DNA from: Sphingomicrobium sp.
GTDB lineage: Bacteria; Pseudomonadota; Alphaproteobacteria; Sphingomonadales; Sphingomonadaceae
Length of the DNA: 64,000 nt
Assembly: GCA_035944075.1 (NCBI GenBank)
Contig: DASZBO010000017.1
Coordinates: forward strand, 13,090-77,089
Direction: 5' to 3'
The notes under the pieces are model-generated. The model was not told where the DNA came from and ran no database searches. It saw only the letters and a list, made by a program, of their open reading frames with translations. Made by a program: the position numbers and the translations under genes. Positions 1-64,000 of this stretch are shown in pieces; the stretch's first letter is position 1, and each line of letters opens with the position of its first letter.

Positions 1-1
1 C

Positions 2-322
2 GCAAGGCTCGACGCTGCAACCACAGCCTATCGGCAGGCGATGAGCGTCCAGGCGACTGTCGCCGAGAACGTGCAGGCCGACGCTTCCGTGCTCGGCGAG
101 CTCGCCGCTACTAGCCAAGGCGCCGAGGGCGCCCTCCAGGTCGGGCAGGCCGCGAACCAGCTGATGGCGCTCAGCGTCAAGCAGCAGCTCCAGCTCCAGA
201 ACCTCATGGCCGCGGAATATCGCGAAGCGGCGATCGACCGCGCCCGCCGGGCGCAGGCCGAAGAAGAGGGCCGCGCCGCGACGCGCCGCTTCATCGATGG
301 AGCAACCCCAGCAGGCAACTGA
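2..322 (+). CDS. trbJ: P-type conjugative transfer protein TrbJ (C-terminal part; 5' truncated by the window)
   Basis: Frame is open from base 2; SQGAEGALQVGQAANQLMAL..QLQNLMAA resembles the TrbJ C-terminus; precedes trbL. Confidence 0.8.
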   Translation, partial: ARLDAATTAYRQAMSVQATVAENVQADASVLGELAATSQGAEGALQVGQAANQLMALSVKQQLQLQNLMAAEYREAAIDRARRAQAEEEGRAATRRFIDGATPAGN

Positions 323-434
323 CGATCGCGCGAGCGGTGTTCCTCGTCCGCTGCTCGCGTCGCCGCGGGGTTTTCCGGATCCCCTACGGAAAGCTCCGCG
401 GCACCTCATACACCCCAACGTGAAGGCAGCGCCG

Positions 435-1721
435 ATGGATGATCTGTTCGTCGTCGACCGTTTCATGGCCGCGTTCATCCAGTACATCGACAGCGGCTTC
501 GGGCTGCTGCGTGGCGACGTCGCCTTTCTGACAACAACCCTCATCGGGATCGACATCACGCTTGCGGGTCTTTTCTGGGCGCTTGGCGGCGAGGACGATG
601 TCATCGGCAAGTTCCTCAAGAAAATCCTCTACGTTGGCGCATTCGCGCTCATCATTGGGAGCTTTTCGACCCTCGCGGACATCATCTTCCGCTCGTTTGC
701 GGGACTTGGAATTACCGCCGGCGGCGGCGTGCTGAGCGCCGACCAGCTCCTGAAGCCCGGCTTCATCGCCTCGACTGGTTTCGATGCGGCAAAGCCGCTC
801 CTCGACCAGGTCAGTTCGCTGATCGGCGTCACCAGCTTCTTCGAGAACTTCCTCACCATCGCCATCCTCATGATCAGCTGGTTGCTGGTGGTCCTCGCCT
901 TCTTCATCCTTTCGGTTCAGCTCTTCATCACCATCATCGAGTTCAAGCTGACGACGCTCGCCGGCTTCGTTCTCGTTCCCTTCGCCCTTTGGAACCGCAC
1001 CGCCTTCCTTGCTGAGCGCGTGCTTGGCAATGTGATCTCATCCGGCATCAAAGTGATGGTGCTCGCGGTGATCGTCGGCATCGGCTCGGGCTTCTTCGCG
1101 GAGTTCAAGGCAGCGGCCGGAGGTCAGCAGCCCGACCTTACGCAATCGATGAGCCTCGTCCTTGCGAGCCTCTCGCTGCTCGGCCTCGGAATCTTCGGTC
1201 CGGGCATCGCTTCCGGTCTTATATCCGGCGCGCCGCAGCTTGGCGCAGGAGCCGCCGTGGCAACGACAGCAGCGGGTGTCGGGACCGTCGCCTTTGCAGG
1301 CGCCGCCTTGGCGGGCGGCGCGCGGGCCGTTGCAGGAGCGGGTCTTGGCGCGGTTCGCGCCGGGACGACCATGGGAAGCGCCACTTCGAGCGCCTCCGGC
1401 ATCGGACCGGATGCGTCCGGCAGCTCACTTCCGAGCACGGGTGCTGGTGGCGCTCTCCCGTCCGACGGGTCGACGTCCCGCGGCGGCAGTTCCGGCGCCG
1501 CCGGGGATGGTAAGCCTGCGCCGATTGACGCCGGAGCAGGAGGGAGCTCCGCCACGACCGCCGCGGATGCACCGCTCGCGGACCAAGCGCCCGGCTGGGC
1601 GCGGCGGCTGCGCGCCGAACAAGCCGCGCGGCATCATCGGCACACGATCCTGCAAGCACTCCGCGAAGGCGATCGCGGCAGCGCGGGCGTCAATCCGGAC
1701 ATCAAGGAAAAGGAGGACTGA
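435..1721 (+). CDS. trbL: P-type conjugative transfer protein TrbL
   Basis: DRF..FIQYIDSGFGLL N-terminus, IEFKLTTLAGFVLVPF, multiple TM segments, Gly/Ala-rich tail; start at ATG 435 preferred over 297. Confidence 0.93.
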   Translation: MDDLFVVDRFMAAFIQYIDSGFGLLRGDVAFLTTTLIGIDITLAGLFWALGGEDDVIGKFLKKILYVGAFALIIGSFSTLADIIFRSFAGLGITAGGGVLSADQLLKPGFIASTGFDAAKPLLDQVSSLIGVTSFFENFLTIAILMISWLLVVLAFFILSVQLFITIIEFKLTTLAGFVLVPFALWNRTAFLAERVLGNVISSGIKVMVLAVIVGIGSGFFAEFKAAAGGQQPDLTQSMSLVLASLSLLGLGIFGPGIASGLISGAPQLGAGAAVATTAAGVGTVAFAGAALAGGARAVAGAGLGAVRAGTTMGSATSSASGIGPDASGSSLPSTGAGGALPSDGSTSRGGSSGAAGDGKPAPIDAGAGGSSATTAADAPLADQAPGWARRLRAEQAARHHRHTILQALREGDRGSAGVNPDIKEKED

Positions 1722-1724
1722 CCG

Positions 1725-2534
1725 ATGCGATTTCGACGTGCGGTTCAGCGCTACGGGCGAACGGCGGAGGCACAAACCCCGTTTCAGCGCGCGGGTCAGC
1801 TTTGGGATGAACGAATAGGCGCAGCCCGGGTCCAGGCGCGCAACTGGCGGCTCATGGCCATCGGCGGGCTGATGCTCTCAAGCGGACTATCGGCAGGACT
1901 GCTCTGGCAGGCACAGCAGAGCCGCGTCATCCCCTACGTGGTCGAAGTGGATCACCTCGGGCAAGCCCGGGCAGTTGTTCCCGCCGACCGGGAATTTCAC
2001 CCGACCGATCCGCAGATCGCCTGGCATCTTGCAAGGTTCGTCCGTGATGTACGCTCCGTCTCCCTCGATCCCGTTCTCATGCGTCAGAACTGGTTGTCGG
2101 CCTATGATTTCGTAACCGACCGTGGCGCGCGGTTTCTTGGCGACTATGCGCGGACGGCCAACCCCTTCGCTGCTGTGGGAACGCGGACGGTGTCGGTTGA
2201 GGTGACGAGCGTTGTTCGCGCCTCTGACCGTTCGTTCGAGGTCAAGTGGACGGAAAGCGCCTATGAGCGGGGAATCCTCGTCGCCACCAGTCGATGGACG
2301 GGGATCCTGTCGGTCGTGATGAGGTCTCCCGGCTCCGCCGAAACACTCCGCCGAAATCCGCTCGGCCTTTACGTCGATGCGATCGACTGGACGCGGGAAC
2401 TCGAGACCAACGGGACGCCCTCCGCTGCGCCTACGCGTCCGCCCGTCGATCCCAGTCTGCCGATCGGATCCCCGCTCGACCCAGGCCTTCGCGACACGTT
2501 TCCGTCGACCCTTCCAACAAGGAAAGAGCAATGA
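1725..2534 (+). CDS. trbF: Conjugal transfer protein TrbF (VirB8-like)
   Basis: TPFQRAGQLWDERIGAARVQARNWR, PYVVEVD, RRNPLGLYV motifs. Confidence 0.93.
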   Translation: MRFRRAVQRYGRTAEAQTPFQRAGQLWDERIGAARVQARNWRLMAIGGLMLSSGLSAGLLWQAQQSRVIPYVVEVDHLGQARAVVPADREFHPTDPQIAWHLARFVRDVRSVSLDPVLMRQNWLSAYDFVTDRGARFLGDYARTANPFAAVGTRTVSVEVTSVVRASDRSFEVKWTESAYERGILVATSRWTGILSVVMRSPGSAETLRRNPLGLYVDAIDWTRELETNGTPSAAPTRPPVDPSLPIGSPLDPGLRDTFPSTLPTRKEQ

Positions 2535-3454
2535 GCAGTTCCGCCCTTCTTTCGATCGTGTGCGTGCTGACGTCAGGCACAAGTGCGAGCATACACGCGG
2601 CCGCGCCAGCGATGCTGACGTCGCGCCAGTTTCATGTCTCCTCGGCTGCTTTGCGAACGACGCACAAGCGATCGAAAGCGAACATCGATACGGCAACGGC
2701 GCTTGGCCGGGTCGAGCAGGCAAACCGGATTGCCCTCACCGAGCCGTCAAGCAGTCTCTATGTCGGCGCGGTGCAAGTCTATCCCTGGACTGAAGGATCA
2801 ATCTTCCGTCTCTATACGGCACCGGGCGAGGTGAGCGACATCGAGCTGGAGGCTGGTGAAACCCTGAGCTCCGTTGCTGCCGGCGACACGGTCCGGTGGA
2901 TCATCAGTAATACGGTCAGCGGTTCGGGAACGACGCGTCGATCGCATGTTCTCGTGAAACCTTCCGCCGCCGGTCTTGCCACCAATCTGGTGATTGCGAC
3001 CGACCGCCGGGTGTATCATGTCGGTCTAACGAGCAATGCGAAGGCAGCAATGCCCGGTATTTCGTGGAGCTACCCGGAAGATGCGCTTCTAGCCCTCAAG
3101 ATAGCGCCTGCGCCCGCTGCCCAGCCCGCAGTCGCTCCAGCCATGTCCGTGGAGCGGCTCAACTTTGATTACCGCATCGAAGGAGACAGCCCGGAGTGGC
3201 GACCGGTACGCGCCTTCGATGATGGTACCCAGGTCTTTATCGAGTTCCCCCCGGAGATCGCCGAGGCCGAAGCGCCGCCGCTCTTCATCGTTGGCGCCGA
3301 CGGCAAGGCCGAACTCGTGAATTACCGCCTGCACGGCCGCTATTATGTCGTCGACCGGTTATTCAGGACGGCGGAGCTGCGGCTTGGCGAGAAGCACCAG
3401 GCGATTGTCCGCATCGTCCGCCAAGGTCCTCGTGCATCGAGGAGGGCGGCATGA
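2531..3454 (+). CDS. trbG: P-type conjugative transfer protein TrbG (VirB9-like)
   Basis: LYTAPGEVSDIELE, AAGDTVRWII, TNLVIATDRRVYH, PVRAFDDG, LVNYR; ATG 2531 overlaps the trbF stop. Confidence 0.92.
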   Translation: MSSSALLSIVCVLTSGTSASIHAAAPAMLTSRQFHVSSAALRTTHKRSKANIDTATALGRVEQANRIALTEPSSSLYVGAVQVYPWTEGSIFRLYTAPGEVSDIELEAGETLSSVAAGDTVRWIISNTVSGSGTTRRSHVLVKPSAAGLATNLVIATDRRVYHVGLTSNAKAAMPGISWSYPEDALLALKIAPAPAAQPAVAPAMSVERLNFDYRIEGDSPEWRPVRAFDDGTQVFIEFPPEIAEAEAPPLFIVGADGKAELVNYRLHGRYYVVDRLFRTAELRLGEKHQAIVRIVRQGPRASRRAA

Positions 3455-4662
3455 ACGATGTCCCTGGCCATGAGTCACCTCCCACCAAGGATGATCCCCA
3501 CAAGTTTGTGCTTCGCGGGCGCCCTCGACCGGTGGTTCGGTTTCGGCGCGGACTGATCGTTTCACTAACGGGCGGAGCAGCGGCGACACTGGTTGCGCTT
3601 TCGTGGATCGCTCTTGAACCTCGGGCTTTGCGAAGCGCTCCGCAGGCAAGCAGTAACGAGGAGTCGTCCAAGCCCGTCGTGCCCGAGGCGCTTGCACAGA
3701 TTCCCAAGACCTACGCCGACGTCCCTCGTTTGGGGCCACCACTTCCGGGGGATCTTGGCCGGCCCTTCCTCGAGCACGAACGTAGTCTTGGCGGAGTGGC
3801 GCTCGAAGGGGCCGCAAGGCGCCAGGCTCGAGCTTCGGACGGCAATGCTGAACACGAGGAGGGGAGGGATGTCGAAGCGGTCGCGGCAGCGCGCGTTTCC
3901 CCCGTGCTCGTCCAGCTTGGCGGAAATAGCACCGGAGCCCACGAGGAAAACGCGCCGATCCTTCAACCGGTGAGCGCGCCCTTGGGAACGGAAACGATGC
4001 CCCCGATTGCCGCGGCGGACGCGGGACAGCAGCAGAAGGTCGCGTTCGCACGGTCAGCCGAGGAGGACGTAAATCCGGCGAGGCTGCACCCGCCGGTTTC
4101 ACCTTTCACGTTGGTCGCTGGAACCGTTATTTCCGCGACGCTCGTTACCGGACTCAATTCCGATCTCCCCGGGATGGTGATCGCGCAAGTCACCGAGAAT
4201 GTGCGGGACAGCGCTACCGGCACGCTAATCCTCGTTCCCCAGGGAGCGAAGCTTATTGGGCGCTATGACAGCGTCGTTGCGTACGGGCAGAGACGCGCGC
4301 TTGTTATTTGGACTCGCATTCTCTTTCCCGACGCATCATCGATCGATCTCGACAATGTGCCCGCGACGGATTCCTCGGGCTATGCCGGGCTTCGCGACGG
4401 CGTCGATTCTCACACGTGGCAGCTCCTCAAAGGCATCGGACTTTCGACGCTCCTTGGTGTCGGGACCCAACTTAGCCTCGGAAGCAGCGAGAGCGATCTC
4501 GTCCGCGCGATCCGCGAGTCCGCGCAACAGAGTGCCGCAAATTCGGGCACGCAGATTACGAGCCGTGACCTGTCGGTTCAGCCGACGATGACGATCCGTC
4601 CGGGCTGGCCGGTTCGCGCCATTCTCAACAAGGACCTTGTCCTTCAGCCCTGGAGAGGATGA
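3451..4662 (+). CDS. trbI: Conjugal transfer protein TrbI (VirB10-like)
   Basis: AGTVISATLVTGLNSDLPG, VPQGAKLIGRYDS, QPTMTIRPG. Confidence 0.93.
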   Translation: MNDVPGHESPPTKDDPHKFVLRGRPRPVVRFRRGLIVSLTGGAAATLVALSWIALEPRALRSAPQASSNEESSKPVVPEALAQIPKTYADVPRLGPPLPGDLGRPFLEHERSLGGVALEGAARRQARASDGNAEHEEGRDVEAVAAARVSPVLVQLGGNSTGAHEENAPILQPVSAPLGTETMPPIAAADAGQQQKVAFARSAEEDVNPARLHPPVSPFTLVAGTVISATLVTGLNSDLPGMVIAQVTENVRDSATGTLILVPQGAKLIGRYDSVVAYGQRRALVIWTRILFPDASSIDLDNVPATDSSGYAGLRDGVDSHTWQLLKGIGLSTLLGVGTQLSLGSSESDLVRAIRESAQQSAANSGTQITSRDLSVQPTMTIRPGWPVRAILNKDLVLQPWRG

Positions 4663-5069
4663 CGTTTTTTGTGTGCCCGCCCGTAAATCAAATTGGAGCG
4701 AGCCGGAGCCTATCGCTGGAACCGCGATCCTGGGGATCCGTGTCGCCATTTCGGCGGCAGCGGCTTGAAATGCACGCCACGGCAGATCGGCAGATCGTAA
4801 GGCTGGTTTTGAACAACGACAGGCGACTAGCCAGAGGCTAGACCATCGAAACAAGCCACCGGTGCAGCGGCCCGAGCACGGATGGCTCGAGGGAGCATAG
4901 ACGAAGCCGTGACCCTTTTGCCCGTTGCTAAGCCCCGATAGCTGTGACGTGGAACACTCGCTCGGCGTTTACAGCGACCGGGGATTGCGAAATTGTCCAG
5001 AAGGCTCACGCTCAGCCAAAAGGAGCTTCCGCCGTGCCGGCGAGTTTCGAAAGGCGCCTTGCGGCAAAC

Positions 5070-5096
5070 GGAAACGGCCCCGCTTAATCAGGCCGT
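5070..5096 (-). terminator. Putative intrinsic terminator of the PEP-CTERM gene 5116-5781
   Basis: ACGGCC...GGCCGT stem followed by a weak T-rich run on the minus strand. Confidence 0.5.
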
Positions 5097-5115
5097 AGAA
5101 CTTTTTCGCAGTCCG

Positions 5116-5781
5116 TTAAGCGATCTGGGCGATACTCGGCTTGCGACGGCGACGCATTGCGACGCTGATGGCGCCCATCCCGAGGAGCATCATGGCCCAG
5201 GTTGCTGGCTCGGGGACAGGCGGTGTACGCGGTACGCCGGCGAGTTCTCCAGACTGGCCACTGATGCCGATAGACGCATACCTACCAACGAAATTGTCGA
5301 GGACGATCGGCGCGCCAGAAGCAAAGGTGAGTGTGAAGGTGCCATTGAAGGACTTACCTTGCCCATTGGCAGCAGAGCAGTTGTTACCACTGTAAACACA
5401 CACATCAACGGTCTGCGAACCGGGGAAAATAACGTTCCTCGCAATTTTCATGGCGTCAGAACTGGGTTCGGATGCAGCGGTTATCGCCGCGGCGTTCGCC
5501 GCGGCATCAAAGCCAAAGCCAACAAGATTGGCATTGCTCGCCGTGCTAAACGTGTACCCAAAGGTGTAGTTATTGCCGACCACACTATTTTCGGTGAGCA
5601 CCAGCGATCCGGCCAAAGGCGTGCCAAAGAGTGTCCCGTTGAAGTCGTAAGTGACTGAACTCGGCAGTCCACCGCTGGTGATCACCAGATTGCCACTGGA
5701 GTTGATCGTCAAGGCCGCCGCAGCAGGACTCGCCACACATAAGGTTGCTGCAGCTATCGCTGCAATTGCCACGCATCGCAT
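5116..5781 (-). CDS. PEPxxWA-CTERM surface protein (passenger resembles cistern-type, with a VDVC..NC Cys pair)
   Basis: Ala-rich signal peptide ending SPAAAA; C-terminal VPEPATWAMMLLGMG-TM-RRRRK..AQIA. Confidence 0.9.
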   Translation of the reverse strand: MRCVAIAAIAAATLCVASPAAAALTINSSGNLVITSGGLPSSVTYDFNGTLFGTPLAGSLVLTENSVVGNNYTFGYTFSTASNANLVGFGFDAAANAAAITAASEPSSDAMKIARNVIFPGSQTVDVCVYSGNNCSAANGQGKSFNGTFTLTFASGAPIVLDNFVGRYASIGISGQSGELAGVPRTPPVPEPATWAMMLLGMGAISVAMRRRRKPSIAQIA

Positions 5782-5866
5782 TTGAACTTTTGCCCCTTCG
5801 TTGAGGAAGGCTTGCCCTCGCCGGCCAACTTCCTGGTGTCGACAATTCGACTCAACCGTTCGGGGT

Positions 5867-5882
5867 TTAATGTAAACTTAAC
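5867..5882 (+). promoter_or_regulatory. CtrA-type box TTAA-N7-TTAAC
   Basis: TTAA TGTAAAC TTAAC, perfect consensus, about 86 bp upstream of the PEP-CTERM start at 5781. Confidence 0.7.
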
Positions 5883-6338
5883 AAATCCGCAATGCAGTCT
5901 TCGTGCCGACGAAGAAGAAGTGGGCGGAGTCTGCGACTTTGGGCGCGCAGAAATACACACGTGCGACAGGCGGCCTTCAGCAAGGGCGACCATTTTAGTA
6001 ATAATGTGTGCCAAGTAGAGACAGTTCGGATTTCCGTCGTGCTGCCTTGAGTTAGCTCGTTTCGTCGGTGGAATGCTCGATCGCCGGCGAATTCTTCTTA
6101 AGGACTAATTTTACATTGATCAGTATCGAGCCATCGGCCGACAACACGGCCCAGTTGTTCATTTCGATTGCAACGATTTTTTACGATCCATCGTCCTTGA
6201 ATGACGAAATGCAACAATCGAGGAGAAAGTCTTCATCGAGACGTCGACTTGGATGCAAATTTATCAATTTTTACGCGTCGTAAGCTAGCCCGAGTTCGCC
6301 AATTCGTGCTCGTTCGTCTTAGCGTCTTTTCTGTAACA

Positions 6339-6366
6339 GAAAACGGCCCCGGAAGACCGAGGCCGT
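6339..6366 (-). terminator. Intrinsic terminator of the PEP-CTERM gene 6391-7032
   Basis: Minus strand ACGGCCTCGG-TCTT-CCGGGGCCGT-TTT. Confidence 0.75.
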
Positions 6367-6390
6367 AATCCGATTTTTACGTGTACTCGG

Positions 6391-7032
6391 TTAGGCGACT
6401 TGCGAGATCGTAAGCCGGCGGCGCGTGCGCATCGCAAGACCGATCCCGGCAAAGCCGAGGAGCATCATGCCCCAAGTTGCCGGTTCGGGAACCCCCCTGA
6501 CCGGCGTGCCGTTGAGTGCAAATGTCAGGTCGGCAGGTGGGCCGCAGCACTCGCCATAAGACAGCTCAAAGCTGTACAGGCCGCTCGTAAGCACATTGAA
6601 AGTGGCAGTATTGGTAATATCGGAGGTCGCTGCCGGGCTATCAACAAGCAGGCCAAGGCCGTCGACGTTCAACTGTACTCCATCGTCATGCGAAACACTG
6701 AAGGTGTTCAGACCGGCGTTCAGAAAAACATCGCCGGTGAAAAGCATGTACGTATTAAGAACAGAGTCGCCTCCGACTGTAGCATTCGAAAATACCGGAT
6801 TATTCAGGAAAGCACCTATCGTGTAGGCAGATGGGGGCGAAGCGAAGTTGATCGGACCGACGAACGCCGTCCCGGTCGCTGTTCCAAGCCCACTCGCTGC
6901 AGCGATAGTGGCGTTATTAGCTGCAGCAGTAGCAGCTGGAGTGCCCGTCCAAATTGAGACGTTGACCCCGGCCTGAGCCGGTGCGGCAAGAGCGAGGACC
7001 GATACGGCGGCCGCGAGAATTCTCATGTACAT
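6391..7032 (-). CDS. PEPxxWA-CTERM surface protein with a PA14-like passenger
   Basis: GGAGG RBS before ATG 7032; signal peptide; FSVSHDDGVQLNVDG PA14-like segment; VPEPATWGMMLLGF-TM-RTRRR. Confidence 0.88.
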   Translation of the reverse strand: MYMRILAAAVSVLALAAPAQAGVNVSIWTGTPAATAAANNATIAAASGLGTATGTAFVGPINFASPPSAYTIGAFLNNPVFSNATVGGDSVLNTYMLFTGDVFLNAGLNTFSVSHDDGVQLNVDGLGLLVDSPAATSDITNTATFNVLTSGLYSFELSYGECCGPPADLTFALNGTPVRGVPEPATWGMMLLGFAGIGLAMRTRRRLTISQVA

Positions 7033-7161
7033 GTTGCCTCCCTTCGCGTGAAAAGTCACATCAAACCGACTGGTGCTTCGGGTTTTCCTCGAAGCATCGA
7101 ACGCGGGCGTATCTATGCGTAAGGCACGTGTGGCACGTTTACCCCCGCCACCCCGACTCGC

Positions 7162-7178
7162 GTTAATTCTTGATTAAC
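7162..7178. promoter_or_regulatory. CtrA-type box (perfect in both orientations)
   Basis: GTTAA TTCTTGA TTAAC, about 130 bp upstream of the PEP-CTERM start at 7032. Confidence 0.7.
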
Positions 7179-7403
7179 ACAATATTGTTTATAACGCGAA
7201 CGATGGGTAATCTTTCGTAGTGAAAGTCGCGGGCGACGGAGAAAAATCGGTCTCGGTGACCCGTGCGGGACACTCTGCTCGCTAACCGCTCTCCTTCCTC
7301 ATCGAAAACATCGCACGGCAAAGCGTTTGCGAAAGTTCCGGGCCGTAATTCGGAAGCGCAATTGGTGACCACCAGGTAGATGCTCGTCATTGTCGCCGAG
7401 CTT

Positions 7404-8519
7404 CTACCTCGGAGCAGTTCCTTTGGTTGGGCGCGCTTCAGCGCGGCCGCGGTCGCCGATCTTTGCAAGCAAGTCCTTCAGTTCGGATAGACGGTCCATC
7501 GGCGCGATAAAGATCGCATCGTCGACGGCAACGACGCAGAGATTTTCGAGTCCGATACCAGCAATTCTCGCTTGCCCGTCTGCGCGCAGAAGCGAATTGT
7601 GGCTATCGACTGTGACTACATCACCAAATGTAACATTGCCGTCCCTGTCCTTGAGGCCAAGCTTCCAAACAGCATCCCACGCCCCAACATCCGACCATTC
7701 CATTTGGACCGGCACCACTACGCCGCGGGCGGTTTTTTCCATAACGGCATGATCGAGCGAGAGATTTTCCGCGCGGGAAAATAACGCTACCGACGGTCTG
7801 ACAAATCGACCTTCAATCTGGCTCTCGGCGACGGCCGCGCGGATCGCATCCATGGTGGCCGGAAGGAAGCGCTGCATCTCGGCGGTGAGGGTGCTCGCCA
7901 TTGCGAGGAAGATACCGCAATTCCAGTAGAAATGGCCCTTTTCTATATACAGTGCTGCTCGACCGGCGTCCGGCTTTTCATGGAATCGAGCGATTTCATA
8001 CGCATCCTCCAGTTCACCCTGAAATGCGGCTTCGATATATCCGTACTGAGTGTTTGGCTCGGTGGGTCTGGCACCGAAAGTCACAATCGCGCCATTCTCC
8101 GCATGCGGGACTGCGATCTCGATGGCTCGGTGGAAAGCATCCAGATCGCCAATTACGTGATCCGAGGGAACAAGCAGAACAAGCTCGTCGCGGCCCTTCA
8201 TCGTCAACCATGCCGCGGCTAGCGCTGCCGCTGCAGCCGTGTTGCGGCCCACGGGCTCAAGGAGGATGGCCTCGATCGCCGCATCAGTGTCCCGAAGATC
8301 CACTTCGATCAGCGACTTTTGTTGTTCGCCGCTCACGATCACTGACGGAGCAAACCTATTCCCCATTAACCTCTCGGCTGTTTGCTGGAGAAGCGACTGA
8401 TCGCCCGCGAGTTTCAGGAATTGTTTTGGAAGTCGAGGCCGCGATAGAGGCCATAGCCGAGTACCGGCGCCTCCGCACAAGATGACTGGCCGAATTATTG
8501 CTCCATTTCTCAACGACAT
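7404..8519 (-). CDS. manC: Mannose-1-phosphate guanylyltransferase (no C-terminal PMI/cupin domain)
   Basis: PVILCGGAGTRLWPLSR..PKQFL, EPVGRNTA, FHEKPD, WSDVGAW. Confidence 0.92.
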   Translation of the reverse strand: MSLRNGAIIRPVILCGGAGTRLWPLSRPRLPKQFLKLAGDQSLLQQTAERLMGNRFAPSVIVSGEQQKSLIEVDLRDTDAAIEAILLEPVGRNTAAAAALAAAWLTMKGRDELVLLVPSDHVIGDLDAFHRAIEIAVPHAENGAIVTFGARPTEPNTQYGYIEAAFQGELEDAYEIARFHEKPDAGRAALYIEKGHFYWNCGIFLAMASTLTAEMQRFLPATMDAIRAAVAESQIEGRFVRPSVALFSRAENLSLDHAVMEKTARGVVVPVQMEWSDVGAWDAVWKLGLKDRDGNVTFGDVVTVDSHNSLLRADGQARIAGIGLENLCVVAVDDAIFIAPMDRLSELKDLLAKIGDRGRAEARPTKGTAPR

Positions 8520-8868
8520 CTGATTGACGATTGCTCCTCGTCGAAATCCCTAGCGCCATGATCGGTGAAAGCCATCGCAATCAGTACTGGCTCGAGATGA
8601 CATCGTACTGCGTAGGGCAGGTTAGCGGCGAAGTCGTTTCTTGTGAAATGATCAAGGGCTCACGAGGACAATGGCGGTTTTTGCGGTTACGAACTTACCT
8701 TGGCAGCATTGAAGCTTAAGTTTCATCTGTTCGGGAAGACTGCAAGTTCGAAGATTGTCGTGATTTCCGCAGCCGCTTTCCAACAATGCTTTGTACCAAA
8801 TAGACACACTTTTTTTTCAAAACGCGCGCTGGCGAAGAATACCCATATAGACCACAGGCAAACTCCCC

Positions 8869-8885
8869 GTTAACAAATCGCTAAC
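8869..8885 (+). promoter_or_regulatory. CtrA-like box (one mismatch)
   Basis: GTTAA CAAATCG CTAAC, about 70 bp upstream of the PEP-CTERM start at 8955. Confidence 0.55.
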
Positions 8886-8954
8886 CGAGATCCCGAATCG
8901 AATGGATAACGGCAAAGATCGCGGAAGGTCCGCGTAAAAGGTATTCAAAGGGGC

Positions 8955-9584
8955 ATGCGTATGAAAATGAAATATTTAGCAGCCGCAGCAATCGCGGCCT
9001 CAGTAGCGGCGTCGCCAGCTGCAGCCGCATTCGTCACCTACAATACTACTGGCTCGACCCTGTCCTGCGGAGGTTTTGTAGGAACTTGCAGCGGTAGCGG
9101 CACGAATGTGTTGACCCTCGGCACCGGTTCTGGAGCCGCCTTTCTGAGCTTCGATCCTGTCGGCAATACGCTCGTAGACTCTCCAACGAACATCTCGCTG
9201 GGCGCAATCGACACCTCTAATCTGCTCGCGGGAAACTATAACCTCAGCGGAATTCTGCTCAACATCCTCGTTTCCCAAGTTTCGCCTGCAGGGAGCGGAA
9301 GTCTGCCGCTTGGCACGATCACGGGATCGCTTTCGGGTTTCAGCTCGACAGCGTCGATTGCCTTCGCAAGTGGAGGCGTGGTCATTGGCGGGAACGACTA
9401 TATGGTTACCAACAGCCCGCTCAACATCAATCCGCCGAGCTCGAATTTCGGAATCACGACCGTTCAAGGATTTGTGGCTCCGGTTCCAGAAGCCACCACC
9501 TGGGCAATGATGCTTGTTGGCTTCGGTGCGATGGGCTTCGCAATGCGTGGACGGCGACGGCAGATGCTTGCTCAGATAGCGTAA
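8955..9584 (+). CDS. PEPxxWA-CTERM surface protein
   Basis: Signal peptide ending ASPAAAA; Ser/Gly/Thr-rich passenger; VPEATTWAMMLVGFG-TM-RGRRR..AQIA; start could be 8961 or 8967. Confidence 0.9.
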   Translation: MRMKMKYLAAAAIAASVAASPAAAAFVTYNTTGSTLSCGGFVGTCSGSGTNVLTLGTGSGAAFLSFDPVGNTLVDSPTNISLGAIDTSNLLAGNYNLSGILLNILVSQVSPAGSGSLPLGTITGSLSGFSSTASIAFASGGVVIGGNDYMVTNSPLNINPPSSNFGITTVQGFVAPVPEATTWAMMLVGFGAMGFAMRGRRRQMLAQIA

Positions 9585-9610
9585 GCAACCATAGGTGCAG
9601 GAAAAGTTCG

Positions 9611-9640
9611 AGGCGGCCCCGGAATCGGGGCCGCCTTTTT
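9611..9640 (+). terminator. Intrinsic terminator
   Basis: AGGCGGCCCCG-GAAT-CGGGGCCGCCT-TTTT. Confidence 0.85.
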
Positions 9641-9857
9641 CGTTTGTATCCCACTAAGTCTTGAGCGAAGGTTCGCCTCATCGGACGATCTCAGGAGATT
9701 GTCGCTCCCGCTTGGCGTTGAATACGCTTTTGAATGGCGAGGAGTTCGACCCGTTCAGCTCAAGAACGGACCTTGGCGGAGCGCGGGCAATCCCACCCCG
9801 ATCACAGCTTTTCTGCCTTTGTTCCGTAGCTGAACTGGAGAGCCAGGTCGTTCTACC

Positions 9858-9873
9858 GTAAACAAATATTAAC
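9858..9873 (+). promoter_or_regulatory. CtrA-like box (one mismatch) upstream of the virB operon
   Basis: GTAA ACAAATA TTAAC. Confidence 0.45.
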
Positions 9874-9884
9874 TATCTCGCCCG

Positions 9885-10616
9885 ATGGTCCTCTCTGTGC
9901 ATAATAGCCGAGGTTACCCAGGGGGGTGGCGGAGATTGTTGGTTAATTCCTCACTGCTAATTGCAGTTTGTTTTCACTTATCGCGCAGCTGGCGCGTTGC
10001 CGTGGCCGCCGCAGGCGTTGCCGCAGGTCTGTTTGCGTCGCCGGCAGGAGCCCAGGTTATGGACATTGCTACGGACGGCACGGTCTCCGTGCGCCAGGGC
10101 GCCGGCGCTGCGAGTTGGGTTGTCACGAGCCCGGCGTCCGACCAGACTGTGGATGAAAATGGTTCGCCGGTCGTGATTCCCGATGGAGCGATCACAGACA
10201 TCAGCCCGGCTCCGGTGCCAGCACAATATGCCGCTGCTCTCACGAGGGCGGCAACGGCTGCAAACATCAGCCCTGCACTCCTTTCCGCGCTCGTTTGGCA
10301 GGAAAGTCGCTGGAACGCACAGGCCGTGTCCCGCAAGGGCGCGATTGGGCTTGCGCAGTTGATGCCGGCTACGGCGCGGTACCTCGGCGTCAATCCGATG
10401 GACCCTGTCGCCAACCTCAACGGAGGGGCGCGATATCTTCGCCAACTCCTTGATCAATTTGACGGAAATGTCGAAAAGGCGCTCGCCGCCTACAACGCGG
10501 GCGCGGCCCGCGTGCGCAATGCAGGCGGCGTTCCAGCAATCGCCGAGACAAGAAATTACGTGACGTCGATCGTGCGTCGCATCGCCTTGTCCGGCTCCAC
10601 GGGAGGATCTCAATGA
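9885..10616 (+). CDS. virB1: Lytic transglycosylase (SLT domain), VirB1-like
   Basis: LVWQESRW, AIGLAQLMPATA, ALAAYNAG, IAETRNYV; stop overlaps the virB2 start; true start probably somewhat downstream. Confidence 0.85.
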   Translation: MVLSVHNSRGYPGGWRRLLVNSSLLIAVCFHLSRSWRVAVAAAGVAAGLFASPAGAQVMDIATDGTVSVRQGAGAASWVVTSPASDQTVDENGSPVVIPDGAITDISPAPVPAQYAAALTRAATAANISPALLSALVWQESRWNAQAVSRKGAIGLAQLMPATARYLGVNPMDPVANLNGGARYLRQLLDQFDGNVEKALAAYNAGAARVRNAGGVPAIAETRNYVTSIVRRIALSGSTGGSQ

Positions 10617-10921
10617 TAGGCAAGCGGGCAATTGCCGCTTTTTCAATGGTCATGGCCAGCGCTCCGGCAGCCGCTGCGGGTGCTGTTAATCCGCAAGGCT
10701 CGGGGCCGGTCGTCAGCGCCCTCATGTGGCTTCAGGGGACGCTCCTTGGCAATGTCGCGACAGCGGTCGCGGTGATCGCCGTCGCAATGGTCGGTTTCAT
10801 GATGCTGACCGGGCGCATGAACTGGCGGTTCGGAGCGACCGTGATCATCGGCTGTTTCATCCTGTTCGGATCGGCTGCGATCGTCAGCGGCATCCAGGCC
10901 AGCGCGGCAGCGGCAGGCTAA
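10613..10921 (+). CDS. virB2: TrbC/VirB2 pilin
   Basis: Signal peptide plus two hydrophobic helices, GTLLGNVATAVAVIAVA..G..GR. Confidence 0.9.
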   Translation: MIGKRAIAAFSMVMASAPAAAAGAVNPQGSGPVVSALMWLQGTLLGNVATAVAVIAVAMVGFMMLTGRMNWRFGATVIIGCFILFGSAAIVSGIQASAAAAG

Positions 10922-10925
10922 GCGC

Positions 10926-11207
10926 ATGGCACTTTCAAGGTCGCCAGTGTTTCGCGCCCTGACCCGTCCGCAGATGTTCGCGGGCGTTACCTACAGCTAT
11001 TTCATCATCAACGCCGCGGTCACGACCGAAGCCTTTCTCATCACGCACAGCTTCATCGCGCTTCCCGTCGCGCTTGGAGTGCATGTGATCGGCTATTTTG
11101 CCTGTCTTCGTGAGCCCCGGATCTTCGACCTCTGGATCACCAAGGTCAGCCGCTGCCCCCGCGTGCGCAATTGGAAGCATTGGGGCTGCAACAGTTACGC
11201 GCCTTGA
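10926..11207 (+). CDS. virB3: VirB3
   Basis: PVFRALTRPQMFAGV, two TM segments, EPRIFDLW, NSYAP end. Confidence 0.92.
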   Translation: MALSRSPVFRALTRPQMFAGVTYSYFIINAAVTTEAFLITHSFIALPVALGVHVIGYFACLREPRIFDLWITKVSRCPRVRNWKHWGCNSYAP

Positions 11208-11209
11208 GC

Positions 11210-13627
11210 ATGAAAGCATCGTCTATGGTTAAGTGGTTCGGACCGGCAGCGTGGGGAAAGAAGGAAGCCAAGGCGGGCGACCGGCTTCCCTATGCCCGGC
11301 ACGTCGACAGCTCGACCCTGCGCCTTCGCGACGGGTCGCTGATGCGCTCGATGCGGCTTGCAGGCTTTCCCTTCGAAACCGAGGAAGACGACGTCCTCAA
11401 CCACATGCTCGCGGTTCGCGACGTGGTGCTGCGGAGCGCGCTCAATTCGAAGGCGGTTCTCTATCATCACCTCATTCGCCGCCTCGTAAAGGTGGACCTT
11501 GGCGCACAAACGCCGGATCCATTTTCCGCCGAGATCGATCGCCGCTGGACCGCGCAGATGAACGAGGGGCGGCTGTTCCTCAACGAGCAGTTCCTGACGA
11601 TCGTCGTCCGCCCGCCGCGCGGCAAGGCCGGCATCCCCGAACGCCTCAGCAAGCTTGGCGCCAAATCGTCGGGCGAATTGAGCGGTGCTGAAGTGCTCGA
11701 GCTCGATTCTGCGACCGCCGCGCTCTCGGCAGCGCTGCAATCCTATGGCGTTCGCGTCCTTGGTACCTACGAGAATGAGACCGGGGTCTATTCAGAACCG
11801 CTCGAGCTCCTTTCGGCACTCTACAATGGCGAGATGCGGCCCGTCCTTCTCCCGCGCTCTGACCAGGACCTTGGTCATCATATTCCTTATTCGCGGGTGA
11901 GCTTCGGCCTCGACGCGATCGAGGTGAGGGGGCCGGCAAGCCGGAGCTTCGCTAGCTTGCTCGGCATCAAGGAATATCCCGACGCAAGTCGCGCCGGGCT
12001 GCTCGACGCCGTCCTTCGCGTGCCCCACGAGCTTGTCATCTCCGAGAGCTTCGCGCCGATCGAACGTCAGACCGCCCGCGAGCGCATCGACCTCTCGCTC
12101 CGACGCCTCAAGAGCGCCGACGAGGGTGCTGCGACCGAGCGCGCCGAAATGCTTGCCGCCCGGGATGCCGTTGGCGCGGGCCAGATGAGCTTTGGCGATC
12201 ATCATCTCAGCCTTCTCGTTCGGAGTGGCTCGCTCGAAACACTTGAAAGCGCGACGGCTGATGCGGCTGCGGCACTCGCTGACATCGGCGCGGTAGCGGT
12301 TCGCGAGGACATCAACCTCGAACCCGCCTTCTGGGGGCAGTTCCCGGGGAACGAGCAATTTGTCGTTCGGCGCGCGCTCATTTCGAGCGCCAATGCGGCC
12401 GGGTTCATCTCGCTCCACGGATTCCCGATGGGTCGAGCGCGCGGCAATCACTGGGGTGAAGCGGTCAGCGTTTTCGAGACGACCAGCTCGACGCCTTATT
12501 TCTTCAACTTCCACGAAGGCGATCTGGGCAACTTCACGATCATCGGCCCTTCCGGTTCGGGCAAGACCGTCGTCCTTAATTTCCTCGCCGCTCAGGCGCA
12601 GAAATTTTCGCCCCGGACGATCCTGTTCGACAAGGATAGGGGCTCGGAGATCTTCCTCCGCGCGCTCGGCGGCCGCTATGAGCGGCTCGCGCGGGGAGCT
12701 GCGACCGGCTTCAACCCGCTGCGTTTGCCGGACAATGCCGGCAATCGCGCGTTCTTGCGCGACTGGCTTGCGAACCTCCTCGATGTCAGCGGGCCCGACG
12801 AAGAGTCGGTCGTCGCGAAAGCCATCGACGAGATCTTCGCCCATGGCCCCGAGCTTCGCCGCCTGCGCTTCCTTCGCGATCTCTTGGGCAGCGGTCGGCG
12901 CCCGCAGCCCGGCGATCTGCCTTCGCGTCTCGATCCGTGGATTCTCGAAGGTGAGCATGCGTGGTTGTTCGACAATCGCGACGACCAGCTTGATTTCTCC
13001 AATCGCGTTCTCGGCTTTGACATGACCGAGCTCCTGGAGGACCGGAAGCTCCGCACGCCGGTGCTGCTCTATCTGTTCCATCGGATCGAGCAGCGGCTCG
13101 ACGGATCGCCGACCATGATCCTCATCGACGAGGCCTGGAAAGCGCTCGATGATCCGATGTTCGCGCAACGCATCCGCAACTGGATGAAGACGCTTCGCAA
13201 ACGCAACGCGATGATCGGTTTTGCCACACAATCGGCAGCCGACGCGCTCGACAGCTCGATTTCCTCGGCGATTGTCGAACAGACCGCGACCGCGATCTTC
13301 ATGCCCAACAACAAGGCGCGCGAAGAGCATTATTGCAAGGGGTTCGGCCTCAGCGCGCAGGAGTTCGAGTTCATCCGGAGCTTGCCGGCGCACAGCCGCT
13401 GCTTCCTCGTCCGGCAATCGAACCGATCTGTCGTCGTTCGGCTCGACCTTGGCGGAATGCCCGACGTGTTGACCGTTCTCTCAGGCCGCGAATCCAACGT
13501 TCGCCGCCTCGACGAAATCCGGGCAGCGGTCGGCGACGATCCGTCCCTATGGTATCCGATGCTGACCCGTTCGCCTTGGCCGGGCGCGCCCGCTGGCGAT
13601 GACTACTGGCTGGAAGCGGCCGAATGA
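11210..13627 (+). CDS. virB4: VirB4 ATPase
   Basis: Walker A GPSGSGKT, FDKDRG, Walker B ILIDEAW, FATQS. Confidence 0.95.
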   Translation: MKASSMVKWFGPAAWGKKEAKAGDRLPYARHVDSSTLRLRDGSLMRSMRLAGFPFETEEDDVLNHMLAVRDVVLRSALNSKAVLYHHLIRRLVKVDLGAQTPDPFSAEIDRRWTAQMNEGRLFLNEQFLTIVVRPPRGKAGIPERLSKLGAKSSGELSGAEVLELDSATAALSAALQSYGVRVLGTYENETGVYSEPLELLSALYNGEMRPVLLPRSDQDLGHHIPYSRVSFGLDAIEVRGPASRSFASLLGIKEYPDASRAGLLDAVLRVPHELVISESFAPIERQTARERIDLSLRRLKSADEGAATERAEMLAARDAVGAGQMSFGDHHLSLLVRSGSLETLESATADAAAALADIGAVAVREDINLEPAFWGQFPGNEQFVVRRALISSANAAGFISLHGFPMGRARGNHWGEAVSVFETTSSTPYFFNFHEGDLGNFTIIGPSGSGKTVVLNFLAAQAQKFSPRTILFDKDRGSEIFLRALGGRYERLARGAATGFNPLRLPDNAGNRAFLRDWLANLLDVSGPDEESVVAKAIDEIFAHGPELRRLRFLRDLLGSGRRPQPGDLPSRLDPWILEGEHAWLFDNRDDQLDFSNRVLGFDMTELLEDRKLRTPVLLYLFHRIEQRLDGSPTMILIDEAWKALDDPMFAQRIRNWMKTLRKRNAMIGFATQSAADALDSSISSAIVEQTATAIFMPNNKAREEHYCKGFGLSAQEFEFIRSLPAHSRCFLVRQSNRSVVVRLDLGGMPDVLTVLSGRESNVRRLDEIRAAVGDDPSLWYPMLTRSPWPGAPAGDDYWLEAAE

Positions 13628-14823
13628 CGCAGTGCCAATCGTTTGGCGCGGAAGGGCCGCAGGGCATCGCCGATGCGCTGCAGAAGGTCGACTGCCTCGC
13701 GACCGACGCCACAAGCGTGTCGTTCGGCCGGTTGTTCGGCGCGCACGGCAATTTCCAGACCGCGCTAACGATTATCCTTACGCTCTACATCGCGCTTCTC
13801 GCCTTCAATCTCCTGACCGGGAGGTCGGCGCTTCGGATATCGGTTCTTACGCCGCGCATGATGACCTTGGGGCTGGTGTTGACGTTCGCCACCTCATGGG
13901 TCGCTTATCAGTCGGTCGTCTGGAACCTTGCGACCGGCGCTCCCGATGAAATCGCGAGCGTGCTCGTGGGAACCAAGGGCTCGGCAACCGTTGCTTTTGC
14001 CCAGCAGCTGGACGGTTTCTTCAACGCAATCACGGATGCGGCCTCGAGCGCCCAGCCCAATCCTCAGACCGTTGCGGCAAACCCTGCCGCGATCGCGGCT
14101 GCCTCGGGCGTCACGTCGTCGACCAACATTCTTTCGATCGGCGCGCTCATCATGCTTCTGGGCACCGTTGGCGTGCTGGTTGTCTGCCGTCTTGCGCTCG
14201 CTGCGCTCCTCATCATCGGGCCGGTCTTCATCGTTCTCGCGCTCTTCGAGGGGACGCGCGGCCTGTTCGAGGGATGGCTGAAAAGCGTTGTCCTGTTCGC
14301 GCTCGTTCCGCTTCTCACCGTCCTGATGGGCAGCGGAGCCCTCGTGGCCATTGCACCAATGGTGGCGGGGCTCGATCAGGCCGGAGCAGACGTACCCATG
14401 AGAACCGCAGTGTCGATCCTGGTTGCCTCGATCATCTACGCTTCCCTGATGCTGCTTGTGATCAAGGTCGCCGCGAACCTCACGCGAGGCTGGCGGATGG
14501 CAAAGACTCCTGGACTTGTTCCCTCGTTTGGCAATGGAGGGTTCTCACTCCATCAGGAACGCAGTCCCGTCACGGCTGCTGCACCCGCCACTTCCGGAGC
14601 GACGCTGGTTGCCTCGGACCGGGTCCGGAGCACGGTCGCAAGTCTTGAAACGATGTCCGCGTCGCACCGCCTTCCGCCACCCGCCACGACGCGGTTCGCC
14701 ATGCCCGCTCCCGTGCCGCAGCTCAGCCTCGCAGGCCCAAGCGATGCCCGCTCACAGCTTCGATATCTTCATCACCGGGTCGCCGGTGCTTCCACCCCTG
14801 TTTCGCGAGAGATGCTGCGATGA
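13624..14823 (+). CDS. virB6: VirB6/TrbL-family inner membrane protein
   Basis: Multiple TM segments, GPVFIVLALFEGTRGLFEGWL; ATGA overlap with virB4. Confidence 0.88.
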   Translation: MTQCQSFGAEGPQGIADALQKVDCLATDATSVSFGRLFGAHGNFQTALTIILTLYIALLAFNLLTGRSALRISVLTPRMMTLGLVLTFATSWVAYQSVVWNLATGAPDEIASVLVGTKGSATVAFAQQLDGFFNAITDAASSAQPNPQTVAANPAAIAAASGVTSSTNILSIGALIMLLGTVGVLVVCRLALAALLIIGPVFIVLALFEGTRGLFEGWLKSVVLFALVPLLTVLMGSGALVAIAPMVAGLDQAGADVPMRTAVSILVASIIYASLMLLVIKVAANLTRGWRMAKTPGLVPSFGNGGFSLHQERSPVTAAAPATSGATLVASDRVRSTVASLETMSASHRLPPPATTRFAMPAPVPQLSLAGPSDARSQLRYLHHRVAGASTPVSREMLR

Positions 14824-15755
14824 TTCGCAAGTTTAGTTTTGCTGCGTTGACCCTTTTTGCTTCGAGCGCTGCCTTTGCGGCAAGCGACGGCCGCATCCGT
14901 ACGCTCGCTTACAATCCGGACCAGATCGTTCGCATACTCGGCAAGCCCGGCATCCAGTCGACCATCGAATTCGCCCCAGACGAGCGGATTGAAAATGTCG
15001 CGGTCGGCGATTCATCCGCCTGGCAGATTACACCCAACCGGCGGGCAAGCCTCCTGTTCGTGAAACCGCTTGTGGCACGTAGCCGGACCAACATGACCGT
15101 CGTAACCGACCGTCGCACGTATATGTTCGACCTGCTGGCGGAGGGTAAATCGACAGCGGCCGTCTATGCGCTGAAGTTCAGTTATCCGCACGAAAAGCAG
15201 ATCGAAGAACCCGTCAAGGTCGCCCAGCCCGTTGTTGCCGCGGCGGCGGAGCAATCGTCGGTTGCGACCATGACCGCCGACAAGCTCCATTTCGATTGGA
15301 AGACCAAGGGGGCCGGCAAGCTTCTGCCGACCCGCGTCTTCGACGATGGCTCGTCGCTCTATCTGCTCTGGGGTAAGGACACGCCGCTGCCCGCGATCCT
15401 CACCGAGTCCGAGGACCGCAAGGAAGGGCCGGTCAACTATCGGATGAGCGGCGAATATATAGTCATCAACCCGATCCCGGCGAACCTCGTCCTTCGCTAT
15501 GGCAACAAATATGCGCTTCTCTGGCCATCGCGCCGGATCGACCCGCCGGCGCGCTCGACGCCAAATGCAATGGAGGGACGTCTCGCTGCCAATGTCACGC
15601 CGACGCAAAGCCCGGCGGAACAGCCATCTCCGATCCCGCCTGCTCGGCAAGCCGCCGTCGCGGCCCAACCAAAACCGGAACCGGGCGCAGTAAAGCTCGC
15701 AAACATGACCTCGCTCTACAGCGACAAACTGACGGACAATCGCCATGACCGTTAA
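14820..15755 (+). CDS. virB9: VirB9/TrbG-family core protein with a Pro-rich tail
   Basis: DGRIRTLAYNPDQIV, IENVAVGDS, TNMTVVTDRRTY, PTRVFDDG, VNYR. Confidence 0.92.
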   Translation: MIRKFSFAALTLFASSAAFAASDGRIRTLAYNPDQIVRILGKPGIQSTIEFAPDERIENVAVGDSSAWQITPNRRASLLFVKPLVARSRTNMTVVTDRRTYMFDLLAEGKSTAAVYALKFSYPHEKQIEEPVKVAQPVVAAAAEQSSVATMTADKLHFDWKTKGAGKLLPTRVFDDGSSLYLLWGKDTPLPAILTESEDRKEGPVNYRMSGEYIVINPIPANLVLRYGNKYALLWPSRRIDPPARSTPNAMEGRLAANVTPTQSPAEQPSPIPPARQAAVAAQPKPEPGAVKLANMTSLYSDKLTDNRHDR

Positions 15756-16920
15756 ACCCGTCGTCATCGACGCTCCCTCGAACACCGTTCGTGGTCCCTG
15801 GGAGGACCATGGCCGAACGACTCTTCCCGCCCCGGTTCCGCAGACGGATCCGCGTCTCGAGCTCAGCGAGCAGGCACTGGTCGTTGCGAGCACGAACGCC
15901 TTCCCGATCGTTGCACGCCAGAAGAGCCGCCGCGATAGTCTGGGTCTCGCCGCTGGAGGAGCCGTAGCGCTCGTCCTTGGCTGCGCGACCTTCCTTTCGC
16001 TAAGCTCGGGTCGTCACGCGCCCGCGGCCGCCGGGACTGGCGTCGCGGTCGCTCCCGAAGTCCGTCCCGGTCTGCCGATGGGGGCACCTGTTCCGGGTAA
16101 GCCCTTGGCGATGCCGCCGACGACGGTTCCTTCACAACCACAGCCCACGCCCATGGCGGGAATGGCTCACGCGCCGGCGACGTCGGCGATGCCCGGCATG
16201 GCGCCAACGTCCGCACCGGTGCTCGTTTACGACGGCAGTTCGACGCCAATGACGACCGTCACGGCAGGACCCAACACTCCGCGGACCGCCGAAGGCGCTC
16301 CCGCCCTCCTTGCTGGAGGAATGCCCGGTGGAAGCGCGATCGGCGACAATAATACGGCCCATGCGACGAAACTCGCTGAACCCGCGAGCACGGTCGTCCA
16401 GGGTACGCTCATTCCGGCGGTGCTCGAGACCGCTATCGATACGGACGTGCCAGGTTATGCCCGCGCGGTGGTCAGCCAGGACGTGCGGTCGTTTGACGGC
16501 AGTCGCGTCCTCATTCCGCGCTCGTCGCGCCTCATCGGTGAATATAAGGGCGTGACCCAGGCCGGCCAGCGCCGAGCGTTCCTCATGTGGACACGGCTCG
16601 TTCGGCCGGACGGCGTATCCATCGCACTGGGCTCGCCTGCTGCGGACTTCTCCGGGCAGGCTGGTATCGGGGGCCAGGTCAACAGCCACTTCATCTCCCG
16701 CTTTGGTTCTTCAATCCTGCTGTCGATCCTCGGCGGGGCTGGATCGCTGTTCACCGGCGGCAGCTCGACCGTTGTCGTTTCGGGCGGCCAGAGCGCTGCT
16801 TCCGTTGCTGCACAGCACGACGGCAATCGTCCGCCAACGATCAAAGTTCAGCAGGGACAGCCCATTCGCGTATTCACGGCACGCGACCTCATTTTCTCGG
16901 ATACCGGGGCGGACGGTTGA
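15745..16920 (+). CDS. virB10: VirB10/TrbI-family core protein
   Basis: TM plus Pro-rich linker, QGTLIPAVLETAIDTDVPG, LIPRSSRLIGEY, PTIKVQQG. Confidence 0.93.
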   Translation: MTVKPVVIDAPSNTVRGPWEDHGRTTLPAPVPQTDPRLELSEQALVVASTNAFPIVARQKSRRDSLGLAAGGAVALVLGCATFLSLSSGRHAPAAAGTGVAVAPEVRPGLPMGAPVPGKPLAMPPTTVPSQPQPTPMAGMAHAPATSAMPGMAPTSAPVLVYDGSSTPMTTVTAGPNTPRTAEGAPALLAGGMPGGSAIGDNNTAHATKLAEPASTVVQGTLIPAVLETAIDTDVPGYARAVVSQDVRSFDGSRVLIPRSSRLIGEYKGVTQAGQRRAFLMWTRLVRPDGVSIALGSPAADFSGQAGIGGQVNSHFISRFGSSILLSILGGAGSLFTGGSSTVVVSGGQSAASVAAQHDGNRPPTIKVQQGQPIRVFTARDLIFSDTGADG

Positions 16921-17939
16921 GCGAAGCCGAACCGATTCTGGTCACCGATGCGGTCGACCCGTTCCTCGAGGCATACCTCGAGCCCTTCCGCGCGTGGTTG
17001 TCCCAGCCGGACGTAACGGAGATCCTCGTCAACGCTCCCGGGGAAGCCTGGATCGAGCAGCGGGGGCGGATGACCTGTCACAAGGTCGAGAAGATCGACG
17101 ATGCGCTGCTGCAGCGCCTCGCCGAGCAGGTTGCGCGCGTCAGCAACCAGGGCATCAGCCGCGAGCGGCCGCTGCTTGCCGCGATGCTGCCAAACGGTGC
17201 ACGCGTCCAGTTCGTAGCTCCGACGGCGACGCGCGCGCACTGGGCGCTCGCGATCCGCCGACACTGCCTTCTAGACCTCCCGCTAGACGCCTACGCCACG
17301 GGGCCCCTTCAGCCCCAGCGCAAGACGGTCGCGATCGCGCCCGAAGAGGATCCGATCGGATTTCTTCGGCAGGCCGTCGCCGAGCGCAAGACCATCCTCA
17401 TCAGCGGCGGTACGTCGACCGGAAAGACAACGTTCCTGAACGCGCTGATGCGCGAAGTTCCCGCAGACGAACGGGTGATCGTCGTCGAGGACACCGCCGA
17501 AGTGCAGCTTCATGGTCCCAATGATCTCGGCCTTATCGCGGTGAAGGGCGAGCTCGGCGAAGCCCTCATCAACACGGACGACCTTCTTCAGGCCGCGCTT
17601 CGCCTGCGGCCGGACCGGATTCTCCTTGGCGAGCTTCGCGGCAAGGAGGCGGTGAGCTTCCTTCGAGCAGTGAATACCGGCCATCCCGGCTCGTTCAGCA
17701 CGATCCACGCGAATTCGACCAGCGGGGCTCTGGAGCAGCTCGCCCTCATGGTCATGCAATCGGGGCTTGGACTGACGCGCAGCGAAACCATTGATTACGC
17801 ACGTTCGGTTATCGACGTCGTGGTTCAGCTCGGCCGCGAAGGCGCGCAGCGAAAAATCGTGGCAATCGAGCAGCTGTCGCCGGCAAGTCCGGCGGCTGAG
17901 CTGTCGATCCGCCAGATCCTCAGTCGGGTAGCGGCATAA
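16917..17939 (+). CDS. virB11: VirB11 P-type DNA transfer ATPase
   Basis: Walker A GGTSTGKT, LRLRPDRILLGELRG, TGHPGSFSTIHAN; TTG start overlapping the virB10 TGA. Confidence 0.93.
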   Translation: MSEAEPILVTDAVDPFLEAYLEPFRAWLSQPDVTEILVNAPGEAWIEQRGRMTCHKVEKIDDALLQRLAEQVARVSNQGISRERPLLAAMLPNGARVQFVAPTATRAHWALAIRRHCLLDLPLDAYATGPLQPQRKTVAIAPEEDPIGFLRQAVAERKTILISGGTSTGKTTFLNALMREVPADERVIVVEDTAEVQLHGPNDLGLIAVKGELGEALINTDDLLQAALRLRPDRILLGELRGKEAVSFLRAVNTGHPGSFSTIHANSTSGALEQLALMVMQSGLGLTRSETIDYARSVIDVVVQLGREGAQRKIVAIEQLSPASPAAELSIRQILSRVAA

Positions 17940-18055
17940 CAGGACGTTGCTGGACCATTCTCAGGGTGCCCACATGAAGGCCTGAATCCTCTCAATCGCC
18001 GAGAGCTTCGACAAAGACGTTCGGGCAAGCACATGCTGCAATCCGACAAATTAGC

Positions 18056-18928
18056 TCAGCCAAGCAGCCTATGAGCAAGGCGCTGTAGCTTCGGGGGCAC
18101 CCAGTCGTTAACGAAATGGTGGCGACGGATTTGCCAGTCGGAGCGGTCGCCGCTTTCCGGCCGCGCACGGAAGTTCGTGGTCCGCTGGGGTAGTGCCATC
18201 ACGCCCTCCTCCGGTGCTTGATAATAATAAGTTGCAATGGATCGGCGCGATCGATTGGGAGGACAGTTTAGCGGGTCGGGGTGGCCGTGGAAGCTATCTA
18301 GAGCCGTGTTGAAAATCACGGCCCGCCCAAAGACCGGTTTTACTCGCACGACGCACTCCTTCATCTGCTGATCCCACAGCTCCAGCTGGCCGCCGTAATC
18401 ATCTTCCCAATCTTCGTTTAGGTAGATCAGCAAATTGAGCTTACGCTCCACCTTGAGACGGTCGTGGACATTGAAATCCGCGTGGATTCCTAAATGGCCG
18501 CCACGCTTCGTTTCGTGGAGCCCACCCCCCTCGAGATGAGGGTCTGGGATCAGGCCCGGCAATCCAGTCAATTCCTCAAGGAAACTGATAAAAGCCTGAC
18601 CGTTCAATTCGGCAAAAAGATTGCGGATCAAGCCTGATGAAGTCTCGTGGGGCTGGTATTGGAACTTCAGCCGCTCCTGATCACGATCGAAAAACTGCTT
18701 GTCTTCGCTTGAGGGGAAATTGGTAAGCACAGCTTCCAAAACTCGCCTGTCGATGAAGTCGTCGATCACGATATGCGGAAACGGCTTGGCACTCTGGTAC
18801 TGTTGCGCGAGCGATTTTCCCAGAGAGCGGCAATCGTTCGCGTCGAAGATAACATAGTCATTGATTCGGGAGACGCGGAGCATAAGGGCATAATACAGCC
18901 GTGAAGATCCAAGCCAAGCATTCGCCAA
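18056..18928 (-). CDS. 2OG-Fe(II) oxygenase (polysaccharide-locus type)
   Basis: GGGLH, HADFN (HxD), LNLLIYLN..W...GG.LELW, HGHP, R.SIA.YYY. Confidence 0.85.
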   Translation of the reverse strand: MANAWLGSSRLYYALMLRVSRINDYVIFDANDCRSLGKSLAQQYQSAKPFPHIVIDDFIDRRVLEAVLTNFPSSEDKQFFDRDQERLKFQYQPHETSSGLIRNLFAELNGQAFISFLEELTGLPGLIPDPHLEGGGLHETKRGGHLGIHADFNVHDRLKVERKLNLLIYLNEDWEDDYGGQLELWDQQMKECVVRVKPVFGRAVIFNTALDSFHGHPDPLNCPPNRSRRSIATYYYQAPEEGVMALPQRTTNFRARPESGDRSDWQIRRHHFVNDWVPPKLQRLAHRLLG

Positions 18929-19101
18929 GGGCGTCCCATCCGGTGTTCAAAAAGAGGACAGGCTGTGATTGGCTCTGTGCTTATGCTGGGGCAGGCATCA
19001 GAGCATATTAATGACGGCACTGAGGCGGAATTCTTACGCTGACTGCATCTGCTATCGCCGGCGCAAAGTCGGTGGGCGATCGAAATCATCCGGGGGCGCC
19101 G

Positions 19102-20118
19102 ATGAATGATCCTCGTGTCACCGTTATAATCGTGAATTATCGTACGCCCGATCTTACGTTTAACTGCGTGACTGGGATTCTTGCGGAGCGCAAATCTCTT
19201 CCCGATCTGCGCGTGGTAGTCGTAGATGGAGGCTCGAGCGACGGCTCTGCTTCGCAACTGAAAGATAGGTTATCGGCGCCTGACTTCCGCGAATGGGTCA
19301 GCTTCCTTCCGCTGCCGATCAATGGCGGCTTCGGTTGGGCAAATAATCAGGCGATCCTGACGATTGCCGGCTCGGACAACCCGCCTGAATTCATCCATTT
19401 CCTTAACCCAGATGCCTCAATCCACCCGGACGCGATTCACGCTCTGATTCGAGAATTGCGCGCGCAACCTGACGCCGGGTGCGTCGGAAGTCAGCTTGTC
19501 GACACAGTCGGGAACGATGTGCCTTCCGCATTCCGTTTCCCTTCGGCCGGGCGCGAACTGATTAGCGCCGCTCAATCTACGCGATTGGGAAAGCTGCTGG
19601 GTATTTCATCGGCTGTCGTCGGGGTGTCAGAAAGTGTCGACGTGGATTGGGTGACTGGCGCAAGCTTCATGGTAAGAACGAGCGCGCTTAAGGAAAGTGG
19701 CCTCTTCGACGATGGCTTCTTTTTATACTTCGAGGAAGTAGAGCTTATGCATCGCCTGCACCGTTGTGGCTGGACGGTGCGCCATGTTCCGACAAGCAGG
19801 GTAGTGCATGCAGAGGGGTCGTCCACAGGGATACAGAGGCGCGCTAGCCTTCCCGACTATTGGTATAATTCCCGTCGACGCTATTTTGCTTTAACTGGCG
19901 GGCCAGCCGCTGTGATGCGCGCCAACTTAGCTTGCCTGGCAGGTTTGACTGCCAGGACTGTGAAGATGCCGCTCCGAAAATCTCTGACGGCTCCGGCTGT
20001 TAGTGCAGCTGACCTGTTGCGGTTTAGATTCTGGCCTCGGCGAACCGATGCAATCGCGTCCGCTCCCGCCTGGAAGGATGATCCCGGCAAAGAACCTTTC
20101 TGGATGAGTATACAGTGA
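19102..20118 (+). CDS. Glycosyltransferase family 2
   Basis: VIIVNYRT, VVDGGSSDGS, NGGFGWANN, FLNPDA, DWVTGASF, FFLYFEEVEL. Confidence 0.9.
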   Translation: MNDPRVTVIIVNYRTPDLTFNCVTGILAERKSLPDLRVVVVDGGSSDGSASQLKDRLSAPDFREWVSFLPLPINGGFGWANNQAILTIAGSDNPPEFIHFLNPDASIHPDAIHALIRELRAQPDAGCVGSQLVDTVGNDVPSAFRFPSAGRELISAAQSTRLGKLLGISSAVVGVSESVDVDWVTGASFMVRTSALKESGLFDDGFFLYFEEVELMHRLHRCGWTVRHVPTSRVVHAEGSSTGIQRRASLPDYWYNSRRRYFALTGGPAAVMRANLACLAGLTARTVKMPLRKSLTAPAVSAADLLRFRFWPRRTDAIASAPAWKDDPGKEPFWMSIQ

Positions 20119-21113
20119 CAGATCTCGACGGGATGGCGGCAGTCGTGATTGGCCGGAATGAAGGACTTCGGCTCGAGCCTGCCCTTAAGTCTGTCCAAGG
20201 TGCGGGGCTTCCGTTGGTTTACGTGGATTCCGGGTCGGTCGACGGAAGTCCCCGTCGCGCACGTGAGATGGGCGTCGCCGTCGTTGAGGTTGATCCGCGT
20301 ACCCCGTTTTCCGCGGGTCGGGGCCGCAACGAGGGGCTCCAGGAGGTGCTGAAGCGGTGGCCGAACACGCGCTTCGTCCTTTTCCTGGACGGCGACTGTA
20401 TCCTCGATCCGCGCTTTCCCCCGGCAGCTTTGGGTGCCTTTGACCAGCATGAAGAATGCGCAATTATCACTGGGCACCTCTCAGAACGCTTTCCTGACCG
20501 CTCGGTCTATAACAGGCTCTGCGCGATCGAGTGGCAATCGCCGTCGGGCCTTATGACGAACATGAACAGCCTCGGCGGTATAATGGTCGTGCGTGTTTCC
20601 GCGTTCTTATCGGTGGGTGGATTCAAGCTGCAGGCGATTGCGGGAGAGGAACCCGACTTGGGCTCTCGGCTCATCACGGCTGGTCACACGATCATCAAAG
20701 TCGACGCGCCAATGGCAACACACGACGCCGAAATTCTGAAATTCAGCCAATGGTGGAAAAGGGCCGCTAGAGGCGGACATGCGCTGGCCTTTCGTTACTC
20801 GCAGCACGGACGAACGAATGTACGAGAGACGCGCCGAGAGCTGGCGAGCGACCTCGCGTGGGGCCTGATCTTGCCCGTGTCCCTCATACTCCTGCTCTGG
20901 CCGACGGACGGCCTCTCACTGTTGTTGCTGATCGTATATCCATTATTCGGGTGGCGCATATTCCGGCGACATCGCGCGAATGGCCTCAACTCAGCGGATG
21001 CCCGACTGCTGGCGCGTTACATCGTTTTCGGCAAGTTCGCGCATGTCGTCGGCATCGCGACATATTGTCGCAATCGGCTGCGTGGCGAGTTCCGGATCAT
21101 CGAGTACAAGTGA
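20115..21113 (+). CDS. Glycosyltransferase family 2 with C-terminal TM helices
   Basis: VVIGRNEG, YVDSGSVDGS, FLDGDC, GEEPDL; GTG start overlapping the previous stop. Confidence 0.88.
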   Translation: MTDLDGMAAVVIGRNEGLRLEPALKSVQGAGLPLVYVDSGSVDGSPRRAREMGVAVVEVDPRTPFSAGRGRNEGLQEVLKRWPNTRFVLFLDGDCILDPRFPPAALGAFDQHEECAIITGHLSERFPDRSVYNRLCAIEWQSPSGLMTNMNSLGGIMVVRVSAFLSVGGFKLQAIAGEEPDLGSRLITAGHTIIKVDAPMATHDAEILKFSQWWKRAARGGHALAFRYSQHGRTNVRETRRELASDLAWGLILPVSLILLLWPTDGLSLLLLIVYPLFGWRIFRRHRANGLNSADARLLARYIVFGKFAHVVGIATYCRNRLRGEFRIIEYK

Positions 21114-21128
21114 GGTTCACGATTGTCG

Positions 21129-22229
21129 CTACTCGAATGAGTAGCCGTCGCCCGAATAATGCGTCAGATCCCAATCGGCGACCGCCGTCTTCACGTGATC
21201 GAGTGGATGCCCTTTAGGAGCCTTGAACGTGAAGCTCATTCCGGACCCGAGCGCGACAAATCCGTGTCGTCGTGCGGCGTTCTCAAGCTCCGGGGGCGAC
21301 GTGATGATCTCAAGTAGATCGGCGCTCGTCTCGTCGAAAAGTGCAATGGCTGCCCGTATCAGCGCATCCTGAGACGCTTCCGCCTGCAAATAGCCAAACT
21401 CCATGACCGAAAACATTGAAACGCCCGAATACCGCTCTTTGATCGGGCGCTCGGCTGTGTCCCGTACCCGCCAAAGGAAAAACAGGAGAGGGCGCGCCGA
21501 AGAGTCGCGAACGAGGGCAATTTGATCGCTGTTGCGCGCATTCATCTTCGCCCGGAGGAGTGCTGCATCGTCGCTCCAATGGGCGCGGTCTCCGTATTGA
21601 CGAGGATGCTCGTCTAGCAGCTTCGCGAGCGCGGCAAACCCGATCTGCTCTATGGAATAATTCTTCTTGAAGGACTTCTGACGAAACAAGATTAGCTTTG
21701 CGGACCGGTAACCCAGCCAATAGGTAGAGGATAAGAAGCGGACGAGCGCGCGGCTGCTTAAGTGATGCCGAAGGAATGGAGCTGGATTTCGCAGCAGGCA
21801 CATTCGCGCGGCGGCGCCAACGACTTTGAAACCTAGTTTTCTGTAGAGACGTAGCGCTGGATCCGAAGAGAATGTGCCGCCCCAGACGAAACCTCGCTTG
21901 GCAAATTCTGTAAGTTGATGTTCTATAATCTTTTGCGCGAGCCCTCGGCCGCGGAAGTTAGGATTCGTGAATAGGTTTGCGTTCCAAGCCCATCGATACT
22001 GCTGTTTTTCTCTAAAGAGTATATCGGGAAATGCATTGAGGTACGAAGCGACAACACCGTCCTCCAAAGCATAAAATACGTATGGAAAGTCTGCCGGATA
22101 GTCGATTGCGTCGGCCAGGTAAGGTGTCACGAACTTTGGGTACTGGCAAAGCAGTTCCGGGTGGAGCTCTATTAAATTGTCTCGCTCACTAAACAGGACG
22201 TGTCTTATGCTCACCACTCGAAGCTCCAC
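21129..22229 (-). CDS. GNAT-family N-acyltransferase-like protein
   Basis: LFTNPNFRGRGLA acyl-CoA-binding motif, ALRLYRKLGF. Confidence 0.7.
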   Translation of the reverse strand: MELRVVSIRHVLFSERDNLIELHPELLCQYPKFVTPYLADAIDYPADFPYVFYALEDGVVASYLNAFPDILFREKQQYRWAWNANLFTNPNFRGRGLAQKIIEHQLTEFAKRGFVWGGTFSSDPALRLYRKLGFKVVGAAARMCLLRNPAPFLRHHLSSRALVRFLSSTYWLGYRSAKLILFRQKSFKKNYSIEQIGFAALAKLLDEHPRQYGDRAHWSDDAALLRAKMNARNSDQIALVRDSSARPLLFFLWRVRDTAERPIKERYSGVSMFSVMEFGYLQAEASQDALIRAAIALFDETSADLLEIITSPPELENAARRHGFVALGSGMSFTFKAPKGHPLDHVKTAVADWDLTHYSGDGYSFE

Positions 22230-22314
22230 ATCGCGCGCCGAGGCATCATGCGGCTAACGCCAGAATTGACAAGGCCTGCCCGGCTCGCCCTCGTTTGCTC
22301 GGGATGATGCTGAA

Positions 22315-23043
22315 GTGAAAGGAAAAATTGCGCGAAGACTCGCAAGGTACCTGAACCGTCGCGATGCCGAGCTCGCGGGTCAAACCGCCGTAATCACGTT
22401 CACTTTCGACGACGCCTATTCGGCGGCCTGCAAAATAGGAGCTGGTATTGTTGAGAGCGGCGGTGGGAGAGCAACCTACTATGTCTGCGGTGGTTTTGAT
22501 CGGTCCCCAACCAGTGACCCAAGGTATCACAGTGCAGCTGATCTGCGTTGCTTGCAGGGTAGGGGGCATGAAATTGCCTGCCACGGATATGCCCATTTAA
22601 ACTATCAAGAGACTGGCACGGAGGAGATTCAGCGCGATTTGGATCTAAACGCTCGCTATTTTGAGGAGTGTGAGATCCTGCCGCCTCGCAACTTCGCATA
22701 TCCATTCGGTTGCGTCAGTCCGCGAGTAAAATCTCTCTGTTCCGACCGTTTCCGCTCATTGCGTGGGGTAGAGGCCTCGGTCAATCGACATAGAGTAGAC
22801 TTGTCGCTGCTCAAGTCGGTGCCGTTGTATTCGAGCAGCATCAAACCTGCCGATATTCGTCTTCTTGTGGAGCAAACACGGGACACCCGTAGTTGGCTGA
22901 TATTCTTTGCGCACGATGTGACGAACGCGCCAAATTATTTCGATGTGACGCCCGATCTTCTTTCGTTTGCAGTCACCGAAGCTGTGCGGTGCAATTTGCC
23001 GATATTGTCCATGGACGCCGCGCTCGACTATTACGGGTTGTAG
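22315..23043 (+). CDS. Polysaccharide deacetylase (NodB/CE4-like)
   Basis: TFTFDDAY, EIACHGYAH, FAYPFG. Confidence 0.85.
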   Translation: MKGKIARRLARYLNRRDAELAGQTAVITFTFDDAYSAACKIGAGIVESGGGRATYYVCGGFDRSPTSDPRYHSAADLRCLQGRGHEIACHGYAHLNYQETGTEEIQRDLDLNARYFEECEILPPRNFAYPFGCVSPRVKSLCSDRFRSLRGVEASVNRHRVDLSLLKSVPLYSSSIKPADIRLLVEQTRDTRSWLIFFAHDVTNAPNYFDVTPDLLSFAVTEAVRCNLPILSMDAALDYYGL

Positions 23044-23081
23044 TGGTGCTGCCTGAATTGCGAGGCTGTTCTCCGCGACCT

Positions 23082-23867
23082 CTATCGGCCTTTCCAAATC
23101 GGTGACCGCTTCTCGACGAATGCGCGTGGTCCGTCGGCGAAATCTTCAGTGGAGATAACGCGCTCCTGTGCTTCGTCGGAGAGTTTACGGAGGCTCGCGT
23201 CATCCAGGTCGAGGGCCGCTCGCGCAATGGCTAGGCTCTCGCGAACAGCGATGGGTGCGTTACAGGCGATTTGTGATGCCAGTGCGATCGCGACGGTTAA
23301 GGCTTGACCTTTCGGGACGAGCCGATTGACCATCCCGAACTCGTAAGCTCGTTCAGCGCTGAGACGATTCGCAGTCAAGATGCATTCAATGGCAATCGCC
23401 CGCGGGATAGCTCTCGGCAATCGATAAACTCCACCCGCTGAAGCGATCAGCCCACGAGTCACTTCCGGAAGTCCGAAAAACCCTCCCTCACTTGCGACGA
23501 TAAGATCGCAAGCAAGAGCTAGCTCGCATCCTCCTGCCAAAGCCATTCCCTCGACCGCCGCGATCCAGGGCTTCGATCGCGGGGCATGAACAAATCCGGC
23601 AAGGCCATATGGGCCGCCGATGATTTTCATGAGGTTGCCGTCCGTGACTTCCTTGAGGTCCGCGCCGGATGAGAACGCAATTTGGCCGGCGCCGGTCAGG
23701 ACGACGACCCAGACATCCGCGTCAGCTTCGACATCCCGAACCGCTGCTTCGAACTCTGTTGTGAGTGCCGCATTTATGGCATTGCGGGCTTCAGGCCGGT
23801 TAAGCGTCACGATCGCGACATGGTCGTCCCGTTTGTCAACGAGTACGGCGTTATCCGAAGAGCTCAA
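23082..23867 (-). CDS. Enoyl-CoA hydratase/crotonase-family protein
   Basis: TLNRPEARNAI, FSSGADLK, ALAGGCELALACD, FGLPEV, FVEKRSPIWKGR; GGAG RBS with TTG start. Confidence 0.92.
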   Translation of the reverse strand: MSSSDNAVLVDKRDDHVAIVTLNRPEARNAINAALTTEFEAAVRDVEADADVWVVVLTGAGQIAFSSGADLKEVTDGNLMKIIGGPYGLAGFVHAPRSKPWIAAVEGMALAGGCELALACDLIVASEGGFFGLPEVTRGLIASAGGVYRLPRAIPRAIAIECILTANRLSAERAYEFGMVNRLVPKGQALTVAIALASQIACNAPIAVRESLAIARAALDLDDASLRKLSDEAQERVISTEDFADGPRAFVEKRSPIWKGR

Positions 23868-25153
23868 CGCGCATCTCCCTGCATTTTGGCTTCTCCGGCT
23901 GTTCCCATTCTCTCAGATACAGATTGAGCGATTGCATCATAGAGAGCGGAAGCATTGCGATCTGCGTCATGGAGTCGCAGTACCCGTTCGCGACCAACTA
24001 ACCCCTTGCTTAGGAGGTCCTCCGGAGACGTTTGCAGTGCGCTCGTCATTGCTTGAACGAGATCGGGCACAGACGCTGCCGGTATCAGCCATCCGCAGCG
24101 ATCATCGACGAGTTCCGGAATGCCAGCAATGCACGTAGTAATTACCGGTCGAGCGAGTGCCAGCGCCTCCATCAGCACGACGGGAAGTCCTTCCGCGAAA
24201 CTGGGCAGAATGAATGCTCGAGCTGCCAACAGCAGTTCGCAGATTTCACGCGAGGATTTGATACCGGCAAGTGTCACGCAATCTTGAAGTTGTTGCGCGC
24301 GAATCTTCATCTCGATTTCGCGTTGCAAATCTCCGTAGCCAACGATCGTAAGATGGAATCGCTCGCCGGCGTCACGCAGCTTCGCGCAAGCATCAATTAA
24401 CAGGGGCAAGCCTTTTTGTTGAGACAGCCTGGCTACAGCAACAAAGTTGACCGAAGTTCGGGGTGGCACGGTAGGAGCCGCATTTAGGAACATGGAATCT
24501 ACGCCGCAGCGTACCAATTTGATTTTGTGCCACTGTTGCTCGGGTACCCATCGCATTAGCTGACTTTGGCAGTAGCTGCTAATGGCAGCAACGAAACTTG
24601 CCCGTTCTATCTTGCTTCGAAGCTTTAGCTCAATGGGTGCGTCGAACTCGTCTGGACCGTGGACTGTGAAGCTGAATGGGGGACCTCCCCACGCGCGCAC
24701 TATGGTTGCAATAGCTGCCGGATTGGTGCCGAAGTGCGCGTGTAAGTGCGTCACCTGCAATTGTCTGAGCCGACCGACAAGCCACGCCGCCTCCAGCAGG
24801 TAAACGGTGTATCGTGCCTTTTGTGCAAGGCCCTTGCCCGACAACTCGTAAGCAGTCGCAATCGCAGCGCAGCTCCTCACGGGATGCAACAGTAGCGCAC
24901 GAACGCCGGCTAGGACGAGGCGGAGCCATCCTTGTGCCAGGACTGATTCGGTGCGGGTCGCTTCGCGGATATCGGCGGAGTCTGTGATCTCGCTGTGATA
25001 CGGTCGAAGTGAAAATCGGGAGACTTGGTGTCCTGCCCGTTCCAGAGACTCTATTTCCCGTCGGATAAAGGAGTGGCTAACCGCAGGATAGATGTTGCTC
25101 AGATAGGCTAGGCGCACGCTTACTCCGCTGTCGGTGGTCAAAGCCGCCATCAT
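23864..25153 (-). CDS. Glycosyltransferase family 4 (WcaL-like)
   Basis: YPAVSHSFIRREI, HLHAHFGTNPA, FTVHGPDEF, VARLSQQKGL, SFAEGLPVVLMEA; start uncertain. Confidence 0.9.
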   Translation of the reverse strand: MMAALTTDSGVSVRLAYLSNIYPAVSHSFIRREIESLERAGHQVSRFSLRPYHSEITDSADIREATRTESVLAQGWLRLVLAGVRALLLHPVRSCAAIATAYELSGKGLAQKARYTVYLLEAAWLVGRLRQLQVTHLHAHFGTNPAAIATIVRAWGGPPFSFTVHGPDEFDAPIELKLRSKIERASFVAAISSYCQSQLMRWVPEQQWHKIKLVRCGVDSMFLNAAPTVPPRTSVNFVAVARLSQQKGLPLLIDACAKLRDAGERFHLTIVGYGDLQREIEMKIRAQQLQDCVTLAGIKSSREICELLLAARAFILPSFAEGLPVVLMEALALARPVITTCIAGIPELVDDRCGWLIPAASVPDLVQAMTSALQTSPEDLLSKGLVGRERVLRLHDADRNASALYDAIAQSVSERMGTAGEAKMQGDAR

Positions 25154-25212
25154 AGCAAAACGGCGCACGATGGGAGAGGGATTATGGAGCGGCGAGATGC
25201 GCTCGACGTTTA

Positions 25213-25473
25213 TCAGATGTGCCCGTTCTGGAGCGCTTTCGCAACGAGGTGGGGCTTGTTCCTGGCGTTGAGCTTGTTTCGAAGATTCTCCACGTGACGC
25301 TCAACAGTTCGTGGCGCAATGCCGAGCTGCTGTGCACATTGTTTAGAAGAGAGGCCGCGCGCAATGCACACAAGCACCTCGCGCTCCCGCTCGGATAGGG
25401 TGACAAAATCTTCCTGTTGGCTCGCTAAGTTCACCATCAGCTCCGTAGCCGGAAAAACCCTAAGATGATTCAT
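25213..25473 (-). CDS. Stand-alone LuxR-type HTH regulator
   Basis: LSEREREVL..IARGLSSK..A..LGIAPRTVERHVENLRNKL; no receiver domain; start may be 25527. Confidence 0.85.
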   Translation of the reverse strand: MNHLRVFPATELMVNLASQQEDFVTLSEREREVLVCIARGLSSKQCAQQLGIAPRTVERHVENLRNKLNARNKPHLVAKALQNGHI

Positions 25474-25744
25474 ACCAATACGCCCGGATTGCGCTTCCTT
25501 ACAGTCACTTGGGCTATCCTGTGCCACTTTCGGACAGTGTTCGTTTTAACGCGATCCCAAGGGGCCGCTCACCGCGTCGACCGATATCCCAATTTCCTCT
25601 CGATCAATGGAGCGCGTACCTTAAGTTTTTCCCTGTTTTCCGAAGGAAGTTCCGTCCTCCAAGTAGCACTCGAGCAATAAAGGCGATTAGCCGAGCACCA
25701 TCCTACCTTGATGAATCGCGGCAAACGTCGTCGGATTGCAATTC

Positions 25745-25760
25745 GTTAAAAAATCGTTTA
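25745..25760 (-). promoter_or_regulatory. CtrA-like box (one mismatch)
   Basis: Minus strand TAAA CGATTTT TTAAC, about 120 bp upstream of the PEP-CTERM start at 25880. Confidence 0.5.
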
Positions 25761-25879
25761 TTGAACTGTTCTGCTTCGAATGGTTACGCGTGTACGCGTC
25801 CAGGTGGGAGCGGGGGCAACCCAACACTCCGACAGAAATTGCTGGCCACCGTTGCAATGAGCACCGGAAGGACATTGCT

Positions 25880-26557
25880 ATGGAACGTCTTCTTAAGACG
25901 GCTGTAGCCGCTGCCGCGATGATCGCTATTGCATCACCCGCAGGTGCCGCGATTACTATGACGACCACGACTGGGATGCCGTTATCGTATCAGATTTTCG
26001 GAATTGCCAATGCTTCGGGCAATCCAGTTTATGGCTCGTCGCCCAACAACACCACTGTGCCGAACGTCACGTACACGGGCGACGCGAACATGACCATGGC
26101 AAACGGTTTTGCCCAGCTCAGTGATGCTAATTCAATGAATCCGAGTCTGTTCACGGTCGTGATCAATCCGGACTTGGACTTCAGCCAGATGAAGTTCGCG
26201 ATGCAGCTCGTCAGTGCTGGAACCGCCACCGTTTATTATCTTCTGTCGGGATCGGGTTTGGACGCAAATGCGTTCGCGAGCTATACAACCGCGTCTGCAT
26301 TTTCAGGCAGCTTTGCCCCGGTTTCTTCGGATTCCAAAGATAATAACAATTATCTGGTCAGTGGGGGCACATTCGACGGCATCATGATCCGCTCGACGGC
26401 TCCGATTGAACTCTTCGAAGTAAAACAGAATTCCTACGATCCTGCGCCGGGTGCGGTGCCGGAGCCCGCAACGTGGGTATTCATGCTTCTCGGGTTTGGG
26501 GGCATCGGGATGAATCTCCGCCGGCGCCGAAAAGGCGCGCTTGCGCAAATAGCGTAA
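25880..26557 (+). CDS. PEPxxWA-CTERM surface protein
   Basis: GAAGGA RBS, signal peptide ending ASPAGA, VPEPATWVFMLLGFG-TM-RRRRK..AQIA. Confidence 0.9.
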   Translation: MERLLKTAVAAAAMIAIASPAGAAITMTTTTGMPLSYQIFGIANASGNPVYGSSPNNTTVPNVTYTGDANMTMANGFAQLSDANSMNPSLFTVVINPDLDFSQMKFAMQLVSAGTATVYYLLSGSGLDANAFASYTTASAFSGSFAPVSSDSKDNNNYLVSGGTFDGIMIRSTAPIELFEVKQNSYDPAPGAVPEPATWVFMLLGFGGIGMNLRRRRKGALAQIA

Positions 26558-26581
26558 GCGACGCTTGTTCCCCGACGGACT

Positions 26582-28363
26582 TCAACAGCTGGACTCGATT
26601 GAACCGGAGCGCATGTCCGTCGGTTTGAGTGGGCTCAATTGCCTTTGATCTCTTGAACCACCGCAATCAGTCGATTTTCCTTTCCGGCGCGGGCGTTGTC
26701 GTTCAGAATCCTCGCCGACGAGCAAGGTGCTCGGCTGTGCATCGATGATGAGTGGCGTCGCCGGTTTCGGCGCAGCAGGAGTTGCGTTCCGGTCCTCACC
26801 AGCTTTGGATTGATCGCCCATGAGCTTGTCAGCGAGCTGCTGCCCCTCAGGCGTCTCAGGAATGATGATTGCCGTACCCGGTTCGCGAAAAGGCGGCTCA
26901 GTTCCCGCATAGTGTTGCGAGAAAGCCCGCGCCTCGCCGAATACATTGCGCAATCGATAGAAAATGTGTCGCCCGATCTGCACGCTCTTGTCGAGCGAAT
27001 CTGCCCAATAGGGAAGCACATAGTCGGCATGATAATGGGTCGCGTGACCCACGGGTCCAAAAACCTCGCCCTTCAAAGCTTCTCCCGCGATCTTTTTCGA
27101 GCGGGCCCATAGAGAGGAGACGGGAACACGTTGCATTGACCCGTCGCAGGTGAAGCTGAACTGGCAACCCGTCGGCCGGTCCGCTCCTTCGTAGACAACA
27201 CCGCAGATCGTCGATGGAAAGCCGGGATGTCGGACGCGGTTCAGCACGACCTGCGCTACCGCGCGACCGCCGTCTACGCCTTCGCCTGCGGCTTCATAAT
27301 AAACTGCCTGCGATAGGCAGGTGAGGGCGCGCGCCTGATTATCCGCATCGGTATGGAGGATAAATTTGCGAGCGGGTGTGTCGGGGCGCGTTACAAATGG
27401 CCGCTCGGTATTCTCCTTCGCAGCCTGGTCGGGCGAGAGCGGTTTCAGCAGCCCGGGGGCAGGGAGCGACTGAACTGCAGCGGCACTTTGCGACTGTACG
27501 GGGGGTAGCCAGAGATCGAGCGAAGTCCCGCTTGGTCGTCCGGCCTCAAACGACATGCCCACGTACAGCGCGATTGCGCCGAAGAGCGCGCCGAGAAGCG
27601 AAAGTGGAACGATGCTTCCTGCGTGCGCCTTACCGCGACGCCAGCGCAGCCATAAGGGGAAAATGCGAAGACCGTCTATCATGTAGCGTCGCCACAGCCG
27701 GCGAGGGTTTGAGAGCAATCGATGAGCCCACTCGAGGCCGAGGTTCTGAATGACTTTCGGAGCGCGCTTTTGCTTTCCGGTGATGAAGTCGAGACCGGCG
27801 CCGATGCAAAGTCCCATTCCTGTGGCGGTCGGAAACTCGCGGACTTCTCGCGCGATCATCTCCTGTTGCGGCGATCCGACGGCGATGAAGGCAAAGCGCG
27901 CCTGCGAGCTCGCGATAAATGCTGCGGCTTCGCTTCGCGCACGGGCGTCCGCACGCAGGTTCATGGGCGGCTCGAAGTGCAGGAACTGGGTCTCTGGGAA
28001 TTTCGCTCTCAGTTGCTCCAAACACGCCCGGTCGGCGCCGACGACCGCGATTCGATCCCTGGGTTTTATGATGTCGGTGAAGAGCGTCGCAGAGAGGTCG
28101 CTCCCAGCTACGAGAGGAAGTCTAACGCCCTTCAGGCGCGCGAGGAATTTAAGAACGCGGCTGTCACAAACGCACAAATCCGCACGTTCGTATAGCTCGC
28201 GGAGCTCAGGCTCTCGGTGAACGCGAACAACATGATCGACGTTCGGCGTCACGATATATTCGTAACGCGACGAGACTTTCACAGCTTGCAACCGGTGCTT
28301 GATTTCTGGGAAACTGAGCAGGTCGAAGTGCAGATCGAGGAAATTTACTCGATCAATATGCAT
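26582..28363 (-). CDS. Fusion: WecB/TagA/CpsF glycosyltransferase + TM helix + SleB-type cell-wall hydrolase (Hydrolase_2)
   Basis: N-terminal IVTPNVDH, VAGSDL, VGSPQQE, GLEWAHRLL..PRRLWRRY; C-terminal CLSQAVYYEA..E, VVLNRV, CQFSF, ATHYHADYV, IGRHIFY; single open frame; ATG 28363 overlaps the upstream stop. Confidence 0.85.
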   Translation of the reverse strand: MHIDRVNFLDLHFDLLSFPEIKHRLQAVKVSSRYEYIVTPNVDHVVRVHREPELRELYERADLCVCDSRVLKFLARLKGVRLPLVAGSDLSATLFTDIIKPRDRIAVVGADRACLEQLRAKFPETQFLHFEPPMNLRADARARSEAAAFIASSQARFAFIAVGSPQQEMIAREVREFPTATGMGLCIGAGLDFITGKQKRAPKVIQNLGLEWAHRLLSNPRRLWRRYMIDGLRIFPLWLRWRRGKAHAGSIVPLSLLGALFGAIALYVGMSFEAGRPSGTSLDLWLPPVQSQSAAAVQSLPAPGLLKPLSPDQAAKENTERPFVTRPDTPARKFILHTDADNQARALTCLSQAVYYEAAGEGVDGGRAVAQVVLNRVRHPGFPSTICGVVYEGADRPTGCQFSFTCDGSMQRVPVSSLWARSKKIAGEALKGEVFGPVGHATHYHADYVLPYWADSLDKSVQIGRHIFYRLRNVFGEARAFSQHYAGTEPPFREPGTAIIIPETPEGQQLADKLMGDQSKAGEDRNATPAAPKPATPLIIDAQPSTLLVGEDSERQRPRRKGKSTDCGGSRDQRQLSPLKPTDMRSGSIESSC

Positions 28364-29855
28364 CGGTGTCGAACAAAACTGCGCGCACTGTTGCGATGAG
28401 AATCCATATGTCGAGCCAGAATGACCAGTGATCGACATAATGCTTGTCAAGCTCGACACGGCGCCTGGCCCGTTCGATCGTACGAACTTCGCCGCGGAGG
28501 CCCTTGACCTGGGCATAGCCGGTGATCCCGGGCTTGACCCGGTGGCGGCCCGCATAACCCCGAACCGCCTCGTGGTAGAAACGGTCGCCTACCATCATTT
28601 CCGTACCGTGAGGGCGGGGCCCGACCAACGACATGCTGCCCAAAAGCACGTTGAAGAGCTGGGGAAGCTCATCGACACTGAATCGGCGAAGAAACCGGCC
28701 AACGGGAGTGACCCGCGGGTCATCGCGCGTCGTCGTCTGGCGGGCGCCGACATCCGCCATGTGCGTGTACATCGTCCGGAACTTGAAGACGTTTATCGTT
28801 TCATTGTTGAAGCCGACCCGAGGCTGCACGAAGAGCATCGGACCTGGGCTGCTCAGCCGGACGAGGAGCGCCGTTACAAGGAGGAGCGGCGACAAAACGA
28901 GAAGAGCAAGCGAGCTTAACGCAATGTCTTCCGCCCGTTTAACCACCTGGTTCATGTCACGAAACGGTCGCTGCCATAACGTCAAGACTGGAACGGTCCC
29001 GAGTAAGTTCACGCGATAGTTCGGAGAAAGTTCAACGGCTTGCCGGGGTATCAGCGATACATCTACCGCGACTTCGCTCAGCCCCTCGACGATCTGTTCG
29101 AGACGCTTGGGGCTGAACTTGCTCCCACTGATCAGGACCTGATCCAGTTCTCCCCTCCGCGCCATGTCGCACAGGTTTCGAAGGTCGCCGAGCAGAGGGA
29201 GGTCAGCGATCGGCGTTACGCGAGACCGGTCGTCCGCAATCCCGACGAAGCGCAAATGAGGAAAGTGAAGGGACTCGAGGAGCTGCTTGCTGAGCGCAAC
29301 AGACTCCGGATCAGCCCCGTAAAAAGCGATGCGTTGCTCAATCTGTCCGCGTTGAGCGAGACGAGTGATCAAGCGATTGACCAAGGGGCGAGACACCGAC
29401 AGGAACAGAACGACGCTGATCGTGAAGATGAGCGTGATCCCGCGCGAATAATGCTCGATGAGCCCGGCGAGCCAGATCAGCGCCGAAGCAATGAGGCTGC
29501 TAATAACCGCGTCGAACGTCGTATCGCTGCTATCTCGAAGATCGAGGAGGCTGCGACGATAGGCCTGTCGCGAAATGCGAATGAGCAGGAAACTGCCGAG
29601 CATCAGGATGAATGCGGTGACGTGTACAGATATGATGAGACGCGATCCCCGCAACAACGAATACGTTGCAAGCGTGATCGGCGCACTGACCAAGAAGCAG
29701 AGAATGTCGGCCACAAAGAAAAGTGAGCCGACCACGTTTGAAGTGAATCGAAGCTTCTGCTTTTGTGGCCGGTGGACCTCCGCCACGATCGCGGCCGTTT
29801 CGTCAGGCGCCGGTTCGGCCGATTCCGGCAGAATAGGGTTGTCGTCGATACGCAT
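28353..29855 (-). CDS. Priming undecaprenyl-phosphate sugar phosphotransferase (WcaJ/GelB-like)
   Basis: TM N-terminus, KRAEDI, FKFRTM, DPRVTPVGRFLRRFSVDELPQLFNVL.GSMSLVGPRP, KPGITGYAQV. Confidence 0.93.
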   Translation of the reverse strand: MRIDDNPILPESAEPAPDETAAIVAEVHRPQKQKLRFTSNVVGSLFFVADILCFLVSAPITLATYSLLRGSRLIISVHVTAFILMLGSFLLIRISRQAYRRSLLDLRDSSDTTFDAVISSLIASALIWLAGLIEHYSRGITLIFTISVVLFLSVSRPLVNRLITRLAQRGQIEQRIAFYGADPESVALSKQLLESLHFPHLRFVGIADDRSRVTPIADLPLLGDLRNLCDMARRGELDQVLISGSKFSPKRLEQIVEGLSEVAVDVSLIPRQAVELSPNYRVNLLGTVPVLTLWQRPFRDMNQVVKRAEDIALSSLALLVLSPLLLVTALLVRLSSPGPMLFVQPRVGFNNETINVFKFRTMYTHMADVGARQTTTRDDPRVTPVGRFLRRFSVDELPQLFNVLLGSMSLVGPRPHGTEMMVGDRFYHEAVRGYAGRHRVKPGITGYAQVKGLRGEVRTIERARRRVELDKHYVDHWSFWLDIWILIATVRAVLFDTDAY

Positions 29856-31286
29856 CTAAATGAGCCCCCGCGCGAGTATTGCATCCCGCTGGTGGTCGAA
29901 CTCCTCCTGCAACTCGCGGGTTGCGTCCGCATCTCCCTTTCTTGTCGCTTGCAAAGCGGCGAACAGCCTTTCGTTTGCCGGAATGTCCTGGAACGCGCTC
30001 CACAAGGTGCGATTGACCCAAGCCGAATTTCCCTCGGCTTGATAGGTCCGAGCGAGCAGCAGACGATCTTTTGCTGAGTTTGGCAGCACCGTCGCCAGCT
30101 TCTCCGCATCGACGACCGCCGCTTTTGGCTGGCCGATGCGAAGTTCAAGTTCTGCGCGCGCGCGAAGAGCCGTTGCATTCCCTGGGTCAAACGCAATGAC
30201 GGCATCTAGGCGGCTTTTAGCCGGCCCTGTGTTGCCGATCGTCGCAAGGGCGTCGCCAAGGACTGCGTTGGCCTCGGCGTTCGCGGCGTTAACCGGCAGA
30301 GTTGCCGCTGATGAACTCAATCGAACTGCGTCTGCAGGACTGCCGACCCGACTGAGAAAGCTCGCGTAGGCCAGCCGCGACTGCAGACTTGTCGCTTGAG
30401 CTGCAAGGCTTCGCGCATCATCGATCCGCTGCTGTGAGGGCCAATACTCCTCCCAGAGCTCAAGAACTGAATTTACCAGTGCGGGGGGTGCACCGGTACT
30501 TAGGAGACGTCGTGACGCCGCGCGCGCGACCTCAATGTTGCCTGAACGCAAGCCCGCTTCGATGACGTTGAGTGCGTTCTTTGGATTTGCGGGGGAACGC
30601 TGGTTCAGGCGCTGCGCGACCGCGAGAAGGTTCGGCCAGTTGTCCTCTCGGTCGTATATCTGCGCGAGAAGCTCGAGGCTCCCAACATCTCCCGGCTGCG
30701 CCTCGGTTTGTTTGACGAGCAAATTTCTTGCGTCATCTTCCCGTTTTAACCCGATCAGCGCGCGTGCCTTCAGCGCTGTCGCGCTTGGGTCGTAGGGCGA
30801 GTTTGCGAGTATCGCGTCCGCCGCTGTCAGCGCCTCGTCGAAGTGCAATTCACTAATCGACGACCAGCCCTTGGTCAGTTTGGGCCAAGGATCGCCAGGT
30901 GAAAGGACCTCGAGTTCCTGAGCATGGCTCATGGCCGAAGGTAGATCTCCAGCGCGCAGGGCCAACTGGGTAACGGCACGGAGAACCTCGACGTTGCTCC
31001 GATCGAGTTCGTAGGCACGACTGAAGGCATAATAGGCGTCACTGTAGCTTCCGGTGAACGCCTCGAGCTTGCCGAGTTCCACCCAATAGTCCGGAACATC
31101 ATCCTTGGCCTGGACGAGCTGGAGGAGCGCGCGACGCTCACCCGCAAGATCGTCCGATGCCGTCGCGGTCTGATAGGCGCTGAGTGCGGCGCGCGCGCGC
31201 GCGTCCGACGACCTGCATCCGACCAACAGGCACGCCGCAGATAGGCAAGCGACAATGCGCAGGCTAAGATGCGTTTCAAACCGCAT
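29856..31286 (-). CDS. TPR-repeat lipoprotein (EPS/PEP-CTERM-associated)
   Basis: Lipobox LLVGC; repeated helical TPR-like units; directly abuts the priming transferase. Confidence 0.78.
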   Translation of the reverse strand: MRFETHLSLRIVACLSAACLLVGCRSSDARARAALSAYQTATASDDLAGERRALLQLVQAKDDVPDYWVELGKLEAFTGSYSDAYYAFSRAYELDRSNVEVLRAVTQLALRAGDLPSAMSHAQELEVLSPGDPWPKLTKGWSSISELHFDEALTAADAILANSPYDPSATALKARALIGLKREDDARNLLVKQTEAQPGDVGSLELLAQIYDREDNWPNLLAVAQRLNQRSPANPKNALNVIEAGLRSGNIEVARAASRRLLSTGAPPALVNSVLELWEEYWPSQQRIDDARSLAAQATSLQSRLAYASFLSRVGSPADAVRLSSSAATLPVNAANAEANAVLGDALATIGNTGPAKSRLDAVIAFDPGNATALRARAELELRIGQPKAAVVDAEKLATVLPNSAKDRLLLARTYQAEGNSAWVNRTLWSAFQDIPANERLFAALQATRKGDADATRELQEEFDHQRDAILARGLI

Positions 31287-31409
31287 TAAATCTCAACTCC
31301 AGGGGAAGGGATTATCCTTTCCTCAATTTAACAAGGCAATAGAGTGATAACCCGACTCAGCCTCTGGGGCTTACAGGTCGATGATGAATGTTTCAGAAAG
31401 GGACGCGTA

Positions 31410-32024
31410 GTGATCAAGCGAGCATTGTTGCTCATGATGTGCATTTGGGCTCTCGTGGGTCTCGGCGTCGAGACTGTGGCTCAGGCGCAACTATCAGTTC
31501 CGCCTTCCGCGACGGTCACCGGGACACCTTACCGCATCAATCCGGGGGACGAGCTCGAGATACACGTCTGGGGCGACGAGCGCCTTCAGCGCGACGTGCT
31601 TGTGCTCCCGGACGGGACGTTCGCCTTTCCGCTGGTAGGGCAGGTCAATGCTGCCGGCAGGCTGCCGAGCGAGCTAGAGCGCGTGATCACGGTCGGCCTT
31701 CAGCCGCAGTACAAGGGCCCAGTCCCGCAGGTCACGGTTTCCGTGAAGCGCGCAAGCGGGTACCAGTTCTCGGTCGTCGGAAAGGTGCGAAATCCGGGAA
31801 CTTTCACCCCTGGACGGTACGTTAATGTCCTGGAGGCACTCGCGATCGCCGGAGGACCTTCGGAATTTGCCAATTTGGGGGGAGCTCGCTTGATTAGAAA
31901 AGCTGGAGACCGGATGGTCGTACTTCCAGTCCGGCTACAAGACGCGCTCCGGGGGGACTCAATGAATCTGAGCCCTAATCAGATCCCGCGCATCGAAAGC
32001 GGTGATACGCTGGTGGTTCCCTGA
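31410..32024 (+). CDS. wza: Polysaccharide export protein (Wza/GelD-like, Poly_export + SLBB)
   Basis: YRINPGDELEIHVW, VLPDGTFAFPLVG, VVGKVRNPG, GDTLVVP; GTG start with RBS. Confidence 0.9.
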   Translation: MIKRALLLMMCIWALVGLGVETVAQAQLSVPPSATVTGTPYRINPGDELEIHVWGDERLQRDVLVLPDGTFAFPLVGQVNAAGRLPSELERVITVGLQPQYKGPVPQVTVSVKRASGYQFSVVGKVRNPGTFTPGRYVNVLEALAIAGGPSEFANLGGARLIRKAGDRMVVLPVRLQDALRGDSMNLSPNQIPRIESGDTLVVP

Positions 32025-33298
32025 TGAGTAGCCTGGCTCTGGTCGCGGTTCTCGCCGCTCAAGCGGCAACGCAGACGGGTGCACCTCCGCCCGCTCCTGG
32101 CACAGCCGCAGACGGTACCACGGCACCGACGACGCACGCGGGTCAGTCCACCTACGTGGATCTCGAGGCAGGAGCTGGCTACTCAACCAATCCCGTCCTT
32201 TCGGTCGGCAGCAATTCGGGCTCCGCCTTTGGCCGGCTCTCGGCCCATGCGGTGCATACCCGAACCACTGATCGGACGACCACCGTTGTATCTGGATTTG
32301 CGCAAAGTGTCTTCTACACGAACGGCTTAAATTCAGCGCAATCGTTTGATCTTAACGGAAGACACCAAGCTGCCGTTAATGAAAAGTTGCGCCTCTTCGT
32401 GGACGGCGATTTTGCCTTCGATCGGGGAGGGCAACTCGATACGCGGATCCTCAGCGTTCCCGATTTATCTCTTTTGTCGGGGTCGACCGTCCCACCTGCT
32501 CAGTTCGCGCGGGGAAGCGATTTCCTGAGTGTCACGGGCAAGACGTATCGCGCCGGCGCCCACATCGGTGGACAGCTCGTTCTGGGTCCTCGAGATAGCT
32601 TCGATTTCTCTACTGGTATCGATCATAGCACCTTCAGGAACGGCCTCTTTGATACCCGTTCCACGACCATACCCGCATCAATCGGCTACGACCGGCAACT
32701 GAACGAGCGCACCTCCGTGGGAACTCGAGTGGTTGCGCAGTTCACGCATTACAGTGGAGTCATTCTCAACGGCGCGCGCAACTTTCGCGTGATTACGCCG
32801 GACGTTACCGGGCAAATCCGACTCTCCGAGAAACTGAAGTTTAGCGGCGATGTCGGCGTGTCCTTCTCGTCTGTTGACGACGGCCTTCTTACAAGGCACT
32901 CGACCGGAGTTACCGCAGATGCGAACCTATGCTCCGCAACTGAGCGCACGCAATTTTGTGGCCAACTATCACTTCAGCAGCAGGCTGCCACATCTGTAGG
33001 CCCTGCGCGGGTCATGAGCGCCGGGATGGATTATTCAAGGCGCCTTGGCTCAAGTGATACGATCCAGTTTTCGTTGAGTGCTGTTCGATATTCGAACCCT
33101 ATTCTAGTTGTGGCTGTACCGAGCTTCGCCCACGCAACCTATGTGCGGGTCGCCGCTGATTACTCACGAAAAGTGGGAAACCGATTGTACGGTGGCGTGG
33201 ACCTAGCAGCTCGTAAAATTACCCAACACGGGCCGGGGCCGGACACGGACCTTAGCGCCGCGGTATTCATCCGATATCGGCTTGGTGACGTCGAATAA
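32024..33298 (+). CDS. Putative outer-membrane beta-barrel of the EPS export operon
   Basis: Signal peptide, amphipathic strand pattern, terminal VFIRYRL; lies between wza and wzc. Confidence 0.7.
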   Translation: MSSLALVAVLAAQAATQTGAPPPAPGTAADGTTAPTTHAGQSTYVDLEAGAGYSTNPVLSVGSNSGSAFGRLSAHAVHTRTTDRTTTVVSGFAQSVFYTNGLNSAQSFDLNGRHQAAVNEKLRLFVDGDFAFDRGGQLDTRILSVPDLSLLSGSTVPPAQFARGSDFLSVTGKTYRAGAHIGGQLVLGPRDSFDFSTGIDHSTFRNGLFDTRSTTIPASIGYDRQLNERTSVGTRVVAQFTHYSGVILNGARNFRVITPDVTGQIRLSEKLKFSGDVGVSFSSVDDGLLTRHSTGVTADANLCSATERTQFCGQLSLQQQAATSVGPARVMSAGMDYSRRLGSSDTIQFSLSAVRYSNPILVVAVPSFAHATYVRVAADYSRKVGNRLYGGVDLAARKITQHGPGPDTDLSAAVFIRYRLGDVE

Positions 33299-34725
33299 TG
33301 GAACCTGAGATAATTGATCGCGGCGCCCCTGCGCCGACCTGGATGGTAAACCATCTACCCGTTATACTATGGCAGCGGCGTTACTACGTGCTTGTCTGCC
33401 TTATTGCGTTCGTTGCGGCGGCGGCGATTGCCGCATTTTCGCTCCCAACAACCTATCGTTCAACGGCGACGTTGCTCGTCCAGTCCCAGGATTTGCCCAC
33501 CACGCTTGTCGATGCGCCGACCAATGGTGCTATCGAACAGCGTATCGCCCGGATCCGCGAAAAAGTTCTGAGCCGTGGTGACCTTATTCAGCTGATCGAA
33601 CAGGAAGATCTATACATCAAGCAGCGACGGTCGCAGCCTCTGTCAAAGATCATCGAGGAGATGCGTCACTCAACGAGCGTCGGTGCCCTGTCGAGCGACA
33701 TCGGACAGCAGTCGGGTACACAAAACAACACCGTCGCCCTCGCAATGAGTTTCGACTATCCAGACCCGGTAAAGGCCCAAGCCGTCTTGCAGAGTTTTGT
33801 CACCAAATTTCTGAATATGGATAATGCCGATGTTGAAGATCAAGCAAACCTTACGGTGCGCTTCCTTCAGGATCAGGCGACTAAGCTTCAGACTCAGATC
33901 TCGGATATTGAGGCCCAGCTTACCACTCTCAAAGCGCGCAATGGATCGGCCTTGGCCAGTAATGGCGGTTCTCAACTAATTGATACCGGAAGCTTCAGCG
34001 CACAGATCACTGCTCTCCAAAACGAAAACCGGCAACTGATTGCGCAGAGCCGGCACCCCGCTCAGCGAAACGATGCTCTTGCGTCCGCCGAAGCTGCGCT
34101 AGCAGCCGCGCAATCCCAATATAGCGATACGCACCCCGACGTAATCGCCGCAAAGGAGCGAGTTGCGCAGCTCCGTCGCATGACCCAGAACTCCGGTGGC
34201 GACAGTACGACCCAGGAGCAGATTGCTGCAAATAACGCTGCAATCCATCAGCTGATGGATCAGCGCGACGCGACGCTGGCTCGTGCGAACGCAGCGACAG
34301 CGGGACAGGCAAGGGCGCCGGCGATTGAAGAGCAGGCCATGCAGCTCGAGAACCGCGCCAACACTCTTCGAACCCAATATCAGCAGATTTCAGAAAATCT
34401 CCTCAAGGCTCAGAACAGTGCGAGGATGGCCTCGGAGCAGCGCGCTGAACACCTCTCGCTCGTTGAGCCGGCCAATCTTCCGGATCGTCCCTTTTCACCC
34501 AATCGGCCGTTGTACATTGCGGCCGGCGCGGCTGCCGGGCTCGGTCTTGGGCTCCTCCTTGCGCTTGGGCTCGAAATTCTTAATCGACCGGTGCGGAGCC
34601 CACGGCAGATCCAGGACATGGGCTATCCAATGATCGGGGTCGTACCTCTTTTGAAAACCAAGACGAAAGCTCGTTCGGGACGTTTTCCCGCCTTCTTCTC
34701 GCGGGAGAAACGCATTGCAGCCTAG
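33298..34725 (+). CDS. Polysaccharide co-polymerase/chain-length determinant (Wzc N-terminal part, GumC/GelC-like)
   Basis: TM..YRSTATLLV, coiled coil, YSDTHPDV, VEPANLPDRPFSPNR-TM, IGVVP. Confidence 0.9.
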   Translation: MEPEIIDRGAPAPTWMVNHLPVILWQRRYYVLVCLIAFVAAAAIAAFSLPTTYRSTATLLVQSQDLPTTLVDAPTNGAIEQRIARIREKVLSRGDLIQLIEQEDLYIKQRRSQPLSKIIEEMRHSTSVGALSSDIGQQSGTQNNTVALAMSFDYPDPVKAQAVLQSFVTKFLNMDNADVEDQANLTVRFLQDQATKLQTQISDIEAQLTTLKARNGSALASNGGSQLIDTGSFSAQITALQNENRQLIAQSRHPAQRNDALASAEAALAAAQSQYSDTHPDVIAAKERVAQLRRMTQNSGGDSTTQEQIAANNAAIHQLMDQRDATLARANAATAGQARAPAIEEQAMQLENRANTLRTQYQQISENLLKAQNSARMASEQRAEHLSLVEPANLPDRPFSPNRPLYIAAGAAAGLGLGLLLALGLEILNRPVRSPRQIQDMGYPMIGVVPLLKTKTKARSGRFPAFFSREKRIAA

Positions 34726-35551
34726 CTCATTAGACGCAGTCCCGGACCGAACCGGGGATCTGAGGGAGGTTAGGACCACGCCGATATTCCCCAGTCGCGG
34801 TCAGGCGACCGAAATCGCTTGGAGTGGTGCGGCCTCCCGGCGACGCCTTGTCCATGGTTTTGACAGCCGCAACGCGAGTTCACGGAGCTTCAATCTGATC
34901 CGATCCAAGCTCGCCACGCTGCGCCGCGAGCGCGGCTGGCGGATGCTTGGCGTTGCGTCGGCCACGCCGAATGTCGGCAAGTCCTTTGTTTCGGCGAATC
35001 TGGCCGCCGCTATGAGCCGCGATCCGAGGCTCCAAACCTACCTCCTTGACCTCGATTTGAGGCGTGGAACGATCAAAGACATATTCGGGATCGAACCGGA
35101 CACGAGCATCGTCGAATATTTCGAAGGTACGCACCCGGGCGAAGTGCTTCGGGGTTATGTCCCGCAAGGCCAGGATCTGGTCATCATCCCTAGCATCACT
35201 GCCGAGGTTCATTCCGCTGAATTGCTTGCGAGTGATCGGGCGCAGGCGCTGTTTCGTGCGATGCACAATTCCGACAAGCGGAATTACTTTATCTGTGATC
35301 TTCCACCGGTGTTCGCGAACGACGATGCGTCCATCATCATGGAAGCCCTCGACGGTTATCTGATTGTTGCGCAGGACGGGAAAACGACCCAGCGCGAGAT
35401 CGAGGCAACGGTCAACATGCTTGGCCATGAGCGCCTCGCTGGAGTCGTCCTCAACAAGTATCGAGGAGGTCTGGTCAGCGAGGGCTATGGCGTCGAGGAA
35501 CGCTACGCGAGCGAATATTACGCGCGTTCATCCGAAGAATCGGACAACTAA
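34715..35551 (+). CDS. CpsD/CapB BY-kinase (split Wzc cytoplasmic domain)
   Basis: Walker A TPNVGKS, LLDLDLRR, ICDLPP, C-terminal Tyr cluster GYG..RY..EYY. Confidence 0.9.
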   Translation: MQPSSLDAVPDRTGDLREVRTTPIFPSRGQATEIAWSGAASRRRLVHGFDSRNASSRSFNLIRSKLATLRRERGWRMLGVASATPNVGKSFVSANLAAAMSRDPRLQTYLLDLDLRRGTIKDIFGIEPDTSIVEYFEGTHPGEVLRGYVPQGQDLVIIPSITAEVHSAELLASDRAQALFRAMHNSDKRNYFICDLPPVFANDDASIIMEALDGYLIVAQDGKTTQREIEATVNMLGHERLAGVVLNKYRGGLVSEGYGVEERYASEYYARSSEESDN

Positions 35552-35554
35552 GGC

Positions 35555-36370
35555 CTACTTACCGGGCGGCGCAAAGCCCGGCTGGTATTCGATTTTTGCC
35601 GACGCGCGGAGGCCTTTCACTCGGTCCTGGATGAGTTGGTTGGCCTGCTCCCGCTTCATAAGCGCCAGAGCCGCGGGACGAGCCTGTTCCGCAGGCGTCG
35701 GGTTTGGAGTGCGCTGAGTGATTACGCTGGCTACCGCCTTGTCAGCCCCATTCGCGATAAACGGCTCGCCCTGAGGGAGTTTGGCGATTTGCTTATAAAT
35801 GGGGTCAGGGAGAACCGCCGTGTCGAGCTTCCGCTCGCCCCTGGTGAACTGCAAGCCCGCCGACGTCAGGACCTGGCCCACTTCGTCCAGCGATTTGGCG
35901 GCATTGAGCTTGGCAATGACGCTCGCATCTTTCGGGAGCGGATAGACCAATTGCGAAAGGGTCCAGACTTCGCGGGCCGCGAAATCTCCTGGATGACTTG
36001 CTTCGAACTGGTTGATCTGATCCGCGGTCGGGACCTGGGCCGTGTTCAGGCGACGAGAGAGCAGCATATTCATGAGCAGGTCGTCGGTCGTGCGCCGCAA
36101 CTGCGTCAAATACTCAGGAGACTTGTCGATACCGTCGGACTTTGCCTGTTGAACGAGGAGCTTGCGGTTTATGAGGTTTTGTAGAGCCGCGTTACGGGCC
36201 TGCTTCGTGTCGCCTACACCCGCATTCTGCTCACTCGCTAGCTCTGAATTGAGCTCCGACGCCGTGATCTCCTCGCCGTTTACGACAGCGACTGTTTGAC
36301 CAGACGCCTTCTTCTGACACGAAGTTACGGCTAACGCAGCAAGTGCAGTGACGATAATATACTGACGCAT
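35555..36370 (-). CDS. epsD: EpsD-family peptidyl-prolyl isomerase-like lipoprotein
   Basis: Lipobox AVTSC, GQTVAVVNGEEITASEL, ALQNLINRKLLVQQA, ASAKIEYQPGF. Confidence 0.82.
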   Translation of the reverse strand: MRQYIIVTALAALAVTSCQKKASGQTVAVVNGEEITASELNSELASEQNAGVGDTKQARNAALQNLINRKLLVQQAKSDGIDKSPEYLTQLRRTTDDLLMNMLLSRRLNTAQVPTADQINQFEASHPGDFAAREVWTLSQLVYPLPKDASVIAKLNAAKSLDEVGQVLTSAGLQFTRGERKLDTAVLPDPIYKQIAKLPQGEPFIANGADKAVASVITQRTPNPTPAEQARPAALALMKREQANQLIQDRVKGLRASAKIEYQPGFAPPGK

Positions 36371-36453
36371 GAAAATGCCCCGTTGAAAAAGAGATTGGTT
36401 GGGCCATAGCATGCAGGTTTGAAGCGTTCTACAGCGGTAATCACGAGGGTCGC

Positions 36454-36708
36454 ATGTCGTCAATTTATGACTGGGTATCGCTCGCGATCTTCGCGGGACT
36501 GATCGTGCTTTTCCTACAGCGATCGACTGGCAATGGCGACGAGAGAGACGTGTCGCTACTATATTATCTTGGCGCGGGGGCCGCCTGCGCTGTGGCGAAT
36601 TATCTCGGCAACCACGGGCAAGACCTAGCCGCAATCGCGCTACTCGCGGCAACGGTCGCCTTCATCGTGATCTATTTGAAGCCGATTAAGCTGAAGCCGG
36701 GCTCTTAA
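36454..36708 (+). CDS. Exosortase V system accessory membrane protein
   Basis: IYDWVSLAIFAGLIVLFLQRS..YYL..CAVANYLGN pattern; adjacent to the exosortase and EpsI genes. Confidence 0.7.
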   Translation: MSSIYDWVSLAIFAGLIVLFLQRSTGNGDERDVSLLYYLGAGAACAVANYLGNHGQDLAAIALLAATVAFIVIYLKPIKLKPGS

Positions 36709-36732
36709 GCGGCATAAGCTTAACTTGGGCCT

Positions 36733-37425
36733 TCAGCCGGTGAATACCGGTCGCCGGCTCGGTGGGACCGAGTTCAGCATAGCTGATACGAACTGATCGA
36801 TCGTCTGAAGTGCAGTGTCGCCATCATTGCTGACTGTGGAAATGCGCACGAGGATCGCGTCCGGAATAACGCCTTTGAGATTCTGCTCCGCGACGGCCAG
36901 TTTTTGGTCCCGCCAAGTGGGTGGGATTTGGTCACCAACCCGCGTCCAATAAACGACATGCTCAACTGGTCCGCCGTTCGTGGCGTCCATCCGGTTTGCC
37001 GGAACAATCGTTCCGTTTACCGGAATTGGGTGCGGAGTGATCGGCGAGATCTCGTAACCTCCCGCCGTATAGCAGATTTCGGGGCGGTGGATTTGCAGAA
37101 ATCCGGTTTGGCTTCCGTTTTGTGCGACCAGCAGCATTATTGGTGGATTTTTTCCATCGACGTATATGCGCGTGAGAACTTGCGCGTAGATAAGTTTCTC
37201 AAATGGATCATCCGGTGGGACAACGAGGCCGCTCGCCGTTTCATATTTCCACTTGCCAATAGTTTTCGGGATCAGGACCTCGAGCTTGTCGGCTCCGAGA
37301 TAGTCGAGCTTGACCCGTGGACGTCGTAGATAGGCGAATGCTGCCGCGGAGCCGAACAGCAACCCCGTAAGGAATTTCCTGCGATCGGCCTCCGGCTGCG
37401 TAAAGCTGCCCAACACCGGCTTCAT
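36733..37425 (-). CDS. epsI: Exosortase-associated EpsI-family protein
   Basis: RRKFLTG N-terminus, IPKTIGKW, QIHRPEICYTAGGY, YWTRVG, LVRIST. Confidence 0.85.
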   Translation of the reverse strand: MKPVLGSFTQPEADRRKFLTGLLFGSAAAFAYLRRPRVKLDYLGADKLEVLIPKTIGKWKYETASGLVVPPDDPFEKLIYAQVLTRIYVDGKNPPIMLLVAQNGSQTGFLQIHRPEICYTAGGYEISPITPHPIPVNGTIVPANRMDATNGGPVEHVVYWTRVGDQIPPTWRDQKLAVAEQNLKGVIPDAILVRISTVSNDGDTALQTIDQFVSAMLNSVPPSRRPVFTG

Positions 37426-38318
37426 GCGTGCCGACGCTTCGTGATCTTGTCCACGACCGGGAATGTAATCTGGTCAATGGCGAATACCACGACGAGCGCC
37501 ACGGAGAACATGAGAAGTCCCGCAAAATCATGCACAAAGCCCTGAGCCACCGAGTCCCCGAAATAATAAGTAATGAGAACCAGAGCCAGGACGCGGACGA
37601 AGTTCGCAATGATCGCGATCGGGATGGCGGCGATCGCAATTACGAGAAAGGCGATCACGTCAGAGCGGTGCCTCAAATAAACGTAAAAGAGGCAGAGCGC
37701 CGTCAAGGTCACAATCGAATTGAGGCCAGCGCACGCTGCCGCTACCAGCAGTTGGTATTGACCGATTTGGATCGTTACGCCCGAACTTGCGACCGGGTAG
37801 CCCAACAGCTGTAAAGTTGAAACGGCCCAAGTGGAAATGGCAATCTTGATCGGCTGCGTAACGAAGGTGACGACGGTGTCCGGAGGCGGCAAGGCGAAGG
37901 CAAGATACACCAGTGGGAACCAGATGGCGCGCATGACGGATCCGCCAAAGATGAGGTATGCTCCGCTAATGAGTGAACCATACATGGCGAAGTCTTCAAC
38001 TTCGAGGACGCCGGTAATTCTCGCAACGATGAATCCTGCGAGCGCCAATGCAATACACGGAATCCCGATCGCCACCCGGCCTGTCCGGCGTTCGATAGCG
38101 TTCCCCTTAAGCTCGCGCCAGATTGCCCAAAGTCCCGTCGCGAGCACGAGAGGTCCGTGTCCGCCCTGCTCGGTCGTCCAGGTTTCTGTGGCGACATCGT
38201 ACATAGTTGGGACGGCCAAAAGTAGGCATCCGACTCCCAGCACAATGTCTGCCCCATTGACGAGGGGGCGCTGTGATGGCGGAACCTGCACAAGTGAACT
38301 TGGACTTTCGAAATTCAC
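37422..38318 (-). CDS. xrtV: Exosortase (XrtV-like)
   Basis: Multi-TM; GHGPLV; catalytic Cys (VAAACAGLNS), Arg (ANFVRV) and His (VHDFAG). Confidence 0.88.
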   Translation of the reverse strand: MNFESPSSLVQVPPSQRPLVNGADIVLGVGCLLLAVPTMYDVATETWTTEQGGHGPLVLATGLWAIWRELKGNAIERRTGRVAIGIPCIALALAGFIVARITGVLEVEDFAMYGSLISGAYLIFGGSVMRAIWFPLVYLAFALPPPDTVVTFVTQPIKIAISTWAVSTLQLLGYPVASSGVTIQIGQYQLLVAAACAGLNSIVTLTALCLFYVYLRHRSDVIAFLVIAIAAIPIAIIANFVRVLALVLITYYFGDSVAQGFVHDFAGLLMFSVALVVVFAIDQITFPVVDKITKRRHA

Positions 38319-38451
38319 CCGAACCCTCTCACATGCACCTCGCCAGCCACGCTAAACTTTCCGTTAGATCACCGCAAGTTGCTCGCGTCCCTCTCTGGGA
38401 CCGACGGGATTTTCTAGGTTATTCGCCCTCCAGACCGAGACCTGTTAGCTT

Positions 38452-39627
38452 ATGCAGGTGACCCTGCTAATCGCCCTAATTCTCGCTCCCTTTACGCTGC
38501 TAACGATCTGCTTCGCCATCGAGGTGTTCGTCGGTCTTGTGCCGTTGCCGCGGCGCATTTTTGCAGAGAGCGATGGGAGTGCCGTGATCGTCGTTCCTGC
38601 GCACGATGAGGAGCTTGGTCTGCGTCTTACGTTGCGGCACTTGAAGGGCGAGCTCGGGGCTCACGTGCGCATCCTAGTGGTCGCGGACAATTGCGTCGAC
38701 AGTACTGCGCAAGTTGCAAAGGAGCAGGGGGTTGAACTGATCGAGCGGTTAGACGCGGTCCGCAAAGGGAAGGGCTTTGCCCTTGACTTTGCCAGGTCTC
38801 ATCTCATGAATGATCCACCGCAGGTGGTTGTCATCGTTGATGCTGACTGCACCATGGACGCACGAAGTCTAATGAACTTAATTGGTGCGTGCGAGGCGTC
38901 CGAAAGGCCGTGTCAGGCAATTAACCTCCAGAAGCCAAATTACGAGGCTTCGCCGGCGGTCCAACTTTCTACTTTCGCTTTTTTCATAAAAAATGTGGTC
39001 CGTCAGCGCGCGCTTCAGCGGCTGGCACGACGAGTCAATCTACTTGGCACAGGCATGGCTTTCCCGTGGCCGATCTTCGCCGAAGCCTCTCTGGCCACAA
39101 ATAGCATCGTCGAAGATCTCAAACTGGGACAAGAGCTGGCCTTAGCCGGGCACGCGCCGCTCCTTGTCGAAGATGCGAACGTCTGGAGCAAGGCCGAGAC
39201 CAAGCGAAATACACTCTCCCAGCGAAGGCGGTGGGAAGGAGGTTTTCTCCAGACCGCGATGCGAGTGGGGCCGCCAATGTTTTGGCGATCCCTGATCAGG
39301 ATTGACGCGCCAGGAGTATGGGCGGGGATACACTTGATGATACCGCCGTTCGCACTCCTAATCCTACTCGACGTGGTCGGACTAATCCTTGCGACCGGCT
39401 CTAGTTTGGTTACAGGCACGGCCTTATGGCCGGTTCTGGTGTTGGCAGTAGGTCTAATCTTTGCATTCGTGGCGCTCGCATGCGCGTGGTGCGCGGGGGG
39501 CTCACGATTCGTTAGTCTTGCCGCACTTACTCGGGCACCATTCTACGTTTTATGGAAGCTTCCGATGTATATTGCGTTCGCAAGGGCTGGCATGCCCCAA
39601 GAATGGCAACGCACTGAGCGCGAATAA
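38452..39627 (+). CDS. Membrane GT2 glycosyltransferase with a QxxRW motif
   Basis: VVPAHDEE, VADNCVDST, VDADC, VEDL, SQRRRWE, flanking TM segments. Confidence 0.88.
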   Translation: MQVTLLIALILAPFTLLTICFAIEVFVGLVPLPRRIFAESDGSAVIVVPAHDEELGLRLTLRHLKGELGAHVRILVVADNCVDSTAQVAKEQGVELIERLDAVRKGKGFALDFARSHLMNDPPQVVVIVDADCTMDARSLMNLIGACEASERPCQAINLQKPNYEASPAVQLSTFAFFIKNVVRQRALQRLARRVNLLGTGMAFPWPIFAEASLATNSIVEDLKLGQELALAGHAPLLVEDANVWSKAETKRNTLSQRRRWEGGFLQTAMRVGPPMFWRSLIRIDAPGVWAGIHLMIPPFALLILLDVVGLILATGSSLVTGTALWPVLVLAVGLIFAFVALACAWCAGGSRFVSLAALTRAPFYVLWKLPMYIAFARAGMPQEWQRTERE

Positions 39628-39700
39628 ATTGAATTTTGCTCGCGTGCGTTCCGTAGGGAGTTCGTGGCTTTTCGTCGCATTTTTAGAGTAGGCCTGAGTG

Positions 39701-40576
39701 TCACACGCATCGGAAATAGCGTTGCGTCGTTCGTTGCTTGAGCGCAGCCTTGCCGACATCCTTGAGTAATCGTCTGAATGAAGTTGTCACAAACGCGGGG
39801 GCCTTGAAGATCGGTTGGAAGCCGACACGCGCCATCATTTTGACCAAGGAATCCGGCGTGAACGCGTTGATGTGCTCAAGCGGATGAATTGTGTAGTAAC
39901 TTTGCCGATCGTTGATTGCGTGAACTCCAGACGCATCCGGAACCTCAACAATCATGATCCCGCCAGAATTCAATCGCTTGCGAAGCGCGCGGAGTGTGCC
40001 AAGCGGGTCATCCAGATGTTCCAGTACCTCGAACATGGTGATTGCGTCGAAAGTGCCTGGCACCTGATCGAGCTCAGGAAATACTGCAATGTTTGCGCCT
40101 GAGCGTCGGGCATCAGACCGGTCGACACCCACTGCATCGAGACCGAACAGCTGACACATCTCGATGAAATGTCCAAAGCCGCAACCAAAATCGAGTAAGC
40201 GGCTGACGCCTAATTGCCGAAGGCGAAGCACATGCTGCGCATGCGCGGGCGCGGGACTTTCGCCGGTTCCGTGTGTCGCTTCAAACTGACGGATCGCATC
40301 CTCGCTCATCCACTTTGAAAAGCGGACTTCATTCCAATGCGGCGACAGGATGTTGCGGTGGAAACGCATAGAGCAGGCGGAGCACTCGACTAAAGACCAC
40401 CGGTGCTGCGCCAGCACAGGAAGCGGGTTCTCGCCCCAGGGGTCCGCATCAATGAACGAGCGTAGCGGCTCGTCGTTGAATGATCCTCCCGTGACCTCCG
40501 TCAGGTCGTTTGACATGCAGGACAGGCAGCTAACCCGAGAGACAAAAACGGGCGGAGTCTCGATTTTGGTACGCAT
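39701..40576 (-). CDS. Class I SAM-dependent methyltransferase with an N-terminal Zn ribbon
   Basis: CLSC...CSAC, LLDFGCGFG, FDAITMFEVLEHLDDP, EHINAFT. Confidence 0.88.
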   Translation of the reverse strand: MRTKIETPPVFVSRVSCLSCMSNDLTEVTGGSFNDEPLRSFIDADPWGENPLPVLAQHRWSLVECSACSMRFHRNILSPHWNEVRFSKWMSEDAIRQFEATHGTGESPAPAHAQHVLRLRQLGVSRLLDFGCGFGHFIEMCQLFGLDAVGVDRSDARRSGANIAVFPELDQVPGTFDAITMFEVLEHLDDPLGTLRALRKRLNSGGIMIVEVPDASGVHAINDRQSYYTIHPLEHINAFTPDSLVKMMARVGFQPIFKAPAFVTTSFRRLLKDVGKAALKQRTTQRYFRCV

Positions 40577-40878
40577 GGTTTCCTTCCCCCCGTCAGCACA
40601 AAATACTGGGATATCGGATCAACAAACGCAATGAAGAGCAGATGTTAAAAGTTTTTACCCGGCGCCGCTCGCCCTTGCAGTCGAGTGTCATTGCGTAGAA
40701 AATCCCGGGTGGGTTTCGGTCGCGCTGATGTGCCACTTGCCGCTGTTGCGCATCAATCCATCGGATACTTCGTATACTAGCGGCAGATAAACGCCGTTAG
40801 GAACTTCTCAAGGAATCAAACACACCATAATCACGCAAGCACTTAAAAACGGACGACATTTCGTTTATTCCGGGGTGG

Positions 40879-42171
40879 GTGACATTTATGGTAACAAAAA
40901 TTAAATTTCCGCGAGGAGTCGCCGTCGGCATTTTCGGTGTAGCTGTTTTGACTGCTTGCAGCTCCAACCATAGCGCGGCGACGGGCAAGAGGACGCCGGC
41001 GAACGCGGTGGCGACCACTACCACCTTAACGACGAGTGCGGCGGCGGCTACTACTACCGCGACCACGACGACGTCGACGGGCGGCTGGGTTGCTTCGCCC
41101 AATGGCGCCAAAGGTGAATCTGACGTGGCGGATAATTTCAACGTCCAGTCTACGTTGCAACCAGATCCAACAACGGTGCCTGTTATGGCGGATCCCGTCG
41201 GAGCGTTTCGATTTGAATGTCTCTCAGGCCAACTCGCGAAGGACGATCCGATCGTTTACCCGGGTCAGCCCGGAAAATCCCATCTGCACCAGTTCTTTGG
41301 TAACATGCTGACGAACGCTTCATCGACTTATCAGAGCCTGCGCACGTCAGGTGGCTCAACATGCACCGGTAATGCGAACAGCACGGATCCTACGCCACAG
41401 CGGTCCGCCTACTGGATGCCGGCGATGCTGGATGGTGCTGGCAATGCTGTGAAGCCAAATCGCATGCTGACCTACTACAAACAGCTCCCGAACAATAATC
41501 CCGAGTGCGGTGCAGCTCCCGATTCAACTCACATCGGCTATTGCGTTGCGATGCCGAACGGCCTTCGGATGATCACGGGTTATAATATGGACTCTGGAAA
41601 GGGCGGTCCTGCAGACACCACCAGCGCCGATCAGTGGACCATGCACTTCGACTGTTGGCTGCCTACCGGTGCTGTCACCCCAGCAGAACCAACGCTGGCA
41701 GCCGTCGTGGCTACAGGCACTTGTCCCGCAGGTTCATTATTGCGGGTGTTGATCGACTTTCCCCAGTGCTGGGATGGTAAGAATCTGGACAGCCCAGACC
41801 ACCGAGCGCATATGAGTGACGAAGTCGGAGCGGCTCTGCCCGATGGAAGTCGAGCATGCCCATCAGATCACCCGTATAATATCCCCAGCATAACGATTCA
41901 GGCGTTTTTCACGACAGATGCAAATTTTGTTGCCGGCAAATGGCATCTCTCCTCAGACGACATGCTGCCCGGTGCTGCAGCTGGGACGACGCTCCACGGA
42001 GATTATTGGGAGGCTTGGTCGCCCACAATCAAAAATCAGTGGCAAGTCGGCTGCATCGACGCGCATCTCAGCTGCAACAATGGTCAACTCGGCAACGGAC
42101 AAACGATCAAGGGGATGCCGCAAGGCCCATGGCCCGACCACGTGCTCGTGCCGCTGAGTTCAATTCCGTAA
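40879..42171 (+). CDS. DUF1996-domain secreted/lipoprotein with a Thr-rich linker
   Basis: VLTAC lipobox; DDPIVYPGQPGKSHLHQFFGN, SAYWMP, FPQCWDGKNLDSPDH, CPSDHP, LHGDYW. Confidence 0.85.
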   Translation: MTFMVTKIKFPRGVAVGIFGVAVLTACSSNHSAATGKRTPANAVATTTTLTTSAAAATTTATTTTSTGGWVASPNGAKGESDVADNFNVQSTLQPDPTTVPVMADPVGAFRFECLSGQLAKDDPIVYPGQPGKSHLHQFFGNMLTNASSTYQSLRTSGGSTCTGNANSTDPTPQRSAYWMPAMLDGAGNAVKPNRMLTYYKQLPNNNPECGAAPDSTHIGYCVAMPNGLRMITGYNMDSGKGGPADTTSADQWTMHFDCWLPTGAVTPAEPTLAAVVATGTCPAGSLLRVLIDFPQCWDGKNLDSPDHRAHMSDEVGAALPDGSRACPSDHPYNIPSITIQAFFTTDANFVAGKWHLSSDDMLPGAAAGTTLHGDYWEAWSPTIKNQWQVGCIDAHLSCNNGQLGNGQTIKGMPQGPWPDHVLVPLSSIP

Positions 42172-42268
42172 TCACGTGTTCTAACCGAAACGATTAGTTG
42201 GATAGTAAAACTCGAATCCGGGTTCGTTGCCCGCTGAACGCGGCCAGCAAACGTTCCGCGAATTGCCC

Positions 42269-42310
42269 GATCGCGCTGTGATAATCGAATCATCACAGCG
42301 CGATCATTTT
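42269..42310 (+). terminator. Strong hairpin, probable terminator after the DUF1996 gene
   Basis: Perfect 14-bp inverted repeat GATCGCGCTGTGAT-N9-ATCACAGCGCGATC followed by ATTTT. Confidence 0.6.
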
Positions 42311-42402
42311 CCTGCGCATTGGTTTATAGCTGAGAACGTCGATTAAGGTGAGCCTACACTAAGGTACGAACAGGCGTCCTTTATTGGCGATGACTTCGCA
42401 TC

Positions 42403-43464
42403 ATGATAGCGTCGCCGCAAATACGAAGATGGGAGTGGATCGAGTTGGAGGCAGTCAGGTCTAATGAGGGCACTGTCGCAATCGAAATACCCCCGTACAG
42501 AGTGCCCGGATCTTGGATGATTGGCGCAACGACGCATGCCGTGGACCGAATGGTTGCCGACGTTGAGCGCATATGGATTCCAGATTATGTCCCTGAAGTT
42601 GGAACGGGAGAGGTGCGCTTTCAATTGCGAAAGCAGTCGATCTCTCCGGCAATCGTAAGAACTTCTCGCAAGTTGCGATTGCTGAACAAACTACGACCAC
42701 CCGGTGAAATCAACGTAGATAAGGAAGTGTTCTTCGACGTTCGTACCGACGACTACTTTAACTGGTCTCATCAGGTTAACTTCTATCTTTCACTCGCCTT
42801 GGCTGCGCGCAAATGGCTCGGCGAGGATCTATTGATTGTCCTTCCGACGGGAATGCCAAGGATAACCTTTGAGCTGTACGAGCTTTTTGGATTCACGACC
42901 CTTGTTACGGATGGACCCGTAACCGGCCGCCAATGTTCTTGGAGCGTCCCGCATTGGGAAGTCGTAGCTTACGGCCGAAAAATACTTGTGCCGGAGCAGT
43001 TCAGTTTTCAGCCCTTCGATACACCAAGAAAGGTGTTTATCGCTCGCCGCGGTTTGCGATCAATCTCGAACGAACATGAAGTGCAAGCGACGCTTCCAGG
43101 GTACACAAAAGTCTACACCGAGGACCTTTCAGCCGCTGAGCAGTTCGCACTTTTTCAGAATGCAACCCACATTGTATCGGTGCATGGAGCGGCGCTTGCG
43201 CCTATGCAATATAGATCACGATCAGAACCGCCGCTGCGGTTGATTGAGATTTCGCCAGTAGGTCACATGACACGATGGTTCGGCGTCATGTGCCATCAGA
43301 TCGGTGGTCGATACATCCAAGTGAGGGGCCGTTTGAAACCAGAATACATTTCTCATTTATATCGCAGCGATCCCTACTTCACGCACACGAATGATAGCTT
43401 CGAAGTCGACCCAAGAAGCCTAGAAGTTGCCTTGAACACAATCGATCAATTGACCTGCCCTTGA
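42403..43464 (+). CDS. Glycosyltransferase family 61 (DUF563)-like
   Basis: KVFIARR..RSISNE.EV, EQFALFQNATHIVSVHGAALA. Confidence 0.78.
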   Translation: MIASPQIRRWEWIELEAVRSNEGTVAIEIPPYRVPGSWMIGATTHAVDRMVADVERIWIPDYVPEVGTGEVRFQLRKQSISPAIVRTSRKLRLLNKLRPPGEINVDKEVFFDVRTDDYFNWSHQVNFYLSLALAARKWLGEDLLIVLPTGMPRITFELYELFGFTTLVTDGPVTGRQCSWSVPHWEVVAYGRKILVPEQFSFQPFDTPRKVFIARRGLRSISNEHEVQATLPGYTKVYTEDLSAAEQFALFQNATHIVSVHGAALAPMQYRSRSEPPLRLIEISPVGHMTRWFGVMCHQIGGRYIQVRGRLKPEYISHLYRSDPYFTHTNDSFEVDPRSLEVALNTIDQLTCP

Positions 43465-43540
43465 ACGCGGCCGGTGAAAATCCCATTGCTGTATTCAAAA
43501 AGGGGCTGCGCCTACTGTGCACAAAAGTTAGATTGCTGAA

Positions 43541-44563
43541 ATGACCACGTTTTCTATAGCTATGTGTACTTACAACGGTGCGAAGTATCTGCCCGAGCAG
43601 CTCGAAAGTCTTCTCTGCCTCGATCCTGCGCCTATTGAACTCGTCGTCGGAGACGACGGTTCCACCGACGATACGGTCGCCATACTTAACCAATTCTCGT
43701 CAAGATCTCCGTTCCCAGTTCGGATCACGAGCAACTCCAGACAGCTTGGATACGGAGAGAACTTTATTCAGGCCGCGAGCCGATGCTCCGGCGACTGGGT
43801 TGCCTTTTGCGATCAGGATGATGTTTGGCTGCCTTCAAAGCTAGGGAGATGCCGCGAGGCAATTGAATCCGGGCCTTCCGACCTTGGGTTGATTGTTCAC
43901 AACGCGATTATCGGTGACGCCAACCTCAACCCAAGAGGACGAATGCATTGGCCCAAACCCGGTCTCTATCCGCGACTCACGCTACCGCCCGATTGGCTGG
44001 TGTACGGGTTTAGGCAGGTCGTTCGCCGATCGCTCTTCGATGAGATTTCACCCAGGAACCGGTGTCTATCTTGGATTGGCGTGCCCGACGCTCACGACGG
44101 GTGGATCTGTTTAATCGCAGGCGTGACCGGCAGCGTTGTCGTACTTGACGATCCTTTAGCTATCTACCGACGCCATGAGGCAAATACAACTGAAGAGTTC
44201 GGTTTTGCGCGCAGATCTATTCTAAAACGTGCACGAGACAAGATCCGCAAAAGCGCGGAGGTCTATCAGCGGAATTCCGCAGTTTATGCTTCAATCGCGG
44301 AATGCTTATCGGGGTTGGCCAGTGCCCAGCGGAAGCCTGAACGGAGGGATCAGTTCCTAGCAGCCTCGGGTAAGGTAGCCAAACTTAGTCTTGTATTCGC
44401 CGCGCGCGCAGCGACTATCGAGGGTCGCAACTTAAGAGAACGTCTCGGATCGTTTTGGACTTTGACGCGCGAGGGCGCTTATTACGCCGATCACGGGGTC
44501 TTTGGGACTCGCGAAGCCGCTTTAGATTTGCTCAGAGTATTTCTGCCGTATCAGTCGAATTAA
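43541..44563 (+). CDS. Glycosyltransferase family 2
   Basis: IAMCTYNGAKYLPEQLESL, VGDDGSTDDT, FCDQDDVWLPSK, AHDGW, YRRH. Confidence 0.92.
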   Translation: MTTFSIAMCTYNGAKYLPEQLESLLCLDPAPIELVVGDDGSTDDTVAILNQFSSRSPFPVRITSNSRQLGYGENFIQAASRCSGDWVAFCDQDDVWLPSKLGRCREAIESGPSDLGLIVHNAIIGDANLNPRGRMHWPKPGLYPRLTLPPDWLVYGFRQVVRRSLFDEISPRNRCLSWIGVPDAHDGWICLIAGVTGSVVVLDDPLAIYRRHEANTTEEFGFARRSILKRARDKIRKSAEVYQRNSAVYASIAECLSGLASAQRKPERRDQFLAASGKVAKLSLVFAARAATIEGRNLRERLGSFWTLTREGAYYADHGVFGTREAALDLLRVFLPYQSN

Positions 44564-44799
44564 TAGTTCCGTCCGAAAACTAGATTCGGCATCTGCTCAG
44601 AGATCACTACAGGAACATCCCTCTCCGACGAACAAAATTGAGCCTAATGGAGTGCCAGACCGAAACGACCGCCGATTGGGCGCACAATGTTCCGTTTTGA
44701 CCCACGCATTCGCATCAAACGATGACAGCACCGGTGGCGAAGTTGTACGAAGCAATTGGTTTGACTAAATCAAATTCATTTCCGTAGGAGTGCAGTGAA

Positions 44800-45954
44800 T
44801 TGTCAGTCCGCAGGCTTGTCGTCGCTGGTGAAGCCGCGGATCCGATCACTAATAACTTTGACGCGTTGCGTTTAGCGATGGCTTTGTTTGTAATATGGTC
44901 GCACTCGTTCGCGATTCATTGCGGAAGCGAGAAGGGAGAGTGGCTCTCTTTAGCGCTGCACGGCGCGTACAACGCCGGCAACGTGGGCGTGATGGCATTT
45001 TTCGTAATCAGTGGATTCCTAATAACCCAATCGTACGAACGCTCTAGGTCAAAATACGCATACTTCCTAAAGCGGGTGCGTCGTATTTACCCCGGCTACC
45101 TAGTGGCCACCACCATTAGCGCATGCCTATTCCTACATTTCATAGCCCCAACAGCCACCGTCACTGGATCCGGCTGGCTTAGGATGATCGGCATGAACTT
45201 GTTTCTGCAGAGCAACTCGCCGGTCCCGAATCCACAAGGCTACGTACATGGCGGCCTGCTATCTATAAATGGCGCGCTTTGGAGTATTCCGTACGAATTC
45301 TGGTGCTACATTGCAGTGGCCCTTTTCGGCGCATTGCGGCTTTTGCGAATCCGCTGGTTTCTTGTTCTTGCGCTCATTTTTATCATGGTGGTGCACGTCA
45401 GCTTACGTGCAATGCGCATAGAACCGGGTCTCGGTATTGTAGGGCTCGTTATAGGCGTGCCGTCTGTGTGGACTACGATGGCACCGTGTTTTTTGCTCGG
45501 AATGATCGCCTACACCTTTCGCGCGACTCTGCCGCGCAATGCTGTTCTGCTTGTCTTACTTATCAGCGCGACCGTGGTGGGCTGTTGGACAGATGACAGC
45601 CTCGGCTTCCTGCTGTTTCTCCCGAGCCTCGCGTACACCGTCTTTTACGTGTCATTCGCCGATGGGATACCGTTTCATAATGCCGCAAAATATGGCGATT
45701 TCTCGTATGGTACCTACTTATACGGCTTTCTCATTCAGATGACCCTTCAGTTCACAATAGGCCGCAACTGGAGCCTCGCTACATTTTTTCTCGTTTCAGC
45801 TGCACTCGCCCTCGTTGCCGGAGCCTTGAGCTGGCATTTCGTCGAAAAGTGGTTCCTCCCGCGGCGCCAGCAGTGCTCCAAGAGGCACGATAAGCAACAT
45901 CTCATACCAGAATGGCCGAGCGGGGCGAAGCAGTGCTGCAAGCTGCGATCTTAA
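44800..45954 (+). CDS. Acyltransferase-3 (OafA-like) membrane O-acyltransferase
   Basis: NNFDALRL..A..VIWSH, FFVISGFLI..S, RRIYP, NGALWSIPYE, DFSYGTYLY, SWHFVEK. Confidence 0.9.
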   Translation: MSVRRLVVAGEAADPITNNFDALRLAMALFVIWSHSFAIHCGSEKGEWLSLALHGAYNAGNVGVMAFFVISGFLITQSYERSRSKYAYFLKRVRRIYPGYLVATTISACLFLHFIAPTATVTGSGWLRMIGMNLFLQSNSPVPNPQGYVHGGLLSINGALWSIPYEFWCYIAVALFGALRLLRIRWFLVLALIFIMVVHVSLRAMRIEPGLGIVGLVIGVPSVWTTMAPCFLLGMIAYTFRATLPRNAVLLVLLISATVVGCWTDDSLGFLLFLPSLAYTVFYVSFADGIPFHNAAKYGDFSYGTYLYGFLIQMTLQFTIGRNWSLATFFLVSAALALVAGALSWHFVEKWFLPRRQQCSKRHDKQHLIPEWPSGAKQCCKLRS

Positions 45955-46026
45955 AGAGCGCCTTTAAAATCTAACATAGCATGCAACGGACTCTGCCGTG
46001 GTTGAGGATTTGCGGATCGCTCATTA

Positions 46027-47457
46027 GTGAAGATGTATCAGCGATCTCCGGAGTTGATCGAAATCCCGAATTGGTTTGCATATGTAGCACTCGCCGGTTG
46101 GCCGTTTGCCTGTGTCGCGCTGTTCAACAGGCTGCCGATCGAAAAAGCTGCGGTTTGGTCACTGTTGGGCGGCTACATGCTGCTGCCATCCGACCTATTC
46201 ATCGATCTGCCGCTGCTACATCCGATGGACAAGATGGCGATTAGCGCACTTGCTACGCTCCTGTTATGCTGGATGAAGGGTGGCCAAGAACGCGTGGTTC
46301 GAAGGTCTATCCTCATCTACATCCTTGGATTTGGCTTCGTCATTGCGCCGATCCTCACGAGCTTAGGCAACAGTTATGAGCTCCAGGAGGCAGGTAAAAG
46401 CGTCCATGGTTTCTATCCGATGGACGGTGTGAAGTTCGCGGGCAGGAATCTGCTGATGCTCATCCCTTTTCATATCGGCAGAAGATACCTCTCGAGCGAA
46501 GCTGCGCGAATTCTGCTCCTCAAGGCGGTACCGTCTGCCATGGTAATCTACAGCCTCCCCATGCTCTTCGAACTAAGGATGAGCCCGCAACTCCACCGTC
46601 AAGTGTACGGTTATTTCCCAAGCTCTTTTGTGCAGCAAATGCGCGACGGCGGTTTCAGGCCAGTAGTTTTTTTCTCCCATGGTCTGGAGCTCGCTTTTTT
46701 CACTTCCTTAGCCGTGCTCTGCGCCTTTGTGGTGACTAGATCGCGGCTGCGTCTGCTGAGAACAGATCCGCGGATCATTGCAGCTTACCTCAGCGGATTA
46801 TTAGTGCTGTGTAAGTCGCTGGGGCCCCTGAGTTACTCACTCGTTTTTGCGCCCATCATTGCGTTCACAAAACCGCGGCTTTGGACCAAGCTTGGGTGTG
46901 CCGTCTCGCTCATCGTTTGTGCGTACCCTTTCCTGCGATCGCATAGTTTGGCGCCGACAAACCTCATCTCCGATGTTGCCATGAAAGTCAGCGCCGAGCG
47001 CGATGCGTCACTGAAGGTGCGTCTCGAAAATGAAGATATGCTGCTCGCTAAGGCTGAGCAGAAGCCATGGTTCGGATGGGGCGCTTGGAGCCGGAACCGG
47101 GTCTTCGATAAGTGGACTGGGAAAGACATTTCACTAACCGATGGCACTTGGATTATTTACTTCGGCATGTATGGTTGGCTTGGATACTTGTCCTTCTTCG
47201 GCTTGCTCGCAAGTGCGCTTTTCCAAGCACATCGCACTATCGGACACGAACTCACGCGAGCAAGCGTGACAATAGGAGGCTTGTCGCTGCTCCTAACCGC
47301 GTCTCTGATCAACTGCATTCCAAATTCAGTCGGAGAGTGGTTGTTGTTCCTGTTGGCTGGTACCATTGCGAGCCGGTCACCCGTCAGAGCCACACACGAA
47401 AGGGGCGCACAAATTGCTCAACCGCAACCTGCTTTCGCTGGGATGGGGGCGGTCTAA
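46027..47457 (+). CDS. Wzy/O-antigen-ligase-like polymerase
   Basis: Multiple TM segments, RPVVFFSHGL, periplasmic loop, KPWFGWG, DGTWII. Confidence 0.78.
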   Translation: MKMYQRSPELIEIPNWFAYVALAGWPFACVALFNRLPIEKAAVWSLLGGYMLLPSDLFIDLPLLHPMDKMAISALATLLLCWMKGGQERVVRRSILIYILGFGFVIAPILTSLGNSYELQEAGKSVHGFYPMDGVKFAGRNLLMLIPFHIGRRYLSSEAARILLLKAVPSAMVIYSLPMLFELRMSPQLHRQVYGYFPSSFVQQMRDGGFRPVVFFSHGLELAFFTSLAVLCAFVVTRSRLRLLRTDPRIIAAYLSGLLVLCKSLGPLSYSLVFAPIIAFTKPRLWTKLGCAVSLIVCAYPFLRSHSLAPTNLISDVAMKVSAERDASLKVRLENEDMLLAKAEQKPWFGWGAWSRNRVFDKWTGKDISLTDGTWIIYFGMYGWLGYLSFFGLLASALFQAHRTIGHELTRASVTIGGLSLLLTASLINCIPNSVGEWLLFLLAGTIASRSPVRATHERGAQIAQPQPAFAGMGAV

Positions 47458-47465
47458 ACTTAGTG

Positions 47466-48812
47466 TCAGATGTGGCGCAAAATGATTTCGCCGACGTAGC
47501 TCGCAATTCTACCTGCGGCCCCACCCATAACAATCACTAGCACTAGTGACAGCTCGCGCGACCAAGACACTAGATGAGTTCGGGCCAGGCGCCATACACC
47601 ATACCCGTAAGCCGGTACCTGGACTGAGCCGATTGTGATGACAAGGACCATTGAATTCCCGCTCATGAGCCCGAGAAAGGCGCCTACGGCTAGCCATGTT
47701 AGCCGGATGATATTCATTTCCACTGAAATGCGTGGACGTCCTTTCGCAACTTCCAATCGCTCAACCGAAACAGTCGCAAGACTTAGGGCTGTGCTCACTG
47801 CAAGAATGCTTAAGTAAGGCGCGACCGGGGCATATCGACGGTCGTAAAGTATCCGAACAACGAGGTCAGCTGCTCCTATCAGGCCCCCGCCCGCAAACGC
47901 ATACAGGTAAAAAAAACGCCTCCAGCAACCGTAGTAAGCCTCAGCAATAGAGCGACCTTCGCGCCACGCCGCGGCCACGGCGGGATAAGTGATTGTCGAC
48001 CCGTAGTTGACGGCGAACGCGGTAGGCAAGGATGCCAGCGAAGCGGCGAGAACATACAGACCAAACTTCTCAAGAGGCAGAATGCGACCGAGCGCGAGCT
48101 TGTCGAACTGACCAACGACGAGCATCAGGGAGCTTGAGATCGCGACGACGCGCGAAAAGCTCCAAAGGTCTGCCGCAACTTCACGATCGCGACGAAACTG
48201 GTGGCGGCCGCCCGGAAAGAGTGCGTAGGTACACCAAGCCCGAACAGAGCTCGCAATTAGCATCGATCCGACGATCGCCCAAACGTTGCGTAGCAAGAAA
48301 GCAAGGATAATGCCGGTAATTGTTTGGCTTACACCCGTGACCAAATCCAAGGCGGCAAAACGCTGAACCATCCCATCGCGAAGCGCTCGAAATTGATGCA
48401 AAGACACTTGCCCGTCGATCACGAAGACCAGCGAAGAGACGACGAGCGGTGCAAAAAGTTGCGGTTTACTCATGATAGAGGAGATCGGCCAGGCGAGGAT
48501 CGTAGCGATCACCGCAAGAAACACTCCTCGCACAGCGTGAATGGAGAATACCGCATCGAGAAAGCCCGGTTCGTCGCTGCGTTCGTGGCGCACAACGTAG
48601 GATTGCAGACCGATATCAGTGATCATGTTAACCATATAAAAAATGGATAAAATGATCCCTACAATACCGTACACGCTCGGCGATAAGAGACGTGTTAGGC
48701 ACATAGTGCTCACGAGACGAATAGCGTTCGTCACAATTGTACTAAGTGCGAGAGCGGAACTCCCTGACAAGCGCACTCTGGTGAGCCAGTTCTCCTTCAT
48801 GCCTGCCTGCAC
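47466..48812 (-). CDS. wzx: Wzx-type polysaccharide flippase
   Basis: RLLSPSVYG, DIGL..YVV, multiple TM segments, FDKLALGRILP..FGLY. Confidence 0.85.
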   Translation of the reverse strand: MQAGMKENWLTRVRLSGSSALALSTIVTNAIRLVSTMCLTRLLSPSVYGIVGIILSIFYMVNMITDIGLQSYVVRHERSDEPGFLDAVFSIHAVRGVFLAVIATILAWPISSIMSKPQLFAPLVVSSLVFVIDGQVSLHQFRALRDGMVQRFAALDLVTGVSQTITGIILAFLLRNVWAIVGSMLIASSVRAWCTYALFPGGRHQFRRDREVAADLWSFSRVVAISSSLMLVVGQFDKLALGRILPLEKFGLYVLAASLASLPTAFAVNYGSTITYPAVAAAWREGRSIAEAYYGCWRRFFYLYAFAGGGLIGAADLVVRILYDRRYAPVAPYLSILAVSTALSLATVSVERLEVAKGRPRISVEMNIIRLTWLAVGAFLGLMSGNSMVLVITIGSVQVPAYGYGVWRLARTHLVSWSRELSLVLVIVMGGAAGRIASYVGEIILRHI

Positions 48813-48969
48813 CGCGCCTCTCTATCAAACTTGATCCATTCGCTGACAGTCATTGAGGAATGCTGATCCTCCATCATTCCAGGATCGGCAGACGAGCGCA
48901 CTGATCGCCAACCCCTCGAGGATATAGCCGAATGGCACGAATTATGCGTGAACTGACGCACAAATGGCG

Positions 48970-50202
48970 TCAGGGTCGCCCGCTTATCGAACGGAAATGG
49001 TCATAGAGGCGGGCGCTAACCTTCTCCCACGTGAACTCTTGGGCTCGTACCGCAGCCCTCGCGCCCAGTGAGCGTCGCAAGTCTCGGTCGATTGCGAGTT
49101 CAGTCATGGCGCGAGCGACGCTATCAACGTTTAAGGGGTCGACAATCAGCCCCTCAATTCGGTCTCGAATAACTCCCGTTGCCCCCATAGGGCTTACTAT
49201 CGATGCCAATCCGCACGCGGCAGCCTCGTAGGTAACCTGAGGGCTGCCCTCTTCGTGCGTCGGGAATACGAAAACGTCAGCCGCAGCGTAAACCTGAGCT
49301 ACATCATGAACGTGCCCGAGTTGCTGTACGTCAGAGCGCGCAAGAGTGTTTTTATATGCTTCCAGAATGTCTTCGCTGATGTTGCCCGCAATTATCAGTT
49401 TACCCGGTCCGCCCGCCTTTTCCCATGCTTCCAGCACTACGTCCAAACCCTTGCGCACAATACCAAGTCCAACGAACGCAAACACTGGCTCTGCGAACGG
49501 CCGCGCAACCCCAATACCAGCTGCGAGCCGATCCGGATCGTAGCCATATGATGTCTTACGAATGCGCTCGTCCGGTATACCCGCATCGCGCAGGCTTTCA
49601 GCAACGAACGAGCTTGGAGCTGTTACATAGTCGCAGTGCAGCATTTGCTCCTTCTCTTGCGCAATCGCTTCTGGTGAGCTGCCGATGCACCAATCGTCCG
49701 CAAGCGGAAGTCCTCGCCTCGCGTAGGCGAGACTGAGCACTCCACGAACCATATCGCTCATGCAGTTAATCCGTTCACCGACGACGATTGCGCCACGGTC
49801 CTTCGCGCGTTTTATGACTTGAAGATCGTAGGGTGGCCACACATAGACGATGTCGCCTGCCTCCACTCGACGTAGCATCACTTCTCTGGCGATCGCCGGA
49901 TACGCTCGAGCAGGCGCGTGCAATTTGCACATGATCCGAAATAGCAAGTCGGGCAGTGCTGGTCTATGAAACTCACGGGGTAGGTCGGGGTCGCCACTAA
50001 GACACCAAAGTGTTTTGTCGACTTTTTCTTCGGGTAAGTTCGATAATAGGCTCTTCACGGTGTAGCCGACCGAGCCTCGGCCAAGCGAGTTCCATATCAC
50101 CGCATGCAATCTGATCCGGTCATTGGGTTCGCGGTATTTCTGGTATTGGCCATTGCTCATCGAGTAATGCCCGTACTTGGCCTCGTCATAATAGATATCC
50201 AA
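48970..50202 (-). CDS. Glycosyltransferase family 4
   Basis: FVGLGIVRKG, ADVFVFPTHEEGSPQVTYEAAACG. Confidence 0.88.
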   Translation of the reverse strand: MDIYYDEAKYGHYSMSNGQYQKYREPNDRIRLHAVIWNSLGRGSVGYTVKSLLSNLPEEKVDKTLWCLSGDPDLPREFHRPALPDLLFRIMCKLHAPARAYPAIAREVMLRRVEAGDIVYVWPPYDLQVIKRAKDRGAIVVGERINCMSDMVRGVLSLAYARRGLPLADDWCIGSSPEAIAQEKEQMLHCDYVTAPSSFVAESLRDAGIPDERIRKTSYGYDPDRLAAGIGVARPFAEPVFAFVGLGIVRKGLDVVLEAWEKAGGPGKLIIAGNISEDILEAYKNTLARSDVQQLGHVHDVAQVYAAADVFVFPTHEEGSPQVTYEAAACGLASIVSPMGATGVIRDRIEGLIVDPLNVDSVARAMTELAIDRDLRRSLGARAAVRAQEFTWEKVSARLYDHFRSISGRP

Positions 50203-50339
50203 TTTATAGGTGACCGGAAAGCGAATTACTTGGACCGTCTCGAATCACTTGCTTTCGTCGAAACCGCAAAACCTCGAAAGCATGAAGCACCAATGTCAAA
50301 TCCCGAGCTTCGCATGAGCTTCGCATGAGCTTCCATGCG

Positions 50340-51209
50340 CTAGCGCTCGCGCAATCGTAAGGCTTCTTCGAGACCGAGCTGCTGATCGCCGCCGATGTAC
50401 CGGGAATAATCGGGGTGCGTCAGGAGGTGGGTGTAATAGATCTGATATCGGAACGAGAGGTGGCTCAAAGGAAGAAGATTCTGATTCAAGTGAATCTTAC
50501 AGTCCTCTTGCTGCGCATTGAAAGCGTTTATCGCTGCAAGTTGACCATTGAAAGGACCGTACATCTCGGTATCCGAGCCAATGATGTCGTCAAAATACAT
50601 GAAGAGCCTTGGCAGGAACATTTCAGGAGAAGCCTTAGCTTGCTCGAACAGCTTCAATGTTGCCATCGTAGATGAGAAGTAATCTACATCGTTCATGATT
50701 GCGCCAATTGGCGCAGGGCGTTCTCGCTCAGCAAAAGATAAAATAGTGTCAGCGATGTCGCCCAAAATCAGCTTTGCTTGCGGGACGCGCGACTTCAAAT
50801 CAGCAACTTCCATCTTGTATTGTTCAGCTCTGAACCAATACGGGAGATCCTCGCGCCCTTGCGGTTCTGGCATACCTTTACCGCTGTCAAAACCAATGCA
50901 ATCCACAGTGACGCCCGTTGCGCGCCGCACCTCTTGCGCGAATTCGCACATGAACTTGAGGCCATTCCCACCGGCGACGCCAAACTCAACCGCCGAGATC
51001 CGGTCAATCCCCAGACGCTTTGCAAGACGAGCCGCCCCCAGCATGCAGTAAGCATAGTGCGGCCTTTCGATCGCGTTAAAATCGGCCAGAAAGACTCCCG
51101 AATAGGGGTAGATACCGCGCGTTCGGCGAACCACAGCCCGAGCAAGCGAACCTAGAAGCGAATTCTGAAACTGAGACGATAAGACGGCCCGGCCAATGCT
51201 ATCCTTCAT
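50340..51209 (-). CDS. Putative SAM-dependent methyltransferase-fold protein (TylF/MycF-like)
   Basis: AVEFGVAGGNG, IGFDSG.GMP, DVDYFSST, YFDD. Confidence 0.6.
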   Translation of the reverse strand: MKDSIGRAVLSSQFQNSLLGSLARAVVRRTRGIYPYSGVFLADFNAIERPHYAYCMLGAARLAKRLGIDRISAVEFGVAGGNGLKFMCEFAQEVRRATGVTVDCIGFDSGKGMPEPQGREDLPYWFRAEQYKMEVADLKSRVPQAKLILGDIADTILSFAERERPAPIGAIMNDVDYFSSTMATLKLFEQAKASPEMFLPRLFMYFDDIIGSDTEMYGPFNGQLAAINAFNAQQEDCKIHLNQNLLPLSHLSFRYQIYYTHLLTHPDYSRYIGGDQQLGLEEALRLRER

Positions 51210-51371
51210 CTTCTGAACCTAAGCACAGTTGCACCACACCTGCCAGCGGGAGTGGACATTTTGGAGCAGGACGTACTTTTTTGGGACAGGACGACACTTA
51301 CCCGCATTGAGACCATTCCCTCTTTGGTTGTTTTGAGAACTTTGTCCTTCGGGCATAGATCGGACGCCAGG

Positions 51372-52457
51372 TTACAAAGGCTTGCGCTGAAGCGATATTT
51401 TTCGAGAGATCCGATGTGATGGCAACTCAATCGCCATCCAAAAAATAGTTGCGCAAAGCACCGAGCTGCAGACGATCAAAAGGAGCGTTAGGAGGTCTCC
51501 CCACTCACTAACGCCGAACGCTTTTCGGGAAATGAACCCTGCGGCACCAGAAACAGGATTATGGATGAGATACAGGCTGTAAGAAATCGTGCCGAGAAAC
51601 TGCAGCCAACGCCAGTTCAATCCTGTTTCAGCTTTTCTGAGCTTAACTGAAAGCCAGAGCGCAATCGCAGTGCCGGCGCTCATTGCTCCGAAGTGAGTAT
51701 GGAGCGCCAGTACCAAGGCGAGAACGACAAACGCGGCGAACCAATCTCTTTCCTCAGCGGCCCACCGAGCCAAGACTCCGACGAAAAAACAGCCCCACAG
51801 ATTTAGGAAAAGACCTGGTACAAGCCCGTCGAAAAGGCCAACGGCTGAGCCAACGCCCAGGAGAAAAAGTAAGACGCGCATGGGACGTCGATCGACCACC
51901 ATCGCTAAGGCGAAAAATGCGTAAAACTGTATTTCGTAAGAGAGCGTCCAGAATACATTATTGATTTGAGGGAACCCGACAATCTCCTGGATATACAACA
52001 CGTGGGCAGCGACCTGAGCGAGAGACGGCGTCGTTGCCGCTTGGCCCTTCACCTTTGCTGAGACGAGAGCCATGACTATTGCAAAGAGAATAGCAGCCCA
52101 ATACGCCGGATCGAGCCGCACTGACCGACGAAGCATAAAGAGTGCCCAAGTTCGAGGTCGCATCTCTACGTTCGCAAGGCTGTGGGCAATAACGAACCCA
52201 CTCAAGCCGAAGAAGATTGCAACCCCGTAACCGCCAGCATCGAAGAGAATTTCGTCGACCAGATTGGGGAGTGATGCCTTCAACTGCTGGATATGCCCGC
52301 CTTCGCTGGCATGGAACAGAACTACCCATAAAGCTGCAATGCCACGCAGCGCCTGAACGACGGTGAAGTTACGTGGCACGCGAAGACCTCGCCCAACGAC
52401 AATCATTATCTTTAAACTTGATTTGCTGCACGGTGACCGGCAATCCTTTGAGGTCAA
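51372..52457 (-). CDS. Acyltransferase-3 membrane O-acyltransferase
   Basis: VQALRGIAALWVVLFH, GVAIFFGLSGFVI, RRSVRL, WTLSYEIQFY, GTISYSLYLIH; start probably downstream of 52457. Confidence 0.9.
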   Translation of the reverse strand: MTSKDCRSPCSKSSLKIMIVVGRGLRVPRNFTVVQALRGIAALWVVLFHASEGGHIQQLKASLPNLVDEILFDAGGYGVAIFFGLSGFVIAHSLANVEMRPRTWALFMLRRSVRLDPAYWAAILFAIVMALVSAKVKGQAATTPSLAQVAAHVLYIQEIVGFPQINNVFWTLSYEIQFYAFFALAMVVDRRPMRVLLFLLGVGSAVGLFDGLVPGLFLNLWGCFFVGVLARWAAEERDWFAAFVVLALVLALHTHFGAMSAGTAIALWLSVKLRKAETGLNWRWLQFLGTISYSLYLIHNPVSGAAGFISRKAFGVSEWGDLLTLLLIVCSSVLCATIFWMAIELPSHRISRKISLQRKPL

Positions 52458-52760
52458 AGTTCGATCGCAGTGTCTGCGACCTATTCTGCCTTTTCAATCC
52501 TCAGTAGCGCGTCGACACAAGTTCGCAGACTCTGTCGGCCTTCACGCCTCATCCATCGTCATTGCGTTCCTTTCAGCAACGCGACGGCGCGGAGAAGGCG
52601 CTGCAGGTTTCAAAGGCCTTTGTTTAAAGAGCGGATGCGGAAAAGGTTCACCGGCACAGGCGGCCGCTCGACGTCAGTAACGACTAAATCGTGAGGGCGC
52701 GTCGCGATTAGGTCTGACGTGCGAACCAGAAGAGCGATAAGTTATCCTGATATACGATTC

Positions 52761-54860
52761 CTAAGCCAAATACGGACGTACTTGGACGCGCACCGTGAGC
52801 CAATCAGGAACTGCGATTTGCAACTTAGGGCGTAACGGAAGCTCCCAGCCGCCTGGAGCCGGAAGGAATCCAGCGTTTGGATATACGTCATGGCACGGCT
52901 GATTGTGTTCAGTCGTGCAGAATTGGCCGAATATAGTTGTTCCCTGTTCAGCCAATTTGCGGCTCTCCTCGAGCATCGCAAATTCCATGCCGTATCCGAA
53001 CACTCGACAACTGAGCACGAAGACTGGAATCTCAAAGCACTCGTGAGATCTCGTGAGCAGAAGAACCGCGATTGTCCCCATTGATCCAAAGCGATCCTCT
53101 GCATCGGCTATCATGAGGCGCGCTTCCTCTGATCCGATCCAGTCGAAAACCTGGCGTCGCGTTACTCGGGCAGCAGTCATGTTAAATTGGTTGGTTCGGT
53201 TGATCAGGTCGGTAATTCGCACGACGTCGGGTTGGCCAGCCTCCCGGATCATCAATTTAAGCTCGAGCTTGTGGTACATAGCGCTGCGTTGAGCGGCGCC
53301 AGACTCTGCGTCAGCAGATATAAATGCCTCCCGCGCGTCGCGCTGCCGATAAAATTTCGTGCGGTCCGCGTCGGGGCGAGCCGGGAGTATTTCGGCCCAG
53401 ATCTGCAACCGTCTCCAGCTCCGAGAATCGCAGGCATCGAGGGTTTGCATCTGAGGATATATCTCATCGATCATCGCGCGTTCGTCGGGACGGTCGTCGA
53501 CGAATACGAAGTCCTTCTCCTTGAGGTTGAGGTGTTCAGCAATGCGCCGCATGTTGATCGACTTGGGCTCCCAGTTGATCTGCCGCGAAACGAAGTCGTC
53601 CATGGACAGCTGACCGTCAGCGGAATCCCACGTCACCTTAGATGGGTCGTTCTTGGAGTTGATTGCGAGCACCACGCCGCGCTTCTTCAAGCTTAGCAAT
53701 GTTTTCTGACGATCGTGATAGTGCCGTACACCGAGCCCTTCGCCGACGACGCCTTCCCACAGAGTCTCATCCAGATCGCACACCACGAGCTTCCGCTTGC
53801 GCAGCTTCGCGGCAACGAAGAGGATGTCGCAATAGAGATCTGCAACCAATGCACCAAATCGTGCCGGATGCTGGAGCGCCAGTCGGTGATAATAACGGCC
53901 CGCAGCGCGCAGTCCGATCGGCGACGCGATTTTTGCTTCGTCGATGAGCATGATGGCCTGCCCATTTTCGCTCCGTGTGGCAGCCCTTTCGGAAAAAGAG
54001 CGCGTAAGCGACTGAATTGCACGGTTGCGCATTGGGAGCGTGAGAAAATCCGCGAGGCGCTCGCGTATCGTCCCTTCGTGCCGCAGAACGGGCGCTGGGA
54101 CATGCACGACGACAGGACACTCGAACAGGTCAGCCACCGTGTCAAAGAGCATCTCTCCAAGTCGGACCGCTTCTTGGGCGTGTCGGTGAGCCCTCCATGG
54201 ATGGAGGATGACGCGCGTCCGCTGAAGTGCTTCGTAATCGCTCAGCAAAGAATAAGTGAATGGGCTAAGAAACACGAGGTCAAATGGCTCTCTGGCGAGT
54301 TTGGCGAGCGCATCCCGTATTTCGACGAAGTCGTGCGAAGCGACAAAAGTGGGATTGATCCGGATGCCTTCGGCCAGCGCGGGCGCTGTCAGGAAGGCGA
54401 TGACGTCGAGATACAGGCAGTCGCCGATCAGCAAAACCCGGAGTTCATGTTGAGCCTCGCCGGTCAGAGCATCTCTTATTACGTCAAAGGCTTGGAGTGC
54501 TGCATTTTGGGCCGATGGATCATCGGAAAGTGCCTTCAGAAAGAGATCTCTTTCCCCCTCGAGCACAGCCGCCTCTCGATCCCGCCGCACTTCAGCAGCG
54601 ACGGATGGATCGTGAAATTGCTTAGCTTTCTCGCCAACATAGAGATGTCGAAATGCAACATCGCCGTCCCGCAGAAAAGCCGCCATATAATCGACAAGCG
54701 CCCCGCACTCGATCTCTGCAAACGAGGCCGGATCCCTCAAATAATGAGCGGAATACTTAGGCCAGTCCTTTATGAGTTCGGCGAGTTTGCCGCTAAGTTC
54801 CGTTCTCTTCTCCAAGAGGAGCGCGGCGGCCCGCTGCCGCTGCATCGAATTCACCACCAT
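52761..54860 (-). CDS. FkbH-like HAD-IIIC phosphatase/glyceryl transferase with an extra N-terminal helical domain
   Basis: HAD motif I DLDETLW, INSKN, NWEPKS, FVDDRPDE, RTNQFN, DRFGSMG, LSCRVFG. Confidence 0.88.
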   Translation of the reverse strand: MVVNSMQRQRAAALLLEKRTELSGKLAELIKDWPKYSAHYLRDPASFAEIECGALVDYMAAFLRDGDVAFRHLYVGEKAKQFHDPSVAAEVRRDREAAVLEGERDLFLKALSDDPSAQNAALQAFDVIRDALTGEAQHELRVLLIGDCLYLDVIAFLTAPALAEGIRINPTFVASHDFVEIRDALAKLAREPFDLVFLSPFTYSLLSDYEALQRTRVILHPWRAHRHAQEAVRLGEMLFDTVADLFECPVVVHVPAPVLRHEGTIRERLADFLTLPMRNRAIQSLTRSFSERAATRSENGQAIMLIDEAKIASPIGLRAAGRYYHRLALQHPARFGALVADLYCDILFVAAKLRKRKLVVCDLDETLWEGVVGEGLGVRHYHDRQKTLLSLKKRGVVLAINSKNDPSKVTWDSADGQLSMDDFVSRQINWEPKSINMRRIAEHLNLKEKDFVFVDDRPDERAMIDEIYPQMQTLDACDSRSWRRLQIWAEILPARPDADRTKFYRQRDAREAFISADAESGAAQRSAMYHKLELKLMIREAGQPDVVRITDLINRTNQFNMTAARVTRRQVFDWIGSEEARLMIADAEDRFGSMGTIAVLLLTRSHECFEIPVFVLSCRVFGYGMEFAMLEESRKLAEQGTTIFGQFCTTEHNQPCHDVYPNAGFLPAPGGWELPLRPKLQIAVPDWLTVRVQVRPYLA

Positions 54861-55246
54861 TCCTCCGCTTGAGCCATGAAGGTGGCACGCACCTCGATAA
54901 CTTGACGCACATTCAGATCCAGTTGGCTATTGAGTTGTTGCAGCTTCAGGCGCTGCCGACCGGCAGCCGCTTGCCGCCCGTTAGACAAGCCTGCCCGAGT
55001 ATCGCGACATGATCAGTGCACTTAGCTTTGCATGAGTGCAAGTGCTCGGCGATCAAAGCGACCCGAACCAACAAAACGAAGAGCTCTCGGCTAAAAGACA
55101 GTGTGCCTAATCATCAGCAATGAACCGGCGGTGATTGGCGCAGCGGCTGACAGGCAGGTCGCTAGACCAGGGTCTCGTGGGCGGCCCTCTGATCTTTAGA
55201 CGAGAGTCTAATCGGCGTCCGCCTCAGCTAGTCTTGGCCGAGCGCG

Positions 55247-55450
55247 CTACCTTGGCGAGGGGATCGCAGTGATGATGTCGAAGCGATCCATGATGCGCTC
55301 GCCATCTCCGTCTTCCTCATTGTCTAGGACCGCCCAGTCCGATCCGCAGAACCGCCACTCACGCCCCGACCAATACGCAACGAAGGGGTTCGGGTAATTT
55401 GGTCGCTGACTCAGATCCATCAACCAATAGAAGCCAGGTTCGCGTCCCAT
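55247..55450 (-). CDS. Small Trp-rich hypothetical protein
   Basis: EPGFYW...VAYWSG.EW pattern looks protein-like; isolated ORF in an otherwise empty gap; weak RBS. Confidence 0.45.
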   Translation of the reverse strand: MGREPGFYWLMDLSQRPNYPNPFVAYWSGREWRFCGSDWAVLDNEEDGDGERIMDRFDIITAIPSPR

Positions 55451-55557
55451 CAGGAGATCATGCCTTCATCCCCATAGATAAAGTTTGAGAGACTCACGAC
55501 TGAAGAGCGGAGGTCCGCATCTGGTCCCTGCCTCGCCCGCCGCTGAAACCAAGTCAT

Positions 55558-57246
55558 TCAATGTATGGCTGTGTTCGTGTTCGTCGGGGGAGCCGTCATA
55601 GCCGCGTTCGTCACGCAACTGCTCGTACCCGGAACGATTGAGTGGGCGTCGCATACTTGCGTTGGTGAATACACTACGGGCGGCCCAGCAGCAGTCGCAT
55701 TCAAGCCTAAAAAATCGAGGACCGCCTGCAGTTTTGGTGCCTGAGAAGCAGGCTGGCCGATGTATTCGCTGAGGCCCCATGCTCCATACTTGCTAATCTG
55801 ACCTTCAAGAGCAAATAGGTTCAACGAATCTCCAATCTGCGTTTGCCATGACTTCATGAACTGTAGGTACGCATCATGCATTCGCGTGTCACGCTGTACT
55901 TGCTGCTCCAATGGCACGTTATTCGAGAGCACAATACCTTGGCCTGCTTCGTAAGTGAGGTATCGAAGTCCATATTTTGAAGCTACGGACTTTTGCTGCG
56001 CACCCCAGTTTACAGCGGCACTAACTTCGGCAGGCAGTGACGTCATTATCTGATCGAGCGACATCGAACTTGTAGCGTCATAGCCGAAGTAAGGAGCCGT
56101 CGCCAGCGCGTCAACAAATTGGCTGACATTCATATATTTTAACAGCAAGTCAGTGTAGTAAGGGGAAACGTGTTGCCATGAAGCGACACGCACAAGTCTG
56201 TTATTCTGGCCGGAAAAAACATTAGTCCAGATTTCCATTACTTGTTTCGTCTTCTCCGCATAGCGTTCTAAATTTCCGGCAGTTTGACTATTTGTCCCGC
56301 TCGGTAACGCTTCTGCTTGCGCTTCTTTTGTTGCCTGCGCGGCAACGGGATAGTTGCCATTCCATACTTCGTTGCTAACTTCGACATAGGCACGATGGTT
56401 CGTCGCCAAATTTTCGCGGACGTAGGTCGCGAATTTGGTTATGTAGTCGTTGTCGGCATTCCAAGGCACGGTAACCCAGAGGTCAGCCCCCGCCTGATTT
56501 GCACTTTGAACCATGACTTCAACGGGGACGCCGTCGTTCTTCGTATAGTCACCGTCGCCCGGTTTGTTCCGGGTTGCCCAAGTCACGGGCCAATTGCCCT
56601 CAGTTGCAGTCTGCCACTTCATGAACCGTATCGTCCTAAACATCGAAAGCTGGGATAAGAATTCGGGCGTAAGTGTGTTACCAGAAGACGCGCTGGTTTC
56701 GCGACAATCGATATTGCGGATATAGTTGGTCGGATCGACGGCGTAGCTGAGAAGAGCCGTCTTGGGGTTCGGGTAAGTACCCGCAAGTGTAAAGTTCGTC
56801 GAACCAGCAGATGTCGCTACGTTTGAAACAGCAGGTCCTGAGACGGACAACGTTCCGTTGCCTTGATAACGACAGATGAATTTGCCGCCGTTCAAGGGCG
56901 CCGTCAGTTCGCGCATGATGCGCGATCCTGCGGGAGCCGACTTCACCCAGCCATTGGCATCAAGCAAGTTTGCCGGTACTCTGGAAGAAGCGCCAGACGC
57001 ATTCTGGACTATCCACGATGAACCATAAATCAGGTTCGTGAATTGCCGGCTGCTCCACTGAATGCCGCTCACATTAACGCCGAGTATGGCACTTGCTGTG
57101 TTCCCCGCGGCCGACTGCTTGGTCGCCATTTTGGAGGTCGAAGCACTCGTATTGTTATTCACGTCACCTTGAGCTGAGCCACAAACAGCAAGAGCGAACG
57201 ATGCGCACATCGCGCCAGCAGCCTTCGACAATTGCGCAAACTTCAT
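55558..57246 (-). CDS. Secreted glycoside-hydrolase-like (clan GH-A type TIM barrel) protein
   Basis: Signal peptide, RTIRFMKW, GVPVE, ADLWVTVP, YVEVSNEVWN (acid/base) and LTYEAGQ (nucleophile-like). Confidence 0.7.
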   Translation of the reverse strand: MKFAQLSKAAGAMCASFALAVCGSAQGDVNNNTSASTSKMATKQSAAGNTASAILGVNVSGIQWSSRQFTNLIYGSSWIVQNASGASSRVPANLLDANGWVKSAPAGSRIMRELTAPLNGGKFICRYQGNGTLSVSGPAVSNVATSAGSTNFTLAGTYPNPKTALLSYAVDPTNYIRNIDCRETSASSGNTLTPEFLSQLSMFRTIRFMKWQTATEGNWPVTWATRNKPGDGDYTKNDGVPVEVMVQSANQAGADLWVTVPWNADNDYITKFATYVRENLATNHRAYVEVSNEVWNGNYPVAAQATKEAQAEALPSGTNSQTAGNLERYAEKTKQVMEIWTNVFSGQNNRLVRVASWQHVSPYYTDLLLKYMNVSQFVDALATAPYFGYDATSSMSLDQIMTSLPAEVSAAVNWGAQQKSVASKYGLRYLTYEAGQGIVLSNNVPLEQQVQRDTRMHDAYLQFMKSWQTQIGDSLNLFALEGQISKYGAWGLSEYIGQPASQAPKLQAVLDFLGLNATAAGPPVVYSPTQVCDAHSIVPGTSSCVTNAAMTAPPTNTNTAIH

Positions 57247-57330
57247 CTCACTTAACCTTAGGAGTTGAGATTATTCGCTTTGGCCTAAGCTATCCGAGGA
57301 TCACTCTGACTACTAGGATCAGGTGGTGCA

Positions 57331-57360
57331 GCTAAGTGGCACGTGATCCTGCTAAGTGGC
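57331..57360. repeat. 10-bp direct repeat with 20-bp period, candidate operator
   Basis: GCTAAGTGGC at 57331 and 57351, 85-115 bp upstream of the GH-like gene. Confidence 0.55.
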
Positions 57361-57737
57361 TATCCGGGGGTAAGTCGCATGCTCGTCTCCTGAACGCACC
57401 GCTGCGCAAAACCGTCTAATGTCTACCGATAACCTCCAATTGCAATCCTGACATTACGCCATTGCCCATTGTTTAACGCGCAAACGCGAAACCTTCTGGG
57501 CGCATTCCCATTCTCATCTGGCGCCATTTTTGATGCATTCTTATGCGCCAAGAACTTTTCGACGGACTTCGTCGAGACCTCCAAATACCTTGGTGGACCT
57601 TCGCTGTCGCGACATTTGGTGACGCTTGTCGGAAAAGAAACACCCGAAGGACTTAAATGCCACGGTTGAGCGCCGGGGCGAACTCGGAGCGGAGTTGAGC
57701 AGGGGCCGTAATATTTGCGATCAATCAGGGGCTACTA

Positions 57738-58142
57738 TTAGAAGGGGCAACTAAGCTTCTTAGTTTTCGAAGCGAGCGCCTGTGCCGGCTTACCATCGAC
57801 AAAGAGCCCAACTGTTTCCGCCGTTTGATCCCAGTTAAAGATGACATCGTGCTCAGGTTTTGCAGCGAAGCTGGCAATCAGTGTCTTGCGTTCTTGACCA
57901 CCCTGGATGAGAGCAAACGACAAACTGTGATGAGACGGCCAGTATATCACCGTCCCGCCATGGGGCACCATGAAGCACTGGCGGTTCTCTCGCCCATCTG
58001 GAAGTCGCTCGCTTACATGCCACTCAAACTGGCCCGCGAGCGCGGTTAAGTGGCGGATGAGCGCATCCCGTTGACTAACATCCGCGGGGCTGCGGCAACT
58101 CGTCAATACAATCGAGGAAGCTATTAAGGCGAGTTTTTTCAT
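57738..58142 (-). CDS. Hypothetical lipoprotein
   Basis: MKKLALIASSIVLTSC lipobox; the longer 274-aa ORF start is not credible. Confidence 0.65.
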   Translation of the reverse strand: MKKLALIASSIVLTSCRSPADVSQRDALIRHLTALAGQFEWHVSERLPDGRENRQCFMVPHGGTVIYWPSHHSLSFALIQGGQERKTLIASFAAKPEHDVIFNWDQTAETVGLFVDGKPAQALASKTKKLSCPF

Positions 58143-58418
58143 CCGCATTCTCCGTTTTAGGCGTTCTTTAAGAAGCCTGGTCACGAATCCGTTCGTAGGG
58201 CAGCAAGGCGAGCTTTCGTTGGCATGAGCGCGTAAGCGGTCGCTAATGACACCCTGCTGAGGAGTCACACTATTTACTTGTGTAGTGCTCAGTCGTTCCT
58301 CGGAGATTGAAGACGGCGCTTGCGCGTCATGGAGATAAGATGGAGGATCATACCCAGGATGAAGGCTTCTTTTTGTCCCCTGCTTCCTCGAGCCCGTGCG
58401 CCATGATACGCGCGACTG

Positions 58419-58532
58419 ATGGAATTCCTCATCGGACTCGCTTGGTGGCTCTATATCTTCATCGGCTTGATGATGCTCGCGATCGCAAGCGACCGCGAGC
58501 CGCCGAAACGCAGGAACAAGCCGAGAAGTTAG
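58419..58532 (+). CDS. Candidate 37-aa single-TM small protein
   Basis: MEFLIGLAWWLYIFIGLMMLAIASDREPPKRRNKPRS; below the ORF-track cutoff; no clear RBS. Confidence 0.35.
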   Translation: MEFLIGLAWWLYIFIGLMMLAIASDREPPKRRNKPRS

Positions 58533-58543
58533 CGAGTGTCGCC

Positions 58544-59290
58544 TCAAATCCCCGCGTACCACTCGTAATCGGCATTATCTTCCCAGTAGCCGCCGTTGCC
58601 ACCGAACGCGCTATGTAGGCTCTCGACCGCTTCGATCCGCTGAATATACTTCGCCTGCTTGTAACCGAGCTGCCTTTCGACCCTGAGACGCAGCGGCGCT
58701 CCATTCGGAACCGGCAGCAGATGACCATTCATGCCCCAGGCGAGGATTGTCTGCGGGTGAAAGGCATCGATGAGATCAATGCTCTCATAATAGGGTTTGT
58801 CGCCGATACGGTCCGCGCAATGAAACACGATGTATCGTGCCCGCGTGCTGAGGCCTGCATGATCAAGAATGCGTGAAAGCGGCACGCCGTGCCACTTGCC
58901 GATCGCGCTCCAGCCTTCGACGCAATCGTGCCGCGTTATCTGCGTGCGGTGTGGCAGCGTTCTCAGCGTCTGCATCGATATCGAAAGCGGCCGGGCGACC
59001 AGTCCGTCCACGGCCAACCGCCAGTTCGTAAATTGCTCTTCAACGTGCCGGGCATAGTCATCGCCGCCAGGCATGGCCGTACCGTTTGAGCGAAATATCG
59101 GCGAAAGGTCGGCTTCGTTATACTCGCGCGCGAGTGCATCGCGGGAGGAGATCAGTCGCTGACTGGCCATGGTCAGCTTCTCGGCGGACCGCAGCACGCT
59201 TCGAAATTGGCCGTTGTTGGTGAGGCGGTCACAGCCGCCAAGCAAAAGGCTGGACGAGCCCGTTACGATCAAATGGCGGCGCGTAATCAT
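58544..59290 (-). CDS. Molybdopterin-dependent oxidoreductase (sulfite oxidase/MsrP-like), Tat signal
   Basis: ITRRHLI, WRLAVDGLV, HDCVEGWS, NGAPLRLRV, YKQAKYI, GGYWED. Confidence 0.92.
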   Translation of the reverse strand: MITRRHLIVTGSSSLLLGGCDRLTNNGQFRSVLRSAEKLTMASQRLISSRDALAREYNEADLSPIFRSNGTAMPGGDDYARHVEEQFTNWRLAVDGLVARPLSISMQTLRTLPHRTQITRHDCVEGWSAIGKWHGVPLSRILDHAGLSTRARYIVFHCADRIGDKPYYESIDLIDAFHPQTILAWGMNGHLLPVPNGAPLRLRVERQLGYKQAKYIQRIEAVESLHSAFGGNGGYWEDNADYEWYAGI

Positions 59291-60057
59291 CGTCCGGCGG
59301 TCTCCGGTGGGACCCGAAAGCGTCCCGTGACCATCGATCGGATTTCGTTGAGCGGGCCGGCCAGCAAAACCATCACGAGGTGGACGATGATGAATGCGAG
59401 GAGCGCCATCGCGCAGATAAAGTGGATTGAACGTGCGGACTGCCGCCCGGCAAACATCTCAAGGAGCCACGGCCACGCAGCATCCATCGCCGGCGACATC
59501 GTGAGACCGGTGAGGAGCATCAGCGGCAAAAACAGGAAAATGACGCTGACGTAGCTGAGCTTCTGAAGGATGTTGTATCGTAGCGCCGCTTCGCCCGTGG
59601 GAAAGCGAAGGCGCGCGTGCTGGCGAATATCCTCCCAGATGTGGCGGGGCCTTAGTTCCTCAGCCGTCGGCCGGAGGTCGCGTTGCGCGTGCCGGTTAAG
59701 AAGGCTGAGCACGATAAACAGAATGAGCCCGATCGACAGTAGCCAGGCGAAGGCCAAATGCCATCGGCGCGCCGCGGCAAGATTGTAGGTCGAGGGAATC
59801 GTTGCCCAACCGGGGATTGGGCGCCCGCGGAACGAGAGCCACGAATGATCGAAGTTTGCACCAAATTTGCCCCAGTAGAGGTGCGGATGAGCGTTGAAGA
59901 TCATGAGACCGGACATCAGCATGATGAACACGGTCAGCGCATTCACCCAGTGCCACAGTCGCGTCGGGAGGCGGTGACGATAGGCGGTAATAGCCGTTGG
60001 TCTCGGCGGAAGAGGACTGGCCTCGAAGCTTTCGGTGTTCGCCGCAGCATCGTCCAT
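59287..60057 (-). CDS. Cytochrome b/b6-domain membrane partner of the Mo enzyme
   Basis: TRLWHWVNA, ARRWHLAF, YNILQKLSY, ARSIHF, HLVMV. Confidence 0.9.
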   Translation of the reverse strand: MDDAAANTESFEASPLPPRPTAITAYRHRLPTRLWHWVNALTVFIMLMSGLMIFNAHPHLYWGKFGANFDHSWLSFRGRPIPGWATIPSTYNLAAARRWHLAFAWLLSIGLILFIVLSLLNRHAQRDLRPTAEELRPRHIWEDIRQHARLRFPTGEAALRYNILQKLSYVSVIFLFLPLMLLTGLTMSPAMDAAWPWLLEMFAGRQSARSIHFICAMALLAFIIVHLVMVLLAGPLNEIRSMVTGRFRVPPETAGR

Positions 60058-60244
60058 CAGGCGTTTGCAATAGCTCAGATGGAGCGGCTCGTCAGCACCG
60101 TGCGGAACTGGGATAGACAAGAGGTCCGCCCGGTTCAGACTTCGGCCGGCTACCTCTTGAACGCGGGACGGGTAGGCGGGCGCCCGTCCGCGCGACAGGC
60201 ATCATCTGTCCCTCATCGAGACACTGACGCGCCACAATAATCAT

Positions 60245-60261
60245 GTTAACCATACGTTAAC
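60245..60261. promoter_or_regulatory. CtrA-type box (perfect in both orientations)
   Basis: GTTAA CCATACG TTAAC, 40 bp upstream of the PEP-CTERM start at 60301. Confidence 0.72.
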
Positions 60262-60300
60262 TATGATATTAAGGGCCGCTTCCTAAAAAGGAGGGGCGAC

Positions 60301-60963
60301 ATGGAACGGATCGTGGGCGTTTTTGGCGCAACCGCACTAGCCGTATCGGCTTTGATCTCCAGCGCATCGGCGAGCGCTCAATCGGTTCCTCAACGGACAA
60401 TCACAATCGATGAGAATGGGAAAGGTACCGTAACCGCTGTTGGTGCACCGACCGTAACCCTCGCGTCGGGCGTTGGAACCGACCCCGGTCCGGGCGGCCT
60501 TAGCAACGTCCTCTTCTATACCCTTACAACGGGGCTCAACGCCGTCACGGGAGACGTTTATCTCCAGGACCTGATCAACGACCAACTGGTGACGCTTGAC
60601 GTGATCCGCTTCAATCCGGGTCCCGCTGCGACAACCGCGCTGCCCGGCAGCATCTTCTTCTATTCGGACAATATCGACGGGGTGGACAACCTTGGGGACA
60701 CACCCTCTCCGCCAGGAGGGGCCTATTCCAATACGGTCACGTTGCGCGAGATTGGTCTTGAAGGAATTGGCGACGGAGCTTCGTACACGCCGACGGCAAA
60801 TCAGCCTGGGTTTATCTCGGGCCAAATCACGACCTATCTCTTCATTAGCGATAGTGCCGTCCCGGAACCCGCAACGTGGGCACTGATGATCGCTGGCTTT
60901 GGAGCGATCGGATTTGCCGCGCGGCACCACCGTCGCGCTCGCGAAAGACTAGCGGGCGCCTGA
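60301..60963 (+). CDS. PEPxxWA-CTERM surface protein
   Basis: AAGGAGG RBS, signal peptide, VPEPATWALMIAGFG-TM-RHHRR. Confidence 0.9.
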   Translation: MERIVGVFGATALAVSALISSASASAQSVPQRTITIDENGKGTVTAVGAPTVTLASGVGTDPGPGGLSNVLFYTLTTGLNAVTGDVYLQDLINDQLVTLDVIRFNPGPAATTALPGSIFFYSDNIDGVDNLGDTPSPPGGAYSNTVTLREIGLEGIGDGASYTPTANQPGFISGQITTYLFISDSAVPEPATWALMIAGFGAIGFAARHHRRARERLAGA

Positions 60964-61186
60964 ACCGGGATCGGCTCTCAACGAGCCGGTCTGAGCTCGG
61001 CAAGTTCACCAGCCGTGCGCATGATGGGTCTTTCCTGGGTTCCGCTTGCGGCAAGGCGATCTCTCACCGCTGTACAAAATATCGGGCTGACAGGTCGAGA
61101 CGTCGGGCATCGGGGAAGGTGGTTCGTTATCGGGTTTCCGATCGGGAACCAAATCGTCAGTGTCGCAGGCTACACGGCCGCCTACT

Positions 61187-61202
61187 GTTAATTTTTTGTT
61201 AA
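61187..61202 (-). promoter_or_regulatory. CtrA-type box
   Basis: Minus strand TTAA CAAAAAA TTAAC, perfect consensus, intergenic. Confidence 0.65.
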
Positions 61203-61204
61203 AT

Positions 61205-61281
61205 AGGGTAGGGCTCGACAGCCGGAAGGACTCGACCTCCCGCCGGCAGGGCTTGTTCGGCTTGCCGGACGAGCCCTTTTT
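61205..61281 (+). ncRNA. Candidate small RNA or attenuator leader
   Basis: GC-rich structured segment between a CtrA box and a strong terminator; no ATG; CCTCCC motif. Confidence 0.4.
61248..61281 (+). terminator. Intrinsic terminator
   Basis: AGGGCTTGTTCGG-CTTG-CCGGACGAGCCCT-TTTT (13-bp stem including G-U pairs). Confidence 0.8.
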
Positions 61282-61379
61282 GCGCCGCTGCGCGCGCGTT
61301 CGATATGCGTTAGGGCGCGAGTTTCTTGCGACCCACTCTGTTGACGGACCGGGTTCAGGCGAGTTGACGGAGAAATTGC

Positions 61380-61955
61380 ATGCCCATGACAACGACCCAT
61401 GCGCTGGTGCCGCTCGCAGCGACACTTGCGTTTGTAGACCGGCCAATTCCCTGGAGACTGGTCCTCGTTGCCGCCTTCGCTGCGGCCGCACCCGACCTTG
61501 ACGGTCTGTTCAAGCACTTCCTGCATCTGCCGGTCACATCCATTTACGCGCATCGCGGCGCTGCGCACGCATTGTTCACGGCGTTAGCGGCCGGCTTCCT
61601 GGCCGCCGTATTCCACCGGCCGCTGGGAGTGCGGCGCCTTACGGCGGGAGTGGTCGTCGCCGCATCGATGGCGAGCCATGGCTTCCTCGACATGATGACC
61701 AATTCCGGACTGCCGGTTGCCTATCTCTGGCCACTGAGCTCGATGCGGTTTTTTGCGGACTGGCGCCCGATCCAGAGCGGCCCGGTGCGGGTCGCCCATT
61801 TGCTCCCGGACACCCTCATTCGGTTGCGATTGGAAATGTGGCAGCTCATCATGCCGATGTTTGCGATTGCGCTCACGATCCGGGCGTTCCGGATCCTTAT
61901 CGGCAAGCGCATTTCCGACAACAGGCGTCCGGGCCTCCCGTCGACCCCGGATTAG
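61380..61955 (+). CDS. Membrane-bound metal-dependent hydrolase (YdjM-like)
   Basis: THAL, APDLD, HRG..H, SHGFLD motifs with TM segments. Confidence 0.85.
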   Translation: MPMTTTHALVPLAATLAFVDRPIPWRLVLVAAFAAAAPDLDGLFKHFLHLPVTSIYAHRGAAHALFTALAAGFLAAVFHRPLGVRRLTAGVVVAASMASHGFLDMMTNSGLPVAYLWPLSSMRFFADWRPIQSGPVRVAHLLPDTLIRLRLEMWQLIMPMFAIALTIRAFRILIGKRISDNRRPGLPSTPD

Positions 61956-62005
61956 ACCGGGAACGGACGAGTTCGGCAATCGACTTGGATACCGTTGACC
62001 TGATC

Positions 62006-62332
62006 TTAGCCGATCCGGGACGGCCGGTGGCGGGGAACCTGCCAATGCGCTCGCTTGGCACTTGGCTGAACCATTGGAGACGGGGCGACGTACGTGTCTC
62101 CTGCGATGTTAAGGTCAAGTACGCCATCCAGCATGGCCTGTGTGATCATGTGAACCCTGTTGCGGGCGCATAGCTTGAGGCGAATATGCTCGACATGGCG
62201 ATCGACGGTGCGCGGGGCGATCCCGATCTGATCAGCAACTTCCTTCGCCGAAAGGCCCGCTGCGATCATTTCAAGGATCTGCTGCTCTCGGGCCGAAAGC
62301 ACCCTCCGCGAGTCGACGACGGTCCAAGCCAT
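62006..62332 (-). CDS. Stand-alone LuxR-type HTH regulator
   Basis: GGAGGAG RBS; LSAREQQIL..IAAGLSAKEVA..IGIAPRTVDRHVEHIRLKL. Confidence 0.88.
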   Translation of the reverse strand: MAWTVVDSRRVLSAREQQILEMIAAGLSAKEVADQIGIAPRTVDRHVEHIRLKLCARNRVHMITQAMLDGVLDLNIAGDTYVAPSPMVQPSAKRAHWQVPRHRPSRIG

Positions 62333-62579
62333 TGAGCGTGCTCCTCCGGCCCGGAAAACGAGCCTTAACGACGCACCGCGAACGGTCCGTCCTACCGAGA
62401 CGGAAGCGGCCAATTGGTAATCCCCAGTTTAACGTGCCGCGCGGGAACTAGCAACCGCTCGTGCCAAGAATACCGGTAGAATCGTACACGGGAAATCACC
62501 CACGCAGATCACCGGATAGACCCCGTGTTCGAAAAGGCGCTTATTGATTTTGCGTAAATGAACGAAGGGGGCAACATTC

Positions 62580-63248
62580 GTGATTACGCTTTGTACTTCC
62601 AACAATTGCGAATCAACTCAGACGGCGCCGACGATTCTCATGGTTGAACGCGGCACAACTATCTACAGCGAAGGCGACACTGCAAACTTCTGGTATGAGG
62701 TTTCAGCAGGGACCGTGCGAACGTGCCGGTATCTCGCCAACGGGCAGCGTCACCTCACGGGCTTCTATTATCCCGAGGACGCGTTCGGGCTCGATCTCGA
62801 GGTCTACCGCGAAACCGCCGAATCCGTCAGCGACGTCGTCCTTTCGCGCCACCCAACCCGGGCCGACCGTGACATAGCGCATGCGCGTGACGGCATGCTT
62901 GAGAAAGCGTGGGAGCAGGCCCGCGAGAGGATATTCCTCTTCGGCCACAAGACCGCGGCGAACCGAGTTGCCGCCTTCATCCTCGAAGTGGGCGAGCGAA
63001 CCCACGCATCGGGGCTCGAACTCCCGATGAGCCGGAGCGACATTGCGGACTATCTGAACCTCACGCTTCACACGGTCAGCCGCACGATCTCCGACTTTGC
63101 GCGCAAGGACCTCATTTCGCTCAACGGTCCCCAGAACATCCGCATCGTTGATATAGATGGCCTGCGTGCGGTTGCGGGTGACCAACATGAGGCCCCCAAT
63201 TATTCCTACGCGTCCTCGCACACGGATTTCCCATGGCCCACAGTATGA
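62580..63248 (+). CDS. Crp/Fnr-family (FixK-like) regulator
   Basis: IYSEGD, GQRHLTGF, GHKTAANRVAAF, LPMSRSDIADYLNLTLHTVSR. Confidence 0.9.
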   Translation: MITLCTSNNCESTQTAPTILMVERGTTIYSEGDTANFWYEVSAGTVRTCRYLANGQRHLTGFYYPEDAFGLDLEVYRETAESVSDVVLSRHPTRADRDIAHARDGMLEKAWEQARERIFLFGHKTAANRVAAFILEVGERTHASGLELPMSRSDIADYLNLTLHTVSRTISDFARKDLISLNGPQNIRIVDIDGLRAVAGDQHEAPNYSYASSHTDFPWPTV

Positions 63249-64000
63249 CCTGGGTGTTGCGCGCCTCCGCATGCGCGGCCGCCGTCGCCGTTCAGCTCAC
63301 CAGCCCGGCAAAGGCAGCCGGCGAAGAGAAACCCCAAGCCGAACTCAGCCGCCTCACCGCCGAAGTGCAGGCCCAGACAAAGCTGCTGCACGATCAGGAA
63401 GCCCGCATTGAAGCCCAGCAATCCGAGATCCAGGATCTGGAGCGACGGCTCGACAATGAGCTTGCGTCCCTTCGCGGCACCGGGCTTGGCCAAACCGCCA
63501 GTTCACTCTCGTCGCCACCTGCCACTCCTGGTGGGCCCGTCGGCGAGGCACCGCCGCAAGATACGCTCGGCCGCGCGGAGGTCCAGGCAATCCCGCGCGA
63601 ACTTGGAGTCCTGACACCCGCTGGGCACCTCGTCTTTGATCCTTCGCTCGAATATTCGCGATCGTCGGACAATCGCCTCGTGTTTCGTGGCATCGAGCTC
63701 GTCCCGGGAATCCAGATCGGGCTCATCGAAGCGAGCGACGTCAACAGTGATACCGTGATCGGTACGTCGGCACTGCGTTACGGTTTGAGCGACCGCCTCG
63801 AAGTGGAGGCGCTACTCCCCTATGTCTACCGCAACTCGCTCATCAAGGTGGTCGAACAGCGCGATCAGAGTATCGTTCGCACCATTCAACTGAAGGGGCA
63901 TGATATCGGCGATGCCGAGGCGACGATCCGCTACCAGTTGAACAGCGTCAAACCGCTGCGGCCGATCTGGATCGCAAGTCTGCGCATCAAGAGCGACACT
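63245..64000 (+). CDS. FapF-like outer-membrane transporter (signal peptide, coiled coil, beta-barrel); 3' truncated by the window
   Basis: Own translation (missing from the ORF track because there is no stop): MTWVLRASAC..., Q/E-rich coiled coil, GVLTPAGHLVFDPSLEYS, RYGLSDRLEVEALLPYVYR, DIGD, LRIKSDT; ATGA overlap with the Crp/Fnr gene. Confidence 0.75.
   Translation, partial: MTWVLRASACAAAVAVQLTSPAKAAGEEKPQAELSRLTAEVQAQTKLLHDQEARIEAQQSEIQDLERRLDNELASLRGTGLGQTASSLSSPPATPGGPVGEAPPQDTLGRAEVQAIPRELGVLTPAGHLVFDPSLEYSRSSDNRLVFRGIELVPGIQIGLIEASDVNSDTVIGTSALRYGLSDRLEVEALLPYVYRNSLIKVVEQRDQSIVRTIQLKGHDIGDAEATIRYQLNSVKPLRPIWIASLRIKSDT

Follow-up and report, generated by a model that had tools for sequence, protein, structure and literature searches.

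Exosortase V in Sphingomicrobium and CtrA-type boxes

The 64,000-nucleotide stretch of Sphingomicrobium sp. DNA analysed here (the window) holds five PEPxxWA-CTERM genes and an exosortase V (XrtV) gene, and raises the question of whether the boxes in front of the five genes place XrtV cargo under the control of CtrA. TTAA-N7-TTAAC is the alphaproteobacterial CtrA consensus. All five genes passed the NCBIfam PEPxxWA-CTERM domain model (37.5-50.5 bits, cut-off 35) and the N-termini of their translations look signal-peptide-like; no sixth PEP-CTERM gene was found in the window by local HMM. XrtV is presumed to be the sorting enzyme for these box-bearing genes.

The motif scan of the window gave four perfect and three one-mismatch full CtrA-type sites, TTAA-N7-TTAA(C) (Table 1). 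Counted by strand, the perfect box matched six times as compared to 0.12 expected, and none of 100 shuffles got to six. The earlier note on this DNA had placed perfect boxes at 5867, 7162 and 60245, one-mismatch copies at 8869/8870 and 25745, and a further perfect, intergenic copy at 61187. All of them were recovered, and the scan added 9858-9873, which had not been listed. The range of 40-130 bp given there for the distance between box and start codon was also correct for all five genes (85, ~130, 70, 120 and 40 nt). No box with up to one mismatch was detected by the window scan at the xrtV promoter or at the xrtV and EPS operons. On the + strand the 61187 box is followed by a hairpin and T-run (61259-61275) and then by a membrane hydrolase-like gene (61380-61955). 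Rfam gave no match across the window, including this site.

Table 1. Boxes, exosortase genes and neighbouring features in the window (positions counted from its first letter).
Feature	Position	Strand	Remarks
PEPxxWA-CTERM protein, 221 aa	5116..5781	-	cistern family (95.6 bits, cut-off 60)
Perfect CtrA-type box TTAATGTAAACTTAAC	5867..5882	+	85 nt upstream of gene 5116-5781 (-)
PEPxxWA-CTERM protein	6391..7059	-	likely start ATG at 7032; own terminator 6343-6366
Perfect palindromic box GTTAATTCTTGATTAAC	7162..7178	both	~130 nt upstream of PEP-CTERM gene 6391-7032 (-)
One-mismatch box GTTAACAAATCGCTAAC	8869..8885	.	70 nt upstream of gene 8955-9584 (+)
PEPxxWA-CTERM protein, 209 aa	8955..9584	+	terminator 9610-9637
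One-mismatch box GTAAACAAATATTAAC	9858..9873	+	ahead of virB1-like gene and type IV secretion operon
Type IV secretion operon	9885-17939		virB1-like lytic transglycosylase, virB3/4/9/10/11; 9858 box in front
One-mismatch box, GTTAAAAAATCGTTTAT on + strand	25745..25760	-	120 nt upstream of gene 25880-26557 (+)
PEPxxWA-CTERM protein, 225 aa	25880..26557	+	linked to XrtV/EPS locus
EpsI, V-type	36733..37425	-	258.6 bits, cut-off 228
Exosortase V (XrtV)	37422..38318	-	352.5 bits, cut-off 313
Perfect palindromic box GTTAACCATACGTTAAC	60245..60261	both	40 nt upstream of gene 60301-60963 (+)
PEPxxWA-CTERM protein, 220 aa	60301..60963	+
Perfect box, intergenic	61187..61202	-	no PEP-CTERM gene downstream
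LuxR- or Crp/FixK-type candidate regulators	62006-62413 and 62580-63248

Association of the boxes with PEP-CTERM genes in the genome and in relatives

In the whole genome (3.19 Mb) only 11 perfect sites were detected, six of them directly upstream of PEP-CTERM genes, and 64 of the 73 sites with up to one mismatch were intergenic. Such a site was found within 250 bp upstream of 13 of the 20 PEP-CTERM genes, as compared to a mean of 0.66 and a maximum of 4 box-bearing genes in 500 dinucleotide shuffles; the other seven have no N7-spaced box. The association between box and PEP-CTERM gene was significant in a Fisher test (11/16 against 70/2788, p = 2e-14). In an unbiased 6-mer search of the PEP-CTERM upstream regions GTTAAC ranked first (20-fold, p = 2e-13), and no second enriched motif was found.

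It could be argued that the boxes are a product of chance or base composition in AT-rich spacers, or that they spread when promoter cassettes were duplicated, since the PEP-CTERM upstream regions have a lower mean GC content (0.54) than the genome (0.60) and some of the genes are paralogues (C49, C73). The probability of this explanation is negligible. Site density was 3.0/kb upstream of PEP-CTERM genes and 0.07-0.19/kb in GC-matched intergenic DNA, and the comparison with AT-matched background that the earlier note had set as a refuting test did not refute its claim. With 16- to 40-fold fewer sites in the shuffles and the GC-matched DNA, chance and AT-richness were rejected. Cassette duplication was also rejected, as the sequences on either side of the box show no relationship even where the genes are paralogues, and the association recurs across species.

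Conservation in relatives, proposed in the same note as a check, was found. In six XrtV-positive congeners a box with up to one mismatch was present at 19 of 32 PEP-CTERM gene rows. The box of gene 25880, its "mismatch" included, is better conserved than any other part of the upstream region when orthologues of two other species are compared; a related-locus search with the protein of this gene as query found nothing. The congener link to PEP-CTERM genes appears mostly at one mismatch, and none of 30 sampled perfect-box loci (of 48 strand matches) adjoins a PEP-CTERM gene. Across Sphingomonadales the link is weaker than in the congeners, with sites enriched 17-fold upstream of PEP-CTERM genes in 68 XrtV loci (p = 5e-11). 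One example is Sphingomonas sp. DBB INV C78, in which the PEP-CTERM gene next to xrtV carries a one-mismatch box. Six genomes from other genera of the family, with 5-62 PEP-CTERM genes each, had 0-5 perfect-box strand matches per genome, and a one-mismatch box was present at 8 of 34 sampled PEP-CTERM genes, which indicates that the link is lineage-restricted. The motif, its enrichment and its conservation are directly established: the boxes are non-random and associate specifically with PEPxxWA-CTERM genes genome-wide, in congeners and in Sphingomonadales XrtV loci. They represent a genuine cis-element that is conserved, and their genes a new predicted class of CtrA targets.

Candidate regulators reading the boxes

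Two CtrA genes passed the NF045991 equivalog model (418 and 384 bits, cut-off 350). The second copy is 82% identical to the first, has the same recognition helix (DVFICKLRKKL) and adjoins a CckA-like kinase gene. ChpT (PF10090, 113.5 bits) and GcrA (138 bits) are also present, as are several CckA-like hybrid kinases, of which the one scanned scored below the CckA equivalog cut-off. The promoters of both ctrA1 and ctrA2 carry the motif (TTAACCAT), and the ctrA promoter block shows genus-wide conservation. Further copies were found in the interval separating chpT from a CheA-like gene and at genes for the Flp pilin (PF04964), an MCP, a GGDEF-EAL-PilZ protein and a DUF2807 protein. N6-spaced variants occur as well (C114, ctrA promoter), as in R. 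sphaeroides (PMC6180460). Based on the two CtrA genes and the motif at ctrA, flp, CheA-like and MCP genes, CtrA is most likely the protein that binds the boxes.

The second CtrA, specific to this genome, was considered as a dedicated regulator. CtrA is single-copy in five of the six XrtV-positive congeners (G106, 77% complete, gave none), and these five keep the boxes. The link therefore does not depend on the paralogue, which is unlikely to be required.

Another factor, perhaps a dimer of the LuxR or Crp/FixK type, might instead read GTTAAC-type repeats, the resemblance to CtrA sites being coincidental. GTTAA-N7-TTAAC is also a perfect inverted repeat and GTTAAC itself is palindromic, which would allow the boxes to be recognised by a symmetric dimer from another family; in addition, two divergent LuxR-like genes have a perfect site between them (C60:5062), and other XrtV-bearing genera show a weak association. 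We consider this very unlikely, because core and 11-bp register are exactly those of the full CtrA site and the TTAACCAT 8-mer is contained in the 60245/60246 box. The motif is also found at ctrA, flp and the CheA-like gene, and at conserved targets in XrtV-negative congeners. The FixK/FNR box, TTGAT-N4-ATCAA, does not match. Position frequencies were indistinguishable between PEP and non-PEP sites, which argues against another reader and led us to reject a distinct "PEP flavour" of the motif belonging to a separate factor.

Promoter layout and the predicted CtrA regulon

The earlier note had seen no sigma-54 site at the PEP-CTERM genes of the window, and the scan agreed: in the 20 PEP-CTERM upstream regions of the genome there was no recurrent match to GG-N10-GC, and sigma-54 control of the cargo genes was rejected. 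Consensus sigma-70 promoters were not found at PEP-CTERM genes either, with no good -35 or -10 predicted. Transcription start sites are therefore not placeable from sequence; such a lack is as expected for activator-dependent promoters.

In five of 13 cases (window gene 60301, C45:9445, C49:70743, C49:71534 and C73:638) only 23-39 nt separate the end of the box from the ATG, and this interval includes a GGAGG-type Shine-Dalgarno sequence. The transcription start site must in such a layout be within ~20 nt of the box, which itself falls on the core promoter or directly upstream of it; in Caulobacter this is associated with repression (PMC6180460, citing Zhou 2015). According to the same source, CtrA sites near -35 are activating and those overlapping -10 repressing. 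CtrA might thus bind and repress, so that XrtV cargo would be off at high CtrA~P, the opposite of co-expression with pili. We regard this as rather unlikely. Other boxes lie some 85-190 nt upstream, the missing -35 and -10 elements are typical of activated promoters, DUF2807 genes in congeners have the same close spacing, and very short leaders would put the box back at -35. As judged by spacing, the box positions may fit either sign of regulation.

From these sequence data we infer CtrA binding, an effect on expression and its direction as follows. The boxes are predicted full CtrA sites, through which CtrA~P probably controls transcription of XrtV cargo directly, most likely by activation. 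Each PEPxxWA-CTERM gene would be a separate transcription unit, two of them with their own terminators, and each unit would carry a TTAA-N7-TTAAC site about 40-190 bp upstream of the start codon. A CckA-type kinase would phosphorylate CtrA by way of ChpT, and CtrA~P would bind the boxes as a dimer. The cargo would then share its control with chemotaxis-like signalling, c-di-GMP enzymes, the Flp pilin and surface proteins with DUF2807 and DUF4402. Neither flagellin nor FliF genes were found in the genome, and the usual motility core of the CtrA regulon is therefore missing; XrtV substrates may form the largest class of the predicted regulon in this flagellum-less lineage.

The earlier note had gone on to a cell-cycle-controlled, cell-type-specific surface layer. 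The tie between CtrA-type boxes and PEP-CTERM genes stood; that further step found no evidence here, and the cell-type-specific layer is speculation. In a passage of PMC8921679 (citing Francez-Charlot 2015), Sphingomonas CtrA is said to regulate motility, EPS and c-di-GMP signalling, and no cell-cycle role is mentioned there. It is quite unlikely that CtrA has been repurposed in this lineage as master regulator of the exosortase-sorted surface proteome (XrtV cargo, Flp pili, DUF2807, DUF4402), with expression coupled to the cell cycle or to one type of daughter cell and the CtrA2/CckA-like module adding a second sensory input to the boxes in this genome.

In comparison to the CtrA regulons of Caulobacter, Sinorhizobium, Rhodobacter and Sphingomonas melonis, the core and the 11-bp register are identical and the TTAACCAT variant is also found; the sites are likewise intergenic, and the motif is found at ctrA, pilin, chemotaxis and c-di-GMP genes. 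Unlike known CtrA regulons, the motility core is absent, the best sites are at exosortase substrates, and a second CtrA lies beside a CckA-like kinase. In the literature searched CtrA was nowhere linked to exosortase substrates, co-mentions being unrelated by title and abstract, and nothing relevant was found on XrtV/PEPxxWA systems. Haft is said to have described, in 2006, EpsH family XrtA/PEP-CTERM systems with PrsK-PrsR and sigma-54 (TIGR02915/TIGR02916). These share with the present system an exosortase and EpsI in an EPS locus and many dispersed PEP-CTERM cargo genes with a common upstream element, but here the enzyme is XrtV, the signal PEPxxWA and the common element a CtrA-type box, the cargo has no sigma-54 promoters, and neither PrsK nor PrsR was found among the window genes.

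Many Sphingomonadales have XrtV/PEPxxWA systems, and a single genome can carry up to 62 cargo genes. The common CtrA-type box offers a first regulatory lead for this uncharacterised sorting system, and a first concrete and easily testable hypothesis on when XrtV cargo is made. It also bears on the rewiring of CtrA networks outside model species, as the predicted targets of a CtrA retained after loss of the flagellar regulon are mainly surface and adhesion proteins. In the same order, the CcsA/CckA-ChpT-CtrA system of Sphingomonas melonis controls motility, EPS and biofilm, WelA in Sphingomonas sp. WG is a further comparison, and the CtrA phosphorelay is tied to surface polysaccharide and biofilm traits (PMC8921679). 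The strains studied there are flagellated, the genes are those for EPS or c-di-GMP, and no CtrA sites directly at exosortase cargo were reported; in the present genome the EPS and xrtV operons are without a box at up to one mismatch. Envelope genes are prominent in the predicted regulon, in line with what Brilli 2010 reported for CtrA (cited in PMC8921679).

CtrA-type boxes and cargo genes in the window

A motif scan of the window recovered all four perfect TTAA-N7-TTAAC boxes and both one-mismatch copies described in the earlier note, and added a further one-mismatch box. As a cis-element the box does not differ from the known CtrA full site. Perfect boxes gave 6 strand matches against 0.12 expected, close to the roughly 0.1 estimated before, and 0 of 100 dinucleotide shuffles got to 6. 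The five ORFs named in the note were shown by NCBIfam scans to be PEPxxWA-CTERM proteins, the presumed cargo of exosortase V (XrtV), and the measured box-to-ATG distances agreed with its range of 40-130 bp; all of the note's factual statements were confirmed.

Features in the window and the two CtrA genes of its genome
Feature	Position	Strand	Basis or remark
Perfect box	5867	+	motif scan
Perfect palindromic box	7162/7163	both	motif scan
Perfect palindromic box	60245/60246	both	motif scan
Perfect box, orphan (no PEP-CTERM gene downstream)	61187	-	motif scan
One-mismatch box	8869/8870		motif scan
One-mismatch box	25745		motif scan
One-mismatch box before virB operon	9858-9873		motif scan
PEPxxWA-CTERM gene	5116-5781	-	NCBIfam scan; box-to-ATG 85 nt
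PEPxxWA-CTERM gene	6391-7032	-	NCBIfam scan; box-to-ATG about 130 nt
PEPxxWA-CTERM gene	8955-9584	+	NCBIfam scan; box-to-ATG 70 nt
PEPxxWA-CTERM gene	25880-26557	+	NCBIfam scan; box-to-ATG 120 nt
PEPxxWA-CTERM gene	60301-60963	+	NCBIfam scan; box-to-ATG 40 nt
XrtV gene	37422-38318		within large EPS locus
V-type EpsI gene	36733-37425		within large EPS locus
ctrA1	C79:68805-69518		CtrA equivalog model, 418 bits (cut-off 350)
ctrA2	C48:5823-6518	-	CtrA equivalog model, 384 bits (cut-off 350)

Window boxes with at most one mismatch were confined to the cargo genes, the virB operon and the orphan site, and the window scan found none at the xrtV and EPS operons. The virB1/3/4/9/10/11 type IV secretion operon (9885-17939) is placed between PEP-CTERM genes and the EPS locus, with its box directly 5'. 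About 55 nt past the orphan box a GC-rich hairpin with a T-run was seen at 61259-61275; box and hairpin may mark a short CtrA-dependent RNA or the leader of the gene at 61380-61955, and Rfam gave no match for region 61187-61281. Elsewhere in the window, the ORF at 26582-28555 (-) carries both a WecB/TagA/CpsF glycosyltransferase domain and one of a SleB-like cell-wall hydrolase. Another ORF (63233-64000, +), just 3' of a FixK-like regulator gene and running off the window, matched the amyloid transporter FapF weakly (52.7 bits, far below cut-off).

Genome-wide enrichment upstream of PEP-CTERM genes

The whole genome (3.19 Mb, 60.4% GC, 99.5% complete) contains only 11 distinct perfect sites, 4 of them within the window. 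Six of these sites immediately precede a PEP-CTERM gene: three window boxes and three on other contigs (C45:9405, C49:70779 and C73:671). A search with a local sorting-signal HMM found 20 PEP-CTERM genes. For 13 of them the 250 bp upstream contained a box with no more than one mismatch (6 of 13 perfect), while dinucleotide shuffles of the 20 upstream regions gave a mean of 0.66 regions with a box and a maximum of 4 in 500. One further gene (C114:59856) had the N6-spaced variant GTTAACAATCGTTAAC upstream.

The earlier note had proposed checking enrichment against other intergenic DNA and conservation in relatives, and both checks supported it. Site density was 3.0/kb upstream of PEP-CTERM genes and 0.07-0.19/kb in GC-matched intergenic DNA. 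With rough gene calls, 11/16 PEP-CTERM upstream regions had a site, compared to 70/2788 others (Fisher p = 2e-14). In a motif-blind comparison with all intergenic DNA, GTTAAC was the top 6-mer (20-fold, p = 2e-13); the next-ranked 6-mers were all overlapping pieces of the box, without any sign of a second motif. Genome-wide, 64/73 sites with at most one mismatch were intergenic. Because the box flanks are unrelated even between paralogous genes, duplication of a single promoter cassette does not account for the sites. CtrA-type boxes are associated with the exosortase-V cargo genes, and this link is real, statistically robust and evolutionarily conserved.

CtrA as predicted reader of the boxes

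Sites with at most one mismatch were also found upstream of both ctrA genes (same block, …ATGGTTAATGGA…, i.e. TTAACCAT), a Flp pilin gene (PF04964), a CheA-like gene adjoining chpT, and MCP, GGDEF-EAL-PilZ, DUF2807 adhesin-like, DegP-like protease, BrkB, two DUF4402 and outer-membrane barrel genes. Hallmarks of CtrA regulons, as is generally known, are that ctrA regulates itself and that pilA, chemotaxis and c-di-GMP genes are under CtrA control (PMC6180460; PMC8921679). PEP and non-PEP sites were indistinguishable in their position frequencies. On the simplest reading a single factor, CtrA, is the predicted reader of all sites, and we consider it probable that direct CtrA control, whether by activation or repression, best explains the boxes at the cargo genes. 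The ctrA promoter block, TTAA elements included, is conserved across eight congeners and contains an N6-spaced variant (C79:68760-68785, TTAAGGGTGCTTAAC); such spacing, here at C114 and the ctrA promoter, is also known elsewhere (PMC6180460).

The two CtrA copies are 82% identical, with the same DVFICKLRKKL recognition helix. ctrA2 adjoins FixJ-type regulators in DNA of lower GC3, and a CckA-like hybrid kinase gene (C48:8256-10499, +) lies about 1.7 kb away. Among 41 sampled genomes only this one had a clean second copy; two fragmented assemblies gave split matches. A single CtrA is encoded in five of the six XrtV-positive congeners whose cargo genes have boxes, so the motif can be explained without the second copy; the sixth congener (G106, assembly 77% complete) yielded no CtrA gene. 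ChpT and GcrA are also encoded, and chpT (PF10090) lies immediately 5' of a 780-aa CheA-like kinase gene (C81:18411-21217) with a one-mismatch box in between. CheA and MCP genes are present although flagellin and FliF genes are absent from the genome. For the step to a cell-cycle-controlled, cell-type-specific surface layer, proposed in the earlier note, the only support was that CtrA and GcrA are encoded.

No sigma-70 consensus promoter was predicted at the PEP-CTERM genes, which fits activator-dependent promoters. For 5 of the 13 genes, no more than 23-39 nt separated the end of the box from the ATG, and this gap included a Shine-Dalgarno sequence, so the box would overlap or closely adjoin the core promoter. 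For Caulobacter, the passage of PMC6180460 citing Zhou 2015 places activating CtrA sites near -35 and has repressing sites overlap -10; that of PMC8921679 citing Francez-Charlot 2015 gives motility, EPS and c-di-GMP signalling as what CtrA regulates in Sphingomonas.

XrtA systems have a sigma-54 signature and PrsK/PrsR, whereas no recurrent sigma-54 promoter was found upstream of the PEP-CTERM genes here, as the note had judged, and the window's XrtV locus has no PrsK or PrsR. In the literature searched no link between CtrA and PEP-CTERM was found, the only two co-mentions being on unrelated topics by title and abstract, and no relevant paper on XrtV or PEPxxWA was found. The new element is the class of target, exosortase-V cargo as a predicted target of a known regulator, and this is a first regulatory lead for XrtV systems.

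Conservation in congeners and other Sphingomonadales

XrtV was present in 10/41 sampled congeners and in 21/61 family genomes (one per genus). In six XrtV-positive congeners, the 350 bp upstream included a box with no more than one mismatch for 19/32 PEP-CTERM gene rows, and for three the box was perfect. In orthologues of the gene at 25880 from three species, ATTGCgAATCGTTAAAAAnnCGTTTATT was the best conserved upstream block, including the 'mismatched' second half-site.

Ten XrtV-bearing genomes from other genera had 5-62 PEPxxWA-CTERM genes each, and the six of them scanned for the motif had just 0-5 perfect strand matches each; only 8/34 sampled genes had a one-mismatch box. Across 68 XrtV loci (1.13 Mb) drawn from many Sphingomonadales, the stretches upstream of PEP-CTERM genes made up 1.15% of the DNA but contained 12/73 of the sites with at most one mismatch (0.92 vs 0.054 sites per kb, binomial p = 5e-11). 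The link is strongest within Sphingomicrobium, and weaker outside yet not confined to the genus. Box position was conserved at -88 in four loci (L158, L167, L168, L171) and at -155/-137 in Erythrobacter- and Altererythrobacter-labelled MAGs (L156 and L177); comparable one-mismatch boxes were at -149/-163 in another Erythrobacter-labelled MAG (L133). The closest labelled XrtV relatives were from Sphingomonas and Sphingomicrobium MAGs (65-74% identity).

In congeners, XrtV-positive or XrtV-negative alike, perfect boxes were found at DUF2807 genes and a helicase-like gene. The DUF2807 ('adhesin head GIN domain') box lies about 22-25 nt before the likely start codon; it is perfect (TTAAG-N6-TTAACC or close variants) in loci L028, L037, L040, L042 and L045 and has one mismatch in the window's genome (C25:55334). 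By sequence, the DUF2807 gene appears to be a core target conserved within the genus, and the helicase-like gene (L029, L030, L032, L036) another. Two further perfect boxes were seen in the window's genome, a palindromic one 120 bp from a contig end (C36:52516) and one flanked by two divergent LuxR-like genes, each coding for about 370 aa (C60:5062).

Follow-up and report, generated by a model that had tools for sequence, protein, structure and literature searches.

Dedicated lytic enzymes serve flagella and the type III and type IV secretion systems. The FlgJ muramidase domain, VirB1, EtgA, and PleA/SltF are encoded in, or co-occur with, the locus of the machine served. FlgJ shows plasticity here: depending on the lineage, its lytic module is either joined to another component or a protein in its own right. 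We know of no dedicated wall-lytic enzyme for polysaccharide systems of the Wza/PCP or exosortase type, and our literature search found none described for them. How large polysaccharide export and sorting complexes pass the peptidoglycan mesh is the broader problem, and the locus described here provides a concrete candidate.

Two further groups of proteins are relevant. The GT26 enzymes TagA/TarA, WecG, GumM, and HfsJ belong, respectively, to the wall teichoic acid, ECA, xanthan, and Caulobacter holdfast systems. Known members are soluble or peripheral, and have around 240-260 residues. In the GumD/GumM and HfsE/HfsJ systems, a priming transferase is paired with a GT26 enzyme. SleB and CwlJ are cortex-lytic enzymes of spores. 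Note that SleB itself requires a cortex containing muramic-delta-lactam, and that Gram-negative walls have no such cortex.

Here, we analyse a gene from a soil sphingomonad that joins a GT26 transferase to a hydrolase with a SleB-like fold. The window, by which we mean the whole stretch of DNA analysed, is 64,000 nucleotides long. Our main lasting finding is a putative wall-cutting enzyme, its function read from sequence, that appears dedicated to one exopolysaccharide export locus. Fusion to the transferase is optional.

One gene encodes a transferase and a hydrolase

The fused gene occupies 26582..28363 on the minus strand. It runs from 28363 down to 26582, ends with a stop codon at 26584..26582, and encodes a protein of 593 residues (P0001). 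Homologues share the same N-terminus and length. An earlier note on this DNA gave the correct coordinates and described one unbroken frame containing both domains; our translation agrees. It also stated that the start of the gene overlaps the stop codon of a priming transferase gene. Reading the sequence directly, we find that 11 nucleotides on the minus strand are shared (28353..28363; ATGCATATTGA). The start ATG is at 28363-28361 and the stop codon of the upstream phosphoglycosyl transferase is at 28355-28353. A longer open reading frame, starting from an ATG at 28555, was rejected because the starts of 23 of 23 homologues coincide with the ATG at 28363. At the junction between domains, there is indeed no stop codon. 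As for start codons, said to be missing between transferase domain and helix, the only in-frame ATGs nearby are those of M228, where the GT domain ends, and M270, past the helix.

The same two-domain architecture occurs in at least 120 independent protein clusters, defined at 90% identity. These proteins have 585-597 residues, contain both Pfam domains, and are 50-70% identical. Since so many independent clusters share the arrangement, the fusion is confirmed as a real single gene, well beyond chance. For the same reason, it is probably no artefact of assembly. The current annotation names the protein only as a WecB/TagA/CpsF glycosyltransferase, and so hides half of it.

The transferase half

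Residues 1-245 form the GT26 (WecG/TagA/CpsF) module, which includes a TagA-like C-terminal appendage (27629..28363, minus strand). On the N-terminal side of the helix, residues 61-227 match the full length of the Pfam profile PF03808, Glyco_tran_WecG (positions 1-168 of 168; E 2e-36; 125.6 bits against a cut-off of 27.4). The WecB/TagA/CpsF domain is complete, as the earlier note had it. TIGR00696 is also matched (92.4 bits against a cut-off of 69), and residues 29-227 align to TagA (7mpk).

Like the GT26 enzymes listed above, the fusion protein has a complete PF03808 domain, Thr and Asp at the positions of TagA Thr37 and Asp65, a GSPQQE motif, and an appendage for membrane association. The Thr and Asp are T39 and D67 (aligned with 7mpk/5wb4), both invariant in 24 fused homologues. 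The D67 codon (28163..28165, minus strand) lies in a CDSR motif, aligned with 'VPDGS' of 7mpk. We take Asp65 of TagA to be catalytic, from structural work on that enzyme. The appendage, which completes the active site and binds the membrane in this family, is represented by residues 196-227, which align to TagA 195-226, and AF2 places helices at residues 203-243. An AF2 model of the full protein, made with 24 close homologues, was good for the GT module (pLDDT around 90) and poor for the hydrolase domain. Judged from these alignments, the N-terminal half is an intact GT26 glycosyltransferase with its predicted catalytic residues in place.

Two features set this module apart from the named GT26 enzymes. 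Whereas those are soluble or peripheral, here the appendage continues into a transmembrane helix and a predicted periplasmic extension of 320 residues. Furthermore, scores fall far below all NCBIfam equivalog cut-offs: 114 against 500 for EpsA (NF041872), 79 against 323 for WecG (NF002980), and 64 against 350 for TarA (NF041710).

The membrane helix and linker

Hydropathy, homologues, and AF2 all point to one transmembrane helix at residues 251-269 (27557..27613, minus strand). This hydrophobic stretch, IVPLSLLGALFGAIALYVG, is the top Kyte-Doolittle 19-mer of the protein (2.09), and the sole segment scoring at least 1.5. AF2 predicts a helix at residues 248-270. A hydrophobic 19-mer is found at the same place in 24 of 24 fused homologues, although the helix sequence itself is not conserved. 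In all 24 sequences, between two and six Lys and Arg residues (usually three to six) precede the helix, and acidic residues are almost absent there. This charge distribution favours an N-in/C-out orientation. The domain on the C-terminal side contains four invariant or near-invariant Cys, and the tail two more. These support the predicted topology weakly, since three invariant Cys also occur in the predicted cytoplasmic GT domain. The data fit the single bitopic protein of the earlier note, in which one helix separates a complete GT26 domain (N side) from a complete Hydrolase_2 domain (C side).

The predicted periplasmic linker comprises residues 270-344 (27332..27556, minus strand; alignments A1 and A2, and AF2). 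Its first part is variable. This is followed by a conserved segment, LPxPxLLxPLxPEEAxKENAERPF, predicted to pack on the catalytic domain. Modelled separately by AF2, the periplasmic part has pLDDT values of 86-97 from around residue 305 onward. Release of the hydrolase by signal peptidase, after the helix, was considered and rejected because the alignment has no conserved AxA-type site there.

The hydrolase half

Pfam, phmmer, and Foldseek all identify a Hydrolase_2 (SleB/CwlJ-fold) catalytic domain at residues 345-472 (26948..27331, minus strand). PF07486 is matched in full by residues 360-469 (profile positions 1-100 of 100; E 3.5e-26; 92.2 bits against a cut-off of 27). The phmmer matches are to the SleB structures 4f55 and 4fet. 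A second AF2 model, built from 99 sequences and restricted to the periplasmic part, gave a well-defined catalytic domain (pLDDT above 85) but an unstructured tail. In Foldseek, 4f55 and 4fet were the sole matches with E < 1e-3 (TM 0.77-0.80, probability 1.0). The predicted catalytic glutamate, E357, has its codon at 27293..27295 (minus strand) in the motif YYEAAGE. It aligns with the glutamate region of SleB ('YGESRGE') and is invariant in 99 of 99 sequences of alignment A2, which holds locus-linked forms and housekeeping paralogues. Hence, the full domain and the YYEA glutamate reported earlier are both present.

The likeness to the spore enzymes comprises the catalytic fold and the conserved Glu, in a Y-x-E-x-x-G-E motif. 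There are several differences. SleB has an N-terminal PG_binding_1 domain, which Pfam does not find here, and the window hydrolase is instead anchored by its transmembrane helix. Around 12 extra residues, bearing Cys residues, are also present (TGCQFSFTCDGS). The score for SleB proper is 53.7 bits against a cut-off of 236.5 (TIGR02869). Finally, the host is a sphingomonad, and non-sporulating, so the delta-lactam cortex substrate is absent. By sequence, the domain is a member of the Hydrolase_2 superfamily, and not a SleB orthologue. Note that 'lytic transglycosylase', the label used in the earlier note, comes from homology to SleB and should be read as putative.

Residues 473-593 form a C-terminal tail (26585..26947, minus strand) that is specific to locus-linked hydrolases, as seen in alignment A1 and by comparison with paralogues. 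Its motifs are conserved, and C567 and the terminal C593 are invariant (A1). AF2 confidence is low from around residue 520. If any part of the protein docks to the export or sorting apparatus, the tail, with its Cys pair, is the best candidate. We rejected the idea that the terminal Cys is a sorting signal of the myxosortase type. It is the last residue, and neither a hydrophobic helix nor a basic cluster follows.

The surrounding locus

Immediately upstream, and overlapping as described, is the gene for a polyprenyl-phosphate hexose-1-phosphate transferase (WcaJ-like PHPT; 28353..29855, minus strand). It matches PF02397 (E 2e-63) and TIGR03025 (384 bits against 296). The fusion gene directly follows a priming phosphoglycosyl transferase gene, and such a transferase is also the partner of the GT26 enzyme in the GumD/GumM and HfsE/HfsJ systems. 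The first gene of this same-strand run encodes a TPR protein that is weakly PrsT-like (29856..31286, minus strand; Pfam TPR families and a partial match to TIGR02917). In all the long loci examined, it immediately precedes the PHPT gene.

Divergent export genes follow on the plus strand (31344..35551), assigned using Pfam, NCBIfam, and synteny in around 25 loci. They encode a Wza-like exporter (31344-32024), a conserved 424-residue protein of no assigned family (32024-33298), a PCP chain-length determinant (33298-34725), and a tyrosine autokinase (34715-35551). Beyond these, on the minus strand, are genes for an EpsD-type PPIase (35555-36652), EpsI type V (36733-37425; NF045608, 259 bits against 228), and exosortase V, XrtV (37422-38318; NF035943, 352 bits against 313). 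TIGR02925 is also matched within this block (35555..38318). Downstream of the fused gene, and convergent with it, is the gene for a protein with a PEPxxWA-CTERM sorting signal (25736..26557, plus strand; PF07589; NF035944, 41.7 bits against 35). This is the presumed substrate of XrtV. XrtV, EpsI type V, and the PEPxxWA-CTERM protein all exceed their cut-offs, as expected of an exosortase V/PEPxxWA-CTERM system. The locus also encodes a polysaccharide deacetylase and a GNAT acetyltransferase. The same window also contains a VirB-type operon.

The earlier note had suggested that the fusion protein could serve a Wza/Wzc conduit. While the Wza-like exporter and the PCP/tyrosine-kinase pair bear this out, the locus is of the XrtV/PEPxxWA-CTERM kind and not a plain Wza/Wzc capsule locus. 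Gene order was compared in around 25 long loci, a sample selected via the hydrolase. In all of them, the order is XrtV-EpsI-PPIase, kinase-PCP-424-residue protein-Wza, then TPR-PHPT-[GT]-hydrolase. The downstream GT genes vary between loci.

Fused, split, and unlinked forms

For a census, we searched 271 species genomes from the genus, incomplete MAGs included, applying tblastn thresholds and counting by hand. The hydrolase is present in approximately 46 genomes (hand count). Among these carriers, the pair is fused in five, encoded by two genes overlapping by 4 nucleotides (NTGA) in around 31, and interrupted by an in-frame stop in one. In six to nine carriers, only the hydrolase is found, a different GT26 gene lies 7-10 kb away, and the hydrolase still directly follows the PHPT gene. 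Fused single open reading frames were seen in four other species genomes. NTGA overlaps were seen in nine loci, including those of Sphingomonas sediminicola DSM 18106 and S. arenae.

The earlier note took separate genes in all close relatives as the mark of a recent accidental stop loss. Judged in this way, the outcome is mixed. The closest relatives in our tree are fused, and at species level around 31 of the 46 or so carriers are split. The mostly fused sequences form a clade (SH-aLRT 95), and the basal lineages are split. The fused form is a lineage-specific state and no recent accident, since it marks a clade whose members share only 50-70% identity. Among the 150 matches listed (representatives at 50% identity), one was a full-length fused representative, and no independent fusion in another phylum was seen. 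Sister lineages have the parts split, or the GT replaced by one kilobases away. Hence, covalent coupling is not required for the role of the pair. Fusion in itself may be selectively neutral, given that all three states (fused, split, and unlinked) persist.

The hydrolase appears dedicated to one type of locus

Orthologous XrtV (at least 53% identity) is encoded by around 45 of the 271 genomes and the hydrolase by around 46, with around 40 in common (hand count). Hence, the hydrolase co-occurs almost one-to-one with one XrtV/PEPxxWA-CTERM exopolysaccharide locus. It is absent from all of the 20 or so census genomes that have another exosortase type. In two such genomes of the same genus (G009 and G024), the GT-hydrolase pair is missing at that position. 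Exosortase loci of other families in the order likewise have no such hydrolase in the census, so exosortase or Wza-type export does not depend on it in general.

The genome also encodes a housekeeping protein, C114 (375 residues), that is 50% identical to the window hydrolase. This is another bitopic Hydrolase_2 protein, with the same layout of short cytoplasmic tail, transmembrane anchor, Pro-rich linker, catalytic domain, and tail. Nearly the same catalytic positions are conserved. Thus, among 128 columns of the catalytic domain, 58 share one residue that is conserved to at least 90% in each clade, and a single column is conserved but with a different residue. However, the genomic context differs, and the tail of C114 is unrelated and contains no Cys; paralogue matches stop before the tail of the window protein. 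The paralogue is found in most genomes of the genus (211 of 271 at E <= 1e-60), with or without the locus. No fusion of this paralogue to GT26 was seen among the genomes and loci examined. In the tree, the hydrolases linked to the locus group together as a separate clade (SH-aLRT 97). Three further Hydrolase_2 genes are present in the source genome.

Discussion

Being encoded in, and co-occurring with, one locus, the window hydrolase resembles FlgJ, VirB1, EtgA, and PleA/SltF, and belongs with dedicated lytic enzymes in this respect. As with FlgJ, it is fused in some lineages and separate in others. Unlike these enzymes, it has a Hydrolase_2 fold, not GH73 or SLT, and its partner is a biosynthetic enzyme predicted to lie across the membrane, in the cytoplasm, rather than a periplasmic structural protein.

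Taken as a whole, the data are best explained by a bitopic protein, in which an early transferase is joined to a periplasmic peptidoglycan cleaver serving the XrtV export locus. We hold this explanation with about as much confidence as doubt. Most likely, the GT26 half transfers one of the first sugars, probably the second, onto the undecaprenyl-diphosphate-sugar that the PHPT from the adjacent upstream gene makes. The helix at residues 251-269, right after the TagA-like appendage, would hold the transferase at the membrane and carry the chain into the periplasm. There, the SleB-fold domain, using E357, would cleave glycan strands of peptidoglycan. The flexible tail of 120 residues, ending in its Cys...Cys pair, could serve to dock the protein to the apparatus for export or sorting. 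The hydrolase would most likely remodel the wall locally, around the Wza-like/PCP machinery for export and sorting. Opening of peptidoglycan for a conduit had been suggested in the earlier note; co-occurrence with the locus, and conservation of the catalytic site with the housekeeping paralogue, make the suggestion stronger. We also propose, more tentatively and with doubt outweighing confidence, that a SleB-fold peptidoglycan cleaver is a fixed part of this Wza/PCP and exosortase locus and that, in one clade, linkage to an early glycosyltransferase confines wall opening to sites where polymer is built.

The hydrolase probably arose by duplication of the near-ubiquitous membrane-anchored wall hydrolase, and then became fixed in one XrtV locus. 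In the ancestral state, two genes overlapped by NTGA, implying translational coupling. A small frame-restoring change then probably merged them in the clade of the window. The topology allowed such a merger, since the hydrolase already had a cytoplasmic tail and a signal-anchor helix at its N-terminus. A covalent link would give 1:1 stoichiometry and co-localisation, without being essential.

Three other explanations need to be weighed. It is conceivable that the single frame is an assembly or sequencing error, and that there are really two genes. Most species-level relatives are split, an error of one nucleotide would suffice, and the assembly has 139 contigs. Nevertheless, the closest relatives in the tree (P0002, P0013, P0003, and P0005; 61-70% identity) are all fused in the same junction register. 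Compared with P0002, the closest, the junction has one single-residue gap only. Together with the independent fused clusters, numbering at least 120, this makes such an error very improbable. The hydrolase could instead be one more paralogue for general wall turnover, located by chance at the end of the operon, its fusion being a neutral merger unlinked to polysaccharide export. Persistence of all three arrangements, and the presence of other Hydrolase_2 genes in the genome, would suit this idea. Mergers may also arise easily, as suggested by P0211, in which a weak, sub-threshold methyltransferase-like match (E 3e-4) precedes Hydrolase_2. A bystander would not be expected to show near one-to-one co-occurrence with one XrtV locus subtype across 271 genomes, or a fixed position after the PHPT gene even where the GT has been lost. 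Nor would it obviously have a conserved, subfamily-specific tail with two invariant Cys, or be kept as a separate clade beside the housekeeping copy. We regard this second alternative as unlikely.

The remaining alternative accepts a link with the locus and changes the substrate. The Hydrolase_2 domain would act on the exopolysaccharide rather than on peptidoglycan, to control chain length, release the polymer, or clear stalled chains. In other systems, such glycanase roles belong to AlgL, PslG, BcsZ, and PgaB, and exopolysaccharide loci commonly include a polymer-cleaving enzyme as a fixed member. Moreover, GT26 enzymes often make beta-linked N-acetylhexosamine units, similar to a lysozyme-type substrate, and the deacetylase and acetyltransferase encoded in the locus would be in keeping with this, as would a subfamily with its own tail and clade. 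Two observations argue for the wall instead. Because the conserved catalytic-domain positions are shared with a paralogue that also occurs in genomes without the locus (58 columns alike, one differing), the two enzymes probably act on the same class of substrate. In addition, the hydrolase stays while the GT set varies, the linked GT26 being replaced and the downstream GTs differing; an enzyme specific to the polymer would be expected to co-vary. Hence, activity against the exopolysaccharide seems rather improbable, and cleavage of peptidoglycan remains the preferred reading.

If the more tentative proposal above is correct, no dedicated factor for wall remodelling would have been identified before this one for polysaccharide export machinery of this class. 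The locus also offers a natural experiment, where the same enzyme is fused to a transferase, overlaps with it, or lies kilobases from a replacement. Cultured carriers of the split state, Sphingomonas sediminicola DSM 18106 and S. daechungensis JCM 17887, are available for genetics. More generally, the fusion exemplifies how a signal-anchored periplasmic enzyme may absorb an upstream cytoplasmic enzyme with no topological conflict. Our literature search found no paper on a GT26-Hydrolase_2 pair. The sole mention that we found of a SleB fold in alphaproteobacteria concerns an uncharacterised gene-transfer-agent gene in Rhodobacter.

A single frame encodes two enzyme modules

The earlier note proposed that a WecB/TagA glycosyltransferase and a SleB-type hydrolase are fused in one protein, encoded at 26582-28363. 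The position was right, but the gene lies on the minus strand. As described in the note, a single uninterrupted frame of 593 residues runs from an ATG at 28363 to a stop codon at 26584..26582; we call the product P0001. The claimed overlap between this start and the stop of the upstream phosphoglycosyl transferase gene is also present and measures 11 nt (ATGCATATTGA). There is a longer ORF, starting at 28555, but the N-termini of 23 homologues match the 28363 start. With Pfam, both domains are full-length: Glyco_tran_WecG at residues 61-227 (E 2e-36) and Hydrolase_2 at residues 360-469 (E 3.5e-26). The hydrophobic stretch named previously corresponds to residues 251-269, the sole segment with a 19-residue Kyte-Doolittle mean of at least 1.5. 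Across the junction (27520-27700) there is indeed no stop codon, and the only nearby in-frame ATGs are M228 and M270. Note that the NCBIfam model TIGR00696 (92 bits, cut-off 69) agrees with Pfam at the superfamily level, and that P0001 is far under the cut-off of every named NCBIfam equivalog (54 versus 236 for SleB). Both domains belong to known superfamilies, and neither falls within a characterised equivalog.

The N-terminal half can be aligned to solved TagA structures (7mpk and 5wb4). T39 and D67 align with Thr37 and Asp65 of TagA, and the TagA-type C-terminal appendage is present. The motifs TPNVDH, CDSR and GSPQQE are invariant in 24 fused homologues, which are just 49-70% identical to the window protein. 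Similarly, the C-terminal half can be aligned to the SleB catalytic domain (4f55 and 4fet), with E357 in a Y-x-E-x-x-G-E motif. This residue is invariant across a 99-sequence alignment that includes housekeeping paralogues. An AF2 prediction, from a shallow alignment, gave a GT domain with pLDDT of about 90 and a helix at 248-270. In a second AF2 model (residues 296-593, 99 sequences), pLDDT was 86-98 for residues from about 305 to 495, and the last 70 or so residues were predicted with low confidence. SleB was the sole Foldseek match to this model (TM 0.77-0.80, probability 1.0). We conclude that P0001 spans the membrane and carries two enzyme modules, both intact.

The fused architecture recurs. 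A search of a large protein collection found at least 120 clusters from JGI, ENA, Logan and NCBI assemblies (585-597 aa, 50-70% identical), each with precomputed PF07486 and PF03808 matches. Furthermore, the nearest relatives in our tree are all fused, with an identical junction register. This evidence that the fusion is genuine is indirect but strong, and we consider it very improbable that an assembly error lies behind the single frame. With clustering at 50% there was one full-length fused representative among the 150 matches listed, and the architecture seems restricted to a single narrow family. Fused proteins are already in databases, named only as WecB/TagA/CpsF glycosyltransferases.

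Other combinations were also seen in this neighbourhood of proteins. P0217 (731 aa) joins GT26, the WecG/TagA-type transferase domain, to a GT4 transferase, and three proteins (P0139, P0147 and P0203) join Hydrolase_2 to DUF4932. In P0211 (579 aa), a weak, sub-threshold methyltransferase-like match (E 3e-4) precedes Hydrolase_2 at the position it has in P0001.

Relatives carry fused, split and hydrolase-only forms

Scanning one genome per species gave loci from Sphingomicrobium and Sphingomonas, among which frame analysis distinguished three states. The earlier note had allowed for a recent accidental stop loss, should all close relatives have two separate genes. Most genomes, including cultured strains, are indeed split, but a few MAGs (loci L015, L016, L017 and L019) and the nearest relatives in the tree have a single fused ORF. 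Split carriers include Sphingomonas sediminicola DSM 18106 (complete genome), S. daechungensis, S. humi, S. arenae, S. rhizophila and strain LHG3443-2. Here, the transferase has 250 aa and terminates just past a conserved RW motif. The hydrolase gene is in a different frame, and its ATG, GTG or TTG start overlaps the transferase stop as NTGA (9 loci). Such an overlap is classic for translational coupling. At one locus (L018), an in-frame stop replaces the overlap.

In the third state, a hydrolase gene without a transferase directly follows that for PHPT, the WcaJ-like polyprenyl-phosphate hexose-1-phosphate transferase (L020-L023 and L025; also genome G003). A single PF03808 gene is present in each genome tested. 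Where the pair is reduced to the hydrolase, this gene is of a different, higher-scoring type, 7-10 kb off on the opposite strand of the same locus. Hence, the transferase step was displaced and the hydrolase kept. In a search of all 271 species genomes of the genus, with matches tallied by hand, the split state was found in about 31 and the fused state in 5; a further 6-9 are hydrolase-only, and 1 has the in-frame stop. One complete single-contig genome (G068:C1:1073903-1075590) has the hydrolase with a truncated GT26 (residues 54-247 only); an exosortase match at E <= 1e-40 was not found there, and the locus may be decaying.

The hydrolase belongs to one exosortase locus subtype

The fusion gene is the last in a same-strand run, TPR-PHPT-fusion. 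Divergent from this run are genes for a Wza-like exporter, a 424-aa conserved protein (32024-33298, plus strand), a PCP chain-length determinant and a tyrosine autokinase. Beyond these lie an EpsD-type PPIase, EpsI type V and exosortase V (XrtV); the latter two are above cut-off for NCBIfam exception models. A PEPxxWA-CTERM protein gene is convergent, just downstream of the fusion. The 424-aa ORF has no Pfam or NCBIfam match, yet every long locus has it at this position (30-56% identity), making it a candidate envelope component of the XrtV locus. All of the long loci, about 25, share this gene order regardless of the pair's state.

Since these loci were picked via the hydrolase, we used the exosortase as a second query against the 271 genomes. 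An orthologue (at least 53% identity) is present in about 45, and about 40 of these have a linked hydrolase, that is, a Hydrolase_2 copy encoded in the locus. The remainder are mostly contig edges or incomplete MAGs. In the same search, some 20 genomes had a more distantly related exosortase (35-48% identity), and none of them had the linked hydrolase; two we looked at directly. Exosortase loci of other families in the order were also without such a hydrolase. This pattern across exosortase types marks the hydrolase as a constant part of a single locus subtype. It is tightly associated with the XrtV locus, and neither exosortase nor Wza systems require it in general.

The variable part of the locus (18056-25527) encodes a 2OG-Fe(II) oxygenase, two GT2 enzymes, a GNAT acetyltransferase, a polysaccharide deacetylase and an enoyl-CoA hydratase. 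It also encodes an EpsE-like GT4 and a 104-aa LuxR-type regulator, both kept in related loci (57-89% identity).

Linked hydrolases are distinct from a housekeeping paralogue

In a maximum likelihood tree of 106 hydrolase parts (quick IQ-TREE search), linked hydrolases separate from the housekeeping paralogue (SH-aLRT 97 either side). Split forms make up the basal lineages of the linked clade. The window groups with most fused sequences, all five hydrolase-only forms and one split form in a clade of 32 (SH-aLRT 95), which leaves out another fused pair (L016/P0117). Branches with good support require the fused label to change at least three times. Hence, the states are labile: there were either two or more fusions, or a single fusion and some reversions. 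The fusion in the lineage of the window is old, as identity among its members falls to about 50%. We conclude that the fused protein descends from a translationally coupled gene pair. One MAG locus (L024; JAEWEY010000010.1, 10001-11829) has a split pair, with a TTGA overlap, inside the otherwise fused clade; either a fused gene has reverted to the split state here, or the assembly contains a frameshift.

The housekeeping paralogue of the same genome (C114, 375 aa) has the layout of the linked hydrolase: a TM helix follows a short cytoplasmic tail and leads into a Pro-rich linker, the catalytic domain and a second tail. Of the 271 genus genomes, 211 have it (E <= 1e-60), most of which are without the locus. 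Among 128 catalytic domain columns, 58 have one residue that both clades share at 90% conservation or more, and only one column is conserved with differing residues. This argues for a common substrate class, most simply peptidoglycan given that the paralogue is a near-ubiquitous bitopic periplasmic enzyme of lysozyme fold. What distinguishes the linked clade is a C-terminal tail (about residues 490-593) with conserved motifs and two invariant cysteines, C567 and C593, the latter being the very last residue. The rest of the tail (P0001 567 and 593 lie at 26585-26665, minus strand) is poorly conserved and of low confidence. Neither a helix nor a basic cluster follows C593, unlike in known Cys-containing C-terminal sorting signals.

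A possible role in export or sorting

The topology is probably N-in/C-out, since the N flank of the helix is basic in 24 of 24 sequences (K+R 2-6, usually 3-6, with almost no acidic residues) and a nucleotide-sugar transferase must be cytoplasmic. The transferase would act early, on the undecaprenyl-diphosphate sugar made by the PHPT of the overlapping gene. GumD/GumM and HfsE/HfsJ are pairs of this kind. The periplasmic domain would cut glycan strands of the wall locally, for the export or sorting apparatus, at which the tail may dock it. The tether could give fixed stoichiometry and co-localisation. Note that, because split and unlinked forms exist, the covalent link is dispensable. Taken whole, we regard this account as about evenly poised between right and wrong.

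The hydrolase might instead be a functionally unconnected paralogue, joined by neutral fusion. We think this unlikely, given its co-occurrence with the locus and its subfamily-specific tail. That the periplasmic domain is a glycanase directed at the polymer seems quite unlikely; catalytic positions are common to the linked hydrolase and the housekeeping paralogue, and the hydrolase stays while transferases change.

For a wall hydrolase serving the locus, the nearest functional parallel is in flagella and in type III and type IV secretion systems, which have lytic enzymes dedicated to them. FlgJ, like the GT-hydrolase pair, is fused or separate depending on lineage. Our literature search turned up neither a GT26-Hydrolase_2 pair nor a Hydrolase_2 protein encoded at an exopolysaccharide locus; a wall-lytic factor dedicated to Wza/PCP or exosortase systems was likewise not found. 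While the striking fusion is an optional state, the locus-dedicated wall hydrolase underneath offers a testable lead on an open question.

Adjoining the polysaccharide locus, at 11171-17939 on the plus strand, are VirB-type type IV secretion genes (VirB4/TrbE, VirB6/TrbL, VirB9/CagX, VirB10/TrbI and the VirB11 ATPase). These would make a second envelope-spanning machine in the window.
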